A DNA stretch of 64,000 nucleotides from a virus (taxonomy: Duplodnaviria > Caudoviricetes), in the IMG/VR virus record IMGVR_UViG_3300034062_005626; one strand, 5' to 3'. Under the pieces are notes generated by a model. That model made no database searches. It was not told where the DNA came from and saw nothing but the letters and a program-made list of their open reading frames with translations. A program made the translations under genes and the position numbers. How positions within the stretch are numbered: the first letter of the stretch is position 1; each line of letters opens with the position of its first letter. Below, piece after piece: positions 1-64,000 of the stretch.

Positions 1-549
1 CATTTGGTCCAATTCTCCAACATTCCAAGCATTTACCATTAATCGTCTTGAGTCCGGATTTGTTTTAAGGTCACGAATTAGGTTTTGGATTTGGTCTATA
101 TTTCCCAATCCATGTTTATCCTCTAAAGCACCAGCACTCCAACTTCTCCATTGTTTTCCATACACCGGCCCGAGTGAACCCCACTGCTTGGCAAACTCAT
201 CATCGGTCTTAATCATGTTAATGAATTGTTCCTGGTTCCAAATTAAATCAGGGTCACCTTCGCTCGTATTCATAAAGTTTTTGAACGCATCACCATCCCA
301 AATATGACAACCATTATCAACGAGGAACTTAATGTTTGTGTCACCACGAAGGAACCATAATAACTCAGTCACCATAGTTTTCCAAGCCATCTTCTTGGTT
401 GTAAGAACTGGAAATCCATCTTTCATGTTATGACGAATGGTATAACCAAAAATACTTTTGGTTCCTGTACCAGTTCGGTCTTTCTTTTCAACTCCGTAAT
501 CTAAAATAGTTTGGAGTAAATCTTGGTATTGTTTATCTAGTTTGTTCAT
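1..549 (-). CDS. thyA: thymidylate synthase (5' part; runs off window start)
   Basis: Manual translation from ATG at 549: [30 protein letters not shown]...FPVLTTKK...[11 protein letters not shown]...[10 protein letters not shown]...[20 protein letters not shown]; not in the ORF track because it is truncated. Confidence 0.97.
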
Positions 550-724
550 CTTCTTTTTGTTTTAAATCTAATTCACTTTCATAAAAGAAAGGACAACACC
601 ACTTTCTTTCATCACAATTAAGCTTAATCATTTTTCCATTATAACAACCCACTTGAGTTACTGTAGCCCAACCACTGTATCTAGTTTTAACTCTGTCACC
701 TACTTTTAAAGTATCAAATGTCAT
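533..724 (-). CDS. small hypothetical protein (KOW/SH3-like LKVGDRV start)
   Basis: 63 aa ORF overlapping the thyA start. Confidence 0.6.
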
Positions 725-747
725 TGTTCTTTAATTATTTTCCATTT

Positions 748-993
748 TTAACTTTCAATATTTAAATTATATGAAGTAAGTGTTTCTCTTATTTCATCTC
801 TAATTTTTTGACATATTTCTATTTCTTCAGAAGATGCTTCTTCATTTGAATAAAACTTAAAACCATGTTTGGTTGTGGTTCTCAATTTTTGGTCCAAGTC
901 CCACATTGCTAGTTTCCACTTATAACCGTCAAGAGCATCTCTTGCATCTTGTGATTCTTCTACCGAATCAAATTCTATTATTATTTTTCCCAT
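748..993 (-). CDS. hypothetical phage protein
   Basis: 81 aa ORF in a tightly packed operon. Confidence 0.7.
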   Translation of the reverse strand: MGKIIIEFDSVEESQDARDALDGYKWKLAMWDLDQKLRTTTKHGFKFYSNEEASSEEIEICQKIRDEIRETLTSYNLNIES

Positions 994-1003
994 AATAACA
1001 AAG

Positions 1004-1222
1004 TTATAAATTTTTTTCTAATATATCAAGGTACTCATTAAAATCCTGTTTGGATGGTGGTCTACCGTCAATGTCGTGAAGACGATTGTAGTAATTTCTA
1101 ATTTTTTGAATTGTTTCGTATCCTTCAACCTCATGAAGTCCATCCATTAAGGTATTGTCCCAAAGTCTTTGTTCGTCTTCATTCATGTCCTCCCTTAAAT
1201 AAGGTACTCTATCTTCGCTCAT
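1004..1222 (-). CDS. hypothetical protein
   Basis: 72 aa ORF, ATGA overlap with upstream gene. Confidence 0.65.
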   Translation of the reverse strand: MSEDRVPYLREDMNEDEQRLWDNTLMDGLHEVEGYETIQKIRNYYNRLHDIDGRPPSKQDFNEYLDILEKNL

Positions 1223-1524
1223 AATATGTTTAATTCTTTTCTATATTTTTTTATTTTTTCTCTTGTCTTTTGAAATTCATCTCCGTCACTTGCTTTATGA
1301 CCTTTACCAACAGCCTCTGTGATTATTAATTCGTTTTTTAAAATAAAAGTTAATTTTTCTGAATTTGTCAACTCATAAGGAACAACTTCTGTTCTGATGA
1401 ACTCACGAATCATCCCTCTTATCTTGTCAATCTGCTTAGTTGGGTTACCTTTAGCGTTATGACACATGATAGATGTTTGGTAAATTGTTCTACTTAGCTC
1501 TAATATTTTTTTATCAAATCCCAT
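1219..1524 (-). CDS. hypothetical protein
   Basis: 101 aa ORF, coupled on both sides. Confidence 0.7.
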   Translation of the reverse strand: MGFDKKILELSRTIYQTSIMCHNAKGNPTKQIDKIRGMIREFIRTEVVPYELTNSEKLTFILKNELIITEAVGKGHKASDGDEFQKTREKIKKYRKELNIL

Positions 1525-2524
1525 CTTTAACTGTATTTTTAATTACACCTTCAACTCTATGTTTATGTGGATAAGAGTCTTCAATAATATCTTTAACCCC
1601 CTCTTGAATGATGTATTCAACGACTCCTTCGTCACCACTTTTTCCCCATAGTGTTCTAGTATCTTCAATACGGTAAAGATTACTACTCTTTTGAAAACGG
1701 GTCTCTTTTACCCCATTTTGAATGGCATCTTTAATTGACCGAAACGGTTTTTGAAGTCTTTTACTGGTTTGTCTTACCCCATTTTGAATGGTGTCTTCAA
1801 CCTGGTTCGCTTTCACCTTTACCGAAAGGTTGGTGTGTCTTACCCCATTTTGAATGACATCTTCAACTTGTATCAAACCACTCTGGAAATTGAAGTGGGT
1901 GTCCTTAACCCCATTTTGAATAGCGTCTTCAACCTCATTATTTTGTTTTGGAGATTCAATTTGATGAACTATTTTACCTTTCATCTCTATTGAACCCAAA
2001 TAACCACTAGGTGTTGTTTCTTTCACCCCATTTTGAATGGTGTCTTCAATAACCAAGTCACTAGAATAATTGAAATAATCGGTGTGTCTTACACCATTTT
2101 GAATGGTGTCTTCAACGGTCGTTGAATGATTGACTTTGGAACAGCCGGTGTGTCTTACCCCATTTTGAATGGTGTCTTCAACCCATTTTGGGTAGCTGCG
2201 TTCATCACATTGGGTGTCCTTCACCCCATTTTGGATGGTGTCTTCAACAGGTTTAATACCCAAAAATCTTGATTCAAACCAGTTCTTAATAAAATCTCTT
2301 TCTTCAGTGCAATCCTTACCGATTAGTTCCAACTCACTTTTAAATAGGTTATAGTTGAACCATAAGGTTTTATCGTTTGTAAATTCAACCACCCATTTTT
2401 TTTCTTTGGTGAATATCAACCAAGTTGAACCTTGTTCTGTAACATACTTGTCTGCACCTTCAATCATTTGGTCAAACATTCCAAAAACAAGTTTCTCTAA
2501 TTTTTTTCCTGATGGATTTTTCAC
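1514..2524 (-). CDS. hypothetical protein with ~90 aa N-terminal domain and VEDTIQNGV(R/K)xT repeats separated by variable 10-aa linkers
   Basis: 336 aa ORF; repeat variants are mostly synonymous or conservative. Confidence 0.75.
   Translation of the reverse strand: MKNPSGKKLEKLVFGMFDQMIEGADKYVTEQGSTWLIFTKEKKWVVEFTNDKTLWFNYNLFKSELELIGKDCTEERDFIKNWFESRFLGIKPVEDTIQNGVKDTQCDERSYPKWVEDTIQNGVRHTGCSKVNHSTTVEDTIQNGVRHTDYFNYSSDLVIEDTIQNGVKETTPSGYLGSIEMKGKIVHQIESPKQNNEVEDAIQNGVKDTHFNFQSGLIQVEDVIQNGVRHTNLSVKVKANQVEDTIQNGVRQTSKRLQKPFRSIKDAIQNGVKETRFQKSSNLYRIEDTRTLWGKSGDEGVVEYIIQEGVKDIIEDSYPHKHRVEGVIKNTVKDGI
1700..2248. repeat. 36-nt direct repeat array with CRISPR-like geometry (GGTGTGTCTTACCCCATTTTGAATGGTGTCTTCAAC), inside a CDS
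   Basis: Repeats start at 1700, 1766, 1832, 1898, 2015, 2081, 2147, 2213. Six spacers are exactly 30 nt and one is 81 nt. Degenerate copies at 1520, 1586, 1634. No cas genes in the window. Confidence 0.9.
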
Positions 2525-2533
2525 GGTTTTAAT

Positions 2534-2737
2534 TTATTGATATAAGGTATATAATTTTTCAGCAATTTTTTTTAACTTGAACTCCAATTCTTGTATTGTT
2601 CTTTTTTGTTCCTCGTTTAGTTCAAAACCATCCGCTCTTATGTCGGCAATTTCGTTAGTTAGTCGTCTGTGTTCAGACATCAACTGTCCATGTAAAATTC
2701 TTTTGTCTTCCATATACTTTTTTTTTAATCCCACCAA
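2534..2737 (-). CDS. small coiled-coil hypothetical protein
   Basis: 67 aa ORF; true start probably the internal Met (MEDKRIL). Confidence 0.6.
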   Translation of the reverse strand: MVGLKKKYMEDKRILHGQLMSEHRRLTNEIADIRADGFELNEEQKRTIQELEFKLKKIAEKLYTLYQ

Positions 2738-3306
2738 TAGGGTAATCTTTCCTCTAAAATTCGGAAAAGAAGTTTATTTGCTTTATTATGATTATAGTAA
2801 GATACTTCTAAACATAAAGTTTTTTTATCTTCAATAACTCCGTGTTTTTTAATAACCACGCGAACTGAAGAAGGATATTTATTTAGATAATTGTCAAATC
2901 TTTCATCAGTTGTTTTAATTTCAATAGATTTTGAATCAGGTTTATTTGGGACATCCTCAAAACTTATATCATCGTTCCAGTAATCCATACATTCTAATTG
3001 ATAATGTTCTTCTCTAACTCTTTCAAGTAAGTTAAGAGCCAAAGTCATATCTCTATTATCTCTATCGATATTCATATGTCTATTAGCACTTACAAGTTCT
3101 TTTCTTTGAAACTCTATTTTCTTTTGTAATATTTTTAAAATGAAGTCGCCGTCCCAATCTCTATCGTGGTAGATAGTTGGCATCCATTTAAAAATGTTTT
3201 TCACACCGGTAAAAAAATATCTTATTCTCCAATGTAATTTACTTAATAAAGTATTTCTATCCCAATCAGAATCTTTTGGTATTGGTAATTGTTCATATGT
3301 TTTCAT
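2725..3306 (-). CDS. conserved hypothetical phage protein
   Basis: 193 aa ORF with W.P.I..DRDWD motif. Confidence 0.75.
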   Translation of the reverse strand: MKTYEQLPIPKDSDWDRNTLLSKLHWRIRYFFTGVKNIFKWMPTIYHDRDWDGDFILKILQKKIEFQRKELVSANRHMNIDRDNRDMTLALNLLERVREEHYQLECMDYWNDDISFEDVPNKPDSKSIEIKTTDERFDNYLNKYPSSVRVVIKKHGVIEDKKTLCLEVSYYNHNKANKLLFRILEERLPYWWD

Positions 3307-3316
3307 TTGTTTTTGT

Positions 3317-3553
3317 TTATTTCAATTTATAAACTTTATATGGTGGATTTATTTTGGTTTCGCTCCCATCACTATTTTTATAAATTAAGGTGTCTTCTCT
3401 ATAATATATGGAATCCGCATACCAAATAGCATCATGCATAGGATTGGTTCCTGATGTTGGTAAATAAATTTTTCCTTTTATTTTGTATTTAAAATCTTCC
3501 TCGACACAAGAAAATAATAAAAATAAAGGTAGTAGGTAAATTAACTTTTTCAT
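3317..3553 (-). CDS. putative lipoprotein
   Basis: MKKLIYLLPLFLLFSC lipobox-like signal. Confidence 0.65.
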   Translation of the reverse strand: MKKLIYLLPLFLLFSCVEEDFKYKIKGKIYLPTSGTNPMHDAIWYADSIYYREDTLIYKNSDGSETKINPPYKVYKLK

Positions 3554-3816
3554 TTTTTGTTAAATAATTCTTTTAGTTCTTCTTGTAGGTTGTCGTATTC
3601 TTCTACATAATTTTCAAATAGTTTTTTATTTTCAAAAAATCCCAAAGTAAAAGAAGACGATGTTAAAATATATAAAAAATTAAAGTTAATAAAATTTAGA
3701 AAAAGCATAACTTGTTCCACAATAAATAAAACAAGACACATAAATCCTAAAAAACTATGAACTCTCATTTGTGATGTGACAACAATCAATCTTGAATAAA
3801 TTTCATTCTCTCTCAT
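3550..3816 (-). CDS. membrane protein (2 TM)
   Basis: Two hydrophobic segments. Confidence 0.65.
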   Translation of the reverse strand: MRENEIYSRLIVVTSQMRVHSFLGFMCLVLFIVEQVMLFLNFINFNFLYILTSSSFTLGFFENKKLFENYVEEYDNLQEELKELFNKK

Positions 3817-4223
3817 TATTTTGTTGAGACTTTTGTTAATATAGTATCCAAGGACATTTTAATATTAGATTTAATTTCTTTTTCGTATGAAATGGCATCT
3901 TCTTCAACTCTTGTGTTGAATAATTTGTGCAATTTAGTTGAGCTACTATATTGTAATTTTATTTCATAGTGGTAAATATGGTTTGTTATTTCTAAAAAAG
4001 AATCTTCAATCATAATGAATATACCTAATTCTTGATTTACAATATATTTTTTACCAGATAAAGGAGCAATTGTAAATTTAGATTCTTTATGTCTTAACAT
4101 TTTTCTAAATATTGACATAGCCTTTTGTTCATAGGAAGTTAAGTCATCAGGTTTTTTTTGATTTAACCCATCTCTCATAAATTTTAGATACTTGATGTGG
4201 ATTTTTTTAAAAAGTCTTTTCAT
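3816..4223 (-). CDS. hypothetical protein
   Basis: 135 aa ORF. Confidence 0.7.
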   Translation of the reverse strand: MKRLFKKIHIKYLKFMRDGLNQKKPDDLTSYEQKAMSIFRKMLRHKESKFTIAPLSGKKYIVNQELGIFIMIEDSFLEITNHIYHYEIKLQYSSSTKLHKLFNTRVEEDAISYEKEIKSNIKMSLDTILTKVSTK

Positions 4224-4279
4224 TTGTTTAATTGTTTATTTATGTCAAAAATAAAAAAACAATACCATAGAATCAAACT

Positions 4280-4918
4280 TTATTTGAATTTTTTTACTTT
4301 GTTTTTACCTCTCATTTGATTGGCATATCCCAACCAAATCTTTTTGACTTTCGGCCATTCTTTTTTTGGATTGTCAAATTTTAAAATATTTTCTCTGAAC
4401 CATTCTTCCATGGCATCATCGAGTGATACTCTTTTGAATCTTGCTCTTGAAATTAACCCTTTTACATATGCAGGTATTTCATGTGGGTTTGTCAGGTATT
4501 CAAAGTTGTTGGTGTATTCAGTACTTGGGTAGTACATATCCTCAAAATTATCTTGACCGATATGTTCCACTTCATGTACTAATGTTTCTTTTAATTCGGC
4601 TGTAAAATCAACCATTACTTTAGGGAAGTCTTGAGGTCTATATGTAATCTCAATTTCTATAATATCAAATTCAGCGTCTGCACTTATTGAAAATGGATGA
4701 TTAAAATCTTCATCATAAATGAATTTACACACCACATCAAATTCGGCGTAATCATCACCTCTTTCTACATAATAGTTTTTAGTAAAATTTTCTTCTTGTT
4801 TGAAATGATAAATTACATCTCGATATATTTCATTAACAACTATATCAAGTTTACCTTCCTTAATTAAGTTTTTTTTTAACTTATTAACAATAATATTTTC
4901 AAATATAGAATTAATCAT
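4280..4918 (-). CDS. putative zincin-type metallopeptidase-like protein with N-terminal leader
   Basis: HEVEH (HExxH) plus downstream PHEIPAY; leader ends in NLIKE. Confidence 0.55.
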   Translation of the reverse strand: MINSIFENIIVNKLKKNLIKEGKLDIVVNEIYRDVIYHFKQEENFTKNYYVERGDDYAEFDVVCKFIYDEDFNHPFSISADAEFDIIEIEITYRPQDFPKVMVDFTAELKETLVHEVEHIGQDNFEDMYYPSTEYTNNFEYLTNPHEIPAYVKGLISRARFKRVSLDDAMEEWFRENILKFDNPKKEWPKVKKIWLGYANQMRGKNKVKKFK

Positions 4919-5526
4919 TGTTGAAGATACGTCATCAGAACTCCACCTATTGCGGTTGCGTGATTTTGTAAATGGTTAATTGATTCAATGTCCAATCTGG
5001 TTTTTCTTTTGGTAAAGTCGACAGAGAGAACCCCAATGAATTTTTCTTCTATTGTTTTAATGGCAAATAAATAAGAAGATTTACAGTTAGATTCCTCAGC
5101 AACATATTTTAAACCAAACGTTGCGATTTTCTCATCTTTAAAATCAGGAACTTCAATTACGTTATTATTGTAAAGTTCGTTAATTGATTTTGAAAAAAGA
5201 TTTACAGGTATGTTTTTAAAATTTGTTTGGACGGAATTTGTATTGGGTCCAACAGTTTCATAAACTATTGAAAACTTAGCCATAGACCTACCTGTTGGAT
5301 AAAAATTACCTCCGTTATGGAATTGTGAAACCCATACTCTATCGGCACCAAATTCTTCTTTTATATGTTCTATTTTTTGATTTACAAGTTCACTAACTCG
5401 TAATGTGTCCATAACCATATCAGGTTTTGTCTTTTGTTTATCCAAAAGATGTTTGATATATAAAAGTAATATGGGACCCAATACCCCCGATATGAAGGCA
5501 ATAATTAATTGATAAATTCCGTCCAT
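4915..5526 (-). CDS. single-TM protein with GAF-like domain, T4 holin T-like
   Basis: N-terminal TM helix then ADRVWVSQFHNGG...FIGVLSVDF GAF-like fold; architecture resembles T4 gpT. Confidence 0.55.
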   Translation of the reverse strand: MDGIYQLIIAFISGVLGPILLLYIKHLLDKQKTKPDMVMDTLRVSELVNQKIEHIKEEFGADRVWVSQFHNGGNFYPTGRSMAKFSIVYETVGPNTNSVQTNFKNIPVNLFSKSINELYNNNVIEVPDFKDEKIATFGLKYVAEESNCKSSYLFAIKTIEEKFIGVLSVDFTKRKTRLDIESINHLQNHATAIGGVLMTYLQQ

Positions 5527-5554
5527 TTTAATGAATTGAAAAATTTAGAAAAAA

Positions 5555-5728
5555 TTATGATTTGTTTTTCTCTATTATGGACCAAATAGTACCTGCTAAT
5601 GTTATAATACCACCAATGATTTCTGTTGCGGTAGATTCGTCAATTAAACCTTTAGTAATTAATATACCACCAATAAAAGTAAGTCCGTGTCTGACAATTC
5701 CTAAAATTTGTTCTTTCGTAAGTTTCAT
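5555..5728 (-). CDS. small 2-TM holin-like protein (57 aa)
   Basis: Manual translation: MKLTKEQILGIVRHGLTFIGGILITKGLIDESTATEIIGGIITLAGTIWSIIEKNKS. Confidence 0.65.
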   Translation of the reverse strand: MKLTKEQILGIVRHGLTFIGGILITKGLIDESTATEIIGGIITLAGTIWSIIEKNKS

Positions 5729-5783
5729 TTTTAAATTCTTGAACGTTTATTTATTTTAATAAATATAATAAACATCATAAAAA

Positions 5784-5870
5784 TTACGCTTTGTGTTTAA
5801 AGTATTTGTAAATTATAAAAACAATAAGTAGACACGGGGTCGATGCTGCGATGATTTCGGTAATAGACAT
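5784..5870 (-). CDS. 28 aa membrane peptide
   Basis: MSITEIIAASTPCLLIVFIIYKYFKHKA. Confidence 0.35.
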   Translation of the reverse strand: MSITEIIAASTPCLLIVFIIYKYFKHKA

Positions 5871-5960
5871 AATTTTTTATTTATATATATGTAAAACAAT
5901 ATTAATGGTGGTTACAAGAGTTGTCAAAACTTTCATAACCATTCTTTTTTTTAGCATTTG

Positions 5961-6037
5961 TGGTGGTCCCACCTGGGTTCGAACCAGAGACCTACGGTTT
6001 ATGAGACCGTTGCTCTAACCTGCTGAGCTATAAGACC
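5961..6037 (-). tRNA. tRNA-CAT (Met or Ile2), CCA encoded
   Basis: GGTCTTA/TGGGACC acceptor, ACGGT-CTCATAA-ACCGT anticodon arm, GGTTCGAACCC T arm, 3' ACCA. Confidence 0.93.
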
Positions 6038-6044
6038 AAAATAA

Positions 6045-6224
6045 TTATAATAGGTTTTTGAAAAACTGTGTCCATTTTTCAGTTGCGGGACCCAATAAAA
6101 TAACTGAACCCAAACAATAAATTATGGTCATCCAAGAAAATTCATTTTTAAAAAATAAATAAGTACACACAACACCAATGATGGTCATAAAAAGACCCAA
6201 AAAGGTAAAAAGATATTTTTTCAT
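6045..6224 (-). CDS. 59 aa 2-TM membrane protein
   Basis: MKKYLFTFLGLFMTIIGVVCTYLFFKNEFSWMTIIYCLGSVILLGPATEKWTQFFKNLL. Confidence 0.55.
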   Translation of the reverse strand: MKKYLFTFLGLFMTIIGVVCTYLFFKNEFSWMTIIYCLGSVILLGPATEKWTQFFKNLL

Positions 6225-6241
6225 ATATAATAATTTTTTTG

Positions 6242-6313
6242 CGGTCCATGCGAGAATCGAACTCGCGGCTCATCCGTGACAGGGATGAATGTTAGCCACT
6301 ACACCAATGGACC
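6242..6313 (-). tRNA. trnD: tRNA-Asp(GTC)
   Basis: GGTCCAT/ATGGACC acceptor, CATCC-CTGTCAC-GGATG anticodon arm. Confidence 0.93.
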
Positions 6314-6318
6314 TGTTT

Positions 6319-6588
6319 TTACAACTTTTGGACTTGTTCCATAACTTCTGTAACTTCTTCAGGATTTAAATAACCAATCACATCACTTGTAACAGAAGTT
6401 TCATATGTTAGATTACCTTCTTTGTCTAAAACTGCAATTTCGAACAAACCATCTTTTCCACCATATGAATATGTGTGAGACACAACACTAACTCCAAATC
6501 CGTTTTCAAACATCATTCGAGAACGAACACCTGACATATATGGTTCATCAGACAATTTATCAAATTCTAAATCTTCAAATTTTTTCAT
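6319..6588 (-). CDS. conserved hypothetical phage protein
   Basis: 89 aa with F.NG.GVSVV...SYGG..GLFEIAVL motif. Confidence 0.8.
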   Translation of the reverse strand: MKKFEDLEFDKLSDEPYMSGVRSRMMFENGFGVSVVSHTYSYGGKDGLFEIAVLDKEGNLTYETSVTSDVIGYLNPEEVTEVMEQVQKL

Positions 6589-6605
6589 AACTTTTAATTT
6601 TTTTG

Positions 6606-6724
6606 TAGTCAGGACAGGATTTGAACCTGTACCCTATGATTTGTACTTCATCATAGGAGCTTATGCTATTTTTATACAGTGGTGTCGCCCCACAGCAGCG
6701 TCTAACCAATTCCGCCACCTGACT
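6606..6724 (-). ncRNA. tRNA-like RNA with large non-canonical insert replacing the anticodon/variable region
   Basis: AGTCAGG/CCTGACT acceptor, GCG-GAATTGGTTAGA-CGC D arm, ACAGG-TTCAAAT-CCTGT T arm; centre has GTGG/CCAC and CCTATGAT/ATCATAGG hairpins and no 7-nt anticodon loop. Confidence 0.8.
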
Positions 6725-6775
6725 ATTTAATTTATCTCTTAGTGGATAAAAGCCTATCACAAAGGATTAGGTTTG

Positions 6776-6847
6776 TAGCCCATCCCGGTAACGCTCCGAG
6801 ATTTGTTGGATGAAAACCAACTGTCCTTACTTTTAGACGAATGGGCC
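6776..6847 (-). tRNA. trnE: tRNA-Glu(TTC)
   Basis: GTTGG-TTTTCAT-CCAAC anticodon arm; atypical T loop AGCGTTA. Confidence 0.85.
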
Positions 6848-6919
6848 GTAAATGAGGGTAGACGCGGGCTTAGCTAGCCGTCTTTCAGGAAAAGCCCTTT
6901 TTCATATTCTACCCCTTTG

Positions 6920-6986
6920 TAGTCAGGACAGGATTCGAACCTGCAATCTTCATTTACGATGCGTACTCCAATAACGCCACCTGACT
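6920..6986 (-). ncRNA. short tRNA-like RNA with collapsed anticodon domain
   Basis: Same AGTCAGG/CCTGACT acceptor and near-identical T arm as 6606-6724; only 16 nt (ATCGTAAATGAAGATT) between D and T arms. Confidence 0.75.
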
Positions 6987-7062
6987 ATGTCCTCGTCTTT
7001 CCGAGATGTCAATACGGATATTTTGTGTACAATTCAGGACTCTCGTATTGCTTCCTTAGTTG

Positions 7063-7136
7063 TAGTTAATACTGGACTCGAACCAATGACCTATTCCGTA
7101 TCAGGGAATCGCTCTAACCAACTGAGCTAATTAACT
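7063..7136 (-). tRNA. trnI: tRNA-Ile(GAT)
   Basis: AGTTAAT/ATTAACT acceptor, TTCC-CTGATAC-GGAA anticodon arm. Confidence 0.9.
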
Positions 7137-7280
7137 ATGTTTGTATTTAAAAGAATTTTGGTCAACCACTCGCATCCCACCAATCTATTGTATCAAACTT
7201 TCTGTAGTCTAAACGATTAAATCTCCTACTACTCATTTTCAACTCACTTGCCTAAGCCTTGTCCGTTGTAAATTCTTTTG

Positions 7281-7355
7281 TGGTATGGGAATGGAATCGA
7301 ACCATCGGCACAAGAGTTTTCGGGCTCTTTGCTCTACCTACTGAGCTACCACACC
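7281..7355 (-). tRNA. tRNA-Phe-like with 8-nt anticodon loop (CCCGAAAA)
   Basis: GGTGTGG/CCATACC acceptor, canonical D and T arms, AAGAG-CCCGAAAA-CTCTT. Confidence 0.8.
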
Positions 7356-7462
7356 AATTATTTGTAATTAGTAGTTGATACACACTCTCGTTTCACCATC
7401 TTGTATCAACAGGTTAATGCACTTTACGAGTTTCCCTTTTCTTACAATCACAATATCTTAAA

Positions 7463-7521
7463 TCAAAGAACTTTTTTCTATTGTTGTGGGGGTGAGACCA
7501 CCATCACATTTTCTCACCCCC
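7463..7521 (-). promoter_or_regulatory. hairpin plus boxA-like GTTCTTTGA leader of the tRNA operon
   Basis: GGGGGTGAGA...TCTCACCCCC hairpin followed by GTTCTTTGATT. Confidence 0.6.
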
Positions 7522-7532
7522 GTTGTTTGTTA

Positions 7533-7567
7533 TACAAATATATGTAGTTTATTTTGATTTACCAAAT
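7533..7567 (-). promoter_or_regulatory. Bacteroidota-type promoter (TTTG...TATATTTG) driving the tRNA cluster
   Basis: Minus strand GATTTGGTAAATCAAAATAAAACTACATATATTTGTATAAC matches the -33 TTTG / -7 TAnnTTTG consensus. Confidence 0.7.
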
Positions 7568-7589
7568 CTTTTTTAAACTTTTTTTAAAA

Positions 7590-7622
7590 TAAAAAACCCA
7601 CCTTTTTTTGAAGATGGGTTTC
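7590..7622 (-). terminator. intrinsic terminator
   Basis: AAAAAACCCACC...GATGGGTTTT stem with A/T tracts. Confidence 0.65.
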
Positions 7623-7644
7623 TAAAATATTTTAGATTGTAATA

Positions 7645-7962
7645 TTACATTCTTGAACCTAATCTACTTTCTAAGTCTCTTAATTCATCTCTTTTTGATG
7701 TATAAGTTCCAAAAGTGTCATCTTCATCGTGTGCACCATAACCTTTTTTAAGTCTTGCCATAATTGAACTTGCAACTTCATTTGGTTTTTCAACAATAAA
7801 CTTAGCTAATGTAATCATTTCGTCATTTCCTTTTTCAGAAAATTCAAAAGTTGCGAATATATCATCAAGAATGCTATTGATTTCTCTTCTATCGTTTTTG
7901 TCTTCTTTGATTACACGTCTAACAATACGTGATAAATCTCTTTCAGTTAATCTATTTCTCAT
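7645..7962 (-). CDS. leader-family protein (RLTERDL...RVIKE)
   Basis: Conserved N-terminal leader; TATTTATA motif upstream. Confidence 0.8.
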   Translation of the reverse strand: MRNRLTERDLSRIVRRVIKEDKNDRREINSILDDIFATFEFSEKGNDEMITLAKFIVEKPNEVASSIMARLKKGYGAHDEDDTFGTYTSKRDELRDLESRLGSRM

Positions 7963-8002
7963 AATAATATTTTTATTATAAATATATCATTAGTTGAAAA
8001 AA

Positions 8003-8500
8003 TTATTTAATCTCGAAAGCACACCTCATAATTTTTTTTGTTTTAACCGAATCCTCAAAGTTTCCAATAACAACACCATCTTTGATTGTAAATGCGTGTT
8101 GTCTAACTAAAACAAAGAATGTTCCTTTTGGGTTTTGTTTGATGAAAGTCCCAACGGTCATTTGTCTTAATTTGGTTTCTCCTTTGATTGTAACATTATA
8201 AGACAAAGAATTAATCAATGTGGAACTTTTTCTAACCCCAACAGGATAAACTTTTTTGTAGTTTACAGTCGTTCTATTGTCAGCCATTCTTACAAGTTTA
8301 CTTACAGTCCCATAAGTCCCTTTTTTTGGTTTTCTACCAAATTGTTCTGCAACATACTTATGTGCTTTGTCATATGGAATGTCAAATGCCGATGCAAATG
8401 CTCTAACAACACAGTCATTATTTTCTGATTTTGCAATCACTGATTCTGAATAACCTTGGATTGCTTTTGATGTGGCTTCGTATGGTAGTTTGTTTTTCAT
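8003..8500 (-). CDS. conserved hypothetical phage protein (NDCVVRA motif)
   Basis: 165 aa; TATATTTG promoter immediately upstream. Confidence 0.75.
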   Translation of the reverse strand: MKNKLPYEATSKAIQGYSESVIAKSENNDCVVRAFASAFDIPYDKAHKYVAEQFGRKPKKGTYGTVSKLVRMADNRTTVNYKKVYPVGVRKSSTLINSLSYNVTIKGETKLRQMTVGTFIKQNPKGTFFVLVRQHAFTIKDGVVIGNFEDSVKTKKIMRCAFEIK

Positions 8501-8546
8501 AATACAAATATACGAAAAATATTTAAATCAAAAAAATATGATAAAA

Positions 8547-8587
8547 TTTTTTGGTTTAATTTTTATGTGTATATTTGTAGAAATAAT
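8547..8587 (+). promoter_or_regulatory. 41-bp promoter block, copy 1
   Basis: TTTTTTGGTTTAATTTTTATGTGTATATTTGTAGAAATAAT, identical to 10070-10110; contains TTTG and TATATTTG. Confidence 0.8.
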
Positions 8588-8596
8588 ACAATCAAC

Positions 8597-9109
8597 ATGA
8601 AGATACTTTTAATAACATTCTTATTTATATTCTCGTTTTCTTTTGGTCAAAAGGTAAATGAACTTATTATTAAAAAAATTAATTTATATCGAAAACAAAA
8701 TGGTATTCCTGAATTAGTATATGAATCTAAAGCCAAATTGGCCAACGACCAAATGTTAAACTATATGATTGAGACATCTACATTACCTATGGACCATTCT
8801 CAAAGAATTGTATCTTCTTTTCCAACAACATTTGAAACATTCATAGATAGAATAACATATTTGTATGGGTACAACTACACATATATTGGGGAAAACCTTT
8901 GTAGTTTTAGAGATTTGAAGACGGATGAAGAAAGAGCGAATGAAGTGTTAGAGTTATGGAAAAATTCTCCTAAACATAATGCGTTGATGTTAAACCCAAA
9001 ATACAACGGATTTTGTGTTGGTAGTAAAACTTCAGATAAGATTATTATAGATGGGGTTACTTATGATAATGGTCAGATTTTTTATTGTGTTTTAACGGTA
9101 TATAAATAA
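8597..9109 (+). CDS. secreted CAP/SCP-domain protein
   Basis: Signal peptide MKILLITFLFIFSFSFG; INLYRKQNG, GENL and SPKHNALML CAP motifs. Start moved from 8567, which overlaps the promoter. Confidence 0.8.
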   Translation: MKILLITFLFIFSFSFGQKVNELIIKKINLYRKQNGIPELVYESKAKLANDQMLNYMIETSTLPMDHSQRIVSSFPTTFETFIDRITYLYGYNYTYIGENLCSFRDLKTDEERANEVLELWKNSPKHNALMLNPKYNGFCVGSKTSDKIIIDGVTYDNGQIFYCVLTVYK

Positions 9110-9140
9110 AAAACCCACCTTTATGGGGTGGGTTTTTTTT
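9107..9140. terminator. bidirectional terminator
   Basis: AAAAAACCCACCTTTATGGGGTGGGTTTTTTT between convergent genes. Confidence 0.8.
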
Positions 9141-9155
9141 AGATTAATTTTGTTT

Positions 9156-10001
9156 TTAATAAGTTTTTGTTGTTAATAATACTTTAAGTTCTGGGAATTT
9201 ATATTTAAATTCGTTGTTGAATTTCGGGAACACCCTTATATATGTCTTTTCGTCTTCATCACTACTAGTCCAAGAATTTTTTTTCCAATATGCATTTATT
9301 TCGTTAATTAGTGCTTCTAATTCTTCTTGTGTCATACTTTCAAACTTATCTAACTTTGCTCTATAGTCAGCCATTGTTGTTTTAAAATTTTGTGCATTTG
9401 CAGAGTCTTGAGCATTTAACTCCGCCCTTTTTTGTATTTCCGCATCTGTCGCAGCTTTTTGAGACGCCGCTGTCGCAGCTTCAGCCTCCGCCGCAGCAGC
9501 TTGCTTTGCATCATTTTGTTTACTTATATTCCAACCCTCGCATTGTTGTTTATAATGTTCAGGACTTTTCCACACTTTATCTTTTTGGTTAGGACAATGA
9601 GTATCTCTGAATTTTTGTAATTGACTATATGACGTTGCACATCCATTTTTTAATTGTTCTTTCCAATTACCGGTTAAACCTAATGTTGCTTCAGGATTTT
9701 TAATTACTTTACCACCAGAACCGAAAATCGCCCCAGGTTCTTGCGAGGTTCCTTTGTTTGTTGTTACATCATAAAACGAATTAGGGTCCCAAATACATTG
9801 GTAATAATATTGGTTTTTATCACCTCCCACTGAAAATCCTATATAATACATTCCTTGTTCAACTAAACTGTCTGACCGACCTGCATTATATATATTACCC
9901 GCCACAGTAGGTTCTTGTTCCTTTAAATACTGTCTTTTAATAGCATTTTTATGCATATTAAGTATTCTACTTTTTTCTTCTTCTGAAATTAAAAACTTCA
10001 T
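9156..10001 (-). CDS. leader-family protein (ISEEEKSRILNMH...QYLKE)
   Basis: Conserved leader; Ala-rich coiled segment. Confidence 0.8.
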   Translation of the reverse strand: MKFLISEEEKSRILNMHKNAIKRQYLKEQEPTVAGNIYNAGRSDSLVEQGMYYIGFSVGGDKNQYYYQCIWDPNSFYDVTTNKGTSQEPGAIFGSGGKVIKNPEATLGLTGNWKEQLKNGCATSYSQLQKFRDTHCPNQKDKVWKSPEHYKQQCEGWNISKQNDAKQAAAAEAEAATAASQKAATDAEIQKRAELNAQDSANAQNFKTTMADYRAKLDKFESMTQEELEALINEINAYWKKNSWTSSDEDEKTYIRVFPKFNNEFKYKFPELKVLLTTKTY

Positions 10002-10069
10002 AATCTTTGTGTTTTGTTTTTATTATTTAATATATAAATATAGAGTTGAATAAAAAAAACTAATAAAGT

Positions 10070-10110
10070 TTTTTTGGTTTAATTTTTATGTGTATATTTG
10101 TAGAAATAAT
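10070..10110 (+). promoter_or_regulatory. 41-bp promoter block, copy 2
   Basis: Identical to 8547-8587. Confidence 0.8.
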
Positions 10111-10130
10111 CATTTAAAAAAATAAACCTC

Positions 10131-10547
10131 ATGAAAACACTATTTTTAACATTCGGTCTTTTATTGTCCACTTTGAGTTTTTCTCAAAAAATTATAATTC
10201 ATGTTTTTGAAAGACAAGAAATGGTTTGCGAAAGAAAAACAACTTTGGATTCTGTTTATTCAAGTCCTGATTATAGTTATGACGTTGATTCCACATATAC
10301 ACGTTACGTGTTAGATTTGGATGAAAAAACTTCTACATATTTTGTTAATGATGTAGAAAAAAGTGTTCTTCCAATTGAATACGAAGATTTTGGTGATGAT
10401 GTTTTAAAAGTTAGTATTCTTGAAGATGGTTTTGATTATGGTTTGTTGGTGAACACAAAAGATGAATCTGTGATGTGGTATTGGTTTACCGATTACATGA
10501 CAACCGTAAAGAAAATTTCAAAGTGTCGTTTTGAAAAAGCCTCTTAA
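10131..10547 (+). CDS. secreted hypothetical protein
   Basis: Signal peptide MKTLFLTFGLLLSTLSFS. Confidence 0.75.
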   Translation: MKTLFLTFGLLLSTLSFSQKIIIHVFERQEMVCERKTTLDSVYSSPDYSYDVDSTYTRYVLDLDEKTSTYFVNDVEKSVLPIEYEDFGDDVLKVSILEDGFDYGLLVNTKDESVMWYWFTDYMTTVKKISKCRFEKAS

Positions 10548-10580
10548 TAAAAAACCCCATCTTTTCAGGTGGGGTTTTTA
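10548..10580. terminator. bidirectional terminator
   Basis: AAAAAACCCCATCTTTTCAGGTGGGGTTTTT. Confidence 0.75.
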
Positions 10581-10585
10581 ATTTT

Positions 10586-11068
10586 TTATTTAGGTTGTGC
10601 TGGTTGTTTATTTTTAAAATATGTGTTAACAACTTCCGTTACAGCACTTCGTAAAGCTCCAGTAACCGGACCTAGTGTTAACTTAGCGTCGGGTGTTGAT
10701 TTAACATAGTTGGTATATCCATTTACTAAATTTGGTAATAATAAAGAACTTAATTTTACCGTTGGGATATCGGTCCCTTTTACAGTTTCATTATATGATA
10801 TGGCCTGTAATAAAGTTGGGACATCTGGTGAAACTGTTGACGTATATACCGCTTTTCCATCTTTAACAATCGAAATAGTTCCATTGTTATTTAGTTGTAA
10901 TGTAATGGTCGGTAATTTATATGCTGTCATTTGACCATCAAACTTAGTTTTCATAGTGTTGAAATAGTTTGTTGCAACTTCTTCTTCCATCAAATATTGT
11001 CTTTCATTGATAACTCTTTTAACAATACGAGTTAGGTCTCTTTCGGTTAGTCTTATAATTTTTTTCAT
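10586..11068 (-). CDS. leader-family cassette protein 6
   Basis: MKKIIRLTERDLTRIVKRVINERQYLMEE leader; ends QPAQPK. Confidence 0.8.
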   Translation of the reverse strand: MKKIIRLTERDLTRIVKRVINERQYLMEEEVATNYFNTMKTKFDGQMTAYKLPTITLQLNNNGTISIVKDGKAVYTSTVSPDVPTLLQAISYNETVKGTDIPTVKLSSLLLPNLVNGYTNYVKSTPDAKLTLGPVTGALRSAVTEVVNTYFKNKQPAQPK

Positions 11069-11084
11069 AGTTATTTTATTTTTA

Positions 11085-11576
11085 TTATTTTTGTGTTGGT
11101 GTCGATTTTTTAATAATTTTTTGTATAAAAACCGTTTGTGGCCCAGATGATGGATTGTTCGGGTCTTTTTTTCTTACAAAACTTGCGGAGTTTCTATTAA
11201 ACATAGATGTATCAATTAAATCATCACTTTTCACATTATTAATCGCACTTATAAGTAAATCGGCATCGTTTCCTAACATGATTTCTCCATTTACATACTC
11301 ACCATTTAATTTTTGATTTGTTAATTTATTTGCAAATCCACCATTGATAATCATACTATTTAATATTCCTGTATATTCATTTGCGGCGTTTTTACCAAGC
11401 GGACCTATAGAAAAAGATATGTTTTTATTTCTATCTATTTGACCATTGATTGTTGGAATATTTAAACTTAAAACTACAGATTGAACCGCTTCCATTAAAT
11501 ATTGTCTTGAAGTTGCACTTTGATGCATTTCCAAAATTCTACTTTTTTCTTGTTCTGAGATTATAAATTGTTTCAT
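11085..11576 (-). CDS. leader-family cassette protein 5
   Basis: MKQFIISEQEKSRILEMHQSATSRQYLME; ends PTQK. Confidence 0.8.
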   Translation of the reverse strand: MKQFIISEQEKSRILEMHQSATSRQYLMEAVQSVVLSLNIPTINGQIDRNKNISFSIGPLGKNAANEYTGILNSMIINGGFANKLTNQKLNGEYVNGEIMLGNDADLLISAINNVKSDDLIDTSMFNRNSASFVRKKDPNNPSSGPQTVFIQKIIKKSTPTQK

Positions 11577-11588
11577 AATTATTTTATT

Positions 11589-11957
11589 TTATTTTTGAGT
11601 GGGTTTCTTTTTTTTGTACTCTACAATTTGCATTAATAAATTGTCCAAGGTTTCTTTAATTTTACGACCAATTGTTCCATCAAATTGTGATTGCATTCCC
11701 CAACCTCGTAAAGTACTTTTCATAATATAATCACTACCCATATTAACCGGACTGTCTAGTTGTTTCAATGCTCTTTGTGGGTTTTTTATATATCCTCGGC
11801 AAATAATACTGTCATCACTGGCGTCATAACTAAATATAAATGTATAATTCGGAAATTCTAAATTAGGAACTTTTGGTAATGTTGGTGCTTGTTCATTAAT
11901 AACCCTTCTTACAATTCGAGCTAAATCTGACTCAGTTAATCTTACAATTCTTTTCAT
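11589..11957 (-). CDS. leader-family cassette protein 4
   Basis: MKRIVRLTESDLARIVRRVINE; ends PTQK. Confidence 0.8.
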   Translation of the reverse strand: MKRIVRLTESDLARIVRRVINEQAPTLPKVPNLEFPNYTFIFSYDASDDSIICRGYIKNPQRALKQLDSPVNMGSDYIMKSTLRGWGMQSQFDGTIGRKIKETLDNLLMQIVEYKKKKPTQK

Positions 11958-11980
11958 TTTTTTGTTTTTTATTTATTTTA

Positions 11981-12520
11981 TTATTTTTGAGTTGGGATGT
12001 ATTCTTTTCCTTTTTTTATTGTAACTCCACCCGTTTTTGGGGTATTTGTATCTGAAAATTTAGTTACATTTCCAGATGGAAAGATTCCAAAGTTTATTTT
12101 AGTTACACCCCCCATTGAAGCTTTCCCGGACAGGTAAATATATCCATCACCACCTTTTACAAATTTTTGAGGACCAAAAGTTGTTATAGTACCTTCACCA
12201 GCACCACCTCCAAGGTCTATACTATTTAGAGTGTAGGTTTTCATATTTGGGTTTTTACTTAATTCTTTTGCTAAATCTGGGTCACCATCCAAAGCTAAAA
12301 AAGTTGGGACGTATTCCGGCTTGAAAAACGCTTCTTTAGCAGGAACCTCTACAATATTACCTTTTTGGTCTTTAATTTTTTTGTAAGGTAAAGTAATAAT
12401 CACTGAATTGTTTTTACTTGTTGCTACATATTGTTCCATTAAATATTGTCTTGAAGTTGAACTTTGGTGCATTTCCAAAATTCTATTTTTTTCTTGTTCT
12501 GATATAATAAATTGTTTCAT
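11981..12520 (-). CDS. leader-family cassette protein 3
   Basis: MKQFIISEQEKNRILEMH...QYLME; ends PTQK. Confidence 0.8.
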   Translation of the reverse strand: MKQFIISEQEKNRILEMHQSSTSRQYLMEQYVATSKNNSVIITLPYKKIKDQKGNIVEVPAKEAFFKPEYVPTFLALDGDPDLAKELSKNPNMKTYTLNSIDLGGGAGEGTITTFGPQKFVKGGDGYIYLSGKASMGGVTKINFGIFPSGNVTKFSDTNTPKTGGVTIKKGKEYIPTQK

Positions 12521-12532
12521 AATTATTTTATT

Positions 12533-12976
12533 TTATTTTTGAGTTGGCATTTGTTTTTCAATAATTGTAGGTTTGACCCCAAATTGAGTGCCTTGTTCGG
12601 CGATAACCATATTCCCTTCTAAAACTTGTGGTCCTTTATTTATCTTTGGTTTTAATATATTGATTTGTTCGGGAGTAAGGGAAAATTGACCATTAATAAT
12701 ATTACCTTTTAAAGATTGATAACTTGGTCCCACTTCAATCTGATTAAATAAAGAAATTTGTCTAATTGTTTTTATATTGTGAGTTGAAATATCAGCACTA
12801 AAAAAAACAGTTGGGGAATATTTTTTAATATTTCCCGGTGCTAAATTATATTGTAAAGTTAAAGACAATAAAATAACCTGAGAAAGGTCTTCGTTTAAAT
12901 ATTGTTTTGACGTGGCATTTTGGTGCATTTCCAAAATTCTTTGTTTTTCTTGTTCTGATATAATAAATTGTTTCAT
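12533..12976 (-). CDS. leader-family cassette protein 2
   Basis: MKQFIISEQEKQRILEMH...QYLNE; ends PTQK. Confidence 0.8.
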   Translation of the reverse strand: MKQFIISEQEKQRILEMHQNATSKQYLNEDLSQVILLSLTLQYNLAPGNIKKYSPTVFFSADISTHNIKTIRQISLFNQIEVGPSYQSLKGNIINGQFSLTPEQINILKPKINKGPQVLEGNMVIAEQGTQFGVKPTIIEKQMPTQK

Positions 12977-12988
12977 AATTATTTTATT

Positions 12989-13669
12989 TTATTTTTGAGC
13001 CGGTCCTGCAATTGTATCATAAACCGTTTTAGCGACTCCTGTTAATTTAGCTCTAGTTTCTTTAGATAGATTTTTTGCGTAGGAACCTAATTTTAAATTG
13101 TTTGCAATTGTAACTAACTTTGCGGCGTCAAAACCAGGAAAATGTTTGGATATATCGGCAGCAACTTCGTCGTCAGTTTTTACTTCGAGTTTAGTAGATA
13201 ATTTCAATGAACCATTATTGGCTATTATGTCACCAAAACTTCCCGACAAATAAAATTTTTGGGCTGCTGAGCCGCTACCTGTGTCAGGACTACCATAAAA
13301 GAAATACGGAACTTCATTCATTGTAGTATCAGGAAAATCTAAAGTTAGAACCGTTGCCGGATTAGCATATTTGGGTCTACCATATGTTCTTGGTCCAAAA
13401 GTATAGACATATATAGTCCAATTAGTCTGACCTTTTGCCGCTCTAAAATATGCCTTTGAACCATACACACCAACACTTGTTTCTCCTGTTTTATCGGCAG
13501 CTTTAAGTTTTGGTTCCAATACTGTTTTTAAATCAGGATAAGCGGTAAGTAGACCATTGTCATCGGTGATTTCCATCAAAAATTGTCTTGATTTTTCTTC
13601 CATTATTCTATTTTCCAACATCAAGTTTGATTGTTGCATGTGTCTAATTTTACTATAACTTCTATTCAT
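12989..13669 (-). CDS. leader-family cassette protein 1
   Basis: MNRSYSKIRHMQQSNLMLE...RQFLME; ends PAQK. Start moved from 13702, which overlaps a TATTTATA motif. Confidence 0.8.
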   Translation of the reverse strand: MNRSYSKIRHMQQSNLMLENRIMEEKSRQFLMEITDDNGLLTAYPDLKTVLEPKLKAADKTGETSVGVYGSKAYFRAAKGQTNWTIYVYTFGPRTYGRPKYANPATVLTLDFPDTTMNEVPYFFYGSPDTGSGSAAQKFYLSGSFGDIIANNGSLKLSTKLEVKTDDEVAADISKHFPGFDAAKLVTIANNLKLGSYAKNLSKETRAKLTGVAKTVYDTIAGPAQK

Positions 13670-13704
13670 AATTTTATTATTTAAATATAAATATGCCAAC
13701 AAAC

Positions 13705-13735
13705 AAAAAAGGTGTTGTTTCCAACACCTTTTTTA
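13705..13735 (-). terminator. intrinsic terminator
   Basis: AAAAAAGGTGTTG-TTTC-CAACACCTTTTTT. Confidence 0.75.
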
Positions 13736-13743
13736 ATTTTGAT

Positions 13744-13813
13744 AAGTCGCAACGGGATTCAAACCTGTGACACGTCCATAAATGGATTGCTCTACCAACT
13801 GAGCTATACGACT
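13744..13813 (-). ncRNA. tRNA-like RNA with a 4-nt loop instead of an anticodon loop
   Basis: AGTCGTA/TGCGACT acceptor, GCTC-AGTTGGTA-GAGC D arm, TCCA-TTTA-TGGA, ACAGG-TTTGAAT-CCCGT T arm. Confidence 0.7.
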
Positions 13814-13838
13814 TATACCATCTATTAACCTACCTTAA

Positions 13839-13964
13839 TTATAATTCATTTAATTCTGAAGATAAAGCTTCTTTTTCTTCATATTCAAAAAATTCTTTCA
13901 TGTATTGAAAATAATCTTCTGAGTTAATAAAATCATAATGTTCTTGTTCAAAGATGTCTTCCAT
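13839..13964 (-). CDS. 41 aa highly acidic peptide
   Basis: MEDIFEQEHYDFINSEDYFQYMKEFFEYEEKEALSSELNEL. Confidence 0.55.
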   Translation of the reverse strand: MEDIFEQEHYDFINSEDYFQYMKEFFEYEEKEALSSELNEL

Positions 13965-13975
13965 AATTATTTTTT

Positions 13976-14566
13976 TTAGTTTTTAATATATCTTTTTTTT
14001 CTAGCTGAGTTTTTATTTTTAGACTTATATGTGTCCAACTGTGAGTCACAATTATGACAAATCAACCTTAAGTTATTTCTCATATTATTTGACGCATTTC
14101 CGTCTATATGGTCCAATACAAAAATTAATTCTTTTTCGTTCCACATATTTTTTATCCCACATATATTACAACAATTATTTTGTTCGTTTAAAATATGTTT
14201 TTTTAAAAATCTCATATCTCTTTCGTAACAATATTTTTCCTGATTCTCAATATAATCTTCATACTTTTTAAGTACTTTATATTGATTATCACATGTCATA
14301 GAACAATATAAATTTTTTTTTGTGTATGGTATAAATTCTTTATTACAATTTTTACACGTATGTTTTTTTGAATTTCCAAAATTATGAGGTTTGTAACCTT
14401 CAGGGAATTTTCTCCGCCTTGTTAAAGTAATCCCTAATTTATTGGCAATTTTTTTTATGTAAGTATCACTAACAGAATAAATTCTACCAATTTCTCGGTA
14501 AGATTTATTTTCTGTAAAAATTAACCTTATAAGGTCTTCTTTTTTATATTTTTTGTCAATTCCCAT
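13976..14566 (-). CDS. HNH homing endonuclease
   Basis: CNICG...LDHIDGNASNNMRNNLRLICHNC; N-terminal HTH and CxxC/CS..C zinc module. Confidence 0.9.
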   Translation of the reverse strand: MGIDKKYKKEDLIRLIFTENKSYREIGRIYSVSDTYIKKIANKLGITLTRRRKFPEGYKPHNFGNSKKHTCKNCNKEFIPYTKKNLYCSMTCDNQYKVLKKYEDYIENQEKYCYERDMRFLKKHILNEQNNCCNICGIKNMWNEKELIFVLDHIDGNASNNMRNNLRLICHNCDSQLDTYKSKNKNSARKKRYIKN

Positions 14567-14627
14567 GTTTGTTTTATTATAAATATTATAATTTAATAAA
14601 AACGAACCAATACCTATTATTTTTTTG

Positions 14628-14700
14628 TAGTCCCATCAGGGTTCGAACCTGAAAGATTTCTTTAGAAGAGAAATATGTTATCCAATTACATCATGGGACC
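14628..14700 (-). tRNA. trnR: tRNA-Arg(TCT)
   Basis: GGTCCCA/TGGGACT acceptor, TTTCT-CTTCTAA-AGAAA anticodon arm. Confidence 0.9.
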
Positions 14701-14796
14701 ATTTGAATTAATTTATATTACAAATATATAAAACTTTGTTTAAATAAAAAACCCCCCAATTAAAAAAAGGAGGGTTAATTATAAAAAAGATAATTT

Positions 14797-15096
14797 TTAC
14801 ATTCCAATAATTAAATCATCAGGATTAAATCCTCTTGACCCCTTAATTCTATCTTCCATTTCATCATACATATATGATTTAACAACCGCCAAAATTGATT
14901 GTTCTGATTGGGCAATTTTTGTTTCCATCCAATCTTCAAGTTGTTCACCTTCTTCCATCATTTCCCACATTTTATGTGCCAAAGTTGCAATTGTAAAAAG
15001 TTGTTGTTTTGCCATGTAAGAACCTCCTTCATGGTTTTCTTTAAGTTGTTTTACAACCTCTTCAAGTTGTTCTTCTGTTATAATAATTCTTCCCAT
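14797..15096 (-). CDS. leader-family protein (IIITEEQL...LKE)
   Basis: 99 aa; LEDWMETKIAQ motif. Confidence 0.75.
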   Translation of the reverse strand: MGRIIITEEQLEEVVKQLKENHEGGSYMAKQQLFTIATLAHKMWEMMEEGEQLEDWMETKIAQSEQSILAVVKSYMYDEMEDRIKGSRGFNPDDLIIGM

Positions 15097-15100
15097 AATA

Positions 15101-15469
15101 TCACCAAGTTCTACAAGCCCAATATCTTGGTTTCCATCTTGGGCCAGGATTATCGCAATTGTGTCTTGCTCTAAATGAACGTCTCCTTTCAGGATTGTTC
15201 TTTTTAATCACCATTCGTTTTCCTTTTGCTGATTTTCCACCAAACCCAAAGTTCACTTTAACAACCTTTCCTTTGTCGTTTTTAACGTATACCTTGAACT
15301 TTTTGATGTCTCCTTGCATAATCTTACCAAGTTGAACTTTTCGTCCCTGATACTCCGCCTCATGTATCAAGTTTATTTCTTCAACATTGCCGTAAATGTC
15401 TTCATAAATAAAATCCTGATGGAATGATTCTTCAATTAAAATCTTTCGTATGGTTGATAAAATATTCAT
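15101..15469 (-). CDS. conserved phage protein (SFRARHNCD...RYWAC) with leader
   Basis: Motif common in T4-like phages; start moved to MNILSTIRKILIEE. Confidence 0.75.
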   Translation of the reverse strand: MNILSTIRKILIEESFHQDFIYEDIYGNVEEINLIHEAEYQGRKVQLGKIMQGDIKKFKVYVKNDKGKVVKVNFGFGGKSAKGKRMVIKKNNPERRRSFRARHNCDNPGPRWKPRYWACRTW

Positions 15470-15582
15470 AACAATAAATATATCATTAATAAAAAAAGGT
15501 GAAGTCTCCTTCACCTTAATTTTGGGTCGACACGGTTCGTGCCAACATCTCTCCACCACTTTGTTTTTATAGAACAAAGAAA

Positions 15583-15849
15583 CTACCCCTCCAATTTAGA
15601 TTTTGCAACAAGAACTTCAGCCATGGTTATGTCCTTGTTGGTCCCCAAAACTAATGACTCTTTTAACATATTAAAGGGAATATGTATCAAGAAATCCTTC
15701 CCATTAAAAGTTGAAAAGTCTTCTTTAAGAGTCAATGATGAGTGAATCATGTTTAAGAATATTTTAAACTGAATCTCATCAACAAAAGTTTCATTTAATA
15801 TTTCCCCGTGCTTAGGGTGAACAAGTAGTATATTTTTTATTGTTGCCAT
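15583..15849 (-). CDS. hypothetical protein
   Basis: 88 aa; TATATTTG promoter upstream. Confidence 0.7.
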   Translation of the reverse strand: MATIKNILLVHPKHGEILNETFVDEIQFKIFLNMIHSSLTLKEDFSTFNGKDFLIHIPFNMLKESLVLGTNKDITMAEVLVAKSKLEG

Positions 15850-15882
15850 ATCTTCTACAAATATAAAAATAATATTTCAATA

Positions 15883-16266
15883 TTACAAATAATCCCAAGT
15901 AATTTTTTTAACTACTATTTCATCAATATCTGATATAGCAAAATATTTCAATTCTTCTTTAATTGTTGCATCGATTAATCGTCTTATGTATCTATTTGCA
16001 TTTCTAGCGTGATTTTTTTGATATTGAGTTGAGTAAGCCCAATAATCACATTTCATATCAACAATTACATCGAATTGATAAATGTATTTTTCGTGAGTAC
16101 GATATTTGTTATACCCGTCTGAATATTTTCTAATATTTGTTATTTTGACAACAGTGTTGTTATACTCACTCCATTTATATAAATTAACTAATTTGAAAAT
16201 GTTTTTACCTAAGAATTTTTTGATTACCGCTATTTGATTGTCTTTAACTAATTGATTTTTTTCCAT
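15883..16266 (-). CDS. hypothetical protein
   Basis: 127 aa; TATCTTTG promoter upstream. Confidence 0.7.
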   Translation of the reverse strand: MEKNQLVKDNQIAVIKKFLGKNIFKLVNLYKWSEYNNTVVKITNIRKYSDGYNKYRTHEKYIYQFDVIVDMKCDYWAYSTQYQKNHARNANRYIRRLIDATIKEELKYFAISDIDEIVVKKITWDYL

Positions 16267-16364
16267 ACCACAAAGATATATAAAAAAATTAATTGCACAA
16301 AAAAATGGATAATAATATTTTACTATCCATCAATTTTTTTACCGGTGGCTCCATTAAAAAAAAA

Positions 16365-17177
16365 CGCTGAGATTACACGTTTATTGTGAGAACCTTTAGA
16401 GTCATTATTGTTTCTACTCTTATCCACCATCTTTTGAATGGTATTTCTCAGTGACGATTATTTAGGTGAATCACTCCTTGAGGTCTAAACTACTCTCTTA
16501 TTACTCAACTCTCTTCGAGGATGCCTCCCCAACTCTTCCTTGCGGGAATAGAGGTCTTTTGTAAAAATACACTCAGCCTTGGGAGCTTTATGTGCCGTGA
16601 ACAACTCACGACTATGTAGTCACCTTTCGATTAGACCTGACGGACACTTTTCCTTATTTAAAATTAATAGTTAATAATAATTAAGTTTTGTGTCGTGGAT
16701 TGTGAAAGTAGTGGTCCGTCACGGGCTCTATTATCTTTTGAACAATAGAATACACAACTACTCTCTGAAATGTCCCCATTTCCATATTTCAAGACTACTT
16801 CGAAACTAACTCCTTGGTGGGAGTCGGTCAAGGTCAATAACAGCACCACCTGTACATCAACATACCTTTCGGTTTTAAGTATCCTCTAATAATGGAACTC
16901 GCAATAAAAGTGTTGGAACACTTTGTTTTGCAAAATTCCTACGAGTTATTCCTATTGGTGTTCCCACCTCAATTAGACGACCCACATCGCCCAATCATCT
17001 AACCACTTTCCCTACAGCGTTGCCCTCGGTACTAAAGGTTAAACGGTATCCCGCTTGTGTACTCGACCTCGATTATCCGAAGACAACCAAGACGCAAATC
17101 AATTACACTTTTGATTCACTTTATCCCACTTTCGTGGTTTATTTTAATGGACCATACACGGCCCATTGAACTCTTCG
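16365..17177 (-). ncRNA. large structured ncRNA (~810 nt), GOLLD-like
   Basis: No credible ORF, GC well above flanks, many helices with GNRA/UUCG loops (CCAC-GAAA-GTGG, GTC-TTCG-GAT, CC-GAAA-GG, CC-GCAA-GG); own promoter and boxA; length and phage/tRNA-proximal context fit GOLLD. Confidence 0.65.
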
Positions 17178-17252
17178 TTTTACAAATTTTAAAGAAAAGG
17201 GGGTTAATCTTTTTTTTTAAATTTTGTTTGAACAATTTGTTCGTATTAAATT

Positions 17253-17348
17253 TCAAAGAACGTTTGTGATTTGAATACTGAGTATCTTTCATCACCTATA
17301 AGTTTCAAATCTTTTACAAAGTTATGTATTTAATTTGAGACTGTCAAA
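17253..17348 (-). promoter_or_regulatory. promoter (TTTG...TAACTTTG) plus hairpin and boxA-like GTTCTTTGAAA
   Basis: Minus strand TTTGACAGTCTCAAATTAAATACATAACTTTG then GTGAT...ATCAC hairpin then GTTCTTTGA. Confidence 0.65.
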
Positions 17349-17354
17349 TTTTTT

Positions 17355-17498
17355 TTAAACTTTTTCTACAAAAACATCTTCAGTTCCGTAGTAGTTTGCT
17401 CTCACACTTGCAAAGACTTCATTTGAAGTATAAAGTTTTCTTCCTTTATCGTCAAAATAATAAAAAATCTCTGAAATGTTGATTAAATCTTCACTCAT
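17355..17498 (-). CDS. 47 aa hypothetical protein
   Basis: MSEDLINISEIFYYFDDKGRKLYTSNEVFASVRANYYGTEDVFVEKV. Confidence 0.6.
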   Translation of the reverse strand: MSEDLINISEIFYYFDDKGRKLYTSNEVFASVRANYYGTEDVFVEKV

Positions 17499-17580
17499 AC
17501 TTTCAATTTTTCAAATTATACAATGGGTCGTTTCCCAATTGTTTTACAAATCTAATACTATTATTTTGATTTGTCAAACA

Positions 17581-18176
17581 TTACAATAAAAATTTTTTGA
17601 TTTTTTTGTGATAAATATAAATATAGCTAAGTTTACAAAAAGTTACAATTCAAGAAAATAAAAATCTTTTACGTCATCTGAATAGTGTAAATCGTATCCT
17701 AAATTTTTATATAAGTTTTGTGCGGTATTGTTTTCTCGATGAGTAATTAAAGTACAATACTTAAATCCTTCCTGTTTAGATACATCGTGAGCCAAATTCA
17801 TAATTTGTTTTCCAAAACCATTTCCTCTAAAATTTTCATTTACATATACATCGTAAATGTGTGTGCTATTGTCCCTATTAAAAAAGTTTTTATCACAATT
17901 TTTTTTGCACCAACTTTTTTCTTCATATAATCTAGGTATGTCATAATCTAATTCCCACCCATTATCAAAAGATACTATATTCGCATAACCAATCAAATTT
18001 TCATCTAAACCCATAATTTTTATTTTTTTACCAAAAGTATTTTTAGTTTCTCCCTCAAATAAAATATTAGTTGGAATATGACTACCTTCAAAAATATTCA
18101 TCGTAGATTTCATTCTTGATATTTGTTCGTATTACAATAAAAATTTTTTGATTTTTTTGTGATAAATATAAATATA
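17581..18176. repeat. 45-bp direct repeats (17581-17625, 18132-18176) flanking the GNAT gene
   Basis: TTACAATAAAAATTTTTTGATTTTTTTGTGATAAATATAAATATA at both ends. Confidence 0.85.
17643..18113 (-). CDS. GNAT family acetyltransferase
   Basis: VYVNENFRGNGFGKQIM acetyl-CoA motif; NNTAQNLYKNLGY. Confidence 0.9.
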   Translation of the reverse strand: MKSTMNIFEGSHIPTNILFEGETKNTFGKKIKIMGLDENLIGYANIVSFDNGWELDYDIPRLYEEKSWCKKNCDKNFFNRDNSTHIYDVYVNENFRGNGFGKQIMNLAHDVSKQEGFKYCTLITHRENNTAQNLYKNLGYDLHYSDDVKDFYFLEL

Positions 18177-18214
18177 TCTTTGCTTATCAAAAGTTTTATT
18201 GCTTTTAAATTTTT

Positions 18215-18589
18215 TTGAAATATTTATATTATGTGAAAATTTTAGTCAAAGATAACATTTTTAATTGTAAAGTCGTTGCTAATACTGATTCAATTCAGAA
18301 AGGTATGATGGGTAAAAAGTTTGATAATAATTTTGATGGTATGTTATTTATGATGCCAGAGAAAAAAACCCAAACTTTTTGGATGTACAATTGTATTATT
18401 CCTTTAGATATAATAATGATTGACGGTAATGTGATTACCAAAATAAATCATAATTGTCTTCCTTGTGGTAATGAGGAAGATTGTGAAATGTTTGAAGGAT
18501 TTGGAAATACTGTTTTGGAACTTAATGGTGGTACTTGTAAAGAATTAAACATTAAAGAGGGTGACAAAATTAAAACCTCAATGTTTTAA
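18215..18589 (+). CDS. DUF192 family protein
   Basis: KGMM...GMLF...FWMYNCIIPLDII...VLELNGG; start may be GTG at 18233. Confidence 0.85.
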   Translation: MKYLYYVKILVKDNIFNCKVVANTDSIQKGMMGKKFDNNFDGMLFMMPEKKTQTFWMYNCIIPLDIIMIDGNVITKINHNCLPCGNEEDCEMFEGFGNTVLELNGGTCKELNIKEGDKIKTSMF

Positions 18590-20097
18590 CTATTTTCAAT
18601 TTTTTTATTTAAAATATCCACAAAAGTATTTTTCATATCTTTTACTAAATCCGAATAAGTTCTTTTTGGAGTACTTTCTGTTTCATCTTCAAAATTTATA
18701 CCTTCTCTTCTTATTTGATTAAGAGCCGCTTCAATTTGTTTTTCTGACAACTTTCTAAATCTTAAAAGTTTTTGTTTAATGTCTTTAACAAAATTATTAT
18801 CTCCTTCGTAATTTGCAATCGGTAATGTTTCTTCAGGTAAATCTTTAGTGTATGGTTTATCATATCCACTATATAGGAAGTTTATTCCTGATATGTTGGT
18901 AATACATTTATGTCCTCCTGAATTTGCTTTCAGAAAGTCATAACCATTAATAGTTAGTTTTTCAGAATCAAATGAAGGCATTTTACCATATAATGCCATC
19001 ATATCTTTTGTTGTGAATCCAACTGACTCGGGAGTTGCCTCTCTTTCTGAGATTCTTTTAATAATTCTAAAACTTAATATTTCTTTTTCTAATTCAGGTT
19101 TGAAGATATTTAAAACTTCATCTTTGATTTCACCTAAGTTTATACCTTTAAGTGCTCTTTCTTCTTTAAATGGATTACAAGATGCTTGAACCATTCCGAC
19201 TTGCCCTCCAAGACCTGTAACTAGAAAGTCTGCGTCAGGGTGTATTCTAAATGGAACGTATCTATCATAAGAACCTTTTCTCATACTACCTAACCCATAT
19301 TGTGATATAACATTTCCTGTTTTTTCTATTGCCCCTTCTTTCTTTCTTGCTTCTATGAATTTTTCTTGATTTTGTGTCATAGTTTCAACCGTGGCATATC
19401 CTTGTTCTTTTGCAATTTTTGTTATTGTATTATATAAATTTTCAAGTGATGGTTCGCAGTTCATTACTAAATATTCAAGAAAATTTCTACCATTAACCTT
19501 ATCATTTTTATACGATAAAAGAAGTTTATTAACGACAAGCCCCATCATCATTTTATTTCTTTTAACACTTTCATATTTGTCATACTTAAAAACAAAATTC
19601 ATTACCATTTCTGGAGTTATTTGATTTACAGCAAAGTTTGCCGAATCGACTGTCGATATTAGATATAAATCTTCGTCTTTAAATAAATCTTTTGGTGAAA
19701 TTGTTTGAGAAATTGTTTCAACATTGGACCTTGCGTGTTTAAAACTTGTCGCAGTATCGTCTTCGACACCGGATTGACTATCGTGATGGTCTGTATGAAT
19801 AACAAACATTGGTTTACCGTGTGCAAAATCAACTAAGACCGGCATAATGTTCCCTTCACCTTCAGGTTTTTTTATTGCAAATTCTTTTGACCCGTACTGT
19901 ATTACTTCACAATCAACAACATCAATACCATTTTGTTCCAAATAGTTTTTCATGGCTATTGCCGTTGTAACACCATCTAAATCTTGATGAAAATAAATTT
20001 TAGCCTTTGGGTATCTTTTTGCAATATCATTAATATCTCTAATACCTGATTCTTTAATCATCATTCTAAATTGACTTTCAGTTATAATAATTTTCAT
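18586..20097 (-). CDS. DHH-family phosphoesterase-like protein with leader
   Basis: HQDLDG, VDF, TDHH and GGH motifs; MKIIITESQF...IKE leader. Confidence 0.75.
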   Translation of the reverse strand: MKIIITESQFRMMIKESGIRDINDIAKRYPKAKIYFHQDLDGVTTAIAMKNYLEQNGIDVVDCEVIQYGSKEFAIKKPEGEGNIMPVLVDFAHGKPMFVIHTDHHDSQSGVEDDTATSFKHARSNVETISQTISPKDLFKDEDLYLISTVDSANFAVNQITPEMVMNFVFKYDKYESVKRNKMMMGLVVNKLLLSYKNDKVNGRNFLEYLVMNCEPSLENLYNTITKIAKEQGYATVETMTQNQEKFIEARKKEGAIEKTGNVISQYGLGSMRKGSYDRYVPFRIHPDADFLVTGLGGQVGMVQASCNPFKEERALKGINLGEIKDEVLNIFKPELEKEILSFRIIKRISEREATPESVGFTTKDMMALYGKMPSFDSEKLTINGYDFLKANSGGHKCITNISGINFLYSGYDKPYTKDLPEETLPIANYEGDNNFVKDIKQKLLRFRKLSEKQIEAALNQIRREGINFEDETESTPKRTYSDLVKDMKNTFVDILNKKIENS

Positions 20098-21095
20098 AAA
20101 TAAGTTTCTCCAATATTTGTTAATTCTTCAGAAGAATATTTATCTCCATTTTGTTTTTTCCCTCCATTTGTAACTTCCCAACCAATCATTCTGTTAATAA
20201 TACTTTGTTGTATCCATTTGTCAGTTAGAGGATTTCCAAGTCTGTAATTACTTTCTTCAGGATTATTATAAAAATAAAGTTGTTTACCAATATCCCAATA
20301 CGCCCAACTTTTACTCATACCCGCAGCGCTTATTTCTTTATTTACTTTGGTTGTCATCAAATTTTTGAACCTGTCAACTAAATTATTTACCAACGATTCA
20401 ATTTCATTTGGGTTTTCTTTTGATAATGCTTCGGCGTATTTTTTCATACTTTCACTGGGTTCTGCAGTATTAAATCCAACATCACTGTAGTTTAATTTTG
20501 ATATGTATTGGTCAGGACCGCTCGTTGGTTTGTTTTTTTTGATGTTTGGTTGATTAGTTTCAAAATTTGAGGTTATTTTATTCGCACTAGCTATTCTTTT
20601 TAATCTATAAACCCTTTCTTTTAGTCCTGGTATTTCGTCAACAATTTTATTTACTTTGTCCCAATTTATGGGTTTATCATAGAGTAGTATATCAGAACGC
20701 AAATCTAAATCATAACATTGATTTTCAGACCCCCCATTAAGAAGACATAACGCTTGTTTCATTTCCAAGTACCGTTGATTTCCAGTTCCCCAAAAATGTT
20801 TACGTACATAATCTATAAACTTGAAGTCTCTTGTAAATAAATTTATTAATTCATCAATGGACTTGGCTTCTTCTATTTTTTCATAAACAAAAATTCTTTC
20901 CCCAGCATCAATAGATTCTTGTCTTAATTTTAAATATTTTCCCCCATTATACATTTGATTTACAGCATCCTCATGTGATGTATTTTTAACATATTCAAAC
21001 CAATTATCTATAATTTTTTTATCCTCTTCTTTAGTTTCACAAATTCCCATGACTTGTTTAATTCTTAAAATTTGTTCGTTGAGGATTGTATTCAT
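20094..21095 (-). CDS. leader-family hypothetical protein
   Basis: MNTILNEQILRIKQVM leader; start moved from 21119. Confidence 0.7.
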   Translation of the reverse strand: MNTILNEQILRIKQVMGICETKEEDKKIIDNWFEYVKNTSHEDAVNQMYNGGKYLKLRQESIDAGERIFVYEKIEEAKSIDELINLFTRDFKFIDYVRKHFWGTGNQRYLEMKQALCLLNGGSENQCYDLDLRSDILLYDKPINWDKVNKIVDEIPGLKERVYRLKRIASANKITSNFETNQPNIKKNKPTSGPDQYISKLNYSDVGFNTAEPSESMKKYAEALSKENPNEIESLVNNLVDRFKNLMTTKVNKEISAAGMSKSWAYWDIGKQLYFYNNPEESNYRLGNPLTDKWIQQSIINRMIGWEVTNGGKKQNGDKYSSEELTNIGETYL

Positions 21096-21128
21096 AACAA
21101 TAAATATACTATAAAACAAAAATCCCCA

Positions 21129-21980
21129 CTATAATGGTGGGGTTTCTTGTAGAGTTTCTAATGTTTTGAAGTATTCAACTCTTGTTCTTGCGATATTTGT
21201 ATAATTTTCACTTAGTTCTATTCCCAACCACCTTCGGTCAAGTATTTGTGCGGCCACTAAACTAGTACCACTACCAGCGAATGGGTCCATAACTATATCG
21301 TTCTTGTAGGATAGTATTTTAATCGCTTTGGTTGGAATGTCCATCGAGAACGTTGCCTTGGTGAGTGATTTAGTATCTGCAAAGTAATTCCACTGACCAA
21401 ACACAAGTTCCATAAACTCTTTCTTATCCTGTTCTTCATATACATTTTTAGTTCTTACTATACCATCTTTATTTTCAACCTCAGTTGGTGTTCCTATCCA
21501 TTGCGGTTCTCCTTTAACTTTTTTAATATGATGTTTTTTATATGCTAAAATAACACACTCTTTTGGGTTGTAGATATAAGGTGATGATGGGCTCATCCAA
21601 GAACCCCAAGCTGTAGTTTTACTTCTATGTGGTGATTGTTCTTCAAGGTCGACAATACCAAAAAAACCAAATCCAATTTCTTTCATGATTTGCCACATTT
21701 CAGAAACAAAGAAAATACGTCCACCTTTTTTTTGTCTGTTGATTTCATAGGGAATGTTCAAAGCGATACGTCCATCGTCTTTTAATAATCTATATGTTTC
21801 AGACAACCAAGACTTAGCAAATTCAACATACTCTGTGAACTCAACATCATCTTCATGTACGTCATAATCAATTCCCACACCATATGGTGGACTTGTAACA
21901 ACCAAATCAATACACCCTTCTGGTAATGTCTTCATTACCTCAATACAATCTCCATTAATTATTCTTCCTGTTTCTATCAT
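21129..21980 (-). CDS. DNA methyltransferase, beta class (SPPY; likely N4-cytosine)
   Basis: GDC, VTSPPY, then DPFAGSGT...GIEL. Confidence 0.92.
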   Translation of the reverse strand: MIETGRIINGDCIEVMKTLPEGCIDLVVTSPPYGVGIDYDVHEDDVEFTEYVEFAKSWLSETYRLLKDDGRIALNIPYEINRQKKGGRIFFVSEMWQIMKEIGFGFFGIVDLEEQSPHRSKTTAWGSWMSPSSPYIYNPKECVILAYKKHHIKKVKGEPQWIGTPTEVENKDGIVRTKNVYEEQDKKEFMELVFGQWNYFADTKSLTKATFSMDIPTKAIKILSYKNDIVMDPFAGSGTSLVAAQILDRRWLGIELSENYTNIARTRVEYFKTLETLQETPPL

Positions 21981-22095
21981 TTTAAAATATCATTTTTATT
22001 ACTTCACTAACTAAAACCCTTGTCATCATTAACCAAAATAAAATTATACATCCCGCAATAATTCTATATCTTCTTTCTATGTTTTTTTTTAATTT

Positions 22096-22491
22096 TCATA
22101 CCAATTCTGCTATTATTTGTGCTAATTTATATCCTGTAAATGCCCCTGCCGCCGCCGAACCAGGTAGGACAACAAATTTACCTAACATGGTTTCATATTT
22201 TTTTCTATTAACAATGTAAGAAATCAATACGTAATAAACAATATAGTTAATTAAAACCATAAAGTCCAGTTCTTTTGCCGCAAAAACTACTATTGAATTA
22301 CCTAAAAATCCCCACATAAAATTTATAAGGGTTTCTCTTAATAATTCGTTTGGTGTTGTAAGAGCGTCCCAAACATTTATTTCTTTATCAAAACCTGTTT
22401 TCTTTTTCAAGCGTTTCGATGTGGTGTTGAAGGTACCAAAGGGCTTTTCTGAGGTCTTCAAGTTCTTTGTCTTTTCTTTTTTTTCCTGCAC
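22096..22491 (-). CDS. membrane protein
   Basis: Hydrophobic C-terminal ~90 aa; true start likely downstream, near the DUF3310 stop. Confidence 0.6.
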   Translation of the reverse strand: MQEKKEKTKNLKTSEKPFGTFNTTSKRLKKKTGFDKEINVWDALTTPNELLRETLINFMWGFLGNSIVVFAAKELDFMVLINYIVYYVLISYIVNRKKYETMLGKFVVLPGSAAAGAFTGYKLAQIIAELV

Positions 22492-22621
22492 GTGATATAT
22501 ATTTTACTGTATTTCCTAAACTAAATCCCAAATCCCAAGCATCAATAACTTTGATTGCTTCGTATGTGTTTTCTGAACCTCCATAATGTTCTGGATGGTT
22601 TACCTGTTCTTTATTTTCCAT
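22388..22621 (-). CDS. DUF3310 / SaV-like protein
   Basis: VNHPEHY...FSLGNTVKYISRAGKK...EDLRKALWYL. Confidence 0.9.
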   Translation of the reverse strand: MENKEQVNHPEHYGGSENTYEAIKVIDAWDLGFSLGNTVKYISRAGKKRKDKELEDLRKALWYLQHHIETLEKENRF

Positions 22622-22622
22622 T

Positions 22623-22973
22623 CTATTTCCAAAATAATTGTATTATTAAAATTCCTATTGCTAAAATTAAACAAACTATGGTTTTAAGTGTTAGTGGTTC
22701 TTTAAAAATTAACCAACTTAACCATGTAAAAACAACTGCTCCAACACTAAACCCAATCAACCTTGAAGGCCACATTTGACCATTAAACGCTATTATCATA
22801 TTTTTTACAGAATAAATAAATAACATAGATATTGGTATACCCATCATTACTGTTAACCAATAATTATTTTTTATCCATTCATATTTAAAAGGTCCTTGAA
22901 GTTGGAAGAATGTTCCAATTTGGGCTAAAAAACCAAAAACTATCTCCACTAATAACGCCCATCCATTAACCAT
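22623..22973 (-). CDS. 4-TM membrane protein (DMT/EamA-like)
   Basis: Four hydrophobic helices; IFKEPLT motif. Confidence 0.65.
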   Translation of the reverse strand: MVNGWALLVEIVFGFLAQIGTFFQLQGPFKYEWIKNNYWLTVMMGIPISMLFIYSVKNMIIAFNGQMWPSRLIGFSVGAVVFTWLSWLIFKEPLTLKTIVCLILAIGILIIQLFWK

Positions 22974-24091
22974 TATTCCTCTTCTCTGTATTCTTTTAAC
23001 AACTCTTCATTTGTAACTGTTCCGTATTTACCGCTCAGTTCATCTACGTTTATTTTGGTATTCATTTTCATGGTAATCTCCATTAATGTTTCTGTACTTT
23101 TAAGTGATTTTATAATTTCTAAAACAACTTTATATGAATCAGCGTTAGATGCCGGTCTTCTATCTTCAATATACCCTTTCCAATTTTCGGCGGTTGATTT
23201 TGGGATTCTAATTGATGCCCCTCTATCACCAATACCATAACTATATTTTTCAATTGATTGTGTTTCGTGTTTTCCTGTAAGTCTCAAATTATTTTCGGAA
23301 CCGTAATTTTTAATATGGTCATGATGTCTTGAACCAAATGTATTGAAAATTGCTTGAAAATATTCATAACCACCAAGTGTTCTCATTCTTTCATTTGAAA
23401 AATTGGTATGCATCCCTGAACCATTCCAATCACCTTTAATTGGTTTTGGGTGTAAAATTATTTCATAGTTGTACTTTTCTGAAAGTCTATGTAAAAAATA
23501 TCTTGTCATCCATAAATCATCGGCAGCCTTCAAACTTCCTTTAGAAAAAACTTGGTATTCCCATTGTCCTAATGCGACTTCAGCATTAATACCTGTTATT
23601 TCCATACCATACATTAAACATAACGCCATGTGTTCCTCAGCAAAACCCCTTCCAACAACATTATGTCCAACTCCACAATAATATTTTCCTTGGGGTTCTA
23701 AATGTGGGGTTTCGTGGCCTAAGATATTATTTGTTTTTGAATTTTTAATAAAATATTCTTGTTCAAAACCAAACCACAAATCTTCTTGGTTTTCAACTTT
23801 TGACCTAATGTTTGATTCGTCGGGTGTGCCGTCTGAATTTAATACTTCACATAAAACATATACCCTGCTATTTTCTAAAGGAAAAGATTTTTGAGTATAA
23901 TATCTTATAGGTTTTAATATTTTATCTGAATTTTCTGTGTTTGCTTGATTTGTTGATGACCCATCGAAACTCCATTCTGGAAATTTGAACTCATTCACAT
24001 TTGTATTAATTTCTTCAACTTTTACTTTACTTCTAAGGTTTGGTTCTGGAGTATATCCATCTAACCATACATATTCTAAGGTTACTTTCAT
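22973..24091 (-). CDS. glnII: glutamine synthetase type II
   Basis: LEYVWLDG..PEPNLRSK, WSFDGSST, GFEQEY, NAEVALGQWEYQ, DWNGSGMHTNFS, RLTGKHET, NRG-like DRGASIRIP, YIEDRRPASN. Confidence 0.95.
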   Translation of the reverse strand: MKVTLEYVWLDGYTPEPNLRSKVKVEEINTNVNEFKFPEWSFDGSSTNQANTENSDKILKPIRYYTQKSFPLENSRVYVLCEVLNSDGTPDESNIRSKVENQEDLWFGFEQEYFIKNSKTNNILGHETPHLEPQGKYYCGVGHNVVGRGFAEEHMALCLMYGMEITGINAEVALGQWEYQVFSKGSLKAADDLWMTRYFLHRLSEKYNYEIILHPKPIKGDWNGSGMHTNFSNERMRTLGGYEYFQAIFNTFGSRHHDHIKNYGSENNLRLTGKHETQSIEKYSYGIGDRGASIRIPKSTAENWKGYIEDRRPASNADSYKVVLEIIKSLKSTETLMEITMKMNTKINVDELSGKYGTVTNEELLKEYREEE

Positions 24092-24270
24092 TTATTTTTA
24101 TTTATATATTCAATTATTGTTTTTTCATTTGCCCCATCCTTGAATAATCTGTAAACTTCTTCAGAAAACTTATCCGTTATAAAAAGTGCATCTGCTTGAA
24201 GATACTCAATTATATGATGTTGATTTTTTAAAATTTGTTCTTTGTTAAGAAATCTTTTATTAAATCCCAT
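24088..24270 (-). CDS. hypothetical protein
   Basis: 60 aa, overlaps neighbours. Confidence 0.6.
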   Translation of the reverse strand: MGFNKRFLNKEQILKNQHHIIEYLQADALFITDKFSEEVYRLFKDGANEKTIIEYINKNK

Positions 24271-24388
24271 TACTCTTTTTACTTTTTAAGTTTAACAAAA
24301 AGGTTCTCACTTGGTTTCCTAAATCTAAGTCATTGGGATACTTTTTAACCATACTTTTAATCTCTTTAATGATTTCTTTTTTCTTCAT
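24260..24388 (-). CDS. 42 aa hypothetical protein (YPNDxxLG motif)
   Basis: MKKKEIIKEIKSMVKKYPNDLDLGNQVR... Confidence 0.55.
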   Translation of the reverse strand: MKKKEIIKEIKSMVKKYPNDLDLGNQVRTFLLNLKSKKSNGI

Positions 24389-24402
24389 ATCAATAGTATA
24401 GT

Positions 24403-25155
24403 TTATTGAATTGTTTTTGTCAAATTAACCTTATTTATAATTTTAGATTGTTGTATAAAGTTTAACAATTTTCTTTTGGTCAAAGGAATCAATGTCTCAT
24501 TGAATGGAAAATTATCGTCGTGATTTACTTTGAATAGTATAAGTTCTCTATGAACTTCTTCACTGCTTAAATTTTTAATTAAAGTTTTTTTGTTTTCAAA
24601 TAACTCTGGAGTAATTTCTTGGTTTTCAATCTCACATATTTTTTTAATGTAGCATTTAACATCAGGAAAATTCTTTTTTATTTCTTTAATTACAAATTCG
24701 TATAAGTAATTTTTTTCTTTGTTTTTAATTATAAAAAGTCCTTGTTTGCTTTCAATTTTTTTTGAGTTGTTTAGTACAGTTAATGAAATACTATCATTCA
24801 CCAACTCCCAAATTGCTTTTGCGTGGTCAAAAAAGTTTTGTAATTTCTCTGATGAATATTTGCTTATTCTATATAATTCTAAGATTTCTTGTCCAGTCAT
24901 TGGTGGTATTTCTTGACTAACTAAATCTGATAATAAAATTTCTTCGTCTTTTTCTTTTAATTTTTTTGTCAATGACAAATATTGACCTTTTTGTAATACT
25001 AAATTTATATTAGCCAAATGAAGTGACAACAATTGAAAATTTGGATAAAGTTTAAAATCGTTTAACTCTTTTTCAATTTTTTGTAAATACCCTAATAAAA
25101 TATATTGTTTGTGTTCAAAATCTACTGGCTCTTGAAATACCCAATTTGTCTCCAT
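24403..25155 (-). CDS. hypothetical protein
   Basis: 250 aa ORF. Confidence 0.75.
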   Translation of the reverse strand: METNWVFQEPVDFEHKQYILLGYLQKIEKELNDFKLYPNFQLLSLHLANINLVLQKGQYLSLTKKLKEKDEEILLSDLVSQEIPPMTGQEILELYRISKYSSEKLQNFFDHAKAIWELVNDSISLTVLNNSKKIESKQGLFIIKNKEKNYLYEFVIKEIKKNFPDVKCYIKKICEIENQEITPELFENKKTLIKNLSSEEVHRELILFKVNHDDNFPFNETLIPLTKRKLLNFIQQSKIINKVNLTKTIQ

Positions 25156-25194
25156 GTATAAAAAATAAGAAAAATATGTTGGTCAGTAAATAAA

Positions 25195-26394
25195 TTAATT
25201 ATATCTCATTATAATAAATGTCTTTCCATTTACATCAATTTCATCGTGGTCACCGTCATAACTACCTAAAATATCCCCCCAACTATCACTATTAATTATA
25301 TAATCTATTACAGCCTCCGTATCAACATAATAAAAAATTTCATTTTTGTCGAATCCTTGGTCGTTTAAAAATGAAACAAATTCATCTTCATTATCGTCAA
25401 CATAAGATTCAATTGCTGATTCTATTTCGTCTTGGTTGTAATCACCTTCTGGATTTTCTTCAACGTCTTCTATTAATTGTGTTATATCATCAATTTCGTC
25501 TTGGATGTTATTTTCGGTTTCCTCATCTAAATCTTCATTATTTATTCTTTGTTCTAATTTTTCAATTTTTTGTTTGTATATATTTACAATTTTTTCTTGT
25601 TGTTGTGTTAAATCTTTTTTAATTCCCCAATTTTCAGGGTCATCATAAATTGATTCTGATATATAATCACTTAAAAAACCTCTAACCGACTCATTATCTA
25701 AATGGTCTTCCCAAACCCAAGAAGCAAATGCTTCATATCCAAGTTCATCTATTCTCCCCTCGATTGAACGTCTAGCGGCACTTTCTATTTCGTCTTCACT
25801 ATATACCATCCATTCTGTGTCTCTATCATCCTCACCTAACCAAGTAAAAAAACCACCACCATAATGTGTGTATTTTTCAGGATAAATAAAATATTTGTCC
25901 TCAAGAACTTCTTCCTCACTAACGCCATCGTCATAATAAGACAATTTACGTTGATTTTCTAAATGTTCGTATAATGCCTCTGTTTGGTAGGATATTTTTT
26001 TTCCATTTTGAATATTCCAATCGTTTTTCTTTCTTAGTTCATCTAAATAATTAAGTTTTTCTTGAAGTATTTTTTGTTGTCTTATATAATATCTTTTACT
26101 ATTCCAGTCTCTAAAGTTTTTAGCCTTACTTTCATCAAAAACATCAACGTTACTATAACTAATATCTAAATTACCTTCAATTTTAGAGAGTGAATCAAGA
26201 TTTTTAATTTCTTTGTCGTATTGTAAATCTAAATCACCGGTGATTATAATATCTTTATTTTTGTAATATTTTTTTAGTAATGCAACATCACTATTGAAAT
26301 AGGGCAAATTTTCTTTAAAGTCTTCAGGTGAAATCCTTATAACATTTTCAATCTGTTCATAAATGACCCTTTTTATGATTTTTTCTAATGACAT
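25195..26394 (-). CDS. acidic leader-family protein
   Basis: MSLEKIIKRVIYEQ leader; GDLDL/GNLDI repeats. Confidence 0.75.
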   Translation of the reverse strand: MSLEKIIKRVIYEQIENVIRISPEDFKENLPYFNSDVALLKKYYKNKDIIITGDLDLQYDKEIKNLDSLSKIEGNLDISYSNVDVFDESKAKNFRDWNSKRYYIRQQKILQEKLNYLDELRKKNDWNIQNGKKISYQTEALYEHLENQRKLSYYDDGVSEEEVLEDKYFIYPEKYTHYGGGFFTWLGEDDRDTEWMVYSEDEIESAARRSIEGRIDELGYEAFASWVWEDHLDNESVRGFLSDYISESIYDDPENWGIKKDLTQQQEKIVNIYKQKIEKLEQRINNEDLDEETENNIQDEIDDITQLIEDVEENPEGDYNQDEIESAIESYVDDNEDEFVSFLNDQGFDKNEIFYYVDTEAVIDYIINSDSWGDILGSYDGDHDEIDVNGKTFIIMRYN

Positions 26395-26472
26395 ATGTTA
26401 TAAATATATTACAAATTTAGTTTATGGCTTATATGAAAGTTTTAGTAATATTTAATTAGATATTTATACTAT

Positions 26473-27060
26473 ATGAATGCAGGAATATATAAAATAGGAA
26501 ACTTAGTTGATGGTAAAACCTATATAGGTAGTTCTGTTAATGTTCATGCCAGAAAATACAAACATTTTTGGATGTTGCGTAATAATAAACACGACAATAG
26601 TCATTTACAAAATTCATATAACAAGTTTGGTGAAGAAAACTTTACATTCGAAATTTTAGAACTATGTAATTCAATAGAATTAATTCAGTTAGAAAATAAA
26701 TATATTACAATTTTTAAATCAAACGAATCTAATTTTGGTTACAACTTAGCGACAGTTAATGAATTTAGAAGGAACACGTACAACGACGAAGTTAAAAATA
26801 AATTGTCAAAATATAATCAAAAAAAGAATGGTAATTTTGAAAGATTTGTTTTGATTAATATTTATAATAAAAATGAGTTTGTTTTTGACAATTTAGTTGA
26901 TGGAGCAAACTATTTAATTGAAAATGGGTTTGCTAAAGGAAAACATAGAAATGTTAGAATGAAATTGTCAAATTCACTTAGAGGTAAGAAAGTAAATAAT
27001 GGTTATAATGGTTCTATTAGAAAAACTTGTTATAAACATAAATTTAAAATAATAAACTAA
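26473..27060 (+). CDS. GIY-YIG homing endonuclease
   Basis: GIYKIGNLVDGKTYIGSS...E..YI...GYN. Confidence 0.92.
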   Translation: MNAGIYKIGNLVDGKTYIGSSVNVHARKYKHFWMLRNNKHDNSHLQNSYNKFGEENFTFEILELCNSIELIQLENKYITIFKSNESNFGYNLATVNEFRRNTYNDEVKNKLSKYNQKKNGNFERFVLINIYNKNEFVFDNLVDGANYLIENGFAKGKHRNVRMKLSNSLRGKKVNNGYNGSIRKTCYKHKFKIIN

Positions 27061-27075
27061 ATAAAAATAAAGATT

Positions 27076-27219
27076 ATGTCAGGATGCGGATGTAAAAACA
27101 ACCAAACACAAACTCAAACTCAAACACAGACTCAAACTCAAACACAGAGTCAACAAAACACACAGTCTGTTAAGAGTGCAGTTACAAAAATTGTTGAAAA
27201 GTATTACAACAAAAAATAA
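27076..27219 (+). CDS. 47 aa protein with GCGC motif and QT repeats
   Basis: MSGCGCKNNQTQTQTQTQTQTQSQQNTQSVKSAVTKIVEKYYNKK. Confidence 0.55.
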   Translation: MSGCGCKNNQTQTQTQTQTQTQTQSQQNTQSVKSAVTKIVEKYYNKK

Positions 27220-27282
27220 TTACTATTTAACTAAATTTTTTTTTTACATAAGATTGTAAAAATAAAAAGTTAAATATTAATA

Positions 27283-28134
27283 ATGTCACAAATTGAAATT
27301 AATAATCTTTTAGATGGAAAAAGATTATGCAACACACTAGCAAATATTCTTGTAAACAAATTCGAAGAAGTAACTCCTGGATGTAAGACTGAATTAACGG
27401 TTTTTAATCACAGGAGTTTTTTCATTGTTAATGGTTTTACCACAGCCAAACAAACTGTTAATATTCTTGAAAGTTTTAGAAACTATTTAAGTGAATTTAA
27501 AGATAGTAGATATGAAACGGTTAAAGTAATTGACATTATTAATTTTGTTGATGTATTAAAAACAAACCCTATCAATTTGAATTTTAATTTTGATAAATTA
27601 TCAAAGAAAATAGAAAAAAGTCTTTTGGGGTTTGTTGATAATTTTTTTGACAGTGGTGTAAAAATTAATATAAAACTTGACTACAATAATAAAATTATTC
27701 TTTTCAATTCTGATTCCGATAATAATGTTTTAAGTAATGTTTTAAGGTTAAATTATCCAAATTATAAATTAATTGAATTTAATTTTGAAAATTTAGAGTA
27801 TCATTCTGAAAGAAAATATGGTTTATCTAATGGTATTGAGAAATACTATAGTTTTTTAGGTAATTATATTTCTAACCATATTTTTGCAAAATCACTATCA
27901 GACAATTTAAGTTTTTCAATTTATAGTGATGAATTATATAGCAACATTGATTCAGAAAATATCATTTTTAAAATTAATAATGATAATCATGTGGTTAAAA
28001 CTGAATGGATGGAATCAATGATTTTAGATGTATTTCCATTTGATGAAAAATCTTTATCTGATACTTTTGGAAATAAAAATATCGAAGAAAAAATAGAAGA
28101 GTTAGATTTACTAAACGAGATTATTTTATTCTGA
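27283..28134 (+). CDS. degenerate S-adenosylmethionine synthetase (MetK)-fold protein
   Basis: GKRLCNTLANIL...CKTE...VNGFTT resembles the MetK N-terminus; catalytic motifs absent. Confidence 0.45.
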   Translation: MSQIEINNLLDGKRLCNTLANILVNKFEEVTPGCKTELTVFNHRSFFIVNGFTTAKQTVNILESFRNYLSEFKDSRYETVKVIDIINFVDVLKTNPINLNFNFDKLSKKIEKSLLGFVDNFFDSGVKINIKLDYNNKIILFNSDSDNNVLSNVLRLNYPNYKLIEFNFENLEYHSERKYGLSNGIEKYYSFLGNYISNHIFAKSLSDNLSFSIYSDELYSNIDSENIIFKINNDNHVVKTEWMESMILDVFPFDEKSLSDTFGNKNIEEKIEELDLLNEIILF

Positions 28135-28416
28135 TAAATAACTATTCGCTAAATTGAAGGCTTCTGTAATGTCTTGGTAATCATCATCAGGAGCCAACAA
28201 TTTAACGTCACTATAGTTTTCGCCAGATTTATCTAATGTCATGAATATCATTGCAGGAACAAATTCATTTTTTTTTGCACTTACAAATTCTTCATACTCA
28301 TCAGAATATTCAAAAATATCTCTATCGATAAATGCTACTTCATTATTTTGAAATAATTCTTTCAAATCTGTACAATGTGGACACCCTTTCATTGTAAATA
28401 AAACAATAACTTTCAT
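28126..28416 (-). CDS. glutaredoxin
   Basis: GCPHC and VP motifs. Confidence 0.85.
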   Translation of the reverse strand: MKVIVLFTMKGCPHCTDLKELFQNNEVAFIDRDIFEYSDEYEEFVSAKKNEFVPAMIFMTLDKSGENYSDVKLLAPDDDYQDITEAFNLANSYLSE

Positions 28417-28754
28417 ATATTATCTATTGTAAAAAATTTATTTAAACCAACCAAAAGAATATCTATTCTTGATAAATCATCAGTCAGAATGTTTATTTTG
28501 TATGTTGATTCATTTTCAACTTTTTGGAAATAAATTAGTACTTGGTTTTTACTCCATCTAATAACTCCCTCTAAATAATAATGTTTTTGGTCAAATAAGG
28601 AATTGGACCATACCACAGTACCTTTTTCCATTAAAGTTGTTAATCCTTGAGAAGTTATATTTCTAGTTTTTACGGAGTTGGGTCTTATACCACTCTCAAA
28701 TAAAGTATTGAAAGTATCATATACATAAGAAGGTACAAACTCGATTTTATCCAT
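28413..28754 (-). CDS. hypothetical protein
   Basis: 113 aa. Confidence 0.7.
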   Translation of the reverse strand: MDKIEFVPSYVYDTFNTLFESGIRPNSVKTRNITSQGLTTLMEKGTVVWSNSLFDQKHYYLEGVIRWSKNQVLIYFQKVENESTYKINILTDDLSRIDILLVGLNKFFTIDNI

Positions 28755-28776
28755 AGTAAATAAAATAAATATATTA

Positions 28777-30516
28777 TTATGGAAGTAAATCTTCTACAAA
28801 GTCCAAATGTTGATAATCTTGATGGTATAAAATATCATTTTGCCAATTCTGTAGTTCGGGAGTTGGGTAATTCCAATGTGGGGTCATTGCAATTACTTTA
28901 GTCCCATCATGTTCCAAACTTTTAAATGTTGCCTCTTGTTCCACAGTTTTACCGTTACGATACTTTTTAACCATCCTTGGTAATTTTAAAGTTCCGAGTT
29001 TGTAAAGTAAGTTAATATTTGCAAGTTGAATTTTAGCAACTTGTGAAAACTCTAATGATGGTGTTTCATTAAATCTAGTCCTTTCTTGAACATTTAATAT
29101 TTCATCTATTTTATATCTATATTCCACAGTTATTCTATCATCACCATCGGTTGAATCTTTACGAATTGAGAATATTAAACAATCCGGTCTTTCTGAATAC
29201 CCACGAACACAATTTCGTTGGTGTTGTGATTCTTTTTCATAGTCCATAGTCTTTCTTAAAAGAACAGGATAATAAGTTTCACCTTGGTGTTCAATGGGTG
29301 TTTCTAAACTATCAACATCACCATAGAATCTTTCAACTTCACCTTTTCTGTACGATTGTAAAAGACGACTAAACTCCTCATGTTCTAAATTAAAACTACT
29401 AATGTTTGTGAATTTAAATTTAACATCTTCACCAAGATTTATTAAATCTTTTTTCATCACTAAATGGTCAATTAAAGTTCTCCATTTATAATGGTCAAAA
29501 TATGGCATCAAATCTAAAATTCTATCTTTTTCTTTTGGAGTTAAAGGAACTAATGTTCTACCCAAGAAATATTGATTAAATTGTTCTTTATCTGAATAAA
29601 AACATTCATAAGACCCGCCCATTCGATTCATTTCTATTGGCATTGTCTCATCACCATAGTATGATTCAAATACTTTGTTTTCAATTTTGTTAAACCTATC
29701 AATTCCCAAAAGATTATATGTTAGATACAATCTATCAAAATCAATCCATTCCATTTCATTAAAAATGTGTTTAACTTTTGACCCTTTTAAATTTAGTTTT
29801 TTCATTATTGAATCAACCAAATTCATATTTGATGATTTTAAATCTTTCTTTGGAATAAAAAAATAAGTGAATTTTTTCCAACTGTTTGGAATTTTAATAC
29901 CGTTAACCAAATAGTATGTAAGACTATAAAATGACTCCGGTGAATCCCACTTAAAATCCTGTGGATTTTCAATTCCTAATTTATCCCATATTTTTTCTAA
30001 AAAGAAAATAAAATGATTTTCAGGTTTTACGCTTTCATCAACATGAACACTTCTTAAAAAACTTTGAACCGCAACATAAGTTGGATTAACTTTCATGCGA
30101 GCTCCCATTTTTTGTTTTTTCTTTGTGATAAATGTTCCTGAGTAGAACAATTTAGTTTTGAAATTAAATGAAAAATATTCTGTTGTTTTTCTTTCAACAA
30201 AAAACTTACCTCCGACTCTTCTTTGCTTTGTATATAATTGATACTTTAAGGAAATTTTATTTTCACTTTCTTCAATAAAAAATCTATATCTTATTCTAAA
30301 TACTGACGCGCAAGGGTTGCCATAATGTTTAACAAAATCATCCTCAGAAAATAGTTGGGTGTCTGTGTAAAACTTTTCTTTGTTTTTTGTAAAATGAACT
30401 GACTCATAACTGTTATTATGTTTTGAGTCAATATCACAGAAGTTTTTATAAAGTTCAACTCTGTAATTCTTTTTTTCAATAAACTTATGAAATGTTTTTC
30501 CTTCTACTTCTAACAT
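28777..30516 (-). CDS. PcfJ-like domain protein
   Basis: ESQHQRNCVRGY...IFSIR...TVEY...VQ.R.RFN. Confidence 0.75.
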   Translation of the reverse strand: MLEVEGKTFHKFIEKKNYRVELYKNFCDIDSKHNNSYESVHFTKNKEKFYTDTQLFSEDDFVKHYGNPCASVFRIRYRFFIEESENKISLKYQLYTKQRRVGGKFFVERKTTEYFSFNFKTKLFYSGTFITKKKQKMGARMKVNPTYVAVQSFLRSVHVDESVKPENHFIFFLEKIWDKLGIENPQDFKWDSPESFYSLTYYLVNGIKIPNSWKKFTYFFIPKKDLKSSNMNLVDSIMKKLNLKGSKVKHIFNEMEWIDFDRLYLTYNLLGIDRFNKIENKVFESYYGDETMPIEMNRMGGSYECFYSDKEQFNQYFLGRTLVPLTPKEKDRILDLMPYFDHYKWRTLIDHLVMKKDLINLGEDVKFKFTNISSFNLEHEEFSRLLQSYRKGEVERFYGDVDSLETPIEHQGETYYPVLLRKTMDYEKESQHQRNCVRGYSERPDCLIFSIRKDSTDGDDRITVEYRYKIDEILNVQERTRFNETPSLEFSQVAKIQLANINLLYKLGTLKLPRMVKKYRNGKTVEQEATFKSLEHDGTKVIAMTPHWNYPTPELQNWQNDILYHQDYQHLDFVEDLLP

Positions 30517-30551
30517 AGTACAAAGATAAATAAATTTTGGAAATTAAAAAA

Positions 30552-30839
30552 CTAATTCAATGAAATTTTTCCCATATGGTGGTCCATAAAATTGGAAACC
30601 ACATTATTTAAGGTGTTTTTTTTAACCTTATTTTGAATTTCTAAAATCACCTGAATCATCTGATTTCTTGTTGGTGCTATTTCTTTTTCTTCTTTTTGGT
30701 TTTTTTCGGCAATTTCTCTAATTTTTTGATAAAACTTTGAGCCGTCATTGTCACCAATTAATAGCTTGAGTTGGTCAGGGTTTTGTGTAAAAAACTTGAC
30801 AAGGGTTGTCATGTAAATTTCTATATCGACATTATTCAT
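30552..30839 (-). CDS. hypothetical protein
   Basis: 95 aa. Confidence 0.7.
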   Translation of the reverse strand: MNNVDIEIYMTTLVKFFTQNPDQLKLLIGDNDGSKFYQKIREIAEKNQKEEKEIAPTRNQMIQVILEIQNKVKKNTLNNVVSNFMDHHMGKISLN

Positions 30840-30878
30840 ATGACAAATTTAATAAAAATAATTTATTCAGTAAAATTA

Positions 30879-32243
30879 TTAAACAAAAATATGTAAGTCA
30901 GATTCTTCAGGTAAATCTCGTAAATCTTCAGGTAATGCGTTTGAATTACTATTTTTTAAATTAATAATAGACAACTTAGGAAGGTCTTTAATACAGTCTG
31001 GTAATCTCTGTAAATTAGGATTGTCAGGTAGTGATAAAAACTGTAACTTAGTCAAATTACATACTGCCGGTGGTATTGTAGCGACACAACCAACAAAGTG
31101 AATTGCTGTTAAATCTGTAAAATTACCAATAGTATCAGGTATATTTAAATCCAATTTTGAACTTTTAGCAATAAACTCAAGTCTTGTTATGTTTTTAGGT
31201 AATGTTGTGAAAAATTCATCAAACCCATAAAGTGCAATAAATTTAGATGCTGAATCACTTGGATATTGTACAGAAACTTTTGTTCCTCCTGCAGTAGATA
31301 AACCTTTCATAAACTCAAATTTAAAGTATTCTTTCAAACCTTCTTCATTAGTATTCAAAAAGTCAACCAAATCAATTTGTCTATCTGCTGGGTCCATAAA
31401 CTGATTAGATGGGAAGTGGAATTGGTACCTATATGCTGGAAGTCCAGAAACTTCACCATATTCTTTATCGGCAGTATACTTCATTCCTGAATTTGGTATA
31501 ACCACATATAAAGGTCCATCCTTGATGTATCTATCAAACCAAGTAAGACCTGGTGATGATGTACACCATCTTGTTTCGCCTTTACCAGGTTCTTGATATG
31601 AACCTCCGTAGAAACATGCCGCATCTTTACCTAATTTACCGGTGTCTGAAATTCTTGCAACTGTCCAATTTTGACCTCTATACACAATGTCAGCTCCAGG
31701 GTGTGCGTAAGTTTTAGATGCCTCTTTCTTTTCAGTTGCACTTGCTTTAGTTTTTTCTAAACTAAAATCTTTAACATAATCATATAATGTCTCAGGTGTT
31801 AATTTATTAATATCTCTAGCATCTTGAGGTAGTCTATTTTTAAATCTTTCAAACTTTTGTAAGTCGCCAGTTACTTTATACAAGTCTTCTAAGAATAAAT
31901 CTTGATACTGTTTAAGTGCTGATTTATATTGTCCTGATTGTGGGTCAGAAACCATTAGTGGGTGGTCTGATGGTAATTTAGGTGTCACAAAGTTTTTCAA
32001 CAACCACTGAGCGTACTTACCAATTTTTACCTTTTCCATATCTTCAGGTTTTACTGAATCAATATCCATACCTTCAGGAACTCTTGTTGTTGGGTCGGCA
32101 GCAATTAATGCAAATAAAGTTTCAAAAGGCATAATACCTTTTTGCCCTCTTTCTTTTGGTTTAACAAATTTGTCAAATAAAACTTGAAATCTTGAACTTT
32201 CAACTATTATGTCTCGTAATATATTAGTAAATCTAATTGCCAT
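30879..32243 (-). CDS. leader-family protein with C-terminal leucine-rich repeats
   Basis: IPDTIGNFTDLT, IPPAVCNLTKLQFLSL, LPDCIKDLPKLSIINL; central WCT...GPLYV...YQFHF domain. Confidence 0.8.
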   Translation of the reverse strand: MAIRFTNILRDIIVESSRFQVLFDKFVKPKERGQKGIMPFETLFALIAADPTTRVPEGMDIDSVKPEDMEKVKIGKYAQWLLKNFVTPKLPSDHPLMVSDPQSGQYKSALKQYQDLFLEDLYKVTGDLQKFERFKNRLPQDARDINKLTPETLYDYVKDFSLEKTKASATEKKEASKTYAHPGADIVYRGQNWTVARISDTGKLGKDAACFYGGSYQEPGKGETRWCTSSPGLTWFDRYIKDGPLYVVIPNSGMKYTADKEYGEVSGLPAYRYQFHFPSNQFMDPADRQIDLVDFLNTNEEGLKEYFKFEFMKGLSTAGGTKVSVQYPSDSASKFIALYGFDEFFTTLPKNITRLEFIAKSSKLDLNIPDTIGNFTDLTAIHFVGCVATIPPAVCNLTKLQFLSLPDNPNLQRLPDCIKDLPKLSIINLKNSNSNALPEDLRDLPEESDLHIFV

Positions 32244-32291
32244 CTTTTTAATTTTATATATAAATATTGCAAATTTTGAAAAAAATAAAAC

Positions 32292-33131
32292 TTAGTAGTT
32301 CATAATGAGTAATTCTTCACCCATATTTTGTTTCTCTCCTTTCTTGGCTGCAGCTGCTTTTGCAAACTCTTTTTTAACCCAAGTGTATTGGTCTTCAGGA
32401 AACCACTGATGCAATAAGTCAAAATCGTAATATGATAATGAAAACTTACCTTGGACATTATGTAAACCATTTGCCAATCTTTCGTGGTCTTGTCTATCAA
32501 AATCATGATTAGAGTAGTAATTCTCAGTTTTCCAGTAAGGTGGGTCCAAATAAATGTAAGTGGATGGTGAGTCATATTTGTTAATGACATCGGCAAAATC
32601 CATATTTTCAACATCAGTAATTTTTAAAAAATGGTCTACCCAATCAGGTTTTGACAACTTATCTCTAAAGGTAAGATATTTTGATTTATATTTACCTTTT
32701 AAGTCAATAAAGTTGGATGTTTCAGGTTTGGACCCACTAAATACTTGTGTTAGAATATAAACGTATTTAGCCGCCACCTCATAATCGCCAGGTTCTACGC
32801 TGAAACCTTGATTAAAAACTTCAGCCTGAAAGTTGATAAATTGTTGTTTATAAATTTCAGGAGTAATGTCCACACCTTGTTTTTGACAATCAATAGAGTT
32901 GATTGCCCTTAACAATTCAGTAGGGTTTTGAACACACTTGAATAGATTATAGTTCAGTGGATTAAAATCATTATAAACCACTTTTTTAAGATTTGGGAAC
33001 TGTTTTAGGTCCATATTATAGAAACACCAAAACATCCCTCCAAAAGTCTCTAAATAGACTTCCATATCTTTATCATAGAAAGGGACTATCCACTTTCCAA
33101 TTTTACTCTTACCTCCAATATAACTTAACAT
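32292..33131 (-). CDS. DNA adenine methyltransferase (Dam/D12 class)
   Basis: YIGGKS, ETFGG, YNDFN, YLDPPY, ELLIMNY. Confidence 0.92.
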   Translation of the reverse strand: MLSYIGGKSKIGKWIVPFYDKDMEVYLETFGGMFWCFYNMDLKQFPNLKKVVYNDFNPLNYNLFKCVQNPTELLRAINSIDCQKQGVDITPEIYKQQFINFQAEVFNQGFSVEPGDYEVAAKYVYILTQVFSGSKPETSNFIDLKGKYKSKYLTFRDKLSKPDWVDHFLKITDVENMDFADVINKYDSPSTYIYLDPPYWKTENYYSNHDFDRQDHERLANGLHNVQGKFSLSYYDFDLLHQWFPEDQYTWVKKEFAKAAAAKKGEKQNMGEELLIMNY

Positions 33132-33190
33132 ATTTCAAATATAGTTTTTTTGATATTTATTTTCAAATGATTAATACATAAATTATAGGT

Positions 33191-33346
33191 ATGAAAAAAG
33201 AAAAAGCAACAGAAGTAGAGTGTAGTATTTGTAAAAAAGGTATGTCCAACTCTCAAATTTGGATTACTATTTTGGCGGTTTACATGTTAATCGCAGCTGT
33301 CTACGGAACAATAGAAATCGTTAAAAATATAATGTCTTTATTTTAA
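33191..33346 (+). CDS. 51 aa membrane protein with CxxC
   Basis: [51 protein letters not shown]. Confidence 0.6.
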
Positions 33347-34300
33347 TATATTATTAATTTGTTCTCTTTGTTCGTTAGTTAAAGTCAGATTATTCTGTAT
33401 GCTTATTTTTATGTAAAAATTACCAACAGTACCATCAACTTTATATCCTTTTTTGAAAAGTCTTAATGGTTTTTCAGTATCAAATCCTTCAGGTAGATTT
33501 ATTTTTATATTACCATCAGGATGAGGTATTTCAACTTGGTCGTTTATTAATAAGTCTTTGAAATTTAATTTTAGATAATAAATCAGGTCATTTCCTGATT
33601 TTTCAAAATTGTTGTGTTTTATACACAAAACTTTTAAAATTAAATCACCTCTACCATATTTAGGTATTTCATCCCCCATACCTCTCATCCTCATAAAGTC
33701 ACCATTATCTACGTTGTTTGGTATTTGTACGTTAAACTTGCTGTGGTTAGAAATAACCCCATTACCATAACAAAATCCACAAGCATCAATTAAATGTTCA
33801 CCAGTACCTTTACATTCAAAACAATTTGATTGTATTTGTGTTTTAAAAAATCCTGTACCAACTGTTTGTACAATAAACCCTCTACCTGCACATCTTGTGC
33901 ATGTTTTTTTAGTTCCACCTGTTCCTGAGCAACTTTCACAAGATTTATTTGTGTCAACTTCGATTGTTTTTTCTACACCTTTATAAGATTCTTCAGGTGT
34001 GATTACTATTTCAATAATTTTGTCAGCTGGTTTAGGTTGTCTTTGTGAATGCCCCATCATTTCCTCAAAAATTGACCCAAACCCACCATTACCAAATGGG
34101 TTTCTACGTTTCATGTCGTAATCACTTCTTTTATTGTCGTCCCCTAAAATATCATAGGCTTCAGAAATTTCTTTAAATTTTTCTTCACCGTTTGGGTTTA
34201 CATCTGGATGGTATTGCTTACTTAGTTTTTTATATGTTTTTTTTATATCCTCTTGTGTTGCATTTTCGCTTACACCTAATATTTCGTAATAGTTTTTCAT
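33338..34300 (-). CDS. dnaJ: DnaJ chaperone
   Basis: J domain with HPD, four CxxCxGxG repeats, C-terminal GxGDL domain. Confidence 0.95.
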
Positions 34301-34301
34301 A

Positions 34302-34943
34302 ATGTCAAATTATATAATAGTTCTTTTTAAGAATAGGAAAAAAAGAAAAATTATCAAACGTTATTCTACAGAAAAAAACGCCATATCTTTTTTTAAAAAA
34401 CTTGTAAAACAAAATAAAGAAATAGTTTTTGATAAGAAAATAGAAAATGCAACACCAGTTAATTACCACATTGGTTTACTAACAAATCAATCCAATGTTC
34501 AAAATACTTTACATTTTGTTGATGATTTAGGTAGAAATCATGTTGCAAACTTACAAGATAAAGAATACGTTTTTATTGATATTGAAAAGTACAATGTGGA
34601 AGAAAAGATATATGATTATCAACTTAAAGACAAAATCAGTTTTTCAGAGTTTTTAAAGAAGTACTGTAGTAATAATGAGTTGAAAAACATCTTTTCATTA
34701 AACAACAAAATATGTATACAGATAAATGAAACTATAAGTCTATTTTCATTGAAAGACATTGATGAGTCTTTTAGGTTTTTAAATATTTTAGAAAAACACT
34801 TTTATGAAAATTCAAGGATGGATGCTATTATTGTTAGGGATGTATCAAACGCACAAAGAAAATGGATTTACAGCGTTTTAGAAGAGATGGGTTTTGATAA
34901 GAAAAATTTATACAGACAAAAAACTACTTTCTCAAAAAGGTAA
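34302..34943 (-). CDS. hypothetical protein
   Basis: 213 aa. Confidence 0.7.
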
Positions 34944-35145
34944 ATTCAACGTTTGAAATTTGTATCGTGCATTTTTTTTCATTTTGATTCAACATCAGAT
35001 GTTGTAATAGATTAGAAAAGGTGCCTTCATCCAAAGACACCTTTAATTCAACTTTTTCATTTTTGATAAATGAACTTTCAAGTAAATCTGAAATTTGAGC
35101 CAGTTTTTCTAAATCACCCCTAAAACTCTCTTGATTCTCTGCCAT
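34924..35145 (-). CDS. hypothetical protein
   Basis: 73 aa. Confidence 0.65.
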   Translation of the reverse strand: MAENQESFRGDLEKLAQISDLLESSFIKNEKVELKVSLDEGTFSNLLQHLMLNQNEKKCTIQISNVEFTFLRK

Positions 35146-35321
35146 AAATTCATTTTTTCTTCTTCAAATATTGTATTTCTTATATCTGAAGGTTTAAACA
35201 TTTTTATTTCAGAAGAAAACTTTTTTTTCTCTTCTTCGTTAATCTTGTTTGATTTTTTTACTTCCTCCTTCAAGGACTCCATTTCCCTCAGAAGTGGGTG
35301 TAAGTTTTTGTTTGGCTCCAT
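35109..35321 (-). CDS. hypothetical protein
   Basis: 70 aa; overlaps upstream ORF, start may be internal. Confidence 0.55.
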   Translation of the reverse strand: MEPNKNLHPLLREMESLKEEVKKSNKINEEEKKKFSSEIKMFKPSDIRNTIFEEEKMNLWQRIKRVLGVI

Positions 35322-35703
35322 TAGTATTTAAACTTGTTAATTCATTTGTGTCAAACTTTAATGTTCTTAAAGTATCTATATCCCCATTTTCAAATATACC
35401 TTTCAATTCTGAAACTTTCAACTTAAATAGTCTTTCTTTTTCTTCTCTTTCTAAATTAGTTGATATTACAGCATCGATTGTTTTTTCAACAATATCGATT
35501 AACGATGGATTGTTTTCACAAACAAAAGATGTGATAGTTCTATTATCATTATTTTGATTTTGTAATATTTCAATTCCTTCAGGAGCTCTTTTAAGAGTCG
35601 ACCATGTCGATGGGAAAATCATATCAAAAGTTACATAATTTTTTAAAATTCTAACAGAGTTAAGATAAGTTGACGTTTTGTTAATAAATTCACTATAAAC
35701 CAT
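35239..35703 (-). CDS. hypothetical protein
   Basis: 154 aa. Confidence 0.7.
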   Translation of the reverse strand: MVYSEFINKTSTYLNSVRILKNYVTFDMIFPSTWSTLKRAPEGIEILQNQNNDNRTITSFVCENNPSLIDIVEKTIDAVISTNLEREEKERLFKLKVSELKGIFENGDIDTLRTLKFDTNELTSLNTNGAKQKLTPTSEGNGVLEGGSKKIKQD

Positions 35704-35885
35704 TATACCATAATTAAATAAGTTAATACATATGATATTGCAATACCATAATATAGTTGTTCATATTTTTCAAATTCATAAGGTGCTGGTGGATTTGAAT
35801 ATACTGACCTTACGAAACTAAATATAAACTTTGTTAGTAATAATATAGAGAAAATAAAACAAAAAAGTAATAGATAATTAATCAT
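35703..35885 (-). CDS. 2-TM membrane protein
   Basis: Hydrophobic 60 aa. Confidence 0.6.
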   Translation of the reverse strand: MINYLLLFCFIFSILLLTKFIFSFVRSVYSNPPAPYEFEKYEQLYYGIAISYVLTYLIMV

Positions 35886-36060
35886 TTTTTTCTTCTTTAC
35901 TGTGGTTCAAAATTTCAGTTCTTAACTGTTGTGTTAAACTTTTTAATTGTTGGCAAGTTTTTCTAGCTCTAGTACCTGCAGACTTATTACCTCCATAAAA
36001 TTTGGTTGTATCAACTGAAAGTTCTTCAATTAATGTTTTGATTTGTTCTAAAGTTTCCAT
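35878..36060 (-). CDS. histone H1-like Hc1 family nucleoid protein
   Basis: D..KF..GNKSAGTRARK...LK...QQLR motif. Confidence 0.8.
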   Translation of the reverse strand: METLEQIKTLIEELSVDTTKFYGGNKSAGTRARKTCQQLKSLTQQLRTEILNHSKEEKND

Positions 36061-36119
36061 TTAAAAATTTTTATACATTTATTTTTTTTAATTTAAATAC
36101 GTGGTTTGTAATGTAAAGA

Positions 36120-36614
36120 CTAATCAATCAGTTTTACAGACCTTTCTAACATCTTATAAATTTCGGTAAAAATTTCTACGTCTGATTTACTTTTTGGTGT
36201 TTCTAAATCAAACATATGATTAAAAAATTTATCTACCGTTTCTTTTATTTTTTTATCGTTTTGGTTATAAAACGTATCAAAAAAGAAATTCTCAAAGAAT
36301 AAAATATCATTTTGATTAATATCAAATTCTATATTTTCTTTTTTAAAATTCTCGATTGTTTTATTTAGACACCAAACAAAATGTTCTTTTTTTTGTTGTT
36401 CCGTCATTCCAGTTTTGGTTTCTAACGAATCAATGTCTTCCTCACCTAAATATGTCATTTTTATTAAACCATAAAAGGAAAAACAAAAGTCTCTAAATAG
36501 TTCTGTGTATTCTGGTATAATATTGTTTGCTAAATACCAAGCAACAATATCTTCTTTTTCCATAGGTTTTGCCAACCAATCAAAAAAATTCCCCATGTTA
36601 TTACTAATAGACAT
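36120..36614 (-). CDS. hypothetical protein
   Basis: 164 aa. Confidence 0.7.
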   Translation of the reverse strand: MSISNNMGNFFDWLAKPMEKEDIVAWYLANNIIPEYTELFRDFCFSFYGLIKMTYLGEEDIDSLETKTGMTEQQKKEHFVWCLNKTIENFKKENIEFDINQNDILFFENFFFDTFYNQNDKKIKETVDKFFNHMFDLETPKSKSDVEIFTEIYKMLERSVKLID

Positions 36615-36654
36615 GGGGAAAATATAGTATAATTTTATTAGAAATGAATTTTAA

Positions 36655-38223
36655 TTATTGTGTTTTTCTATCATAACCAATTAAACTTTTCATTTTTTCC
36701 ATTTCGGTCAAAACATTTTGTTTGTCAGTGGATTCTAACTTCATCATAATTTTGTCAGCACCTGACTCAGACCCGCTCTTGTCAGTAACGACAGGTTGAG
36801 GTGCTTTGTTATATGCCTTCTTTTTTAATTTTGACAAATAATTATTTTTTCTTACTTCATCTCTTTTTGCGTTCACAGGAGTTTCTACTGCATTTGCCCA
36901 TTTTGGGTTATTACCTGTTTCTGATGAACCTTTTACATATTTAGATACTCTTTCTTCATTTGGTTCAAAAGTGTCGTAATCTAAGTTCTCTAAACTTGCC
37001 GCTGTGAAGTTAGTTATATATTCATCAACCGCCTTAGATGGTACGTAAGCCATTTTATCCATTTTTTCAAGTTCTCCATTCCCTTTGGGAAAATTCTTTG
37101 GTGACATTTCGTATTTACCTTTAGAACCTGTTTTTAAATAAGATTTCATTTTTTTAACAACACTATCAATATAGTCCTCTTCTTGTTTTTTAGATTGACC
37201 TAATGATGATTTCAAATATGTATCAGATTTAGTTGCTTTTTTTCTTTTTTCTTCTAAAACAATATTCTCAATTAAACTTATCATTTCATTTTCTGTAAAA
37301 ATCAATCTTGACTCTTCAACTTTTGCCTTTCCTTTACCTGGCCAATCTTTTTTTGCTCTCTTAGCAAAGTATAATTGTCCCATTTTTTCTCGACTTGAGC
37401 TTGGTACTTTTTTACCTAATCTTTTTAATTCTGAATTTCTTTTCTTAATTTTTTTAATTTCGGTGTCTATCTCATCAATTGTCATATCTGCATACTCACC
37501 AGTACTTTTAACTTCAACATCTCCTTTCCATTTTTCAGTTATGTATGACTCTTCAACGGGGTAAGTTTTGTTTCCGACTCTAAAAGTTTTATCTCCTCTT
37601 TCTCTTGCTGCTGATAATGCACCTGAAAAAGCATTTCCTTCTTCAACATCTTCTTCTTCTAAATCCAACTCATATAAAGTTTCTTCCACTTCTTTTTTCA
37701 TAGAACGAAGTGCTTTAAAGTCTGCACCTGTAATTTTACCAAATGGTTTCGCCTTATCTATTTTCCGTCTACCATCTGTAAATCCATCATATTCTTCATC
37801 TAAATAAAATTCATCTTCTTCTTCAAATGATTGTCCAAGTTCTCTATCTTTATTTTTCATATGATGTTTCATTCTTCTTATGTTTGGCATATCGTCATCT
37901 TCAAATGAAAATGTATTTTCTAAATCTTCGTCTTCCTCTCTGTTTCTAAAAAATCTTTCTATATCTTTTTTTGGTATATCTCGTAAATTTTTACCCCCAA
38001 AAAAAGGATGAGAATCATCCATACCTCCTAATTCATTTATATTACCTTCATATGTACCACACTGTTCGCATGTTTCACCTTCATACATTTTACCACCACA
38101 TTGTTCACACATTTCTTCTTTCATATTTTTATTTTCAAATATTTTATTTTCTATGTCAAAAATTCTATTATCTATCTCTTCAGATATAATTCTTTTTGTT
38201 ATGTTTTTTATGTAATTTTCCAT
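36655..38223 (-). CDS. large acidic leader-family (probably head-associated) protein
   Basis: Many hydrophobic-x-E sites; leader ...RIISEE. Confidence 0.7.
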   Translation of the reverse strand: MENYIKNITKRIISEEIDNRIFDIENKIFENKNMKEEMCEQCGGKMYEGETCEQCGTYEGNINELGGMDDSHPFFGGKNLRDIPKKDIERFFRNREEDEDLENTFSFEDDDMPNIRRMKHHMKNKDRELGQSFEEEDEFYLDEEYDGFTDGRRKIDKAKPFGKITGADFKALRSMKKEVEETLYELDLEEEDVEEGNAFSGALSAARERGDKTFRVGNKTYPVEESYITEKWKGDVEVKSTGEYADMTIDEIDTEIKKIKKRNSELKRLGKKVPSSSREKMGQLYFAKRAKKDWPGKGKAKVEESRLIFTENEMISLIENIVLEEKRKKATKSDTYLKSSLGQSKKQEEDYIDSVVKKMKSYLKTGSKGKYEMSPKNFPKGNGELEKMDKMAYVPSKAVDEYITNFTAASLENLDYDTFEPNEERVSKYVKGSSETGNNPKWANAVETPVNAKRDEVRKNNYLSKLKKKAYNKAPQPVVTDKSGSESGADKIMMKLESTDKQNVLTEMEKMKSLIGYDRKTQ

Positions 38224-38252
38224 AATAATAAATATTACCTTTAATGGAAAAC

Positions 38253-38825
38253 TTAAATATAGTCTATAAGAATTTTTAGAATTTCAGATTCACTTAATCC
38301 AGTTCTATATGATACGTTCTCAATAGCCTCTTTTAATTTTGATTTTTTCTTAGTTTTTTTAGGAGTTGACTTTGTTAATTTAGTATTAAAACCACCCGTT
38401 TTACCAAATTCTAAAGCGTTTATATCTCCCTGATTACAATAAGGGAAAGTTTTACATTTTTCTTTTGGTTTTACAAATAACCCACCAGGTAATTGTGTTT
38501 TTTTAGACGGTCCCCAACTATTTAAGTTTTTAGCCAAAAAAGATGCCCCTTCATATGAACCTGAAGACGCCGAACCAGTTGCTTCAGTTGCTTCTATTTT
38601 TTCAACATCTTCCTCTTCGTTGAAATTCAAAGCGGGGGCAAAACTTCCTGCCGATGCCGCTCCCATACCTTCTTTGGTTTCTTTTTTTGTTTTTTTGTAT
38701 TCTTTTTTTGCTTCAGTATCTTTAGAAAACAAACTAAATATTGGTCTACTAATTGTTGAAGATTTTTCTTCTATCAACTCTCTTAGTGCGTTTTCTATTA
38801 ACTTTTGGTGGTCTATATTTTTCAC
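38253..38825 (-). CDS. hypothetical protein with repeated E..GA.S.GSF/Y motifs
   Basis: 190 aa. Confidence 0.7.
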   Translation of the reverse strand: MKNIDHQKLIENALRELIEEKSSTISRPIFSLFSKDTEAKKEYKKTKKETKEGMGAASAGSFAPALNFNEEEDVEKIEATEATGSASSGSYEGASFLAKNLNSWGPSKKTQLPGGLFVKPKEKCKTFPYCNQGDINALEFGKTGGFNTKLTKSTPKKTKKKSKLKEAIENVSYRTGLSESEILKILIDYI

Positions 38826-38829
38826 TTAC

Positions 38830-39081
38830 TTATATTTTTAAATTTTTAAATGTGCTGGTCCACATATGTTTTTGTCTATACATCTCATAGTAAAATTCGG
38901 TAAATGCCTTTGTAATATAATCAGTAATGTCCCCTTTTATTTTTCCATTTCTAATTTCTTTTCTTATCAAATCAATCATTTGATTTTCAAATTGTTTTAG
39001 GGTACTAGAATTGAAAAAACTTTTGATTTCACTTTTAACAATTTTTTCTATTTCTTTTTTATCTGATTGTGAAAACGGCAT
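38830..39081 (-). CDS. hypothetical protein
   Basis: 83 aa. Confidence 0.7.
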   Translation of the reverse strand: MPFSQSDKKEIEKIVKSEIKSFFNSSTLKQFENQMIDLIRKEIRNGKIKGDITDYITKAFTEFYYEMYRQKHMWTSTFKNLKI

Positions 39082-39083
39082 GA

Positions 39084-39497
39084 TTAAAAAATTAATAGTC
39101 CTGTTAATGTTAGTATTATAGAACCTCCAACTACCTGTATGAATGCACTTTTTACTTTATGTTTTTTAAATTCTTTTCTTAACCTTTCGTTTTCGTCTGA
39201 CATTATTTTAAACTTTTGTTCGGTATTTGAAACCAATATTTTGTTTGTGGAGTCTAACTTCTGCCAACTTGAAATTAATTTTTCCATATAAAAAACCTTG
39301 TCGTTAAGTTGTATGATTTGTTTTTCGTTAAGTTTATTTATTTCTTTTAATCTATCATAGTCATTTAAATCCAATAACATTTTTTGTGCAACCCCATAAG
39401 GTATACATATTTCTGAAGTATCTTGAGGTTTTGGTTTTTGAGCGAAACTATTAAACCCAATAAAAAGAATTAATAGTAAAATTGTTATTCTATTCAT
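39084..39497 (-). CDS. signal peptide plus coiled coil plus C-terminal TM (spanin-like)
   Basis: Topology; next to an amidase-like gene. Confidence 0.5.
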   Translation of the reverse strand: MNRITILLLILFIGFNSFAQKPKPQDTSEICIPYGVAQKMLLDLNDYDRLKEINKLNEKQIIQLNDKVFYMEKLISSWQKLDSTNKILVSNTEQKFKIMSDENERLRKEFKKHKVKSAFIQVVGGSIILTLTGLLIF

Positions 39498-39498
39498 C

Positions 39499-39849
39499 TT
39501 AAAAATTATATCTTTTTCTAAGCAAACTATCTACTTGTTTTTTGTCTGCGTTTTTTATCTCTTCTTTTTTTTGAGTGTAGTAGTTATTAACTTCCTTTTT
39601 TTCTATTTTTATATTTGATATTTTTTTATCAATATCTTTTACTTTTTGATTATAAGAATTGATTGAATCATTTAAACTTTTTTGAAGGTTTTTTAGTTCT
39701 CCGATGTGTTTATCCAATTGCTCCAATTTATATTTATCCAACTCAGACATTTCTGGTTTTTTTGTTAAAATCAGTATTAAAAGATAAATGATGGCAAATA
39801 CACCAACACCTATTAAAATTTTTTGCCAATATTTTTTTAAAAATTCCAT
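39499..39849 (-). CDS. N-terminal TM coiled-coil protein (spanin-like)
   Basis: Topology. Confidence 0.5.
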   Translation of the reverse strand: MEFLKKYWQKILIGVGVFAIIYLLILILTKKPEMSELDKYKLEQLDKHIGELKNLQKSLNDSINSYNQKVKDIDKKISNIKIEKKEVNNYYTQKKEEIKNADKKQVDSLLRKRYNF

Positions 39850-39850
39850 A

Positions 39851-40396
39851 TTATTCTTCTTCTGTAAATTTAGTTTTTTTCCTAACTGAAATTATTTTTG
39901 CCCATTTGCTTTTAAATTTTTCAAAAAAAGATTTTAATTTGTTTGTCAAATCAACAAGCTCTTGGTCCAATTTAATCATATCACCATTTATATATACACC
40001 GTTGTTTTCACCAATAGAATAGAAAAACTCAACGTCAGCATCAACTATCTTACCACTCCATTGAACTGAATTACTATAAACATTTAGTACTCCAAAGTCT
40101 GAAAGGTCAGATACTTCATTAACAAATTCTTCCATGGTTTCTTGATAAGATTGTTTTTCGTCGTTTGTTAATTCCAACTCTTTTTTATCTTTACCGTGAA
40201 GAGTTAAAAGACCCCCCGATATACGATAAGTTTTACTTTTGTCTTTTTTTACTTTATCAACATCCACATCAGTTTCTTGTTCTTCATCTTGTTCGATGTT
40301 GTCTTCAATACTTTTTGCCATATTAATTGGCCCTACTTGTTCTTGCAAAAGTCTAGACCTTTTCAACAACATTTTTATTTCATCATACTGGTTCAT
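39851..40396 (-). CDS. leader-family hypothetical protein
   Basis: ...KRSRLLQEQ leader. Confidence 0.7.
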   Translation of the reverse strand: MNQYDEIKMLLKRSRLLQEQVGPINMAKSIEDNIEQDEEQETDVDVDKVKKDKSKTYRISGGLLTLHGKDKKELELTNDEKQSYQETMEEFVNEVSDLSDFGVLNVYSNSVQWSGKIVDADVEFFYSIGENNGVYINGDMIKLDQELVDLTNKLKSFFEKFKSKWAKIISVRKKTKFTEEE

Positions 40397-40991
40397 ATTC
40401 TTCTAATAATTTTTCAAAATTGTTAAAATTGAAAGATGGGTTTATATCTCTACAGTTCGAATTGTAATTGCTTTTTGTTGCAACTCCGTTAAAGTTTTCA
40501 ACTCCCGATAATTTGACATTTGTTTTTGTTGTCTTTTTATCGATGTTAAACTTTTCACACAACTCATGTGTTAAAAAAACCAAACTTTCAATTTGTTTTT
40601 GAGTATATGGGTCCCAAAAAAATTGTTCTCTCCATTTTTTTTCAAAAACTTTCTCTTTATAAATATCACCTATCCAATTTAAATAGTTTGTTTCTATTGG
40701 TATTTTTTTTAACCAAGTTAAATTCTCTAAAACAATAGTTATGGAGTTTTTGTCAACCGACTCATCACCTATGTAATTTGAATACATATTAGGTTCTGAA
40801 ATCATAAATATTTCACCACTTTTATTAATTAAATAATTAGGTATATGTGGGTTATTTTGATTGTACCTGTGTAATAATGATTGTATATAAAATCTATAAG
40901 GCCTTTTAGTATCGGCCAAAATTATTTGACTTTTTTTGTCGTTACGAGACAGAACTTCAGATTCTATTAATTTTGAAATTACCTGTATCAT
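40383..40991 (-). CDS. amidase_2-fold protein lacking the usual Zn-ligand His residues
   Basis: IILADT, PNYLINKSGEIF, SITIVLE, YTQKQIESL, DINPSF pattern. Confidence 0.55.
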   Translation of the reverse strand: MIQVISKLIESEVLSRNDKKSQIILADTKRPYRFYIQSLLHRYNQNNPHIPNYLINKSGEIFMISEPNMYSNYIGDESVDKNSITIVLENLTWLKKIPIETNYLNWIGDIYKEKVFEKKWREQFFWDPYTQKQIESLVFLTHELCEKFNIDKKTTKTNVKLSGVENFNGVATKSNYNSNCRDINPSFNFNNFEKLLEEYEPV

Positions 40992-42069
40992 TCTTAGTGT
41001 ATGAAAGTCTTCTATTTGTTATTGTTTGAGTTTCTTCTGTATTATTACTAATAATTTCTTCAGGTGTTTCTTCTACTACTGGTTCAGTAATGTCTAATAA
41101 ATTATCAGGGACATTGACTTCCTCTTCAACTTGGTGGGGAAGTTCATGGGGAAGTTCGTGGGTAACTTGGGGGGTGACTTGAGGGGCGACTTGAGGGGTA
41201 ACTTGGGGGGTGACTTGAGGGGTAACTTGGGGGGTGACTTTCTGTTTTAGGGAATCATCTTCCTCATCTTTTCTATTATTTTTGAATGCTTGGTTTGTTG
41301 CAATAACTAATGTAATGGCTAAAGGGTCAAACACAAAAATTAAAATTAATATGAATATGTTTGCGGTTTTTTTAACACTCCACCCGGTAAGTTCACTGAT
41401 ATATTTTATGGTCCCAAGTTCATTACCTGAAATCTCTTTTGATTCTAATTCAAGTACTTTTATATCTAATGCGGTAATACTGTCATTAAGAGCGTCCACT
41501 TTACCTGACATTTTGTCACGATTTTCAATCGCCAATCCTAATTGTAATTCAAATGATTTACGATTCGCATTATTTGCTCTTGTTACAACCTGGCCTGTTT
41601 GTCTATCTACGCTTTGAGTTGTAGTGTTAGTCGATAAGGCGTTTCTTAATTTTGAGATGTCTTTATCTAATATTTGTTTTTCTTTTTGATACTCGTTTTT
41701 AATTTCCTCAAATCTTTGTTTTTTTACTTCAATGTTTTTTACTTCCTTCTGACCAATTTCAAGTTTTGCAATGTTAGTTGAAAACCCTGTACTTAAAAGT
41801 CCATATATCCCCAATGACGTAATAAGAGATAAAGTCACAAGAGCAACAGTCATATATAATTTTAATACTCCGTAAGTTTCTTTCCACTTGTCGTGGAGAT
41901 ATGTTGCGATGGCAATTTTTGATAATTCTAAAAACCCACCCATTATTATTACAGGTAAAGCGACTCCAACAAACACAACGGATAAACCAACAACACTATA
42001 ATACGCAGCAGTCCCTGATAATCCGAGAGCACAAAACAACAAAAACCAAGGTAGTAATTTTTCTTTCAT
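40957..42069 (-). CDS. multi-TM coiled-coil protein with VTPQ repeats
   Basis: 3 N-terminal TMs, long coiled coil, IIFVFDPLA-like TM. Confidence 0.75.
   Translation of the reverse strand: MKEKLLPWFLLFCALGLSGTAAYYSVVGLSVVFVGVALPVIIMGGFLELSKIAIATYLHDKWKETYGVLKLYMTVALVTLSLITSLGIYGLLSTGFSTNIAKLEIGQKEVKNIEVKKQRFEEIKNEYQKEKQILDKDISKLRNALSTNTTTQSVDRQTGQVVTRANNANRKSFELQLGLAIENRDKMSGKVDALNDSITALDIKVLELESKEISGNELGTIKYISELTGWSVKKTANIFILILIFVFDPLAITLVIATNQAFKNNRKDEEDDSLKQKVTPQVTPQVTPQVTPQVAPQVTPQVTHELPHELPHQVEEEVNVPDNLLDITEPVVEETPEEIISNNTEETQTITNRRLSYTKNDTGNFKINRI
41130..41240. repeat. 12-nt tandem repeat (VTPQ/ELPH)
   Basis: GGGGTGACTTGA/GGGGTAACTTGG units. Confidence 0.85.
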
Positions 42070-42101
42070 ATTAATAACTATAACAGATAAATATTAAAGA
42101 T

Positions 42102-42131
42102 AAATAAAACCCTCACCGGCGCCGATGAGGG
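42102..42131 (-). terminator. intrinsic terminator
   Basis: CCCTCATCGGCGCCGGTGAGGG followed by TTTTATTT. Confidence 0.75.
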
Positions 42132-42233
42132 AGTGTAGTTTCATTCTACCGTATAGATAGAATTGAGGATTCTCACCCAGGGTCCTTCGTGTCCCATTCC
42201 GCCGAGTTGTAAGGGTAATCTCGGTTCAACCCT
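42132..42233 (-). ncRNA. candidate structured RNA, unclassified
   Basis: GC-rich intergenic; AGGGT/ACCCT, CCGAG/CTCGG, ATTCTA/TAGAAT helices. Confidence 0.5.
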
Positions 42234-42771
42234 ATAAGTAAATAACTAATATGTTATTGTTTTTTATTCCTTCTATTGTAACTCTTTTTGATTTTTTTTC
42301 TTCAACATCAGTCTTTAAAAACTGACCATCATTTGAAAATGCAGATGTTATTATATTGAAAAAATTACCATCTTTATTTAGTAAAATTTCAACATAATTA
42401 AAATGCTTGTCGTCTTCATTATCCTTTCTTTTTTTAACAAAAATAATTTGATTATTTTCAGGTTTTTCAGTTTCGAATGAATTATAAATTTTTTCTAAAC
42501 TATTTTCAAACAATTTTTTTATCATGGAGTCAGGAACTGCTATTCTTGGTGGTTGTACGTATTTTGAGCGTCTAGTTGCAAGGTGGTCGTTATACATATC
42601 AACTAAACTATCATAACTTTCTTTACCAAACCTTTCTTTTCTTTGGTGGTAAGTTGATTTTAATTGTATCAATTTATTATCTATGATTTTAGAAAATAAA
42701 ACCGTACCTCTATCTTTTTCTTTTTTAGATTCAACTATGATGATATTTTTTAATACGGATAATAAATTCAT
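42232..42771 (-). CDS. leader-family hypothetical protein
   Basis: MNLLSVLKNIIIVE; start moved from 42807. Confidence 0.7.
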   Translation of the reverse strand: MNLLSVLKNIIIVESKKEKDRGTVLFSKIIDNKLIQLKSTYHQRKERFGKESYDSLVDMYNDHLATRRSKYVQPPRIAVPDSMIKKLFENSLEKIYNSFETEKPENNQIIFVKKRKDNEDDKHFNYVEILLNKDGNFFNIITSAFSNDGQFLKTDVEEKKSKRVTIEGIKNNNILVIYL

Positions 42772-42784
42772 ATCATATAAATAC

Positions 42785-42814
42785 AAAAAGGGTGAGAAAA
42801 ATCCCACCCTTTTT
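42785..42814 (-). terminator. intrinsic terminator
   Basis: AAAAAGGGTG...CACCCTTTTT. Confidence 0.7.
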
Positions 42815-42820
42815 AATTTT

Positions 42821-42912
42821 CCCGTACCGATTAGAGGATTTTAAACCCGACACACTAACCGCGGTGTCACGACGACTTACGACCCCAGGAGTAAGCTTCC
42901 CGACAAACACTG
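42821..42912 (-). ncRNA. candidate small structured RNA with own promoter
   Basis: TATCTTTG at 42937-42944, GC-rich hairpins CTTAC/GTAAG and GACAC/GTGTC, terminator downstream. Confidence 0.5.
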
Positions 42913-42974
42913 ATACATGTCTCATTGTTTGTTATACAAAGATAAGTGTTTTTTTTAAACTGCCAAAACTTTTA

Positions 42975-43790
42975 TCATAAATATTCAAATAAATCTGAAC
43001 ATTCGTTTCGTAGTTTACGAAGAGCCTTTTCTTTGATTTGACGAACTCTTTCTTTTGTAAGACCAAAATCTGTACCAATATCTTCCAAAGTACGAGGTGT
43101 GCCGGTAATACCGTAGTAATCCTCAATAATTACTTTTTCACGCTCATCCAATACTGACATAATTTCCATCATTTTAAGTTTGAGAGTGTCCTTTGTTGAA
43201 AACATTTCATCAGGTGAAACGATATTTTCATTTTTTATTACATCAATTAATGTGTCTCCGTCTTCATTGATGTGCATATCCAAATCAACAATTTTTGGAA
43301 GTTGTGCAAACTTTGCGGATAATTCCCCGTTAGTTTTTTCCAAAACCTTTTTTTCTTTTTGCATATCTTGAACAACATTAACCGGGAGTCTGATTGTTCT
43401 TGAATTATCATTTAGTGATTGAAGGATTGATTGTTTAATCCACCAAACAGCATAAGAAATAAAACGGTTGTTCTTGGTCCAATCAAAATTCTTAATGGCC
43501 TTTAACAGTCCATAATTTCCTTCAGCAATTAAGTCTGATAGGTCAATACCTTGATTTTGATATTGTTTTGCAACGGTAATAACAAAACGTAAGTTGCCCT
43601 CTAAAAGTTCTTTATAGATTAACTCTTTTTCTCTTTCAGTACAGTTTTCATCTGTAATCATTTTTGAAAGGATTTTTTCCCTTTCAGGTGTCATTACTTT
43701 TAACTTTCGAATGTCTTTTAAATAAAGTTGAATTTCGTCTTGGTTAATCGGGTTTGAAGATTTAATTTCCTCGGTTTTCTCTCTTTCCAT
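42975..43790 (-). CDS. RNA polymerase sigma70-family factor
   Basis: YLKDI region 1.2, NLRFV..VAKQY, DLIAEGNYGL, RFISYAVWWIKQ, TLEDIG..FGLTKERVRQI. Confidence 0.95.
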   Translation of the reverse strand: MEREKTEEIKSSNPINQDEIQLYLKDIRKLKVMTPEREKILSKMITDENCTEREKELIYKELLEGNLRFVITVAKQYQNQGIDLSDLIAEGNYGLLKAIKNFDWTKNNRFISYAVWWIKQSILQSLNDNSRTIRLPVNVVQDMQKEKKVLEKTNGELSAKFAQLPKIVDLDMHINEDGDTLIDVIKNENIVSPDEMFSTKDTLKLKMMEIMSVLDEREKVIIEDYYGITGTPRTLEDIGTDFGLTKERVRQIKEKALRKLRNECSDLFEYL

Positions 43791-44352
43791 AATTGTCTAA
43801 TATTTGTTTTTCTTCCTCTGTTAATGACTCTATACCTTTTTCTGAAATCTTATCCAAAATTTGGTCTACAGTCGGTTTCTCTTTTTTTTCTTCTTTTAAA
43901 AATGGATTTTTAATCATGTCTTCCGTTAGTGGAAATATGAACTCCATTATATTGTTCATTCTTTTCTTTTTTTCTTCTGATAATTCATCTTTATGTACTC
44001 CTTTTGTTTTTGTTTCTTTTTTTACTCCATCTATATTTAAAAAATCTCTCTTCAATTTTCGTTCCATTTTGATGTCCACGTTTTCTGTCGCCTCCATCAA
44101 AAAATACTGCTCAACTACTCCGTCCAAACACATATCAACGTATTCTTTTAGTTCCATAAAAGGTTCTTTGGTTCTAAAGTGTAAAACTACACCAAACTCA
44201 CCATAATTAAACTTTAGGTATTCACTAGAAACCACCGTTATTAGCTGATACGAAATGTCCTCAATAAACTTTTCCATTTCTGTGAAATCACCGAAAATAA
44301 AAAGCATATATCTTTTGTCTTGTGATTTCATTTCTGTTTTCTTCTTTCTCAT
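43762..44352 (-). CDS. hypothetical protein
   Basis: Ends with the VDQILDKISEKGIESLTEEEK DUF-like tail. Confidence 0.7.
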   Translation of the reverse strand: MRKKKTEMKSQDKRYMLFIFGDFTEMEKFIEDISYQLITVVSSEYLKFNYGEFGVVLHFRTKEPFMELKEYVDMCLDGVVEQYFLMEATENVDIKMERKLKRDFLNIDGVKKETKTKGVHKDELSEEKKKRMNNIMEFIFPLTEDMIKNPFLKEEKKEKPTVDQILDKISEKGIESLTEEEKQILDNYGKRENRGN

Positions 44353-44361
44353 AAATATCTT

Positions 44362-44886
44362 TTAAACTCGTTTTGAATATGATACAATTTGGTAAAAATC
44401 CTTTTTTCCTTCACAATATTCTAACACTAAAGTTAATAATGTTTTGAACATGTAGGCGTCTTTTGTTTGTTTTTCGCAGATGGTAAATAACTCAATAAAA
44501 CTCACAAGGGTGTCCATCTTATAATACCCATGATTGTCTAAAACATCAAACTCATATAAATGTTTTTTGTAAAAATTAAGTTCGTAACTATTTCTTTCTT
44601 CTGTGTTGTTGAATGGTTCCGTTGTTTCATACAAAGATAATACTTTTTTTACAAACTTACCAACAATCACTTTATTATATTCACATTTTACTAAAAGGTC
44701 AGTAATCCAGTGCGTATGACTTGGTGTTCTTAAACGTTTGTTAGTTTCTTTGTATTTTACAATAAAGTCAAGTTCAGGATTTTCACCTCTATTTCCCTGA
44801 TAAATTGCAACCATAGTTCCGTCTACCATTGTATACGTAGAGAGGGGTGAAAAGGTTACCCCTTTTTTAGAATAAGTTAGGGTCAT
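44362..44886 (-). CDS. hypothetical protein (RTPSHTHW motif), possibly R-M associated
   Basis: Directly downstream of an MTase. Confidence 0.6.
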   Translation of the reverse strand: MTLTYSKKGVTFSPLSTYTMVDGTMVAIYQGNRGENPELDFIVKYKETNKRLRTPSHTHWITDLLVKCEYNKVIVGKFVKKVLSLYETTEPFNNTEERNSYELNFYKKHLYEFDVLDNHGYYKMDTLVSFIELFTICEKQTKDAYMFKTLLTLVLEYCEGKKDFYQIVSYSKRV

Positions 44887-44890
44887 AATT

Positions 44891-45835
44891 TTATTTTTTT
44901 AAAATTGAGTCTTCAAATATTTTTTTTCCTTTACTATTAATATCTAACATTATGTAATTTCTATTAGTATTAATACACGCCCTACCTGTTGTTCCAGAAC
45001 CCGCAAACGGGTCAAGTACTAAATCTCCCTTGTTAGAAAACATATTTACTATTCTTTCTAATAGTTTTACAGGTTTTTGTGTTGCATAATCAAGTTTTTC
45101 GCTTCCTTGTATTTGGTTAATGTCAATCCACAAATCCCTTACCGGAATACCATCCATTTCGTGTAAGTATTTTTTTACTCTTGGGATTCCATTAGCATTG
45201 TATTCCAATCTTTTTTGGGAATCTAACTCTTTCATTTTTTCTATAGACCACCACCATTGTTTGAAATGTCCATTCCATTCGTATCTTAAATTAGGTCTCT
45301 GTACAACATTAGGTTGTGAGTTGTGAGCGGCGCTGGTGGTGTACTCACCAATATCATCTTTTTTTAGATTATTTTTTTTCTTGTAATCATCGTTATATGG
45401 TAAATACTGTGGATTATACGTATACTTTGTGGATTTTGAATACACGATAATGGTGTCGTGAAATCTCATCAGTTTTTTAGATGATTTTTTGTTGCCCCCA
45501 CTTTTCCAAACTACTTCATTTCTAAAATTTTTTTCACCAAACACTTCATCTAATACAATTCTAATATGGTGTGAAACTGAAGGTTCCACATGAACAATTA
45601 TAACACCAGAACTAACCAATAGATTATGCATGATTTCTAATCTTGGTTTTATAAAATCATTTCGGTATGATTCGTATGATTTATACTTATCGTCAAAGTC
45701 ATCAAAGTCTCTTCCAGTGTTATATGGGGGGTCAAAATAAATTAAATTAATTTTTTTTTTCTCTTCTCTTAGTTTAGTTAGTTCGATTAAATTATCCCCT
45801 ACAATATATTCGTTCATATTTTTACTTGTTAACAT
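44891..45835 (-). CDS. DNA adenine methyltransferase, beta class (Mod-like)
   Basis: GDN, YFDPPYNTG, YATQKPVKLLERI, LDPFAGSGTT. Confidence 0.92.
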   Translation of the reverse strand: MLTSKNMNEYIVGDNLIELTKLREEKKKINLIYFDPPYNTGRDFDDFDDKYKSYESYRNDFIKPRLEIMHNLLVSSGVIIVHVEPSVSHHIRIVLDEVFGEKNFRNEVVWKSGGNKKSSKKLMRFHDTIIVYSKSTKYTYNPQYLPYNDDYKKKNNLKKDDIGEYTTSAAHNSQPNVVQRPNLRYEWNGHFKQWWWSIEKMKELDSQKRLEYNANGIPRVKKYLHEMDGIPVRDLWIDINQIQGSEKLDYATQKPVKLLERIVNMFSNKGDLVLDPFAGSGTTGRACINTNRNYIMLDINSKGKKIFEDSILKK

Positions 45836-45884
45836 ATTAATAAATACTTAAAAAAACCAATTAATAAACCACTAATCAATAATT

Positions 45885-46457
45885 TTAATCTCTGTTAACT
45901 TTTTTATTATATTCACTCTCAAGAACTTCTTTTGCTTTGTCCAAATAATTTAACCAAATTTTTTTAGGGACACTAGTTATTAAATAATTAGGATTTTTAG
46001 GGTCAATTAACTCACGTTCGGGAATTGCAATAAAAGACCATTTTTCAATATTACCATAATCTTCCGTATCCGGTCTAGAAAACAAATAAATGTCGGCCTC
46101 ACCAACAGAGTATGAAACGTGACCAGTAACAGATGAGTTTTTGTTTTTTTCAGATTTTCTACGTGTCTGTTCTAAGTGAAACTTATCGGACCTAATTTTA
46201 CCTTGGATAGTTATTAATCCATCCCAAGTAATTAAATCATAACCACTCCCATTCAAGTCATTATCGTCTCGTTTTTTAATTTTTAAAAAAGTATTTTCAT
46301 TTATCCAATCCATTTGGATGTATTCATTGGATTCTGCTAATATTTTTCCTAAATCTCTTAATTTTTTTAATTCAATTAGTTTAAAAAACGCAATAATAAG
46401 ATAGTATACCAACTTATTTTCTTTTTTTATCAGTTTTAGCGTGTTTTCTGAAATCAT
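45885..46457 (-). CDS. putative PD-(D/E)XK-like endonuclease
   Basis: GYDL...IQGKIR pattern; adjacent to the MTase. Confidence 0.45.
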   Translation of the reverse strand: MISENTLKLIKKENKLVYYLIIAFFKLIELKKLRDLGKILAESNEYIQMDWINENTFLKIKKRDDNDLNGSGYDLITWDGLITIQGKIRSDKFHLEQTRRKSEKNKNSSVTGHVSYSVGEADIYLFSRPDTEDYGNIEKWSFIAIPERELIDPKNPNYLITSVPKKIWLNYLDKAKEVLESEYNKKVNRD

Positions 46458-46499
46458 TTTTTTTTATTTATACTATAAAAATAATAAAAATATTTAGAA

Positions 46500-48872
46500 T
46501 TACAAAACTTTTGACACATTATTTTCTTTTTTAATTTTAACAACACTGTCCGCCCATTGCGACACTAAATTCGTGTGTGTTATAACAAAGATTTTTTCAA
46601 AATAGTCTTTAATCTTAGTGAAGAACTCATAAACCATATCCAAGTTATCATTACTTATTTTTCCAAAGACCTCATCCCACACTATTATATTTGGTTTTGA
46701 AAGTGAACATACTTTTGACAGTACAGCTCTTAATGACATAGCTGCGATGGTTCTTTCATATCCTGAACCAGAAACCATCAGTTTTTCAATTCCAGTTGAG
46801 TTATCAATCATCACAAACTCCACCTCGTTTTTATCGTTAATTCTAATCTCCAATTTAAAGTATGAACTATCCTCCATCAATCTTTGAAGTTCTGAATTGA
46901 TTAGTGGCATCATAGTCTTCATAATCATTTTTGATATTCCATTCTTACCAAACAACTCCAAGTAGATTTTAAAGTTCTTTTCTTTTTCCTCTTCTTTTTT
47001 GATTTGTTCAATCAGTTTAAGGTTATTTTCAATTTTTTCTTGGTTGTTAGTATTACCCACCTCCAGTGTTGTAATTTCAGATTTCTTTGATGTTTTTTGT
47101 GTTTCAAGTTCATCAAGTCTCATATCCGCTTTAATCAACATTGTTTCAATTTGTTGATTGTCTTTAATCTTATCCTGTATCTCAAAATATCTTTTAAGTT
47201 TTGAATTAAAACTTTCAATTTTCAAATCACAACTTTCAACTGATAATTCGTATTTTTCCTTGATGAGTTTGTTTTTTTCATATTCATCAAACTCTTTTTT
47301 AAGTTGCACAAATGATTGTTCTTTGTTGGATAAATCCGTAATAAGTGTTGTTTTTGTGTTTTTTTGCACAATAAGTCCATCTAATTCTGCAATTTTTGAA
47401 TTGGTGATTGCTGCATTCATTAACTCAATCCCACAATGTTCACATTTAATTCCACCTTCGACTGAAGACTTCAATTTGTTAATTGAAGAAATTTCCGTGT
47501 CAATTTGAACAATCTCTTTATAAACACTATTATATTGTTCTTTAACTTCATCATGTTTATCTTCATGATAAAACTCACTTGGTTCGACAACTTTAAGTTC
47601 ATTTATTTTTGATATGAATGTGCTTTTTTCGTAGTTGATTGTGTTGATTTCTTCTTGTGTTTTTTCAGGATTCAACACAGAGATTTCTTGGTCAATATCA
47701 GAATGTTTTTTCTTTAACATTCCATCCCGATACTCTTTTCCTTTTTTAACTTTCTCCTCAATATCTTTCAACTCAATTTTAACTTCTTCAATTTTTTTCA
47801 AATTAGTAGAAATTGTATTTTTCAACTCTTCGTTGTTGTCTTTAAGTTGTTGTGAAGAATATACATTTGACATCTTTGATTTTGAAAAATCTCCATATAC
47901 TTCTTTTGCAATTTCTTCTTTTCTTTTCAAAAACTCCAACCCCATAAATCTTGATAACACCTGACCACGAGCAGTTGGTTTTGCTTCCAACAATTCTTCA
48001 AGATTTGATGCTGTTGTAAGAATGGTCATTAAAAAGTCTTCTTTTGTTCCAATAGAAGTTTTAATAAATGCTTCAGTTTCACGTCTTTGTTCGCCAGTAA
48101 AGTTTTGTAAACTACCATCAGATAATTTTTTAAAGAAGTCCAATTCTGTTTTTACATTCCATTCATTTTTCTTGGACAACTTTCTTTCAATGTTTCTTAC
48201 GATAATGTAATCTTCACCATCGATTGATACTTCACCTTTTACATAAACTTTATCTTTATTTGTAAATCGGTTGAATATTTCTTCAGCCTTTGTTGTTTTG
48301 GTTGTTTCATTAAAAAACAAGAACATCAAAAGGTCTACCGATAAAACCGTCTTACCACCAAAGTTTGGTGGGTCCGATTCAATAACAACAATACCGTTAA
48401 GTTTTTCAAAATCTAATTTTTGATTTTCGCCATAAGATAGAAAGTTTGAGAACTCAATGTTTTTAATATACCACTTTTTAAATTGTGTGGTTTCTTCGTG
48501 TTTTTCTAAAATCTTGTTTTCAACTATTTTATTAATTGAAAGGATTTCATCGGTATGACCTGTAAGACCTTTACCTTCCAAATATTGTCTCATTAAACCC
48601 AACTGGTAGTTCGCATCAGTTATATTAACTGACACATCTATCGTTTGAACCTCGTCAGTATTTGTGATTTTAGCCTTTGTTAAAACATTGACGTTGGTAG
48701 TGTTATACTTTTTGGAAAAGTAATGTTTAACACTTTTAATTTTGTCTTGTGTAAAATTTTCAGGCAAATCTTCCCAAACAACTTGTATGGTCGGGTTTAT
48801 AAACTTTGAAAAATCAAGGTCTTTAATCATAATATTGTAATTAAATTTTTTTGGTGGATTAAATAAATCCAT
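46500..48872 (-). CDS. sbcC: SbcC/Rad50/gp46-like SMC ATPase
   Basis: NFLSYG, PPNFGGKT Walker A, coiled coil, CEHC hook, SGSGYE, WDEVF, ITH. Confidence 0.92.
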   Translation of the reverse strand: MDLFNPPKKFNYNIMIKDLDFSKFINPTIQVVWEDLPENFTQDKIKSVKHYFSKKYNTTNVNVLTKAKITNTDEVQTIDVSVNITDANYQLGLMRQYLEGKGLTGHTDEILSINKIVENKILEKHEETTQFKKWYIKNIEFSNFLSYGENQKLDFEKLNGIVVIESDPPNFGGKTVLSVDLLMFLFFNETTKTTKAEEIFNRFTNKDKVYVKGEVSIDGEDYIIVRNIERKLSKKNEWNVKTELDFFKKLSDGSLQNFTGEQRRETEAFIKTSIGTKEDFLMTILTTASNLEELLEAKPTARGQVLSRFMGLEFLKRKEEIAKEVYGDFSKSKMSNVYSSQQLKDNNEELKNTISTNLKKIEEVKIELKDIEEKVKKGKEYRDGMLKKKHSDIDQEISVLNPEKTQEEINTINYEKSTFISKINELKVVEPSEFYHEDKHDEVKEQYNSVYKEIVQIDTEISSINKLKSSVEGGIKCEHCGIELMNAAITNSKIAELDGLIVQKNTKTTLITDLSNKEQSFVQLKKEFDEYEKNKLIKEKYELSVESCDLKIESFNSKLKRYFEIQDKIKDNQQIETMLIKADMRLDELETQKTSKKSEITTLEVGNTNNQEKIENNLKLIEQIKKEEEKEKNFKIYLELFGKNGISKMIMKTMMPLINSELQRLMEDSSYFKLEIRINDKNEVEFVMIDNSTGIEKLMVSGSGYERTIAAMSLRAVLSKVCSLSKPNIIVWDEVFGKISNDNLDMVYEFFTKIKDYFEKIFVITHTNLVSQWADSVVKIKKENNVSKVL

Positions 48873-48877
48873 ATTGA

Positions 48878-49165
48878 TTAATCGTTTTCACCAACGTTGT
48901 GGAAACCTGATATTTGCACTTTTGTTCCGTCTTCTAATATTGTGTCATAATTGGGTGTTTCCGTAGTATCATTATCTGTTCCTTCAGAAACAACATCTTC
49001 AATATTTTCGGTGTCTCCTGACATTTGTGCGAACTTTTCTTTCAATTCTTCCATTTGTTTTTGAAACGCCTCATTCCATTTCTTTCTAAGAGTATATTCT
49101 TCTTGTTTAACTTTTTTGTTTCTCTTTTGAACTTTTGCTCTATGTGCTTTTGCCGCTTTACCCAT
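48878..49165 (-). CDS. hypothetical protein
   Basis: 95 aa; basic N-terminus, acidic C-terminus. Confidence 0.65.
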   Translation of the reverse strand: MGKAAKAHRAKVQKRNKKVKQEEYTLRKKWNEAFQKQMEELKEKFAQMSGDTENIEDVVSEGTDNDTTETPNYDTILEDGTKVQISGFHNVGEND

Positions 49166-49176
49166 TTTTATTTAAT

Positions 49177-49527
49177 TTAAAATTTATTACTTGGTCTGTT
49201 TTGTTCGTACCATTCAATTACCGAATTGATTGCCCAAACAGCTCCTGATGACAAAACACCATCAAAGAACCATGAACCCCAAATCGGTGTATTAAACATA
49301 TCATTTGTTGGTGAATAAATCAACAAGGATAATACAAAACCTCCCCATGTTGAAAAACACATCGGGCAGGATAATATCCCTGAAATAAACTCACCTAAAA
49401 AATGAAGTGGCATGAATTTATTTTCACCCCAATTTTTAAAAAAGTTTCTTAAACCCTGAAATATGGACCCATAAACCATAATGTTCATTAATCCATAACT
49501 TAAAATAAACCATACTAAAATTTCCAT
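49177..49527 (-). CDS. DUF1360-like membrane protein
   Basis: LSCPMCFSTW within TM protein. Confidence 0.65.
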   Translation of the reverse strand: MEILVWFILSYGLMNIMVYGSIFQGLRNFFKNWGENKFMPLHFLGEFISGILSCPMCFSTWGGFVLSLLIYSPTNDMFNTPIWGSWFFDGVLSSGAVWAINSVIEWYEQNRPSNKF

Positions 49528-49537
49528 ATATTTTTTT

Positions 49538-50308
49538 TTAACCGTTTAAATTGGAGCTTCCGTGAAATTTTGCGTTGATAAACGAATTATTTTTTGGTTG
49601 CTCTAATATTTTTTTTTCTAATTCTTTGTTTTTATTTTTTAAATCCCTTATTTCTGAATTTAAATTTTGGATGGTTTGTTGTAACATCTTCGACTTACCA
49701 TCGTCTACAGAAATGTCTAAATTACGTCTAAGTTCGTCTAAATCATTATCCTTTTTAGACATTTCATTTTGATAAAAATTTTCCATTTCTTTTGTTTTAA
49801 TTGAAAATTCTTGTCTAATGTTGTCAATTTCTGTGGACTTAATCGTAATTTCTCCGTTCAACTGTTGTATTTTTAACAACAGTTCATCCAACTGTTCGGA
49901 ATTTCTTAACAGTTCGATTTCCAACTTGGCGTTTTTTTTACCAAGTTCGTTTATTTGATTGTCATCGGTGGTATATATTATTTTCTCAACCACTCTATCG
50001 ACCGGAACTTCTTTAATTACTTCAACCTCTTTGATGACTTCAATAGGTACTTCTACCAGTTTTTCAACAATCACTTCCTTTATTAAGTCTTTTTCACCGG
50101 TTTCATTAGTATTTAAGTCTTTTTCACCTTCATTAAGTGGTTTTCCCAAAAACCCATATTTTTTAATATCAAATCCTTGTTTAAAACATAGATAAATAAA
50201 ATTATCAACGTCTTTTATTTCTTTAGATTCACAAAATGCAGACACTGCCTGCATTATTTCTTTACTAAATATTTTGGAGTCTTTCTGTTCCATTTTCAAT
50301 ATCTTCAA
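49538..50308 (-). CDS. coiled-coil hypothetical protein
   Basis: VEVPIEVIKEVEV repeats; likely start MEQKDSK. Confidence 0.7.
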   Translation of the reverse strand: MKILKMEQKDSKIFSKEIMQAVSAFCESKEIKDVDNFIYLCFKQGFDIKKYGFLGKPLNEGEKDLNTNETGEKDLIKEVIVEKLVEVPIEVIKEVEVIKEVPVDRVVEKIIYTTDDNQINELGKKNAKLEIELLRNSEQLDELLLKIQQLNGEITIKSTEIDNIRQEFSIKTKEMENFYQNEMSKKDNDLDELRRNLDISVDDGKSKMLQQTIQNLNSEIRDLKNKNKELEKKILEQPKNNSFINAKFHGSSNLNG

Positions 50309-51044
50309 ATGATTTTATGGAAAACTTCAAAAATGGTTTTGGGTTATCTAAATCAACATAATTATAGTCCTTACTTTCAACATCATATATTCCATAACCG
50401 TGTCTTCCAATACTTTCACCAATGTTTTGTTGAATTGGACTTCCAATCATATAACCTTTACCTGTTTTAAATTTAAACTCTTGTCGTTTGTGAATATCAC
50501 CACATAATACGGTTTCAAGTCCATCAAACTTTTCAACATCATATGCCTCTTCACCAAAGTCAAAACCAAGGTCTGTTTTCATTCCTTGAATTGGTCCATG
50601 AAATAATCCAATTCGGGTTCCTTTTGCTTCGGTTAAATCAGGTGGAATATTTCCTTGGTATTGTGAATATACGCACCAACTAATGTTCTCATCTTCGTAG
50701 ACACCTCTATCTTTGTAGTAGGAAATATTATTACTATTAAGTGAACTAATAATAGGTGATAGTGCGTCCAATCTTTCCGTGTTATTTACCAAGAAGTCGT
50801 GGTTTCCAGGTATGATGATTGTCTTAGCTATATTTGAACATTCAGTCAATAACCATCTAACCATCTCAATAAGTTCAGGTGTCATCTGATTTTTAGAATG
50901 AACTAAGTCGCCAGTGAATACAATCCTATCTGGATTTAATTCTTTCCATTGTTCAATGGCAGTTTCCAAAATTGATTTATACAAATCGTGGTCTTTAAAA
51001 AGACGGATGTGTAAGTCAGAAAAGTGTACTAAAGTTTTAATCAT
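50265..51044 (-). CDS. sbcD: SbcD/Mre11/gp47-like metallophosphoesterase nuclease
   Basis: SDLH, GDLVH, GNHD, FHG, GDIH. Confidence 0.9.
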   Translation of the reverse strand: MIKTLVHFSDLHIRLFKDHDLYKSILETAIEQWKELNPDRIVFTGDLVHSKNQMTPELIEMVRWLLTECSNIAKTIIIPGNHDFLVNNTERLDALSPIISSLNSNNISYYKDRGVYEDENISWCVYSQYQGNIPPDLTEAKGTRIGLFHGPIQGMKTDLGFDFGEEAYDVEKFDGLETVLCGDIHKRQEFKFKTGKGYMIGSPIQQNIGESIGRHGYGIYDVESKDYNYVDLDNPKPFLKFSIKSFEDIENGTERLQNI

Positions 51045-51251
51045 TTAATTGTTCGGTTTAACCGTTATTGTATATTTTCTAGTATAACTTGAATCTTCGT
51101 TTTTTACTAATACACCTAACACAGGATTAAATGCGTCGGAGTCAAACATAATCGGTGTAACAACAACATTTAAGTTGGAGTTTTCTAATGCAATTTTTAC
51201 TTGTTGAGTAATTGCCATCTCATTAATTTCTGTTTTCATAATTTTAATCAT
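51045..51251 (-). CDS. hypothetical protein
   Basis: 68 aa. Confidence 0.6.
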   Translation of the reverse strand: MIKIMKTEINEMAITQQVKIALENSNLNVVVTPIMFDSDAFNPVLGVLVKNEDSSYTRKYTITVKPNN

Positions 51252-51486
51252 TTAATTGTTGTTTATCATTACAATATACCTCAAATGGTGGTTTATATGG
51301 GTCGTCTTGAATTGGAAAAGGATTCACCGGTATTGGTATTCTAAATGGTTCAGAAATATCAATTTTGCTACTTTCTTTCACCAAATCCATCTTTTCCACA
51401 ATTGGTGCAATATCAATGTTCTTATCTTCTAATTTTCCATGAAGGTAACCTTGTAACCAAATATAAAATTCTTTATAACTTAACAT
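51244..51486 (-). CDS. hypothetical protein
   Basis: F..WLQGY motif. Confidence 0.65.
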   Translation of the reverse strand: MLSYKEFYIWLQGYLHGKLEDKNIDIAPIVEKMDLVKESSKIDISEPFRIPIPVNPFPIQDDPYKPPFEVYCNDKQQLND

Positions 51487-51626
51487 AATTCTCTACAATA
51501 AAGATTAATTAAAATGGTTCTTGCCAATTTAAATTCTTTTGCTCTATTAAGTTTTAAACCATAAAGATTTGCAATACTTTTTAAATGTGGAAAAGCTTCC
51601 GTAATTGTCATTTTACTTACTTCCAT
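51480..51626 (-). CDS. 48 aa hypothetical protein
   Basis: MEVSKMTITEAFPHLKSIANLYGLKLNRAKEFKLARTILINLYCRELC. Confidence 0.55.
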   Translation of the reverse strand: MEVSKMTITEAFPHLKSIANLYGLKLNRAKEFKLARTILINLYCRELC

Positions 51627-51844
51627 TACTTGTCGAATAGTTGTAAATCTTTATTCACATTACCACAATCACTACACATGTAAGTAGGAAATGGAACAAT
51701 CGTGTCTTCATGACTACCTGTCAAAAGTTTAGGAACTTTTTTTAACATAGTCACTTCTTTAAAATAAATTGATTCACATTTTTCACATTTAATAGTTTCT
51801 TGTTGTCTTAAATCAATTTTTGGTCTAATAATATCGTCGCTCAT
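51626..51844 (-). CDS. small zinc-ribbon protein
   Basis: CEKC...CSDCG. Confidence 0.75.
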   Translation of the reverse strand: MSDDIIRPKIDLRQQETIKCEKCESIYFKEVTMLKKVPKLLTGSHEDTIVPFPTYMCSDCGNVNKDLQLFDK

Positions 51845-51952
51845 TTTATTATATAATTTATGTTTATTTTAATTGTTGAATTGTCCCAACTGGTATTTAT
51901 GTACCAAACAGGTGTAATTGTAGTTTCCATAGTGAAATATAATTTATTAGTT

Positions 51953-52813
51953 TTATTTAGTCAAATATTCAGACATATCCATTTTCAAAATAGTGTCGAC
52001 GACATCTCTTGGTATTCGGTATTCTTTGAACTCAACGTTTTCTGTTAAATGAACAATTACACCACCCATTAGTGGAATATTTTCATATTTAGTCCCTTCT
52101 AACATCTTTAATAATAACTTACCATAAAAAGGTAATTGTGTGTTGTAGTGACCAAGAGCGTTGTTTGGGAGTTTTTCAAAAGGTTTTTTCATGGGTTTTG
52201 TGTAGTCATTTACTTCCATGTTTTTTTCCTTGTTGGTTTTCCAATCCGTAATTACAATACCGAATCCGGTTTTTTGTTTATTTAACATTAACCAAACTTT
52301 ATCGGGCTGACCAGTATATCCTAATTCAGGATGACCTAAAACAATCTCCGTATCAAGTAAGACAGCTCCTCGTTCTTCCATGAGTGACAAAAACTTTTTA
52401 CCAGCCTTTATCATTCTATCGCCTTTCATAGTAAGTTCTAAATCACATTCAAATAATGGTTGTCGAACTTCTTTATCTATTTTGAATTTGTTAATTGTTT
52501 CTAATTCAAGTTCATAGTGAACCCTACTACCCATATTTGTTGAAATGATTCCGGATTGTTTCCACTCTTCTAAATAAGTGTGCATCGCATATGGACTACC
52601 TTTCGCCAATTTTCTTGCAACATCCTCAGCCGGAAATTCATCATAAAATAACTTCATCACTTTTGATACAGATGGGAAATCATCTCTAACAACACCATTC
52701 ACATCTAACATTGTGTACTTGTGTTTATCTTCTTCAAAAGTTAATTGAAACTCTTTTTGTTTTTCAGAAATAATCTCTCGTATTTCTTTTGCTACTTCTT
52801 TTAAATCTATCAT
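51953..52813 (-). CDS. PD-(D/E)XK exonuclease
   Basis: GSRVH..LE...E...GQPD...DWKT...QL..Y. Confidence 0.85.
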   Translation of the reverse strand: MIDLKEVAKEIREIISEKQKEFQLTFEEDKHKYTMLDVNGVVRDDFPSVSKVMKLFYDEFPAEDVARKLAKGSPYAMHTYLEEWKQSGIISTNMGSRVHYELELETINKFKIDKEVRQPLFECDLELTMKGDRMIKAGKKFLSLMEERGAVLLDTEIVLGHPELGYTGQPDKVWLMLNKQKTGFGIVITDWKTNKEKNMEVNDYTKPMKKPFEKLPNNALGHYNTQLPFYGKLLLKMLEGTKYENIPLMGGVIVHLTENVEFKEYRIPRDVVDTILKMDMSEYLTK

Positions 52814-53727
52814 TTAAATTCTACATAATATTTTTCGATGTCACCTTTAAGGTCACACACATCTTTATCTTTTGGCAACTTCACTAACTTAACTCTGTTA
52901 TATAAAGCTCCTCCGTTTAGTTTGTCATATAGGTTTTTAGCGTCGGTATATGCGTCGCCATCCAAGCAAACTATAATATTTTTTTTCGCCTTTGAGTATA
53001 GTTTTTCCCAAAGGTTGTCTGTTAAAAACTTCCCTAATAGACAAATTGAATTGTCCAAAAAGAAACTATCAAAGACTCCTTCAACAAGGTATATATCTTT
53101 TTTCCAATCAATTAAACTCTCATTAAAAATTAAAAAGTCTTTTGATGCTTCAGGGTTTTTGTATTTTAATTTACTTCGTGGGTTCCACGACCTTGATACG
53201 AAAAAGTTTAATTCTCCTTTTTTATCAAAAGATGGAACAATGATTCTACCGGAATATTCACCCTCTAAACATAGACCAATTTGATACTTTTCTATAATCT
53301 CATCAGTGATTCCTCTTTTTTTCAAATAATTAAAAGCCTCTTTTCTTGGAATATGAAGTGGGTGTATCTCGTCAAACTTTTTATATTCTTTTGGTAATTC
53401 AAGTTTTTTGTAAACCTTTTCTTTTTTTTCAAACTCATCGGGTCTAATTAATTTATATATTTTTTTATCTTTTTTTGAACCAAACTTATCTATAAGTTTT
53501 CCTAAGTGTCCGTGAGTACCATGCGTCTCAGCACACCCCCAACACTTGTAAACATGTTGTTGGTAATTAATCTCAAGGTTTCCCTTTCCATCTAACTTGT
53601 CAAGACCTTTAATTGTATATGAACACACAGGGCAATCAACCGATATTTGACCTCTTAGTTCATTTACTGATTTTGGTTCCCCAAAAATATTACCAATAAG
53701 GTCTATGATTAACTCTTCCGATTCCAC
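52810..53727 (-). CDS. DNA primase (zinc finger plus Toprim)
   Basis: CPVC, CWGC, YLKKRGI, VEGVFD, LDGD, KD. Confidence 0.92.
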   Translation of the reverse strand: MESEELIIDLIGNIFGEPKSVNELRGQISVDCPVCSYTIKGLDKLDGKGNLEINYQQHVYKCWGCAETHGTHGHLGKLIDKFGSKKDKKIYKLIRPDEFEKKEKVYKKLELPKEYKKFDEIHPLHIPRKEAFNYLKKRGITDEIIEKYQIGLCLEGEYSGRIIVPSFDKKGELNFFVSRSWNPRSKLKYKNPEASKDFLIFNESLIDWKKDIYLVEGVFDSFFLDNSICLLGKFLTDNLWEKLYSKAKKNIIVCLDGDAYTDAKNLYDKLNGGALYNRVKLVKLPKDKDVCDLKGDIEKYYVEFK

Positions 53728-53764
53728 ATATAAAAGATAAGAATAATATGTGGATTGTCAATTA

Positions 53765-53796
53765 ACAAAAAACCCACCTTTGTGGGTGGGTTTTAA
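53765..53796. terminator. intrinsic terminator
   Basis: AAAAAACCCACCTTTGTGGGTGGGTTTT. Confidence 0.75.
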
Positions 53797-53811
53797 TATT
53801 TAAATATTTTT

Positions 53812-54651
53812 TTATCTAAAAGACAAATTTTGACGACAATATAATTGGTAGTTTTGTTTTTTTCCGTCAGTCTCTACCCTAATTATCCCTTCAAATTCGA
53901 CTAAACCTTCTTCGTTCACTTTTTCTAATGAAGTACCGCCCCTTACTAATTTTTGTTTTGCTCTAAGCACAAAAGTTTCACCAGGGTTTACGGTAAAAGG
54001 AACTTGTTTATCAATTCTCATACCGCTATTCATAGGAAGAATCCTTTTTATAGTAATTGGTGCACTTCCAGAATTTTTAATACCTCTAAATGTAAATTCA
54101 ATATCTTGTCCAAATCTAACTTCAGCATCTGGATTTCTCGCAACCAATGTTCCTGTCAACGGACCTCCAAACCCACCAATTGGACCTTGACCTTGCTCAT
54201 TAATAAATCTACGTCTAATATGTGATTCATTCATTCTTGAATTATCTCCACCAACCATTGGTAACCACACATGTTTCATAAACAATGTGGCTAATGTTGC
54301 GAAAGTAAGAGACGCACCTACATTAAAGATTTTTTCTTTCGGTTCCTTTCTTTTAAAATCCCTTTTAATACTTCTAACTTCTCTTTTAATTTTTCTTCCT
54401 GTTCTTCTAAACCATTGAGCTAATTTTTTTAACCATTTTGGTTTTCTTTTTGATAATTCTATAATGTAGTTTTCAGCATCTTCTTCTGTCATATCTGCAA
54501 ATAAATTATCTACACATCTTTCCATTGCCATATCATCGTTTTCGTCACAATTTTCTATAGCAACTTCAGCTTGCATATTTGTATTTTCATTAACAATTCT
54601 TCTAACAAGTCTTGTTAAATCTGATTCCGTTAGTCTTACTATTCTTTTCAT
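53812..54651 (-). CDS. leader-family protein with C-terminal DUF1573-like Ig domain
   Basis: MKRIVRLTESDL leader; F.F..KNSGSAPITI...VNPGE. Confidence 0.75.
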   Translation of the reverse strand: MKRIVRLTESDLTRLVRRIVNENTNMQAEVAIENCDENDDMAMERCVDNLFADMTEEDAENYIIELSKRKPKWLKKLAQWFRRTGRKIKREVRSIKRDFKRKEPKEKIFNVGASLTFATLATLFMKHVWLPMVGGDNSRMNESHIRRRFINEQGQGPIGGFGGPLTGTLVARNPDAEVRFGQDIEFTFRGIKNSGSAPITIKRILPMNSGMRIDKQVPFTVNPGETFVLRAKQKLVRGGTSLEKVNEEGLVEFEGIIRVETDGKKQNYQLYCRQNLSFR

Positions 54652-54710
54652 AATTATTTTTTTTTACTTATTTTACTATAAATACTTTACAAATACAAAA
54701 AAAAAATAAT

Positions 54711-55316
54711 TTACCAAATTTTTTCTTGTTTCATATAACCAAGAACACAAGTATAAGAATCTGCCATATCAAAACATTCTTTTTTTAATGTGTTGTTTTT
54801 GGTATAGTGCCATGTAATTTGAGGCTCTTTGTCGGATACTTTTCTCCAAATAATTTCTTTTTTATCTGTGTCTTTTGGTAATCCACCAAATAATACAAAT
54901 TTATCTTTGTCGTTTTTTTGAAGTAAATCAGGCCAAGCATACTTTCTTGAGTTATATGTAGATATATAATCGGGAACAATACCTAATATGTCATAAATTG
55001 ATTTTGTAATCATTGAATTATATCTCAATAGGGTTCCTACTGTCCAAACATTATTTGAATTTAATAGTGGTTCTTCTATTACCACTTTTGTAATACCCAA
55101 ATTTTTATATCCCTCAAGTTTTAACTCAAACGCATCTACTTTTAATAATAGTTCTTGAATTTTATTTTCTTCTTTTGGTTTGATTACTGGTGAAAAATGA
55201 GTTAACTCCAATAATTGTTGGGTTTTAATGTCAAAAAGACTCCATCCAATTGTTTTGGTTGATATATCTAAGCCTAAAACTTTTGGTGAGTTTTTTAAAT
55301 CAGGTTTTGTATTCAT
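54711..55316 (-). CDS. RuvC-like Holliday junction resolvase
   Basis: LGLDISTKTIG, IEEP, DMAD. Confidence 0.8.
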   Translation of the reverse strand: MNTKPDLKNSPKVLGLDISTKTIGWSLFDIKTQQLLELTHFSPVIKPKEENKIQELLLKVDAFELKLEGYKNLGITKVVIEEPLLNSNNVWTVGTLLRYNSMITKSIYDILGIVPDYISTYNSRKYAWPDLLQKNDKDKFVLFGGLPKDTDKKEIIWRKVSDKEPQITWHYTKNNTLKKECFDMADSYTCVLGYMKQEKIW

Positions 55317-55322
55317 ATTTTT

Positions 55323-57536
55323 TTAAAAATCATACTTAATCGGATACTGTTGAACACCTTGTCTTTTTTCGGGTGATTGTATCTTAGATATAACCATAAG
55401 TTCTTTATTCGCATTGTAAAGTGCTACTTCTGTGACATAAGGTGGTGTTGTTCCGTCCCAAGTTGGGTTTGATGAATCAAAAAATTGTGTTTGTCCCAAA
55501 TTACATAAGAAATTCATAACATATATTGTTGCTTGAATATCCGTTTCAATTGTTCCAAAAAAGAAAAACTCACCTCCAAAATTTAAAGTTATACCAGTTT
55601 GATTTAATACAGGTAGACTTATATAATCATTCAAATCATATATTGGTGCCGTATCATACATATTTTTTGTCAACTGAATAGTTGTTCCCGTCAATCCTGA
55701 TATGGTTAAATATCCACCAACCGTGGTTGCAGAAAGTTGTGATAATACATTAATTTCTCTCCATTGTGTAACATCAGGTCTTGTCGTGGCACTTGATACT
55801 TTTTGTGCTAAAAGTTTTATATCTGTGGCGGTAAATCCTGATGGTAGTCCTGAAACAGGAACTTTCAAAAACGGAAACTCATTTCCAAACCTTACAAGAA
55901 TATCAGAAGCTCCCGGTAATAAACTTTGGTCGTTTCCTGTTATAGTCTGATAGTAATTACAATGTAATGAATTTGTAAATGCTGAGTTATTTAATCTGTA
56001 TGTTAAAAATAAAGTTTCAGTATCTCCCGTCAATAATCCTTGTGTCCCACCTAATACACCACTAAATGTATTTGGAGTCACAAGACCTAATTTTGGTGCC
56101 GGTAATGTCCAACTTCTATTTGATTTGTAATTCAACGCCGCAACTATTTCATCATCATCAAATACAATTATTTTTAAATCAGGAAAAACTTTACCAATTC
56201 TATTTGGGAAACCATTTGTGTTTGCGTGTGTGTCCCAAAGGTGATAGTATCTTAATCCCGGTGCGTTAAAATTGATGCTCTTTCTTGATTCAATATAATG
56301 TGGTGTAAATAAATTAAGGTTTGTAAATCCTGAAGGGTCTGTATAAAATACTTCACCAACTTTCGCATTAGGATTTTTATGCCACATTAACCAAGGAATG
56401 GATAGTTTGAAATTTCTAGCCTGACCTGTATTTCCAGGGTTAGTACTATCATAATCTTGCATTGCGAACTTTTCACCATAATAGTTGTCAATTGCTTGAT
56501 TTGTATAATGAACTATTGCAATAGCCTTTTGGTCTGATGGTTTAACGGTTATTTTTTCTGAAAATGAATTGTAAAAATAAACTGAGTCAGTATCTGTTTG
56601 ACCACTATCTGAATAGTAACCCAAATATTCTTTACTACCTGTATATCCTGTTGATTGGAAATAATTAAAATCTTGATTTACGGTGTTAAAAATACCTGCC
56701 GGTGATTCGGTCCATGGAATATTCATATTCCAAACTTTAACATCCTTTTGTGAAACATCACAATTTGTTTCAAAATTGAAAACGTTTGGATTCCAATACG
56801 GTTCAGGAGTAAATGAGTCATAAATGACAGTCATGCCTGATGGGTAAAAAACAACTTTAGAGTCTCCTGTATACCCCATACCACTAAAGTTTGGTAATTG
56901 TCTATCTACTTGTACGGTTACTGTTGTTGCAGTGGAAGTATTTCCCGTTACACCCACTACAACATAACTAAATATTGGTGATGCTCCTGTAAATGGTTGA
57001 ATGTTATTCGTACCAAATAAAAACAAAAACATTCCATTAGTAACTGTACCTGAAACTGTTGGGTCTAAACTTGAATATTTAAGTGTTAAAACATTACCTG
57101 AAGTTACACCTGTGTTAGATACAACAAAATTTGGATTTATAGTATATGCAGATGAAGTATATGCGCTAAATACAACAGGAGTTCCTGTAGAACCTGTAAA
57201 AAAACCTCTTGGGGCTGCACTATTAAAGACATTATCGATATATGACGCATCAAAAGGGACACCTAATGTACTTCCCGATGTTGAATCTACAAATAAAGGG
57301 TATTTGACTTGCATTCTATTTTTTTCAGGAATTGGTGCTAAATTTTGAGCATTATATTGTGGCATCAAAACGTTTAGTTGAACGTAATCCGTGTTACTTG
57401 TTGCGTTATAGCAAACTTCACTATCTCCAACTTCAAAATACGCAATATCAAATTTACCTTGCGATATTTTTTTCCTTGCCGCGTCGGTTATTATAGTGTT
57501 GATTAACGCTGAGGTATTTTTGATTATGTATGACAT
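55323..57536 (-). CDS. virion structural protein (baseplate/tail-associated)
   Basis: T/S/G-rich; YVTEVALYN..KELMVISK C-terminal motif. Confidence 0.65.
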   Translation of the reverse strand: MSYIIKNTSALINTIITDAARKKISQGKFDIAYFEVGDSEVCYNATSNTDYVQLNVLMPQYNAQNLAPIPEKNRMQVKYPLFVDSTSGSTLGVPFDASYIDNVFNSAAPRGFFTGSTGTPVVFSAYTSSAYTINPNFVVSNTGVTSGNVLTLKYSSLDPTVSGTVTNGMFLFLFGTNNIQPFTGASPIFSYVVVGVTGNTSTATTVTVQVDRQLPNFSGMGYTGDSKVVFYPSGMTVIYDSFTPEPYWNPNVFNFETNCDVSQKDVKVWNMNIPWTESPAGIFNTVNQDFNYFQSTGYTGSKEYLGYYSDSGQTDTDSVYFYNSFSEKITVKPSDQKAIAIVHYTNQAIDNYYGEKFAMQDYDSTNPGNTGQARNFKLSIPWLMWHKNPNAKVGEVFYTDPSGFTNLNLFTPHYIESRKSINFNAPGLRYYHLWDTHANTNGFPNRIGKVFPDLKIIVFDDDEIVAALNYKSNRSWTLPAPKLGLVTPNTFSGVLGGTQGLLTGDTETLFLTYRLNNSAFTNSLHCNYYQTITGNDQSLLPGASDILVRFGNEFPFLKVPVSGLPSGFTATDIKLLAQKVSSATTRPDVTQWREINVLSQLSATTVGGYLTISGLTGTTIQLTKNMYDTAPIYDLNDYISLPVLNQTGITLNFGGEFFFFGTIETDIQATIYVMNFLCNLGQTQFFDSSNPTWDGTTPPYVTEVALYNANKELMVISKIQSPEKRQGVQQYPIKYDF

Positions 57537-57566
57537 ATTTTATAAATATATTTTTATAAATTTATT

Positions 57567-59159
57567 TTAAGATAAACCTATTTTTTGTAAAGGCATATAC
57601 TTTGGTGACCCGTTTACACTTATACCGTTACATGTTGATGGGGTTATAGTTACATTTGTTATTGTTACTGTATCTAAAATATAACCTTCAAGTTGACAAC
57701 CGTTAAATTCTATACTTGGAGTATTAATAAACTGAGTAATAGTACCGTTTATAATTCCTCCTGATGAAATACTTGCAGTGTATGTATTTGTAAATGAACT
57801 ATAATTTATATTAGATAAATTACAAGAAGGTCTAGTTTGTGAACTAGTAGTAACCACAGAGTTTGTTGGAGTACTTAAAGTTGCATTACCTGATGTTGTT
57901 GCAGTTATAGAATTTGTAATAACAGGTACGTTTGTTACGAAAGTTTTTCCTGTAAATCCAACGGCAGTATTAATTGTAAAGTTTACTGTTTTTCCTGCCG
58001 GTAATGTTGGTGTAACGTTTATTTGATAATACCAAGTTTTGGTAGTTGTAGTACCAACATTAGTTTGATTTGCCAACGGAGTTAAACTTAAATTAAGTGT
58101 ATAGTTTGTATAAGAATTTTGTGGTGTAAGTGTTACTGACTGAGTTGTTACTGTGTTATTAGTATCTTTTATATAAATTGTATAATTACCAGCAGCCAAA
58201 CCTAAAAATGTATTTGACATTTGATAATTAACTCCATTGATAGAATACGTGTAAGATGGAACTCCTCCATAACCCGTGACATTAATCACACCGTTAGATG
58301 TGTTAGAACAAGTTGGTTGTGTTGTTGAAACTGATAAAGTTAATGGCGGTGTTGTACAAACTCCTGTTGATACAAATACAGTACCTTGATATGTTCCAAG
58401 TAAAGACCAATTACCTGTAGGTGGCGTTGTTGGTTGTAATAAAGCGGGAACGCCAGGATTAGTCCATCCGCTAACTTCCCATCTTGTATTTCCTGTACTA
58501 TAGAATACCGTATAAGTTGAACTTGTCCAAGACGGGTAACCATTGATTGTTGAACCGCTGGTTAAAGTAGTTAAATACGTTGTATTAAAAGAAGGTGTAT
58601 ATTCAAAACATAAGTTTTGTGGGTATACAGGTGCTGGTGTCGGTGGAGGTAAACAATCTGAACAAGTGTCAAATGGCCCTGTAGATATTACTGCAAAATT
58701 ATTAATATAACTTTGTCCTGTATATAATGTTTGACCACTATGAGTCCAACAACCAACTTGACTTGTTAAACTGTACACTTTACCATCAACGAATTTTGAA
58801 GGTAAATCTGCAACATAATAAACAAAAGTTCCTGAATTTTCACAGTCTTCAAACTGTTCTAAATAGAAACTATCATAATCAACTGAACAAGTTGTTTGAC
58901 CTGTAAAATCACCATAATAATCTATAACTGTTGCAGTATAATTACCAGGTAGTAAATTAGTAAGTAAAGAACCTTGAGCCCCGTTACTCCAATTTATAGT
59001 ATAAGGTGGAGTTCCTCCTGTTACGTATAAGGTTATTAGACCATTAGTTGAATCAGGTGTTGACGCATTAATACTATCACAATCTAAACCTAATGGTAGA
59101 AGTGTTATTATATTACAACTATTTCCACTTAATAAACCCATCTTACCAAGTTGCCCCAC
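57567..59159 (-). CDS. T-rich virion/adhesin protein with SprB-like repeats
   Basis: VTGGTPPYTINWSNG, GGVPSYTYSING motifs. Confidence 0.7.
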   Translation of the reverse strand: MGQLGKMGLLSGNSCNIITLLPLGLDCDSINASTPDSTNGLITLYVTGGTPPYTINWSNGAQGSLLTNLLPGNYTATVIDYYGDFTGQTTCSVDYDSFYLEQFEDCENSGTFVYYVADLPSKFVDGKVYSLTSQVGCWTHSGQTLYTGQSYINNFAVISTGPFDTCSDCLPPPTPAPVYPQNLCFEYTPSFNTTYLTTLTSGSTINGYPSWTSSTYTVFYSTGNTRWEVSGWTNPGVPALLQPTTPPTGNWSLLGTYQGTVFVSTGVCTTPPLTLSVSTTQPTCSNTSNGVINVTGYGGVPSYTYSINGVNYQMSNTFLGLAAGNYTIYIKDTNNTVTTQSVTLTPQNSYTNYTLNLSLTPLANQTNVGTTTTKTWYYQINVTPTLPAGKTVNFTINTAVGFTGKTFVTNVPVITNSITATTSGNATLSTPTNSVVTTSSQTRPSCNLSNINYSSFTNTYTASISSGGIINGTITQFINTPSIEFNGCQLEGYILDTVTITNVTITPSTCNGISVNGSPKYMPLQKIGLS

Positions 59160-60723
59160 TTAATCTTTTCCAACCTGACGTATCTCTATAATACAAATAG
59201 GATGAATCATACGTTATTTGTCCGACTTCACCTGTTGGGTCCGTTGTTCCTGTTGGTGTGATAGAATTACCTTTAACAACAAAATTTGGAACGTACACAG
59301 TTTCAGCCTGAGTTCCTGAAATTGAAATACCTCCTAAAATTACTGAATGGTCAGCCATTAATGTTGAATTTTCACTACCAACTATTGCTGAATTAAAATA
59401 TTTAACAACGTTTCCTAAACCGCCTAATATAGATGAATTATAACATGGGTCAGATGGTGTTGCCGCTGATATAACGTTAAGTTCTCCACCTAATATTGTA
59501 CAGTTTGCGGAAGTACCCGATTGGATAGTATTCGTACTTCCCCCTAAAATAGCGCTAATTTCACCATTTATAGTGTGTTGTTCACCAAATCCAAAACTCG
59601 CATATCCGTTTGAAGTATTGTCGGCGCCACCAAGAAAACTTATATCTCCGTATATTTCATTACCATCACCTATAGAAAACCCGATACTCGCTTCTATTTT
59701 ATTACTATCTCCGAATGACGATGAACTAGTTCCATAAACTTTATTGTTAGACCCAAATGCTGAAGACGCATTTCCAAAAACTTTATTACTTTTATTAGTG
59801 GAAAATGTGCTACGACCAAAAGAATAATTTCCTTGTCCACCAGCGAACGAATAGGTCCCAATTGCTCCAGACTCGAAACCTTTTACAGATGCACTTTTAC
59901 CTCCTGCGGTTTGATTACCACCCCAAGATGATGGGTCATTTGTATCGCCCACATATAAATTACCTGTAGTAGAAAGTCCAGTGTCATAAAGGTATATAAT
60001 AGTCCTACCACCACTAAATGTTGTTCCTGAGACTTTTTGAAAATCGTCAGATAAAGTTGCCGCGAAGACAGAATTATCAATCCAAATAAATTCATTATTT
60101 GTATAATTCGCTGTGACGTTTCCATAAACACTACTTAAATAAAGTACTCCTGAAGTAAGTCCTGTTGCCAAATACGCAGTATTTGTTCCTGCTCTTGTAC
60201 TAGTTCCTTCAGAGTGTGAATTGGAACCAAATGCCTTTGTGTTAGACCCTTCAGCGTGTGATGTAGTTCCCGAAGCAATTGTATCCACACCTTCAGCATG
60301 ACTGTAATTACTTAATGCTTGTACATTATCTCCAAACGCAAAACTCAATGTATTTTGAGCGTCAGACCCTGTTGATTGGACCCTGTTATGTACTGTTATT
60401 TCGTTTGTACAGGCGTGGATATTATTTGTATAAAAACTTGTAATACAATTACCTGAACCACCTGTAAATGGTGTTGTTAGTCCTGATACGGTAAAGGTTC
60501 CTCCTGTTGTGTTAGTAAAAGTTATAGTCCCTCCTGAAGATACTGCAGTTCCTCCTGTTAAATAAACATCAGGTGAACCTCCGAATAAAGGTACTAATTG
60601 TGATAATCTTGCCTTATATGATGAGCCAGTTGGGCTTTGTGATGTGTCACCAGTTATTACAATATGTATGAGGTCATTAAGTGTTGCTCCTGTAGCTAAT
60701 GTCCTTGATGTTAAAGTTGCCAT
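59143..60723 (-). CDS. tail fibre-like protein with SHAEG beta-helix repeats
   Basis: Repeated SHAEG / ILGG..N units. Confidence 0.75.
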   Translation of the reverse strand: MATLTSRTLATGATLNDLIHIVITGDTSQSPTGSSYKARLSQLVPLFGGSPDVYLTGGTAVSSGGTITFTNTTGGTFTVSGLTTPFTGGSGNCITSFYTNNIHACTNEITVHNRVQSTGSDAQNTLSFAFGDNVQALSNYSHAEGVDTIASGTTSHAEGSNTKAFGSNSHSEGTSTRAGTNTAYLATGLTSGVLYLSSVYGNVTANYTNNEFIWIDNSVFAATLSDDFQKVSGTTFSGGRTIIYLYDTGLSTTGNLYVGDTNDPSSWGGNQTAGGKSASVKGFESGAIGTYSFAGGQGNYSFGRSTFSTNKSNKVFGNASSAFGSNNKVYGTSSSSFGDSNKIEASIGFSIGDGNEIYGDISFLGGADNTSNGYASFGFGEQHTINGEISAILGGSTNTIQSGTSANCTILGGELNVISAATPSDPCYNSSILGGLGNVVKYFNSAIVGSENSTLMADHSVILGGISISGTQAETVYVPNFVVKGNSITPTGTTDPTGEVGQITYDSSYLYYRDTSGWKRLSGATW

Positions 60724-60747
60724 TTTTTATTTTATATATATCAAAGT

Positions 60748-61038
60748 TTATTGAAAGTTATATGGTATTCCATCTTGAAATTCAAAACATATTAGGTCTT
60801 GAAACTGTTTATAGTTACATAAACTATCAGAACAGAACTCACAACCATTGCTGTCTATTATTTTAACAACATAACTATCCATCGATTCAAAGGAAACAGG
60901 TAATGTAAATGAATATGGAACTGAAGAAATTGTTGCAATATATTGACAAGTTCCGTATATCCCACATTCGTCACAAACCCAAATATCGTATGGACTTGTT
61001 CCTGAAGTTATTGTATTTAGTGTTACTATTGTTGCCAT
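60748..61038 (-). CDS. small virion-associated protein
   Basis: GTSPYDIWVCD...KIIDSNGC. Confidence 0.65.
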   Translation of the reverse strand: MATIVTLNTITSGTSPYDIWVCDECGIYGTCQYIATISSVPYSFTLPVSFESMDSYVVKIIDSNGCEFCSDSLCNYKQFQDLICFEFQDGIPYNFQ

Positions 61039-61042
61039 TTTT

Positions 61043-62650
61043 TTAACATACTCCGTTTACTGTGCAAAACTCGGTGATTACACCACTGTTGTCGACACTA
61101 TAAATTTTATTTCCGTATCTAATATAATCAATCGTTAATGGATATAATAACGATGAATTACTATATACTGTTACTCCTGTTTGTATTTGATTAACTGATG
61201 GATGAGTGTAGAATATTGTTTGTAATCCAAAATTAGTTAATTGACATCCAGGGCAATTAACCGAATATGCTCCATTACCAATCCATTCGTTAAATGTTCC
61301 AACAAGTGGTTCAACTTGTAGACACTCTGCACAATCAACATAAGTTGTGGCAGTAGTCGCTGTAAATCTATTTTCATTTACCACAATATAACCTGAAGGT
61401 GGAACATAATTTATGAAGTATCCTACATAACTATAACAATTTCCAGAATAATCTCTAATTACTTCTCCCGGGTCTAAATTAGTTGGTGGGGTTGCTGTTT
61501 GTGTAATCATCGATGTTGTCGTACAAGATGTAAACACAAAGTAAGTACCAGGTGCGTAAGTAGGTGTTGGGGTTGGTGTTGGTGTAGGTGTCGGAGTCGG
61601 TGTAGGTGTCGGAGTCGGTGTAGGTGTAGGTGTTGGGCAAATCGTACAAGCGGTATATGCTGAAACCACTAACTTAACTGTTGCATTAGGACTTGCTGTT
61701 GTATCTTGTATATATGTTGCACATTTTAATTGGTCATTAATAACCCCTAAGAATGTTTGTCCTGTTGATATTGGTGTGCCTGATAATTCCAAAGGACCTG
61801 AAACGTAATAAGAAACGTTTTCGTTACAATCTCTTAATTCCTTAACTCTAAAACATATAAAGTTTCCATCGTCTATTGTAAATGTTACAGTTTCACCAGT
61901 CAAATTGATTGTTGGTGTAGGAGTGGGTGTTGGGGTTGGTGTTGGTGTTGGTGTTGGTGTTGATGCACTAACACTAATGTTTACTGTAAAAGCACTACAT
62001 ATATTTGGAGTTGGTGTTGGTGTAGGAGTCGGGGTTGGTGTTGGTGTAGGAGTCGGGGTTGGTGTTGGTGTCGGCGCATCACAATCAACATCATATGAAA
62101 AATCAAAAGTATCACATACAGGAGTTGGTGTTGGTGTTGGGGGAACACAATCACCAGGATAAAATAAGTCGGTAAAAAGATTTGGACAAACAGAAGTCGT
62201 TGGGTTTTGTCCGTAGAAGAAACAATTTGTACCAGGTGCTGTACCTAAACACCATTTTGTAGCACTTTTATAGATATACCCTGGTTGTGTTCCTCCTGTG
62301 AAAAAGGGGAATCCGTTATATCCTCCCGCAACAACATATGTTCCGGTGTATGCAGAATATTCATCTTTATTTATTACAACACAATATTTATTAGAACAAC
62401 ATTCTCCTGTTGCACAACTTGAGGCGGTACATCCTGTTTGTAGTCCATATGTTCCATTAGGTACATAACTTGTTGCGGTAAACCCTGACGTAAACGCAGA
62501 AACAATTGAATAACATCCACTTACAACAGATGCATCATAAGTAATATAATAAACAGAAGTTACAGCCGAAGTCCCAGCGGTCCAATTAGTTTGGTTTGTA
62601 AAATATTGTAAACCGGGGTAACAACAACTCTGTAAAAGTATATTTGCCAT
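61043..62650 (-). CDS. Cys-rich virion protein with Pro-Thr stalks
   Basis: Four (PT)n tracts separated by Cys-containing modules. Confidence 0.75.
61561..62145. repeat. Pro-Thr coding hexamer tandem repeats
   Basis: GGTGTT/GGAGTC/GGTGTA tracts at ~61561-61636, 61909-61961, 62006-62076, 62122-62145. Confidence 0.9.
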
Positions 62651-62694
62651 TAAATTTTCTTTTTATATAAATAACCCAAAGTTTTTTTTTGCAT

Positions 62695-63492
62695 TTAAAA
62701 CTCCAAATTTATTTCTTCAGGTTTATAACAGTAAAAATGTTTGTATGCATGAATAAATGCAACATCTTTTTGTTCTTCCATAGGTACTGACCATCCTGTT
62801 TTATCCCACCAATTTCCTATATTTTTGTCTTCGTATTGTGACCAATCATCCCATGGTCCCCAAGTAAATCCAAAAAATTGAAATAAAAATGAAAGAGTTG
62901 CATCACACCACTCCACAGGCCTTGAGTCTAATTTATATATTTCGTCCCAAGGTACTTCACCTAATCTATTATATATTTCTATAAACTTTTCTCTATTGAA
63001 AATTGCACCACCACAAGCCCCATAATTTTCTAAAGACCCTAATTCACTCCAAACGTGTCTTGAGTTGTCTTTAATATTAAATTTATTTTTTAGATATTCA
63101 TACAATTCTTTTGTGTAATATGGTCCATAAGCTCCTGATATATCAAACTTTGGTGGTATTGTTATTTCACATTTACACCAAACATCATCTTCATAATGAA
63201 TAATCCATTCAACGTCTTTAAGTGTTGTTAGACAAGCCTCATATATTCTTGTCAACCACCGATATAATCCATCTTTATCAACAAAAACTTTACCTGAATG
63301 TAGGTTATTAACTCCTTGTTGTTTAATCCAAGTGTAGTCACAATTAAATTTTTTTGCCACAGGCTCTAATAACTCCGAACCATCTTCAAATAAAGAAATT
63401 GGTGCGTTTGGATAAAATTTTCTAAACTGTTCAATTGCTTTATAACAAGCAACTAATTTATGACCTGATTGGTAAAAAACCCCTATATTCAT
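62695..63492 (-). CDS. GT-A fold glycosyltransferase-like protein
   Basis: N-terminal beta strand, WIIHYEDDVW (DxD-like), D..LS.LF. Confidence 0.65.
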   Translation of the reverse strand: MNIGVFYQSGHKLVACYKAIEQFRKFYPNAPISLFEDGSELLEPVAKKFNCDYTWIKQQGVNNLHSGKVFVDKDGLYRWLTRIYEACLTTLKDVEWIIHYEDDVWCKCEITIPPKFDISGAYGPYYTKELYEYLKNKFNIKDNSRHVWSELGSLENYGACGGAIFNREKFIEIYNRLGEVPWDEIYKLDSRPVEWCDATLSFLFQFFGFTWGPWDDWSQYEDKNIGNWWDKTGWSVPMEEQKDVAFIHAYKHFYCYKPEEINLEF

Positions 63493-64000
63493 ATTTCACC
63501 TGTAATTTGTTTAACCCAACCACTTTGTCTATGGTGTATCCAAATTGACCAACTTTTTGTTGTTCTATCCACCAAGAATGTTCTTTTTATATTTACGTAA
63601 TCACTTTTTACTTCATACAATTCTTTGATTTCATTACTATTGGCATCTTGTCTATAAATTTCATTTCCTAAATCGTCCAAAAATGAAATTGCCCAAAAAT
63701 CATAATCATCTTCAGGGGCTTCTAATCTTGGAACAATTATATTGTATGTAAACATAAAACTTTCTTTTTTATGCCAATCAGTTTCATCATTAATGGGTGG
63801 ATTTTCACCTTTCAATGTCTTTGGATGTAATTTTCTATCTAAAAAATTAATACCCGCATACAATTCATAATCACGATGAGTTCTTACATTACCTAATCCA
63901 TATTCCCCCAAGTCAATACCATGGTCTTCTTCTTGTAACATGTGTCTAAGTCTTATTTTGGACTTAGTATCCATTTCCCACCATGGTTCTTCAACTACCC
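63489..64000 (-). CDS. glycosyltransferase, C-terminal part (GlcNAc-transferase-like), runs off window end
   Basis: Frame open to the window edge (VVEEPWWEMDTK...); YGLGNVRTHRDYELYAGINF resembles the Skp1-type GlcNAc transferase family. Confidence 0.55.
   Translation of the reverse strand, partial: VVEEPWWEMDTKSKIRLRHMLQEEDHGIDLGEYGLGNVRTHRDYELYAGINFLDRKLHPKTLKGENPPINDETDWHKKESFMFTYNIIVPRLEAPEDDYDFWAISFLDDLGNEIYRQDANSNEIKELYEVKSDYVNIKRTFLVDRTTKSWSIWIHHRQSGWVKQITGEI

Follow-up and report, generated by a model that had tools for sequence, protein, structure and literature searches.

Type VI-B CRISPR arrays of Flavobacterium, such as those of F. columnare ATCC 23463 (L043), F. covae (L055) and Flavobacterium sp. 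J27 (L048), consist of 36-nt repeats that alternate with unrelated inserts of approximately 30 nt, and they carry degenerate repeat copies at one end. No protein is encoded by these arrays. Spacer length is 29-31 nt (72% are exactly 30 nt), spacer GC content is 31.6% (32 spacers), and only 47% of the spacers are stop-free in the matching frame. The real VI-B array adjoins an ORF of 1244 aa, and its degenerate repeat lies at the 3' trailer end. A different group, the so-called false CRISPRs, shows a repeat-spacer layout within a protein-coding gene that has no companion cas genes, and this class is defined by low spacer diversity (Zhang & Ye 2017, PMC5294841). Racrs, in turn, are small non-coding RNAs that have a promoter of their own; they share high identity with the cognate repeat and match its structure (Camara-Wilpert et al. 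2023, PMC10651486).

The array described here resembles each of these systems. It lies in a 64,000-nucleotide stretch of DNA (hereafter the window) that derives from an uncultured lake phage; a SprB repeat gene and promoter patterns of Bacteroidota type suggest that the host probably belongs to the Bacteroidota. The array gene encodes an N-terminal globular domain (N-domain), followed by an array of repeats and cassettes and then by a C-terminal tail that is degenerate (Table 1), and its homologues begin with MKNPSGKK or MNNPSGKK at the start site given there. Each unit of the array has 22 residues, of which 12 are constant (VEDTIQNGV-K/R-x-T) and exactly 10 form a variable cassette. A repeat search placed successive copies at spacings of 66, 66, 66, 117, 66, 66 and 66 nt. 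The first-pass annotation of this DNA had reported eight 36-nt repeats with six 30-nt spacers and one of 81 nt, and this CRISPR-like geometry was reproduced, with a ninth, degenerate repeat in addition. Like the false CRISPRs, the array is part of a gene and lacks companion cas genes. Unlike them, it has 'spacers' as diverse and unrelated as real ones, and therefore it passes for a CRISPR array. Racrs and solitary repeat units are also phage-borne and resemble CRISPR repeats without cas genes, but the phage array is coding, reaches 67% identity and has an unlike structure, and we do not class it as a Racr. Judged by its sequence, it is not a working CRISPR array but a coding one.

Table 1. Features of the array locus. 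Positions are those of the window; (-), minus strand.
Feature	Position	Strand	Remarks
Downstream neighbour, 101 aa	1219-1524	(-)	Begins within the 3' end of the array gene; from the ORF list
Array gene	1514-2524	(-)	336 aa (P0001), GTG start; from the ORF list and translation
N-domain	2249-2524	(-)	Residues 1-92; fold alpha1-beta1-4-alpha2-alpha3
Repeat array, eight canonical 36-nt copies	1700-2248	(-)	Motif V/I-E/K-D-T/A/V-I-Q-N-G-V-K/R-x-T
Repeats (codon register)	2213-2248, 2147-2182, 2081-2116, 2015-2050, 1898-1933, 1832-1867, 1766-1801, 1700-1735	(-)	
Cassette QCDERSYPKW, 30 nt	2183-2212	(-)	Recurs in P0004, P0005, P0010, P0027 and P0028, in other contexts
Cassette GCSKVNHSTT, 30 nt	2117-2146	(-)	
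Cassette DYFNYSSDLV, 30 nt	2051-2080	(-)	Sister cassette DYFEYTNNTL, 12/30 diverged
Conserved 81-nt (27-aa) module	1934-2014	(-)	TPSGYLGSIEMKGKIVHQIESPKQNNE; found in most family members
Cassette HFNFQSGLIQ, 30 nt	1868-1897	(-)	
Cassette NLSVKVKANQ, 30 nt	1802-1831	(-)	
Cassette SKRLQKPFRS, 30 nt	1736-1765	(-)	
C-terminal tail with degenerate repeat copies	1514-1699	(-)	Strongly conserved among close relatives
Ninth repeat, degenerate	1586-1621	(-)	VEYIIQEGVKDI
ORF with HExxH motif	4280-4918		Syntenic in L002 and L029

To assess coding selection, we used 33 related loci that had been gathered by the non-repeat N-domain alone, so that the set is unbiased with respect to array intactness. Every repeat cluster in these loci lies in frame within a long ORF, and the length of the linker between repeats was divisible by 3 in 262 of 262 cases (exactly 30 nt in 202). 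None of the 86 distinct 30-nt cassettes contained a stop codon in frame 0, as compared to 24-40 of the 86 (28-47%) in each of the other five frames, which carries the earlier observation of in-frame, stop-free units on the minus strand far past chance. Among 306 repeat copies, second codon positions were nearly invariant and third positions variable, with minor bases at 22-45% at the synonymous sites (positions 9, 12, 24, 27, 30, 33 and 36). Repeat variants are thus mostly synonymous or conservative, as the first-pass annotation had proposed, and fall mainly at third positions. The pN/pS ratio was 0.42 in the repeats, 0.39 in the N-domain and 0.35-0.64 in the cassettes; the last value superseded an early small count (5 synonymous and 13 non-synonymous changes), and we dropped the idea that the cassettes are neutral filler. 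On this comparative sequence evidence, the array gene is an ordinary translated phage gene under clear coding selection. Two metatranscriptome contigs (X17 and X18) match the array in part, differing from it by 1-9 mismatches and by rearranged joints. We do not use them as evidence of expression, since neither the strand nor any processing can be read from contigs and they may stem from carried-over DNA.

The gene belongs to a broad family. We found 2252 relatives of the array protein at E<=1e-3, and the N-domain family formed 267 clusters at 50% identity (phmmer), in proteins of 75-611 aa that always place the N-domain first. At least 326 distinct cassettes occur in the family. Distant members retain the peptide motif with a period of 22 residues in 225 cases, 23 in 39 and 24 in 15, within an overall range of 21-27 residues. 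As in protein tandem-repeat families, the peptide is kept while the DNA diverges, the copy number varies and the units remain in frame. The most widely shared cassettes are the C-terminal ones, and the nucleotide divergence of the 27-aa module is 2%, as compared to 12% for the N-domain. A collection of 50,697 phage records yielded no match in tblastn with the protein or megablast with 12 kb, and chance matches alone (E>=0.2) in distant blastn with the array; the nearest virus record (G001) has no relative.

The N-domain was modelled by AF2 with a pLDDT of 90.6 (53 sequences). Its fold matches were limited to uncharacterised proteins from uncultured phages, and Foldseek gave none under E 0.07 in the PDB and AFDB clusters; a profile search of PDB sequences found zero solved relatives. 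A search of the ESM Atlas gave no usable match. The AF2 model of the whole protein had a pLDDT of 43.5, and we draw no fold for the array, because the beta-hairpin that AF2 gave to the repeat clashes with the helical setting in which the motif occurs where the N-domain ends. The stretch xEDxIQNxV is similar to the beginning of the dodecin helix, and some relatives bear a precomputed PF07311 match or the JGI label 'dodecin'. However, the array protein has no domain of dodecin size; its PF07311 score was 22.1 bits, below the cut-off of 22.5, with profile positions 14-26 (13 residues) alone matched, and this assignment was rejected.

The N-domain itself points to a source of the repeat. In 61 of 239 relatives it ends in W-x-E-[DNES]-x-[ILV]-x-[NE]-[GK] (for example WVEDNIINGVKHT), a segment that sits in helix alpha3 of the model, and in one related locus (L088) the DNA of this end segment is identical to the repeat consensus at 26 of 36 positions. 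The repeat motif probably originated when the final stretch of the N-domain was duplicated internally. Such a duplication is likelier than a captured array, because the motif continues the last helix of the N-domain and the likeness to CRISPR repeats fades in diverged units.

Comparison of the relatives shows that the array is diversified by cassette duplication and divergence together with recombination. Identical cassettes recur among relatives in differing combinations and orders, and cassettes common to loci with 12%-different N-domains are identical. The widely shared cassette QTRMWPPVGA had 20 exact matches in public contig collections, all repeat-flanked and in at least 10 neighbour contexts; as all 20 sit inside arrays, no protospacer was seen. 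Exact scans of IMG/VR with GCSKVNHSTT and NLSVKVKANQ returned nothing, arrays included, and were uninformative. Contigs from lake samples of 2016 and 2024 diverge precisely where repeat and cassette meet, and bear alternative cassettes. Codons 9-12 of the upstream repeat and codons 1-4 of the downstream repeat move with the cassette (variability within cassette families 0.01-0.14, versus 0.30-1.0 overall), whereas the remote half of each repeat is not linked to it.

The comparison also shows the route of exchange. Crossovers take place in an invariant 12-nt core, ATT CAA AAT GGG (ATTCAAAATGGG), so that the mobile unit comprises the second half of one repeat, the cassette and the first half of the next (66 nt), and the frame is preserved at every exchange of a module. 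Most new cassette content stems from duplicated cassettes that then diverge by point changes, with mild constraint, and it spreads by homologous recombination or template switching among tandem paralogues and relatives that co-infect a host. Short variable modules that are swapped on a constant scaffold also occur in lamprey VLRs (LRR cassettes), in bacterial antigenic variation by gene conversion and in cyanobactin precursors, which have hypervariable cores. By analogy, the likeness may lie in recombination at conserved junctions, but the phage array shows no donor cassette library or dedicated enzyme, and its modules seem to be traded among alleles and paralogues of this one gene within a phage population.

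Overall, the best explanation, to which we assign a probability of roughly 0.85, is a modular tandem-repeat phage protein whose cassettes are swapped, and not a guide-RNA array. The suggestion in the first-pass annotation of a protein with diversified 10-aa linkers was essentially right, given the coding selection and the large pool of shuffled cassettes. The 36+30 geometry is a by-product of the 12+10-residue period of the protein.

We also examined the composition of the cassettes. Those of the window have GC contents of 0.47, 0.47, 0.27, 0.37, 0.47 and 0.37, as compared to 0.30 for the window, which bears out the earlier remark that several are GC-rich relative to the genome; family-wide, the values are 0.405 versus 0.32. 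By codon position, cassette GC is.43/.41/.38, as compared to.40/.33/.215 in ordinary genes, and stop avoidance adds just +1.3% GC. The amino acid content of the cassettes (Arg 7.3%, His 3.3%) is closer to a random-codon model (chi2 209) than to ordinary window proteins (chi2 422), and the repeats employ the rare codons ACC, GGG and GTG. This GC-rich, flat composition is not predicted by simple divergence under AT-biased phage mutation, and it counts against the best explanation.

The relationships among cassettes were examined as well. They are mutually unrelated, as first noted (pairwise Hamming mode 22/30), and their longest common words equal those of shuffles on both strands. Most pairs are either near-identical or unrelated, which also counts against the best explanation. 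Nevertheless, 8 pairs differ at <=12/30 positions, versus an expectation of 0.95 and at most 5 in any of 300 shuffles, and these intermediate pairs argue for divergence in place. Recycling of cassettes from others in a different frame or strand was rejected, as the all-against-all similarity matches shuffles. A diversity-generating retroelement, which pairs a variable region with a template repeat, was not supported by the cassettes either: they have no common template, being no more alike than shuffles on either strand. The strict 30-nt length hints at a ruler or at strong constraint from structure, and in 40% of arrays the cassette that directly follows the N-domain is a singleton, versus 7-21% at other positions (uncorrected for relatedness); both the length and this N-proximal polarity count against the best explanation.

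The 66-nt modules could instead have been made or imported by a length-measuring process, either through descent from VI-B or II-C arrays of Flavobacterium, or ongoing traffic with them, or through a novel insertion mechanism with a 30-nt ruler beside the N-domain. We consider this improbable; if it were true, the phage would convert CRISPR-style sequence capture to protein diversity.

A historical form of this idea, put forward in the first-pass annotation and now very unlikely, is that an ancestor phage captured a Bacteroidota VI-B (or II-C) array, which became fused antisense and in frame behind the N-domain, with former spacers as linkers. Since 36+30 = 66 = 22 codons, such an array could have become a repeat protein, and the phage geometry is precisely 36+30. 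The plus-strand repeat is identical without gaps at 24 of 36 positions to those of F. columnare, F. covae and Flavobacterium sp. J27 (including ATTTTGAA, GGT, TCT and the CAAC end), although the chosen search pattern itself dictated 18 of these 24 and the free positions match at 6 of 18. About 550,000 background 36-mers peaked at 21/36 against the real VI-B repeat, which counts against coincidence, and the real repeat, too, reads through without a stop when translated antisense (VVDTLQNKGFPN, versus VEDTIQNGVRHT in the phage). The unrelated, random-like cassettes without codon-position structure and the indications of a Bacteroidota host would also fit a captured array.

Structure, polarity and cassette content speak against capture. 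The letters of the hairpin CCAT-TTTGA-ATGG and of the G.TG...CAAC ends are present, as the first-pass annotation had stated, but the predicted structure is not significant. The two strands of the repeat gave minimum free energies of -5.1 and -5.6 kcal/mol (z 0.11 and -0.28) with unpaired ends, and 99 of 200 shuffles folded as well as -5.1, as compared to -10.9 kcal/mol (z -2.5) and paired ends for the real VI-B repeat. The likeness to Cas13b repeats that the first-pass annotation had pointed out is real, and the defining closed hairpin is absent. In diverged units of distant members that retain the peptide motif, the likeness drops to 9-18/36. No array repeat nearer than 24/36 was found among 185,579 species (scanned half), and the Rfam CRISPR-DR families gave no match even at E<=10. 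In the repeat-like plus-strand orientation, degenerate copies lie at the 5' end, where the leader would be, and novel cassettes at the 3' end, which is the reverse of the L043 and L055 arrays and of those in Hoikkala 2021. Comparison of orthologues, proposed at first pass as a way to see polarised unit gain, showed a freely permuted cassette order as well as this opposite polarity.

The cassettes also differ from real spacers in GC content (40.5% versus 31.6%), in their visible divergence in place and in being in frame in every unit, and the 21-27-residue periods of distant members and the continuity of the motif with the last helix of the N-domain likewise do not favour capture. No protospacers were found beyond the shuffled control in the window and related loci, and none in the 50,697 phage records; real Flavobacterium spacers matched the window in short chance words alone. 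Homologues conserve the linker peptides and spacer matches were absent, two signs that the first-pass annotation had associated with an ordinary protein repeat; a third, the lack of similarity to any CRISPR repeat, was not borne out. With the array read as a modular protein, its antisense likeness to the VI-B repeat is most likely a coincidence, sharpened by shared AT-rich words.

The gene neighbourhood was then considered. The 101-aa neighbour lies directly downstream in 20 related loci (75-99% identity) and matched no family in Pfam or PHROG. The locus is syntenic across 25 related phage contigs, with the recurring order o2725, o2534, the array gene (one or two copies), o1219 ... thyA. Searches of ten neighbours against Pfam and PHROGs assigned no function and found no maturation enzyme family. 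No Cas domain was present in the 20 ORFs scanned, and no ORF of cas13b size was found in the 64-kb window, in which the largest ORF has 790 aa. Scans for promoters and terminators gave counts inside the shuffle range, with no excess of Bacteroidota-type or sigma-70-type promoters on the plus strand.

These data bear on the possibility that the protein is a multi-core precursor, in which the 12-residue motifs would be recognition or cleavage sites and the 10-residue cassettes would be freed as a peptide library, in a cyanobactin-like manner. The alternation of constant flanks with hypervariable cores of fixed length, the long conserved N-terminal 'leader', the Cys-rich cores (for example, SKWCDDCGPR and VSTCKEYLQV) and the unassigned ORF with an HExxH motif 1.8 kb upstream are consistent with such a precursor. 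However, no maturation enzyme family was recognised in the ten neighbours searched, the half-repeats co-vary with the cassette instead of forming sharply constant flanks, and the 27-aa module and C-terminal tail are conserved like structural parts. To our knowledge, there is no phage precedent, and we regard a precursor as highly improbable.

Least credible is the dual-use locus that the first-pass annotation had also raised, in which a plus-strand transcript with 8-18 tandem look-alikes of the Cas13b repeat would serve as Racr-like decoy or guide RNAs: the 24/36 likeness, the canonical repeat DNA with rare codons common to genes with ~40%-identical N-domains, and the Racr surveys, which had no type VI candidates and would miss such a case because they masked confident ORFs (PMC10651486), leave room for it, but Racrs need high identity and matching structure, which a 67% identical repeat without that structure does not offer, and the freely varying synonymous sites of the repeat, its decaying likeness, the distance to the nearest array repeats, and the lack of an Rfam match, a plus-strand promoter-like site and a Cas13b-size ORF give it no support.

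For the modular protein favoured here, the array may show variable short peptides on a constant scaffold, from an early or host-takeover operon, as a diversifying surface for phage-host or phage-phage conflict; we offer this role tentatively and consider it doubtful. For annotation, the finding means that a family abundant in lake metagenomes will be miscalled as orphan CRISPR by repeat-spacer finders, and that frame tests cleanly separate it from real CRISPR arrays. The odd composition (an AT-rich phage with rare codons and with cassettes that are GC-rich and random-like), together with the likeness to the Cas13b repeat, is concrete and testable. For phage biology, the array gene represents a large undescribed protein family with a natural module-swapping design, whose cassette variants coexist within individual lake samples taken eight years apart. 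The design offers a route to protein diversity distinct from diversity-generating retroelements, and possibly a natural peptide-display scaffold.

The window contains nine copies of a 36-nt unit at 1586-2248. The starts of the eight clean copies are spaced 66 nt apart, except for one step of 117 nt. The inserts are in codon register, six being exactly 30 nt and one 81 nt, and the degenerate ninth copy is reached after a 78-nt stretch. The repeat and spacer geometry described in the first-pass annotation is thus confirmed, all repeats and inserts lying within one minus-strand ORF. Its protein comprises a 92-residue non-repetitive head, VEDTIQNGV(K/R)xT motifs alternating with 10-residue linkers (cassettes), and a degenerate tail.

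Table. Positions of the array gene and other features of the window
Feature	Coordinates	Strand	Remarks
Array gene ORF, 336 aa	1514-2524	-	contains all repeats and inserts
ORF, 212 aa, HEVEH (HExxH) metalloprotease-like motif	4280-4918	-	same operon as array gene; syntenic in related phage loci L002 and L029; no match in Pfam or PHROG
tRNA, four-letter anticodon (cgaa), i.e. 8-nt loop	7280-7355	-	ARAGORN; member of tRNA cluster 5961-7355
GOLLD RNA, full-length	16364-16765	-	Rfam RF02032, 328 bits, model positions 1-416
Bacteroidota-type promoter pattern	17317-17348		upstream of GOLLD RNA
SprB-repeat ORF, 530 aa	57567-59159	-	PF13573, E 2.4e-8

To escape gene-caller bias, relatives were fetched via the head domain alone, which yielded 32 IMG/VR loci. 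Each repeat cluster in these loci is in frame within a long ORF, and linker length is divisible by three in 262/262 cases and equals 30 nt in 202 of them. All 86 distinct 30-nt cassettes are stop-free in the coding frame, whereas each of the other five frames is interrupted in 24-40 of them. Across 306 repeat copies, second codon positions are almost invariant and variation at four-fold third positions reaches 22-45%; pN/pS is 0.42 for repeats, 0.39 for heads and 0.35-0.64 for cassettes. A stop lies inside the array of related loci L009/L010 (at 3879), and the frame changes in L012-L014 (about 1715-1791 in L012) and L027 (about 258). These interruptions may reflect pseudogenes, programmed shifts or misassembly of the repeats; a few broken relatives are expected for a gene, or from such misassembly.

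The element behaves as a cassette-shuffled repeat protein. Among close homologues (80-96% head identity), exactly identical 10-residue peptides recur, and their number, combination and order differ. Five cassettes common to the phage locus L028 and an upstream paralogue in L025 are fully identical in nucleotide sequence, in permuted order, and shared cassettes remain identical between loci with 12% head divergence. An exact scan of JGI metagenomes and IMG/VR with the GC-rich cassette QTRMWPPVGA gave 20 matches, all repeat-flanked on both sides, in at least 10 different neighbour contexts, which shows that cassettes shuffle freely. In lake contigs from 2016 and 2024, branch points fall exactly at repeat-cassette boundaries, with alternative cassettes beyond. 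A linkage analysis of 230 units ties the cassette to codons 9-12 of the repeat upstream and codons 1-4 of the repeat downstream (variability 0.01-0.14 within a family versus 0.30-1.0 overall), and the far halves of the flanking repeats show no linkage to it. This pattern places the crossovers in the invariant core ATT CAA AAT GGG, so that a 66-nt module with the cassette at its centre is exchanged. Some phages (L005-L010, L023, L025/L026) carry two tandem array-gene paralogues, the upstream one lacking the same head match and drawing on a partly separate cassette pool common to L028.

The pool comprises at least 326 non-redundant cassettes in about 270 proteins. Cassettes are mutually unrelated on both strands, and their amino-acid make-up is closer to a random-codon model than to ordinary proteins of this phage. 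One explanation is that they are made by de novo insertion. A clear excess of intermediate pairs (<=12/30 differences; 8 versus 0.95 expected, maximum 5 in 300 column shuffles), such as DYFNYSSDLV/DYFEYTNNTL and IDIEHRNKFI/FDMEFRNQLS, counts against this and, together with the cassette pN/pS, leads us to read most cassettes as probable diverged duplicates under mild constraint. Cassette GC is 40.5% and flat across codon positions (ordinary genes,.40/.33/.215), and the repeats use the rare codons ACC, GGG and GTG. Stop avoidance accounts for only 1.3% of the cassette GC excess; GC-biased repair at a recombination hot spot, or decay of young canonical units towards AT, are guesses that both fit the drift seen in distant or diverged units. 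By raw counts, uncorrected for relatedness, 40% of arrays have a singleton as their first cassette, versus 7-21% at other positions. The commonest cassettes, again by raw counts, are C-terminal, and internal swaps also separate close array pairs.

A full phmmer search with the head gave 267 clusters (50% identity) of 75-611-aa proteins, in all of which the domain is N-terminal. Its AF2 model (53 sequences; pLDDT 90.6) has a helix, four strands and two helices; it matched no solved structure or AFDB entry, the sole fold matches being uncharacterised proteins of uncultured phages (TM 0.6-0.8). In 61/239 heads the last helix continues directly into a full motif copy, e.g. WVEDNIINGVKHT; in locus L088 the DNA of that copy matches the repeat consensus at 26/36 positions, and its counterpart in the window, WFESRFLG, is degenerate. 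Duplication of the head-domain end is the simplest origin for the repeat, which argues against a captured CRISPR array.

The likeness to Cas13b repeats noted in the first-pass annotation holds. When a single genome from each species was scanned with the 3' half of the plus-strand repeat (three free positions), three true arrays were recovered, in F. columnare (L043, adjoining a 1244-aa ORF), F. covae (L055) and Flavobacterium sp. J27 (L048). The window plus-strand repeat is 24/36 identical to theirs, 18 of these identities being preset by the search pattern and only 6/18 remaining positions agreeing; array units score 20-25, against a maximum of 21 among ~550,000 background 36-mers of the same phages. 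The J27 array (L048:1856-3270, reverse strand), genuinely of VI-B type, also contains hybrid repeats, in which a different 15-nt 5' part joins the normal 3' 21 nt, each after an 80-82-nt gap. The likeness is weakened in several ways besides the preset identities. The real repeat forms a closed stem-loop (-10.9 kcal/mol, z -2.5) that is absent from the window repeat on both strands (-5.1 and -5.6 kcal/mol, z about 0). Real spacers measure 29-31 nt and have a GC content of 31.6%; in only 47% of them is the corresponding frame open. In the crRNA sense, real arrays have the leader 5' and a truncated terminal repeat 3' (L043/L055; Hoikkala et al. 2021, PMC8092290), whereas degenerate copies lie at the 5' end of the window array in the same orientation. 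Among distant members of the family, units retaining the peptide motif in other codons drop to 9-18/36, and therefore selection acts on the peptide rather than on CRISPR likeness. No CRISPR repeat family was matched in Rfam even at E<=10, no ORF in the 64-kb window approaches Cas13b size, no protospacer was found among the 20 exact QTRMWPPVGA matches, and no cassette matched the window or loci above the shuffled control. We place the element outside CRISPR arrays because four defining features of such arrays were looked for and not found. Given the coding-frame constraint, missing hairpin, reversed polarity, permuted cassettes and continuity of the motif with the head, the CRISPR readings are unlikely. 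Identities as an RNA anti-CRISPR (Racr) or a dodecin were rejected.

The window is phage-like: it encodes a tRNA cluster and a GOLLD RNA, thyA lies at its edge, and almost all its genes share one strand. Near-identical DNA occurs in lake-water metagenomes from 16 studies (2016-2024). The ORF with an SprB repeat, a domain of Bacteroidota gliding-motility adhesins, is a hint that the host is a member of the Bacteroidota. The array gene, overlapped and followed by a 101-aa gene, belongs to a conserved operon, bounded by a 193-aa ORF and thyA, whose genes are small and uncharacterised, with no recognisable structural genes around it. Its distant relatives at L089:2926-3525 and L090:1546-2433 neighbour genes for an S-AdoMet lyase, an anti-restriction type, and a NUMOD3/TnsA-like endonuclease.

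Published "false CRISPRs" lack spacer diversity (PMC5294841) and differ from the window element on that point; surveys for Racrs excluded ORFs by masking and reported no candidates of type VI (PMC10651486). Our literature search found no paper describing these genes, and the array gene is a member of an undescribed, unusual protein family. Its product might, tentatively, present a variable peptide surface in phage-host or phage-phage conflict, a multi-core peptide precursor being the weaker alternative.

What the first reader, a model, noticed from the sequence alone, without database searches (positions are those of the whole stretch)
6606..6986. Twin tRNA scaffolds with identical acceptor stem but swapped, non-decoding central domains
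Seen: two genes in the tRNA operon share AGTCAGG/CCTGACT, a class II-like D arm and a near-identical T arm. One carries a ~67-nt insert with two hairpins; the other has only 16 nt. Neither has a 5-bp stem with a 7-nt anticodon loop. Arms are intact while only the centre varies, which is not the pattern of random decay. Inference: a family of tRNA-shaped carriers processed by RNase P/Z that could display cargo RNA, decoy anticodon nucleases or other tRNA-sensing defences, sequester a synthetase, or serve as recombination cassettes.
Basis: partly seen in the sequence, partly recalled or inferred. Interest (0 to 1): 0.72.

Follow-up and report, generated by a model that had tools for sequence, protein, structure and literature searches.

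The report
Phage tRNA-shaped RNAs carrying swappable cargo
Two genes in this phage's tRNA operon keep the acceptor, D and T arms of a leucine tRNA but carry an unrelated folded RNA module in place of the anticodon arm; they belong to a large, apparently undescribed phage family in which the frame stays constant, the module is swapped, and the function is unknown.

Summary
On the minus strand, element A (6724-6606, 118 nt plus discriminator) and element B (6986-6920, 66 nt plus discriminator) share the acceptor stem AGTCAGG/CCTGACT, a tRNA-Leu-type D arm and a near-identical T arm. Their centres are 67 nt and 16 nt, and neither contains an anticodon arm.

They are not a local oddity. The same frame occurs 464 times (407 distinct sequences) in 258 fetched phage loci, at 2-12 co-oriented copies per phage record, mostly inside tRNA clusters. 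The centres fall into about 210 unrelated types. Both the A type and the B type recur in other phages. The long hairpin of A shows compensatory changes at 5 of its 8 pairs.

The elements have the same 5' and 3' flank signals as the ordinary tRNAs beside them. Related phages hold different centres at one syntenic slot, and the exchange points lie inside the arms. The spliced-intron and pseudogene readings fail comparative tests. No centre matches Rfam.

Best reading: a tRNA-derived frame matured by the tRNA pathway that carries exchangeable structured RNA modules.

The scan has noted look-alike families on other DNA before (unchecked notes). I found no paper describing this family.

The parts
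6606..6724 (-). Element A: tRNA-Leu-shaped RNA gene, 118 nt plus discriminator A (6606), with a 67-nt structured centre instead of an anticodon arm
   Evidence: Sequence. Four homologues of the whole element lie in other phage contigs.
6718..6724 (-). A, acceptor 5' strand AGTCAGG (pairs with 6607-6613)
   Evidence: 7 pairs, 97% of cells paired in 5 homologues
6698..6715 (-). A, Leu-type (class II) D arm with U8, A14, A15, G18, G19 in place
   Evidence: The same D arm occurs in genuine tRNA-Leu genes of other loci.
6631..6697 (-). A, cargo: a 5-bp stem in the anticodon-stem position (6696-6692 with 6669-6665) closing a 22-nt loop with the invariant GGGGCGAYACCAC, then an 8-bp hairpin (6657-6650 with 6640-6633) with a 9-nt loop holding invariant GUAC
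   Evidence: Alignment A3. In one search the 8-bp hairpin has 5 of 8 pairs changed on both sides, is 100% paired, and 0 of 500 shuffles reach the observed score.
6607..6630 (-). A, T arm (ACAGG-TTCAAAT-CCTGT) and acceptor 3' strand CCTGACT
6920..6986 (-). Element B: minimal tRNA-shaped RNA gene, 66 nt plus discriminator A (6920), with the anticodon and variable arms replaced by 16 nt
   Evidence: Rfam tRNA 41.8 bits with the anticodon arm deleted; same type in five other contigs
6961..6977 (-). B, D arm GCGT-TATTGGAGT-ACGC (U13, U14: departs from the Leu consensus at A14)
6945..6960 (-). B, 16-nt centre with mini-hairpin TCG-TAAA-TGA; extended to a longer hairpin in L319
6921..6944 (-). B, T arm (GCAGG-TTCGAAT-CCTGT) and acceptor 3' strand CCTGACT
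6775..6847 (-). Ordinary tRNA-Glu(UUC) between B and A; shows that the elements are interleaved with decoding tRNAs
   Evidence: 42.2 bits
7535..7567 (-). Bacteroidota-type promoter motif (TTTG ... TATATTTG) at the head of the cluster; likely start of the operon that contains B and A
   Evidence: It is the only such motif on this strand between 5800 and 8100, directly after a terminator-like hairpin at 7623-7592. This is a consensus match only.
6319..6588 (-). 89-aa ORF starting 17 nt after element A; conserved in 64 phage contigs, no known family
   Evidence: It was used as the synteny anchor.

Best explanation
A and B are two members, of different cargo types, of a large family of phage-encoded RNAs descended from a phage leucine tRNA.

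Proposed mechanism:
1. They are transcribed within the tRNA operon.
2. They carry the same 5' (U at -1) and 3' (N73-C-A-A) contexts as the decoding tRNAs beside them. They are therefore most likely cut out by RNase P and the host 3'-end pathway and given a CCA end.
3. The acceptor stem, D arm and T arm form a constant, stable, correctly folded frame (the tRNA top half plus elbow).
4. The anticodon/variable region, and in some members the D loop, is replaced by a lineage-specific folded module. The RNA therefore cannot decode.
5. The module is itself under selection.
6. Modules are exchanged between phages by recombination inside the constant arms.
7. The likely role is to accumulate small structured RNAs during infection that bind a host or phage factor. 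Most members also keep what bacterial leucyl-tRNA synthetase needs, so they may be chargeable with leucine.

Shown here: the family, its architecture, covariation, conservation of both types, shared flank signals, and centre exchange at a fixed slot.

Inferred: expression, processing, CCA addition, and that the module is the effector.

Unknown: the target.
For: Family size:
- With the other searches this gives 464 occurrences, 407 distinct sequences and 258 loci. None of the 122 multi-copy loci has copies on both strands.
- Copies number 2-12 per phage record, against 0 control matches.

Non-decoding:
- Only 36 of 178 copies are called by ARAGORN, with 24 different anticodons.
- In a structure-only scan of loci not chosen on the scaffold, 19 of 20 non-canonical tRNA-shaped elements carry AGTCAGG or a variant 1-2 bases away. 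4 of 61 canonical tRNAs are that close, and only 1 has AGTCAGG itself (Fisher p about 1e-13).

Selection at the RNA level:
- Acceptor and T stems show compensated variants.
- U8 is kept in 96%, A14 in 82%, a D-loop GG in 85%, A73 in 90%, and the T loop is canonical.

Cargo under selection:
- The A-type hairpin has 5 of 8 pairs with double changes.
- A 153-nt type has a near-invariant centre in 7 contigs whose flanks are unrelated and whose arms vary more than the centre.
- The B type recurs in two other lineages.

Processing signals: scaffold elements have U at -1 in 77% and C74 in 98%; canonical tRNAs of the same loci have U at -1 in 68% and C74 in 315 of 319.

Exchange: window and L144 share both flanks and both arms but have unrelated centres.

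LeuRS premise: A73 and the U8-A14, G18-U55 and G19-C56 core are the critical elements, and deleting the anticodon stem-loop costs only 2.5-fold in affinity (PMC2377443).
Against:
- No target was found. A and B centres have no antisense match in the window beyond chance. No host-MAG match was found for the A loop or the 153-nt cargo. No centre matches Rfam.
- No motif is shared among centres. Centre folding is only moderately better than shuffles (mean z -1.24).
- Minimal members such as B carry almost no cargo, which fits a role for the frame itself better than a display role.
- The exact-match searches were conditioned on scaffold sequence, so the apparent invariance of the arms is partly ascertainment. 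With the acceptor left free, about 73% are AGTCAGG.
Confidence: 0.55

Rival explanations
1. The frame is the functional part. The RNAs act as non-decoding tRNA look-alikes that occupy or divert a factor recognising the acceptor/elbow half of tRNA-Leu: leucyl-tRNA synthetase, a tRNA-targeting defence nuclease or transferase, or a modification or CCA enzyme. Alternatively they act as leucine acceptors kept out of translation. The centre only has to abolish decoding and stay folded.
For: - The LeuRS identity set is kept across the family: A73 in 90%, U8 in 96%, A14 in 82%, D-loop GG in 85%, canonical T loop.
- The anticodon arm is dispensable for charging (PMC2377443).
- Minimal members such as B (16-nt centre) and elements of 38-72 nt exist.
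- Several copies per genome would give dosage.
Against: - The centres are mostly long (median about 53 nt) despite the expected deletion bias.
- Specific cargo types are conserved with covariation, in one case more strictly than the arms.
- B has U14, a position where the equivalent substitution cut charging efficiency about 40-fold in Aquifex.
- No phage-encoded synthetase or L/F-transferase was found in 5 records, and the control Bacteroides genome lacks the L/F-transferase family.
Confidence: 0.2
2. They are punctuation marks: tRNA-like processing sites that free or stabilise neighbouring transcripts, especially the small ORFs scattered through the tRNA region. They also mark the boundaries of movable gene cassettes.
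For: - A ends 17 nt before a conserved ORF.
- Scaffold elements are followed within 45 nt by an ORF of at least 40 aa in 35% of distinct contexts, against 17% for canonical tRNAs (odds ratio 2.7, p about 6e-11).
- Elements behave as discrete modules with unrelated flanks.
Against: - Two thirds of the elements have no ORF directly downstream. B is followed by an RNA leader and tRNA-Glu.
- Any ordinary tRNA would serve as punctuation, so the reading explains neither loss of the anticodon arm nor conservation of specific cargo.
- The contexts counted are not phylogenetically independent.
Confidence: 0.1
3. They are non-functional or selfish DNA: decayed tRNA-Leu pseudogenes whose arms are kept alike by gene conversion, or DNA-level recombination or homing sites with 7-bp inverted ends.
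For: - tRNA regions of these phages are highly mosaic.
- The centre differs at one slot while the arms match, as recombination between repeats would give.
- Homing endonucleases are known in phage tRNA clusters, for example segB in T4.
Against: - There are compensatory changes in the acceptor, D, T and cargo stems.
- Bases that matter only for RNA tertiary folding are conserved.
- Copies are strictly co-oriented with the tRNAs.
- The flank signals are tRNA-type.
- One cargo type is nearly invariant across unrelated contexts.
Confidence: 0.07
4. Element A is a tRNA-Leu gene with an intron that is spliced to give a normal decoding tRNA, as ARAGORN proposes when introns are allowed: tRNA-Leu(CAA) with a 45-nt intron.
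For: ARAGORN with introns allowed makes this call. The D arm is Leu-type.
Against: - On the 5 homologues, the proposed anticodon stem has its closing pair broken in 4 of 5 and shows no compensatory change. The competing 8-bp hairpin is fully supported.
- The implied anticodons would be CAA, CCA, CAG, CAG and CAC, which specify three amino acids.
- Rfam finds no group I intron, and 45 nt is far too short for one. That last point is from established knowledge.
- B and the other minimal members cannot be explained this way.
Confidence: 0.02

Closest known systems
Phage T4 species 1 RNA (rnaC), a small stable RNA of the T4 tRNA cluster (NC_000866 70908-71046)
   Same: It is encoded inside a phage tRNA cluster. 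It has a canonical T arm closed by a terminal helix, with large non-tRNA hairpins inside (fold; annotation). Its function is still listed only as 'small, stable RNA'.
   Different: - rnaC has no recognisable D arm. Its best Rfam match is tRNA-Sec at 17.5 bits, E 0.76, well below threshold.
- It is a single gene, not a multi-copy family with one frame and many cargoes.
- It shares no sequence with this family. rnaD shows no tRNA-like features.
Engineered 'tRNA scaffold' for recombinant RNA expression (cargo placed in the anticodon arm; method cited in PMC3753655)
   Same: The design principle is the same: acceptor, D and T arms are kept so that the cell's tRNA machinery processes and stabilises the RNA, and the anticodon region is replaced by an arbitrary structured RNA.
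   Different: It is man-made. Here the arrangement is natural, is diversified into about 200 cargo types, and sometimes also carries insertions in the D loop. Whether stabilisation is the reason has not been tested. The resemblance is of design only.
Minimalist tRNA-Leu substrates of bacterial LeuRS (PMC2377443; Larkin et al. 2002, cited there)
   Same: They keep A73 and the D/T-loop tertiary core and lack the anticodon arm, as most family members do.
   Different: Those are laboratory constructs. Charging of the phage RNAs is untested, and B deviates at position 14.
tmRNA and bacterial Y RNAs of the YrlA type (tRNA-like domains within larger RNAs; PMC4201824)
   Same: They are non-decoding RNAs that contain a tRNA-like acceptor/T-arm module joined to another functional domain.
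   Different: - tmRNA has a G3-U70 alanine identity, a tag reading frame and pseudoknots. YrlA has permuted connectivity and a Ro60-binding stem.
- Here the connectivity is that of a true tRNA, position 3-70 is U-A, and neither ARAGORN's tmRNA search nor Rfam reports either family.
Canonical class II tRNA-Leu(UAA) of phages
   Same: - The D arm is identical to that of genuine tRNA-Leu genes in these loci, and A73 and the T arm are shared.
- A few scaffold copies (L091, L081) keep a CUUAAGU loop and a short variable arm and look close to the ancestral form.
   Different: The genuine tRNA-Leu genes in the same phages use other acceptor stems and have normal anticodon arms. A, B and nearly all scaffold copies have none.

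Membership tests
Canonical tRNA (Rfam RF00005) | Anticodon arm: 5-bp stem closing a 7-nt loop with an anticodon, in the standard position | tested here: not met
   ARAGORN does not call A or B by default. Rfam scores B only with the anticodon arm deleted and does not score A. Family-wide, 36 of 178 copies are called, with 24 different anticodons.
Canonical tRNA (Rfam RF00005) | 7-bp acceptor stem, D arm with GG, T arm with a TTCRAnT loop, and core tertiary bases | tested here: met
   B departs at position 14 (U instead of A).
Intron-containing tRNA (spliced to a decoding tRNA) | After removal of the insert, a conserved anticodon stem and a consistent anticodon among homologues | tested here: not met
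   the closing pair is broken in 4 of 5 and no pair has a double change; the implied anticodons specify three amino acids; no group I intron hit.
tmRNA | G3-U70 pair, tag-peptide reading frame, pseudoknots; detected by ARAGORN or Rfam RF00023 | tested here: not met
   No tmRNA was found in the window. Position 3-70 is U-A.
YrlA / bacterial Y RNA | Permuted tRNA-like module closed by a Ro60-binding stem; match to the Rfam Y RNA model | tested here: not met
   The elements have standard tRNA connectivity with 5' and 3' ends in the acceptor stem. No Y RNA family hit at E up to 10 in 5500-8000.
T4 rnaC-like stable RNA of phage tRNA clusters | Non-decoding RNA in a phage tRNA cluster, with a T arm plus terminal helix enclosing non-tRNA hairpins | tested here: met
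   The architecture was compared by fold. This is a likeness of kind only: there is no sequence homology, and rnaC lacks the D arm.
AGTCAGG-frame cargo family (defined here) | Acceptor AGTCAGG/CCTGACT or a compensated variant, Leu-type D arm, T arm ACAGG-TTCGAAT-CCTGT, usually A73, followed by C | tested here: met
   A and B match exactly apart from minor T-arm differences.
AGTCAGG-frame cargo family (defined here) | Expressed and matured as a discrete small RNA with a CCA end | not testable with these tools
Only the flank signals shared with canonical tRNAs are available.
Leucine-accepting RNA (LeuRS substrate) | A73 plus the U8-A14, G18-U55 and G19-C56 tertiary core (PMC2377443) | tested here: inconclusive
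   A has all of these positions. B has U14. The family keeps them in 82-96% of types. Charging itself was not tested.

The most novel reading that the evidence does not exclude
Phages run a natural, modular RNA-display system. One leucine-tRNA-derived frame is matured, and perhaps leucylated, by the host tRNA machinery. Hundreds of different structured RNA effectors (decoys, aptamers or anti-defence RNAs) are slotted into it and traded between phages by recombination at the constant arms. This would be an RNA counterpart of a gene-cassette array.
Probability: 0.3. Interest if true: 0.9.

Novelty: new variant of a known kind. Interest (0 to 1): 0.75.

Why it matters
Phage tRNA clusters are usually read as codon-usage or anti-defence supplements. 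If a sizeable share of their "genes" are non-decoding RNAs on a tRNA frame, several things follow:
- tRNA counts in phage genomes are inflated or mis-assigned. ARAGORN gives these elements arbitrary anticodons.
- A large reservoir of small structured phage RNAs with unknown targets has been overlooked.
- Nature would have arrived at the same solution as the laboratory tRNA scaffold for making stable RNAs. That offers ready-made, evolution-tested cargo junctions.
- The fifty-year-old question of what T4's stable RNAs do gains a large comparative data set.
- Because most members keep the LeuRS identity set, they are also candidates for aminoacylated RNAs acting outside translation.

Tried and rejected
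- Intron reading. Rejected by comparative pair counts and inconsistent anticodons.
- Known RNA families. Rfam at permissive thresholds, on the window region and on 20 loci, found only tRNA-model hits through the arms. No ribozyme, riboswitch, tmRNA or Y RNA was found.
- Close relatives. There are none in the GenBank phage collection. The window's own assembly is not held, and the nearest record, G001, lacks the region.
- Host tRNA origin. The motif occurs in no isolate genome. All 23 hits are in MAGs, mostly freshwater Bacteroidota bins, and are probably phage contigs.
- Shared cargo motif. There is no enriched k-mer across about 210 centre types. The ATGATGAAG string shared by A and the 153-nt type is not enriched.
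- Antisense targets. The longest complementary matches of the A and B centres in the 64-kb window equal the shuffled expectation. The antisense of A's invariant loop and the 153-nt cargo give only chance-level matches in five candidate host MAGs.
- Phage-encoded partner enzymes. Five records hold no L/F-transferase and no class Ia synthetase, and one holds a CCA-adding-type enzyme. Neighbouring ORFs have no informative families.
- Bacterial Schlafen as a link. The enzyme studied cuts the anticodon arm, so it is not relevant here.
- Literature. Seven searches found no description of this family. A 2023 catalogue of phage structured RNAs mentions unspecified tRNA-like candidates only.

Full report
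**What is there**

The tRNA genes of this window lie on the minus strand. Read 5' to 3' on that strand, the cluster runs as follows:
- a terminator-like hairpin (7623-7592) and a Bacteroidota-type promoter motif (TTTG ... TATATTTG, about 7567-7535)
- a conserved non-tRNA module
- a tRNA with an 8-nt anticodon loop (7355-7280)
- tRNA-Ile (7136-7062)
- a conserved spacer
- element B (6986-6920)
- a structured leader
- tRNA-Glu (6847-6775)
- element A (6724-6606)
- an 89-aa ORF starting 17 nt later
- tRNA-Asp, a 59-aa ORF and tRNA-Met.

A and B both begin with AGTCAGGTGGCG and end with CCTGTCCTGACT followed by A-C-A-A. A has a 67-nt centre and B a 16-nt centre.

Standard ARAGORN calls neither element.

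**It is a large family**

Between identical acceptor strands the elements measured 53 to 181 nt. The 5' acceptor strand and the D arm were not part of the query, yet they were almost constant, and the centres were unrelated.

After all searches I hold 464 occurrences, 407 distinct sequences, in 258 loci. Lengths run from 38 to 190 nt (median 99). In none of the 122 multi-copy loci do copies lie on both strands. Whole phage records carry 2 to 12 copies clustered in one region, and the reversed control pattern matches nowhere. About half of the first 143 sources searched (142 fetched loci plus the window) also hold ordinary tRNAs. Clustering the centres gives about 210 unrelated types among the first 261 distinct elements, with no shared motif.

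In bacterial genomes the motif occurs only in MAGs, mostly freshwater Bacteroidota bins, and never in an isolate. So it is not a host tRNA. Three things point to jumbo phages of freshwater Bacteroidota:
- a Bacteroidota-type promoter
- a virion protein with SprB repeats
- syntenic contigs of up to 324 kb.

**Guarding against ascertainment**

The first search fixed the 3' strand, so I repeated it with only the D and T arms fixed. About 73% of the 85 distinct elements had AGTCAGG/CCTGACT. The rest had fully compensated alternative acceptor stems and also lacked an anticodon arm.

I then ran a structure-only scan for any tRNA-shaped element in loci fetched through a neighbouring protein, which were not chosen on the scaffold. 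Of 20 non-canonical elements, 19 carried AGTCAGG or a variant one or two bases away. Of 61 canonical tRNAs, only 1 carried AGTCAGG itself and 4 were within two bases (Fisher p about 1e-13). The one AGTCAGG case is itself a scaffold element that ARAGORN forces into a call. The non-decoding architecture is therefore a property of this scaffold lineage.

**Origin**

The D arm is the one found in genuine tRNA-Leu genes of the same loci. Those genes use other acceptor stems and have normal CUUAAAA or CUUAGGA loops. A few scaffold copies (L091, L081) still have a CUUAAGU loop and a short variable arm. The frame thus descends from a phage class II tRNA-Leu, probably UAA.

**Selection acts on the RNA**

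- Compensated changes occur in the acceptor stem (TGTCAGA/TCTGACA, AGTCAAG/CTTGACT, AGTCCTG/CAGGACT) and in the T stem.
- Across centre types, U8 is kept in 96%, A14 in 82%, A15 in 81%, a D-loop GG in 85%, a canonical T loop in most, and A73 in 90%. These bases matter only for the folded RNA.
- The flanks are those of the ordinary tRNAs in the same loci. Scaffold elements have U at -1 in 77% and C after the discriminator in 98%. Canonical tRNAs have U at -1 in 68% and C in 315 of 319, most often as CAA.

I infer that the elements are matured by the same enzymes as the tRNAs. This is an inference from sequence context, not a measurement.

**A and B are each conserved types**

A's centre has four homologues in other phage contigs. 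On that alignment a 5-bp stem sits where the anticodon stem would be. It closes a 19-24-nt loop (22 nt in A) with the invariant string GGGGCGAYACCAC. An 8-bp hairpin sits where a class II variable arm would be. Five of its eight pairs change on both sides, every cell is paired, and its loop keeps GUAC. None of 500 shuffles reaches the observed score, and slid controls collapse.

B's unusual D arm and a related centre recur in two other lineages. One has a single A-to-G change, and one extends the mini-hairpin to a longer stem. The flanks differ in part.

A third type, 153 nt long, has a nearly invariant centre of about 100 nt in seven contigs. Their flanks are unrelated on both sides, and their arms vary more than the centre does. 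In that type at least, the cargo is the most constrained part, and the element behaves as a discrete module.

**Exchange of the centre**

In relatives whose 89-aa ORF is 84-91% identical, the slot just upstream of the ORF again holds a scaffold element, but with a different centre of 54, 75, 105, 111 or 120 nt. Window and L144 match through both flanks and both arms and differ only in the centre, so the exchange points lie inside the arms. In other relatives the slot holds tRNA-Glu, tRNA-Asp, tRNA-Met or coding sequence. The region is highly mosaic.

**Rivals**

- Intron. The model proposed by ARAGORN fails. Its anticodon stem loses the closing pair in four of five homologues and has no compensatory change. 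The implied anticodons specify three amino acids.
- Pseudogene or selfish DNA. This is contradicted by covariation, conserved tertiary bases, strict co-orientation and conserved cargo.
- Frame only (decoy, synthetase sink or leucine acceptor). This stays open. Bacterial LeuRS needs A73 and the D/T-loop core, and tolerates loss of the anticodon stem-loop with a 2.5-fold loss in affinity (PMC2377443). Minimal members such as B fit it. Against it, B has U14, long conserved cargoes are not explained, no phage synthetase or L/F-transferase was found, and the control Bacteroides genome lacks that transferase family.
- Punctuation. There is a real association: 35% of scaffold contexts against 17% of tRNA contexts are followed by an ORF. 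This does not explain the loss of decoding or the cargo.

**What I could not find**

I found no target. The A and B centres have no antisense match in the window beyond chance. There is no signal in five candidate host MAGs, no Rfam family in any centre, and no informative neighbouring protein.

**Comparison with what is known**

The nearest classical precedent is T4 species 1 RNA (rnaC), which I fetched and folded. It has a canonical T arm and a terminal helix enclosing two large hairpins. It has no D arm and only a sub-threshold Rfam match (tRNA-Sec, 17.5 bits, E 0.76), and it is a single gene. By design the elements resemble the engineered tRNA scaffold used to express recombinant RNA, and they resemble minimalist tRNA-Leu substrates. 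tmRNA and YrlA-type Y RNAs share the idea of a tRNA-like module joined to another domain, but their defining features are absent here.

Seven literature searches found no description of this family. A 2023 catalogue of phage structured RNAs mentions unspecified tRNA-like candidates.

Earlier notes of this scan describe look-alike elements on other genomes: Leu-tRNA-shaped phage RNAs with cargo, a family in phages of Bacillota, and AGTCAGG/CCTGACT twins sharing the 153-nt cargo. These are unchecked AI notes. I reached them after my own analysis and do not count them as evidence.

**Verdict**

The proposed functions remain untested.
- I am about 85% confident that these are real, non-decoding, tRNA-derived RNA genes.
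- I am about 55% confident in the fuller reading that the frame serves to mature and stabilise exchangeable functional cargo.

Noticed in passing
window 7280-7355 (-): A tRNA with a normal cloverleaf but an 8-nt anticodon loop (CCCGAAAA). ARAGORN reads a 4-base anticodon 'cgaa', and the Rfam tRNA score is 37.6 bits. It could be a quadruplet or frameshift-type decoder, or another non-standard tRNA.
   Followed up: no
window about 7371-7436 (-): A conserved non-tRNA module at the head of the cluster, with nested stems CTCGT/ACGAG and GTTGATAC/GTATCAAC. The same module precedes the tRNA clusters in L155, L177, L179 and L160 (alignment A2). It is probably another small RNA or a leader element.
   Followed up: partly
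window 6848-6919 (-): A structured leader directly upstream of tRNA-Glu, with outer stem GGGGTAGA/TCTACCC and inner stem GGGCTT/AAGCCC around CCTGAAAGACGG. It is conserved before tRNA-Glu-like genes in L153, L169, L202, L177 and L179.
   Followed up: partly
window 6987-7061 (-): A spacer upstream of B holding TTGACA followed by the hairpin TCTCG-GAAAGA-CGAG. It is conserved upstream of tRNA-Ile in L155, L177 and L179, and upstream of the B type in L320-L323. An earlier scan note (e1-5322085) describes the same GAAAGA-loop motif before tRNAs in another genome.
   Followed up: partly
all fetched phage loci; in the window, every tRNA of the cluster: Ordinary tRNA genes of these phages almost always encode C after the discriminator (315 of 319) but rarely the full CCA. 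CAA is the commonest trailer. This suggests a lineage-specific 3'-end processing or repair signal.
   Followed up: partly
L025, L077, L114, L059, L022 (elements listed): Some family members carry a second insertion, a hairpin of 20-60 nt, inside the D loop between GGAA and GGTAGAC. So the frame tolerates cargo at two sites.
   Followed up: no
L033, L042, L079, L096, L102, L025, L208: Several cargoes contain an extra T-arm-like hairpin (a 5-bp stem with a GTTCGAnTC-type loop). These may be remnants of recombination between tRNA genes, or a functional T-loop motif.
   Followed up: no
window 8567-9109 (+) and 57567-59159 (-): One ORF has a CAP (cysteine-rich secretory protein) domain. It is one of the few ORFs of this length on the plus strand in the first 16 kb. 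A virion-region protein has SprB repeats, which fits a Bacteroidota host.
   Followed up: no
L150, L152, L153, L160 upstream of tRNA-Asp: Another conserved non-tRNA stretch of about 70 nt (CCAACCAAG...GGGGTGACGATCAGGAAAGACTGATA) lies between a scaffold element and tRNA-Asp. It again has a GAAAGA-loop hairpin.
   Followed up: no

What the first reader, a model, noticed from the sequence alone, without database searches (positions are those of the whole stretch)
7645..54651. Genome-wide family of N-terminal leaders ending in hydrophobic-x-Glu on unrelated cargo proteins
Seen: at least 18 otherwise unrelated ORFs start with recurring leaders (RLTE.DL..IV.RVINE; IISE.EK.RIL.MH...QYL.E; IIITE.Q; L..IIVE/ILIEE; NEQI.RIK). 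Most are preceded by a TATTTAT motif. Cargoes include a DHH phosphoesterase, an LRR protein, a HExxH protein and an Ig-like domain. Established: T4 internal proteins use a short capsid-targeting sequence removed by prohead protease gp21 after (I/L)xE. Inference: a modular capsid-loading tag that delivers a large, swappable effector arsenal with the DNA.
Basis: partly seen in the sequence, partly recalled or inferred. Interest (0 to 1): 0.72.

Follow-up and report, generated by a model that had tools for sequence, protein, structure and literature searches.

The report
Shared head-loading tags on phage proteins
About 18 unrelated late proteins of this uncultured T4-like jumbo phage begin with variants of one short helical tag. 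The tag ends in the cut motif of T4-type head proteases, so it is most likely a "load into the capsid, then cut off" label, but neither packaging nor cutting has been shown.

Summary
The core observation is real. Eighteen minus-strand genes between 7.6 and 54.7 kb start with 13-33-residue amphipathic leaders ending in hydrophobic-hydrophobic-x-Glu. Nine are statistically solid (classes "RLTExDLxRIVRRVINE" and "FIISEQEKxRILEMH..QYLxE"). Nine are weak alone but supported by ortholog alignments and late-promoter context.

Selection acts on the peptide: invariant residues use 4-5 synonymous codons. The Glu is invariant and the residue before it is free. Homology between cassettes stops at the Glu codon. 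The same cargo carries different leader classes in sister phages.

Relatives have a T4-type head module: a Peptidase_S77 protease, and a gp23 capsid protein whose propeptide ends in LINE|A, the leader's own ending.

A leader profile finds 9,036 protein clusters in public data, almost all unnamed and matching at residue 1. A rumen variant occurs in 225-413 kb phages and as orphan genes in Prevotella chromosomes.

Best reading (about 0.6): a longer, conserved analogue of the T4 capsid-targeting sequence. Packaging, cleavage and ejection are untested, and the window's own protease could not be examined.

This scan had already reached the same reading in other windows of this genome (e1-5369324, e1-5369325).

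The DHH cargo is confirmed. The HExxH and Ig-like cargoes are not.

The parts
7903..7962 (-). Class A leader MRNRLTERDLSRIVRRVIKE| of gene 7645-7962 (105 aa)
   Evidence: HMM E 1.5e-11, begins at Met1. TATTTAT at 7978-7984.
9918..10001 (-). Class B leader MKFLISEEEKSRILNMHKNAIKRQYLKE| of gene 9156-10001 (281 aa)
   Evidence: HMM E 1.1e-18. TATTTAT at 10034-10040.
10985..11068 (-). Composite leader of gene 10586-11068: class A (to VINE|) followed by the class B tail RQYLME|
   Evidence: Class A HMM E 1.3e-14. Cross-scores to class B of 47-57.
11490..11576 (-). Class B leader (29 aa, ends YLME|) of gene 11085-11576
   Evidence: HMM E 3.8e-22. DNA is near-identical to the copies at 12520 and 12976 from -24 to the Glu codon.
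11892..11957 (-). Class A leader MKRIVRLTESDLARIVRRVINE| of gene 11589-11957 (122 aa)
   Evidence: HMM E 1.3e-15. First row of alignment A1.
12434..12520 (-). Class B leader of gene 11981-12520 (179 aa)
   Evidence: HMM E 1.9e-21. DNA cassette.
12890..12976 (-). Class B leader of gene 12533-12976 (147 aa)
   Evidence: HMM E 6.6e-22. DNA cassette.
13571..13669 (-). 33-aa leader ending EEKSRQFLME| (class B tail) of gene 12989-13669, the first gene of the six-gene array
   Evidence: The leader is 73-94% conserved in three relatives, while the cargo differs straight after the Glu. A terminator-like hairpin and TATTTAT at 13687-13693 lie upstream.
15037..15096 (-). Class C leader MGRIIITEEQLEEVVKQLKE| of gene 14797-15096 (99 aa)
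   Evidence: In 16 orthologs IIITE and the terminal phi-x-E are kept. A variable linker follows, then an invariant cargo starting GSYMAKQQLF.
15428..15469 (-). Class D leader MNILSTIRKILIE(E)| of gene 15101-15469 (corrected start)
   Evidence: Orthologs of the same cargo carry either class D or class A-type leaders. TATTTAT at 15474-15480.
20050..20097 (-). Class C leader MKIIITESQFRMMIKE| of the DHH/DHHA1 phosphoesterase gene 18586-20097
   Evidence: E16-S17-G18 is invariant in 29 orthologs, and some have a 7-aa leader MKKLLKE|. AF2 gives a low-confidence hinge at residues 15-18. The fold matches PggH, RecJ and GdpP.
21036..21095 (-). Leader MNTILNEQILRIKQVMGICE| of gene 20094-21095 (corrected start)
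   Evidence: Orthologs read MKNIITE.ILRIKQMMGIFE|. A hairpin and TATTTAT at 21100-21106 lie upstream.
26356..26394 (-). Class D leader MSLEKIIKRVIYE| of gene 25195-26394 (399 aa, acidic, no PDB fold match)
   Evidence: Class A HMM E 1.7e-6. P1 Glu is kept in 90% or more of 31 aligned orthologs, with P2 = Y/C/K/I/S/N. AF2 gives pLDDT of about 50-64 for the leader helix against above 90 for the rest. TATTTAT at 26400-26406.
32199..32243 (-). Leader MAIRFTNILRDIIVE| of the LRR-like protein gene 30879-32243
   Evidence: DLI(V/I)E is conserved in 39 orthologs, but so is the sequence after it. TATTTAT at 32260-32266. Weak member.
38179..38223 (-). Class D leader MENYIKNITKRIISE| of gene 36655-38223 (522 aa, CxxC zinc-ribbon-like motif)
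   Evidence: Class A HMM E 0.04. Orthologs read IISE/VLSE/ILQE/ILRE/VLLE/ILKE. TATTTAT at 38228-38234.
40340..40396 (-). Leader MNQYDEIKMLLKRSRLLQE| of gene 39851-40396 (181 aa)
   Evidence: 27 orthologs keep (M/L)L(M/Q/F)E|Q, followed by a variable region. It resembles the class B tail.
42730..42771 (-). Leader MNLLSVLKNIIIVE| of gene 42232-42771 (corrected start)
   Evidence: Distant orthologs read MKMLQTLRSII(A/V)E|Q. A hairpin and TATTTAT at 42777-42783 lie upstream.
54586..54651 (-). Class A leader MKRIVRLTESDLTRLVRRIVNE| of gene 53812-54651 (279 aa)
   Evidence: HMM E 7.3e-14. Orthologs in L001-L007. TATTTAT at 54678-54684.
54184..54219 (-). Internal partial leader copy (HIRRRFINE|QGQG) inside gene 53812-54651
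   Evidence: Second HMM stretch in the same protein. Sequence. Many database relatives carry a full second copy.

Best explanation
The leaders are variants of one N-terminal propeptide, a basic amphipathic helix of 13-33 residues. It has an early (I/L)-(T/S)-E and a terminal hydrophobic-hydrophobic-x-Glu.

Proposed mechanism:
1. The genes are transcribed late, together with the head genes.
2. The helix docks the protein onto the assembling scaffold core of the prohead.
3. After shell closure, the phage's T4-type serine protease (gp21 family, Peptidase_S77) cuts after the Glu, as it does in the major capsid protein propeptide.
4. The mature cargo stays free inside the head. At least some cargoes then enter the host with the DNA.

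Because tag and promoter are shared, recombination at the tag exchanges cargoes. This produces hypervariable cassette arrays.

Shown:
- The tag exists.
- It is selected as a peptide.
- Its junction lies at the Glu.
- It is exchangeable between cargoes.
- It shares a promoter motif with head genes.
- It co-occurs with S77 proteases.
- Its ending matches the inferred capsid-protein cut site in relatives.

Inferred: docking, cleavage, packaging and ejection.
For: (1) Reality and position:
- N-terminal scores are 68-137 with unrelated remainders.
- HMM hits start at Met1.
- 140 of the 150 best database hits match at residues 1-3.

(2) Peptide-level selection, in 28 class A leaders:
- Invariant L7 uses 5 codons.
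- T8 uses 4 codons.
- S10 uses 5 codons, from both codon families.
- R14 uses 4 codons.

(3) Cut-site signature:
- E22 is invariant in 30 local and 69 database sequences.
- P3 is I/V/L.
- P2 is free: N, K, Q, S, R, L or E.
- The same pattern holds in the weaker families.

(4) Junction at the Glu:
- Array copies are about 95% identical in DNA from -24 to the GAA codon, then unrelated.
- The 13669 leader is conserved while the cargo changes straight after the Glu.

(5) Modularity:
- Class A sits on at least 30 cargo families and class B on 16.
- Three cargo families each carry two different leader classes: p155 (classes D and A), the 15101 family (D and A) and family 33 (A and B).

(6) Machinery in relatives:
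- The syntenic relative G002 (65-85% nucleotide identity) has TerL, a gp20 portal, an S77 protease with catalytic His and Ser, an acidic scaffold and a gp23 capsid protein.
- The capsid propeptide ends (H/F)LINE|A in five close relatives, LISE|A and LLKE|A in two distant ones, and IVSE|A in cultured Flavobacterium phage immuto.
- That site is placed between ENQ (propeptide in T4) and the mature VRR motif.
- The scaffold has an invariant LVKE|S.
- Small head-module proteins carry the leaders.
- S77 is present in 12 of 16 large leader-bearing records from lakes and rumen.

(7) Late context:
- TATTTAT precedes the portal, protease and scaffold genes in G002.
- It precedes all 18 leader units here.
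- In the complete relative G005, 44% of TATTTAT-headed genes have phi-phi-x-E in the first 35 residues, against 17% of other genes (p = 3e-7).
- Tail-fibre-like late proteins and the portal lack leaders.

(8) Structure: AF2 puts the leader as a low-confidence detached helix before well-folded cargo.

(9) Established knowledge (PMC9026906):
- gp21 cuts after L/I-x-E.
- It removes 7-65-residue propeptides.
- 10-19-residue capsid-targeting sequences suffice to load foreign proteins.
Against: - No virion proteome, cleavage assay or cultured member exists for this clade.
- The window's own protease, scaffold and capsid genes could not be read here.
- [IL]xE is common in this AT-rich proteome (1.2 per 100 aa internally), so the nine weak leaders are individually uncertain.
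- In the DHH and LRR proteins, conservation continues unbroken across the putative cut, so there the helix could be part of the mature protein.
- Some orthologs of the 15101 family lack the terminal Glu (IVNN, VTNN).
- A near-identical variant occurs as 1-2 orphan genes in Prevotella chromosomes, in non-phage neighbourhoods, in genomes where no S77 was found.
- Three large leader-bearing records gave no S77 match.
- No control set of leader-free jumbo phages was examined.
- There is no detectable sequence similarity to any T-even internal protein family.
Confidence: 0.6

Rival explanations
1. The leader is a functional helix that stays on the protein. It would be a docking, oligomerisation or partner-binding module used for something other than capsid loading, for example binding a host factor, membrane or nucleic acid. 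The terminal Glu would be structural and not a cut site.
For: - Orphan copies exist in Prevotella chromosomes, in genomes where no S77 protease was found.
- Full internal copies occur in 56 of the 150 best database hits.
- Conservation is uninterrupted across the putative cut in the DHH and LRR proteins.
- Some orthologs lack the terminal Glu.
Against: - The Glu is invariant while P2 is free, and the ending equals the capsid-propeptide ending.
- Cargo conservation usually restarts only after a variable linker.
- Orthologs tolerate leaders shortened to 7-14 residues that keep only phi-phi-x-E.
- The tag is restricted to late units and absent from tail and portal proteins.
- The Prevotella variant is also found in 225-413 kb phages with S77 proteases, so the orphans may be phage-derived.
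Confidence: 0.17
2. The leader is a protease-removed propeptide, but not the address label. It would keep cargo inactive or soluble until head maturation, or act as a piece of scaffold, while packaging is directed by other parts of the proteins.
For: The same cut-site evidence as the main reading. In T4, targeting residues and processing residues within the capsid-targeting sequence are separable (PMC9026906). Cargoes share nothing else that could be tested here.
Against: The cargoes are unrelated, so no other common element is available to direct packaging. The conserved part is far longer than a cut site needs.
Confidence: 0.12
3. Only classes A and B are a true family. The short IIITE, IIVE and NEQI-type leaders would be chance hydrophobic-x-Glu matches in an AT-rich, Ile/Lys/Glu-rich proteome.
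For: Individual HMM E-values run from 0.04 to above 1. Among genes without the promoter motif, 17-25% also have phi-phi-x-E near the N-terminus.
Against: - Orthology links the classes: one cargo carries class A in some phages and class D in others.
- N-terminal enrichment holds against internal controls.
- P1 and P3 are conserved across tens of orthologs.
Confidence: 0.1
4. The shared sequence is only a DNA-level recombination handle or selfish cassette end, or an mRNA or translation element, with no function as a peptide.
For: In the tandem array, promoter-proximal DNA and leader are about 95% identical and identity stops abruptly.
Against: Class A leaders are diverged in DNA but conserved in protein, with 4-5 synonymous codons at invariant residues. 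There are 9,036 clusters sharing the peptide.
Confidence: 0.04

Closest known systems
Phage T4 capsid targeting sequence (CTS) of internal proteins IPI, IPII, IPIII and Alt, removed by prohead protease gp21 (PMC9026906, PMC3012670)
   Same: - An N-terminal peptide on otherwise unrelated proteins.
- It ends in (L/I)-x-Glu.
- The phage lineage has a gp21-family protease, a gp22-like acidic scaffold and a gp23 capsid protein with a propeptide.
- Many small cargoes are basic.
   Different: - The leader is 13-33 residues against 10-19 in T4.
- No sequence similarity was detected.
- It is strongly conserved across thousands of cargo families and two ecosystems.
- It has two Glu sites per tag (LTE and INE).
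- Full internal copies suggest polyproteins.
- There are about 18 tagged genes in 47 kb, against four in all of T4.
- Nothing has been shown experimentally.
Polymorphic internal-protein (ip) loci of T-even phages, with conserved CTS-like starts and variable bodies (cited in PMC9026906 and PMC3012670; the original papers were not read here)
   Same: The promoter plus leader stays constant while the cargo is swapped, inserted or deleted between close relatives.
   Different: There are several leader classes that exchange on the same cargo. Arrays of up to six cassettes occur. The scale is far larger.
Propeptides of inner-body and ejection proteins of phiKZ, 201phi2-1 and SPN3US, cut by gp175/gp245-type proteases (PMC9026906, PMC10052503)
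   Same: A jumbo phage with many head-internal proteins processed after Glu, and multiple cut sites per propeptide.
   Different: Their motif is S/A-x-E, while here P3 is I/V/L. They have no shared conserved leader sequence, and they belong to a different phage lineage.
Encapsulin cargo-loading peptides, and the Dar protein packaging of phage P1
   Same: A short terminal peptide or a dedicated system addresses unrelated cargo to the inside of an HK97-fold shell.
   Different: Encapsulin tags are mostly C-terminal and are not removed. P1 Dar loading depends on specific partner proteins. The resemblance is by analogy only and was not tested here.

Membership tests
T4-type CTS / gp21-processed head-internal proteins | A short N-terminal peptide shared by otherwise unrelated proteins | tested here: met
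   high N-terminal similarity, unrelated remainders, hits starting at Met1.
T4-type CTS / gp21-processed head-internal proteins | The peptide ends in the (L/I)-x-Glu motif of gp21-family proteases | tested here: met
   Glu invariant, P3 I/V/L, P2 free. The motif definition comes from PMC9026906.
T4-type CTS / gp21-processed head-internal proteins | The same genome encodes a gp21-family protease and a gp23 capsid protein whose propeptide ends in the same motif | tested here: inconclusive
   The window's own assembly is not held. The feature is met in the syntenic relative G002 and in 11 further large leader-bearing records. Earlier scan notes say the window's own genome has them, but this is unchecked.
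T4-type CTS / gp21-processed head-internal proteins | Sequence homology to the T4 CTS or to T-even internal proteins | tested here: not met
   No Pfam or PHROG match of any leader protein to internal-protein families. tblastn with two leader proteins (11589-11957 and 53812-54651) against GenBank phages found nothing. The leader was not aligned directly with the 10-residue T4 CTS.
T4-type CTS / gp21-processed head-internal proteins | The protein is found inside virions with the leader removed, and the leader suffices to load a foreign protein | not testable with these tools
   Needs virion mass spectrometry and fusion experiments. There is no cultured member.
T4-type CTS / gp21-processed head-internal proteins | Expressed with the head genes | tested here: inconclusive
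   The TATTTAT motif is shared with the portal, protease and scaffold genes of G002 and heads all 18 units here. Timing itself is inferred.
T-even polymorphic ip loci | Conserved promoter plus leader with cargo exchanged between close relatives | tested here: met
phiKZ-like processed inner-body proteins | Cleavage motif S/A-x-E and a gp175-type protease | tested here: not met
   P3 is I/V/L in all leaders. The protease in relatives is Peptidase_S77 with a T4-like gp23, gp20 and gp17 module.
Double-glycine / RiPP leader peptides | The leader ends in GG/GA and the gene sits beside a C39 peptidase transporter or a modifying enzyme | tested here: not met
   The sequences end in x-Glu, with no GG. 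The Pfam scans of window genes returned no C39 peptidase or transporter domain.
Sec / Tat / lipoprotein signal peptides | Hydrophobic core of 10 or more residues after a short basic start | tested here: not met
   The leaders are charged amphipathic helices with K/R/E/D every 2-4 residues.

The most novel reading that the evidence does not exclude
The tag may be a widely shared capsid address code of Bacteroidota jumbo phages.

Two further features are not excluded by the evidence:
- Proteins with two or more tag copies could be polyproteins, cut into several packaged cargoes.
- The single orphan tag genes in Prevotella chromosomes could be host proteins that use the phage's own address to get loaded into progeny capsids. 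That would be a decoy or Trojan-horse defence, or a domesticated phage cargo.
Probability: 0.07. Interest if true: 0.88.

Novelty: new variant of a known kind. Interest (0 to 1): 0.62.

Why it matters
If the reading holds:
- A 22-residue sequence would mark which of thousands of unnamed jumbo-phage proteins are packed into the head, and probably injected. That set would be the first proteins to meet the host and likely counter-defence candidates, such as the tagged DHH phosphodiesterase.
- It would turn a one-phage curiosity (the T4 capsid-targeting sequence) into a general, searchable rule for a large clade of uncultured lake and rumen phages.
- It would explain the clade's hypervariable cassette arrays.
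- It would offer a natural tag for loading foreign proteins into capsids of Bacteroidota phages.
- The Prevotella orphans also hint at hosts for the rumen jumbo phages.

Tried and rejected
- Searches of GenBank phages with window DNA and with three window proteins found nothing. The clade has no deposited close relative.
- The window's own assembly is not held, so its protease and capsid genes were not examined.
- Pfam and PHROGs gave no informative match for 17 of the 20 proteins scanned. The exceptions were weak DHH and LRR matches and one exonuclease, which is a non-member. 69 database leader proteins gave only two marginal Pfam matches, one to GNAT.
- The search for related loci with the leader alignment failed because the alignment is too short. 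A degenerate DNA pattern replaced it.
- Leader plus scaffold complex prediction gave no verdict. It counts neither for nor against binding.
- The Foldseek PDB search for the 25195-26394 cargo gave no significant match.
- The cultured relative Flavobacterium phage immuto has the S77 protease and an IVSE|A capsid site but no class A leader, so it is not a ready model.
- A full-text search for the motif letters found no paper.
- No HExxH cargo exists among leader proteins in the range.
- Signal-peptide, bacteriocin-leader and pure DNA-handle readings were considered and rejected on sequence grounds.

Full report
**What the window is.** The window has 30% G+C. Nearly all genes are on the minus strand, and it holds a cluster of tRNA genes. 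It has no relative in GenBank phages but many in IMG/VR.

A 219.5-kb contig (G002) is syntenic with window 13.7-64 kb at 65-85% nucleotide identity. G002 carries a T4-type head module:
- a large terminase;
- a gp20 portal;
- a Peptidase_S77 (gp21) protease, at 87.6 bits, with the catalytic His and Ser;
- a 511-residue acidic scaffold-like protein;
- a gp23 major capsid protein, at 248 bits.

The nearest cultured capsid relatives are Flavobacterium phage immuto and Microcystis phage Mel-JY01, at 42-43% identity. The window's own assembly is not held. All statements about protease and capsid therefore come from relatives.

Two classes are beyond doubt:
- Class A (M-K-R/K-I-V-R-L-T-E-S/R-D-L-x-R-I-V-R/K-R-V-I-N-E) heads the genes ending at 7962, 11068, 11957 and 54651.
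- Class B (M-K-Q-F-I-I-S-E-Q-E-K-x-R-I-L-E-M-H-Q...R-Q-Y-L-x-E) heads those ending at 10001, 11576, 12520 and 12976.

Their first 50 residues score 68-137 by Smith-Waterman, where the 99th percentile of all pairs is 40. The rest of each protein scores at background.

HMMs of each class hit only at the initiator Met, apart from short second stretches inside proteins already hit, and a few lower-scoring class B hits that start 14-29 residues into the longest ORF.

The class A model also finds 25195-26394 (E 1.7e-6) and a head-module protein of G002. It gives 27 hits at E<1 among 627 N-terminal segments, against 2 among 404 internal control segments.

Nine further leaders are individually weak (ATG at 13669, 15096, 15469, 20097, 21095, 32243, 38223, 40396, 42771). 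Four of them only appear once a start codon downstream of the longest ORF's is used.

Alignments of 4-65 orthologs from IMG/VR show that each keeps hydrophobic-hydrophobic-x-Glu with a free residue before the Glu. Examples are VIYE/VICE/VIKE/VLKE/LLKE/VLIE/VLSE/VLNE in the 25195 family and LI(K/N)E|SGIRD in the DHH family. The count of about 18 therefore stands, in two grades of certainty.

**The promoter motif.** TATTTAT lies 4-32 nt before the ATG of 10 of the 18 genes. The other 8 follow in the same co-directional, tightly spaced units: the six-gene array headed at 13669, and the pairs 15469/15096 and 21095/20097.

The same motif precedes the portal, protease and scaffold genes of G002 and tail-fibre-like genes here. 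It is a general late-type promoter candidate, not a leader-specific signal.

In the complete relative G005, 44% of genes directly behind TATTTAT have the phi-phi-x-E motif in their first 35 residues, against 17% of the others (p = 3e-7). That suggests some tens of tagged proteins per 290-kb genome. Sixteen score with the class A or B models alone.

**What kind of element it is.**

First, selection acts on the peptide. Among 28 class A leaders, the invariant Leu7 is written with five codons, Thr8 with four, Ser10 with five (both codon families) and Arg14 with four.

Second, the junction is at the Glu:
- The three class B copies of the array are about 95% identical in DNA from 24 nt upstream of the ATG to the GAA codon, and unrelated after it.
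- The 33-residue leader at 13669 is kept at up to 94% in relatives, whose cargo differs from the residue after the Glu.

Third, tag and cargo are independent:
- In the sampled relatives, class A sits on at least 30 BLAST-unrelated cargo families and class B on 16.
- The array downstream of the conserved gene 14797-15096 has different cassettes even in phages 87-99% identical elsewhere.
- Three cargo families each carry two different leader classes in different copies (the first two compared between sister phages, the third as two genes in one relative's locus): the head-module protein p155 (classes D and A), the 15101 family (D and A) and cargo family 33 (A and B).

Class D is the second half of class A. 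Gene 10586-11068 even joins a class A leader to the class B tail.

Fourth, AlphaFold2 models place the leader as a low-confidence helix ahead of a confidently folded body. In the 25195 protein, pLDDT is about 50-64 for residues 1-17 against above 90 for the rest. In the DHH protein, a hinge below 50 falls at residues 15-18, exactly at the Glu.

**Why capsid loading and cleavage is the best reading.**

T4 gp21 cuts after L/I-x-E and removes propeptides of 7-65 residues. The 10-19-residue propeptides of the internal proteins are capsid targeting sequences that suffice to load foreign proteins (PMC9026906 and PMC3012670).

In relatives of this phage, the capsid protein's N-terminus aligns with T4 gp23. 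The ENQ motif lies within the T4 propeptide and the VRR motif within the mature protein. The only phi-x-E between them is (H/F)LINE|A. The site reads:
- LISE|A and LLKE|A in two distant 335-349 kb relatives;
- IVSE|A in the cultured immuto phage.

This is the ending of the class A leader (VINE, VISE, IIKE...).

Further points:
- The scaffold-like protein has an invariant LVKE|S.
- Small proteins encoded beside the capsid gene carry the leaders.
- The portal and the fibre-like proteins do not.
- Peptidase_S77 was found in 12 of 16 large leader-bearing viral records.

All of this is indirect. No step of docking, cutting, packaging or ejection has been observed. A complex prediction of leader with scaffold gave no verdict.

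**Reach of the tag.** A profile of 30 class A leaders, searched against 1.84 billion cluster representatives, finds 9,036 proteins at E<=0.001 and 764 at E<=1e-10.
- Of the best 150, 140 match at residues 1-3.
- 56 of those 150 carry a second, internal copy, arranged as leader-cargo-leader-cargo. The window's 53812-54651 protein has a partial internal copy.
- Sixty-nine of the longer hits gave only two marginal Pfam matches (one to GNAT, one to a RhoGAP FF domain), and the eight clusters looked up carry no name beyond "hypothetical protein".
- No paper in the library contains the motif.

It hits only 37 places in 596 Gb of prokaryote genomes.

About 22 of those 37 are true N-terminal leaders, nearly all of a variant form, MNKKLIRLTESDLHRIVKESVNRVLNE. 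They occur in Prevotella and other Bacteroidales, including the isolates Segatella bryantii DSM 11371 and Prevotella sp. MA2016. Each genome has one or two copies, next to ordinary cell genes or an IS element, and no S77 protease was found.

The same variant occurs on 52 viral contigs, among them 225-413 kb phages with S77 proteases. The chromosomal orphans are thus probably of phage origin. Their function is unexplained, and they are the main observation that does not fit a pure capsid-tag reading.

**Cargoes.**
- The 503-residue protein (18586-20097) is a true DHH/DHHA1 phosphoesterase. The DxD, D, DHH and GGH motifs are invariant in 29 orthologs. Its model matches PggH, RecJ, GdpP and NrnA with probability 1.0.
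- The LRR assignment of 30879-32243 is weak.
- No leader protein in the range has HExxH, and the Ig-like domain was not confirmed.
- The 25195 protein has a confident model with no significant PDB match by Foldseek.
- Six of the seven small array proteins are net basic, as are the T4 internal proteins.

**Comparison and novelty.**
- In working principle, the closest known system is the T4 capsid-targeting sequence together with the polymorphic ip loci of T-even phages.
- Membership in that system is not established. The defining experimental features cannot be tested here, the window's own protease could not be read, and no sequence similarity was detected.
- The differences are length, strong conservation, two Glu sites per tag, several interchangeable classes, internal copies and a very large cargo repertoire.
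- I class it as a new variant of a known kind.
- This scan had already reached the same reading in other windows of the same genome (e1-5369324, e1-5369325). New here: the database-wide census; the codon test; the exchange of leader classes on one cargo; the capsid cut-site comparison across eight relatives; and the rumen and Prevotella branch.

Noticed in passing
window 7282-7355 (-): A tRNA with an 8-nt anticodon loop. ARAGORN reads a four-base anticodon, cgaa, and Rfam scores it as tRNA at 37.6 bits. It may be a quadruplet-decoding or +1 frameshift tRNA. Earlier notes report a ribosome-hop site in the same genome.
   Followed up: partly
window 15474-15480, 21100-21106, 26400-26406, 38228-38234, 42777-42783: The late-type TATTTAT motif lies only 4-5 nt from the ATG. 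These transcripts would be leaderless or nearly so, and no Shine-Dalgarno sequence is visible.
   Followed up: no
L324 6932-7195; L331 about 6200; G015-G021: Prevotella and other Bacteroidales chromosomes, including two isolates, hold 1-2 orphan genes starting MNKKLIRLTESDLHRIVKESVNRVLNE. They sit in non-phage neighbourhoods, and no S77 protease was found in the two isolate genomes searched. The same variant is on 225-413 kb rumen phage contigs.
   Followed up: partly
database hits P0001-P0044: Many leader proteins carry a complete second leader copy 60-290 residues into the protein, which would fit polyproteins cut into two cargoes.
   Followed up: partly
window 22973-24091 (-): A phage-encoded glutamine-synthetase-like gene (Pfam Gln-synt_C at 61.5 bits, Gln-synt_N at 35.7 bits).
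   Followed up: no
window 53812-54651 (-), residues 68-133: Behind its leader, the class A protein has an acidic stretch, a very basic stretch and then a hydrophobic, membrane-span-like segment. A second partial leader and a beta-rich C-terminal domain follow.
   Followed up: no
L278 and L280 (G006, G013 head modules): The portal genes of two relatives are 1,031 and 1,340 residues long instead of about 600. The gp20 homology restarts at residues 576 and 896, which suggests an insertion such as an intein or another domain.
   Followed up: no
window 26473-27060 (+): An ORF starting GIYKIGN...GKTYIGSS, typical of a GIY-YIG homing endonuclease. It is on the opposite strand with its own TATTTAT motif.
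   Followed up: no
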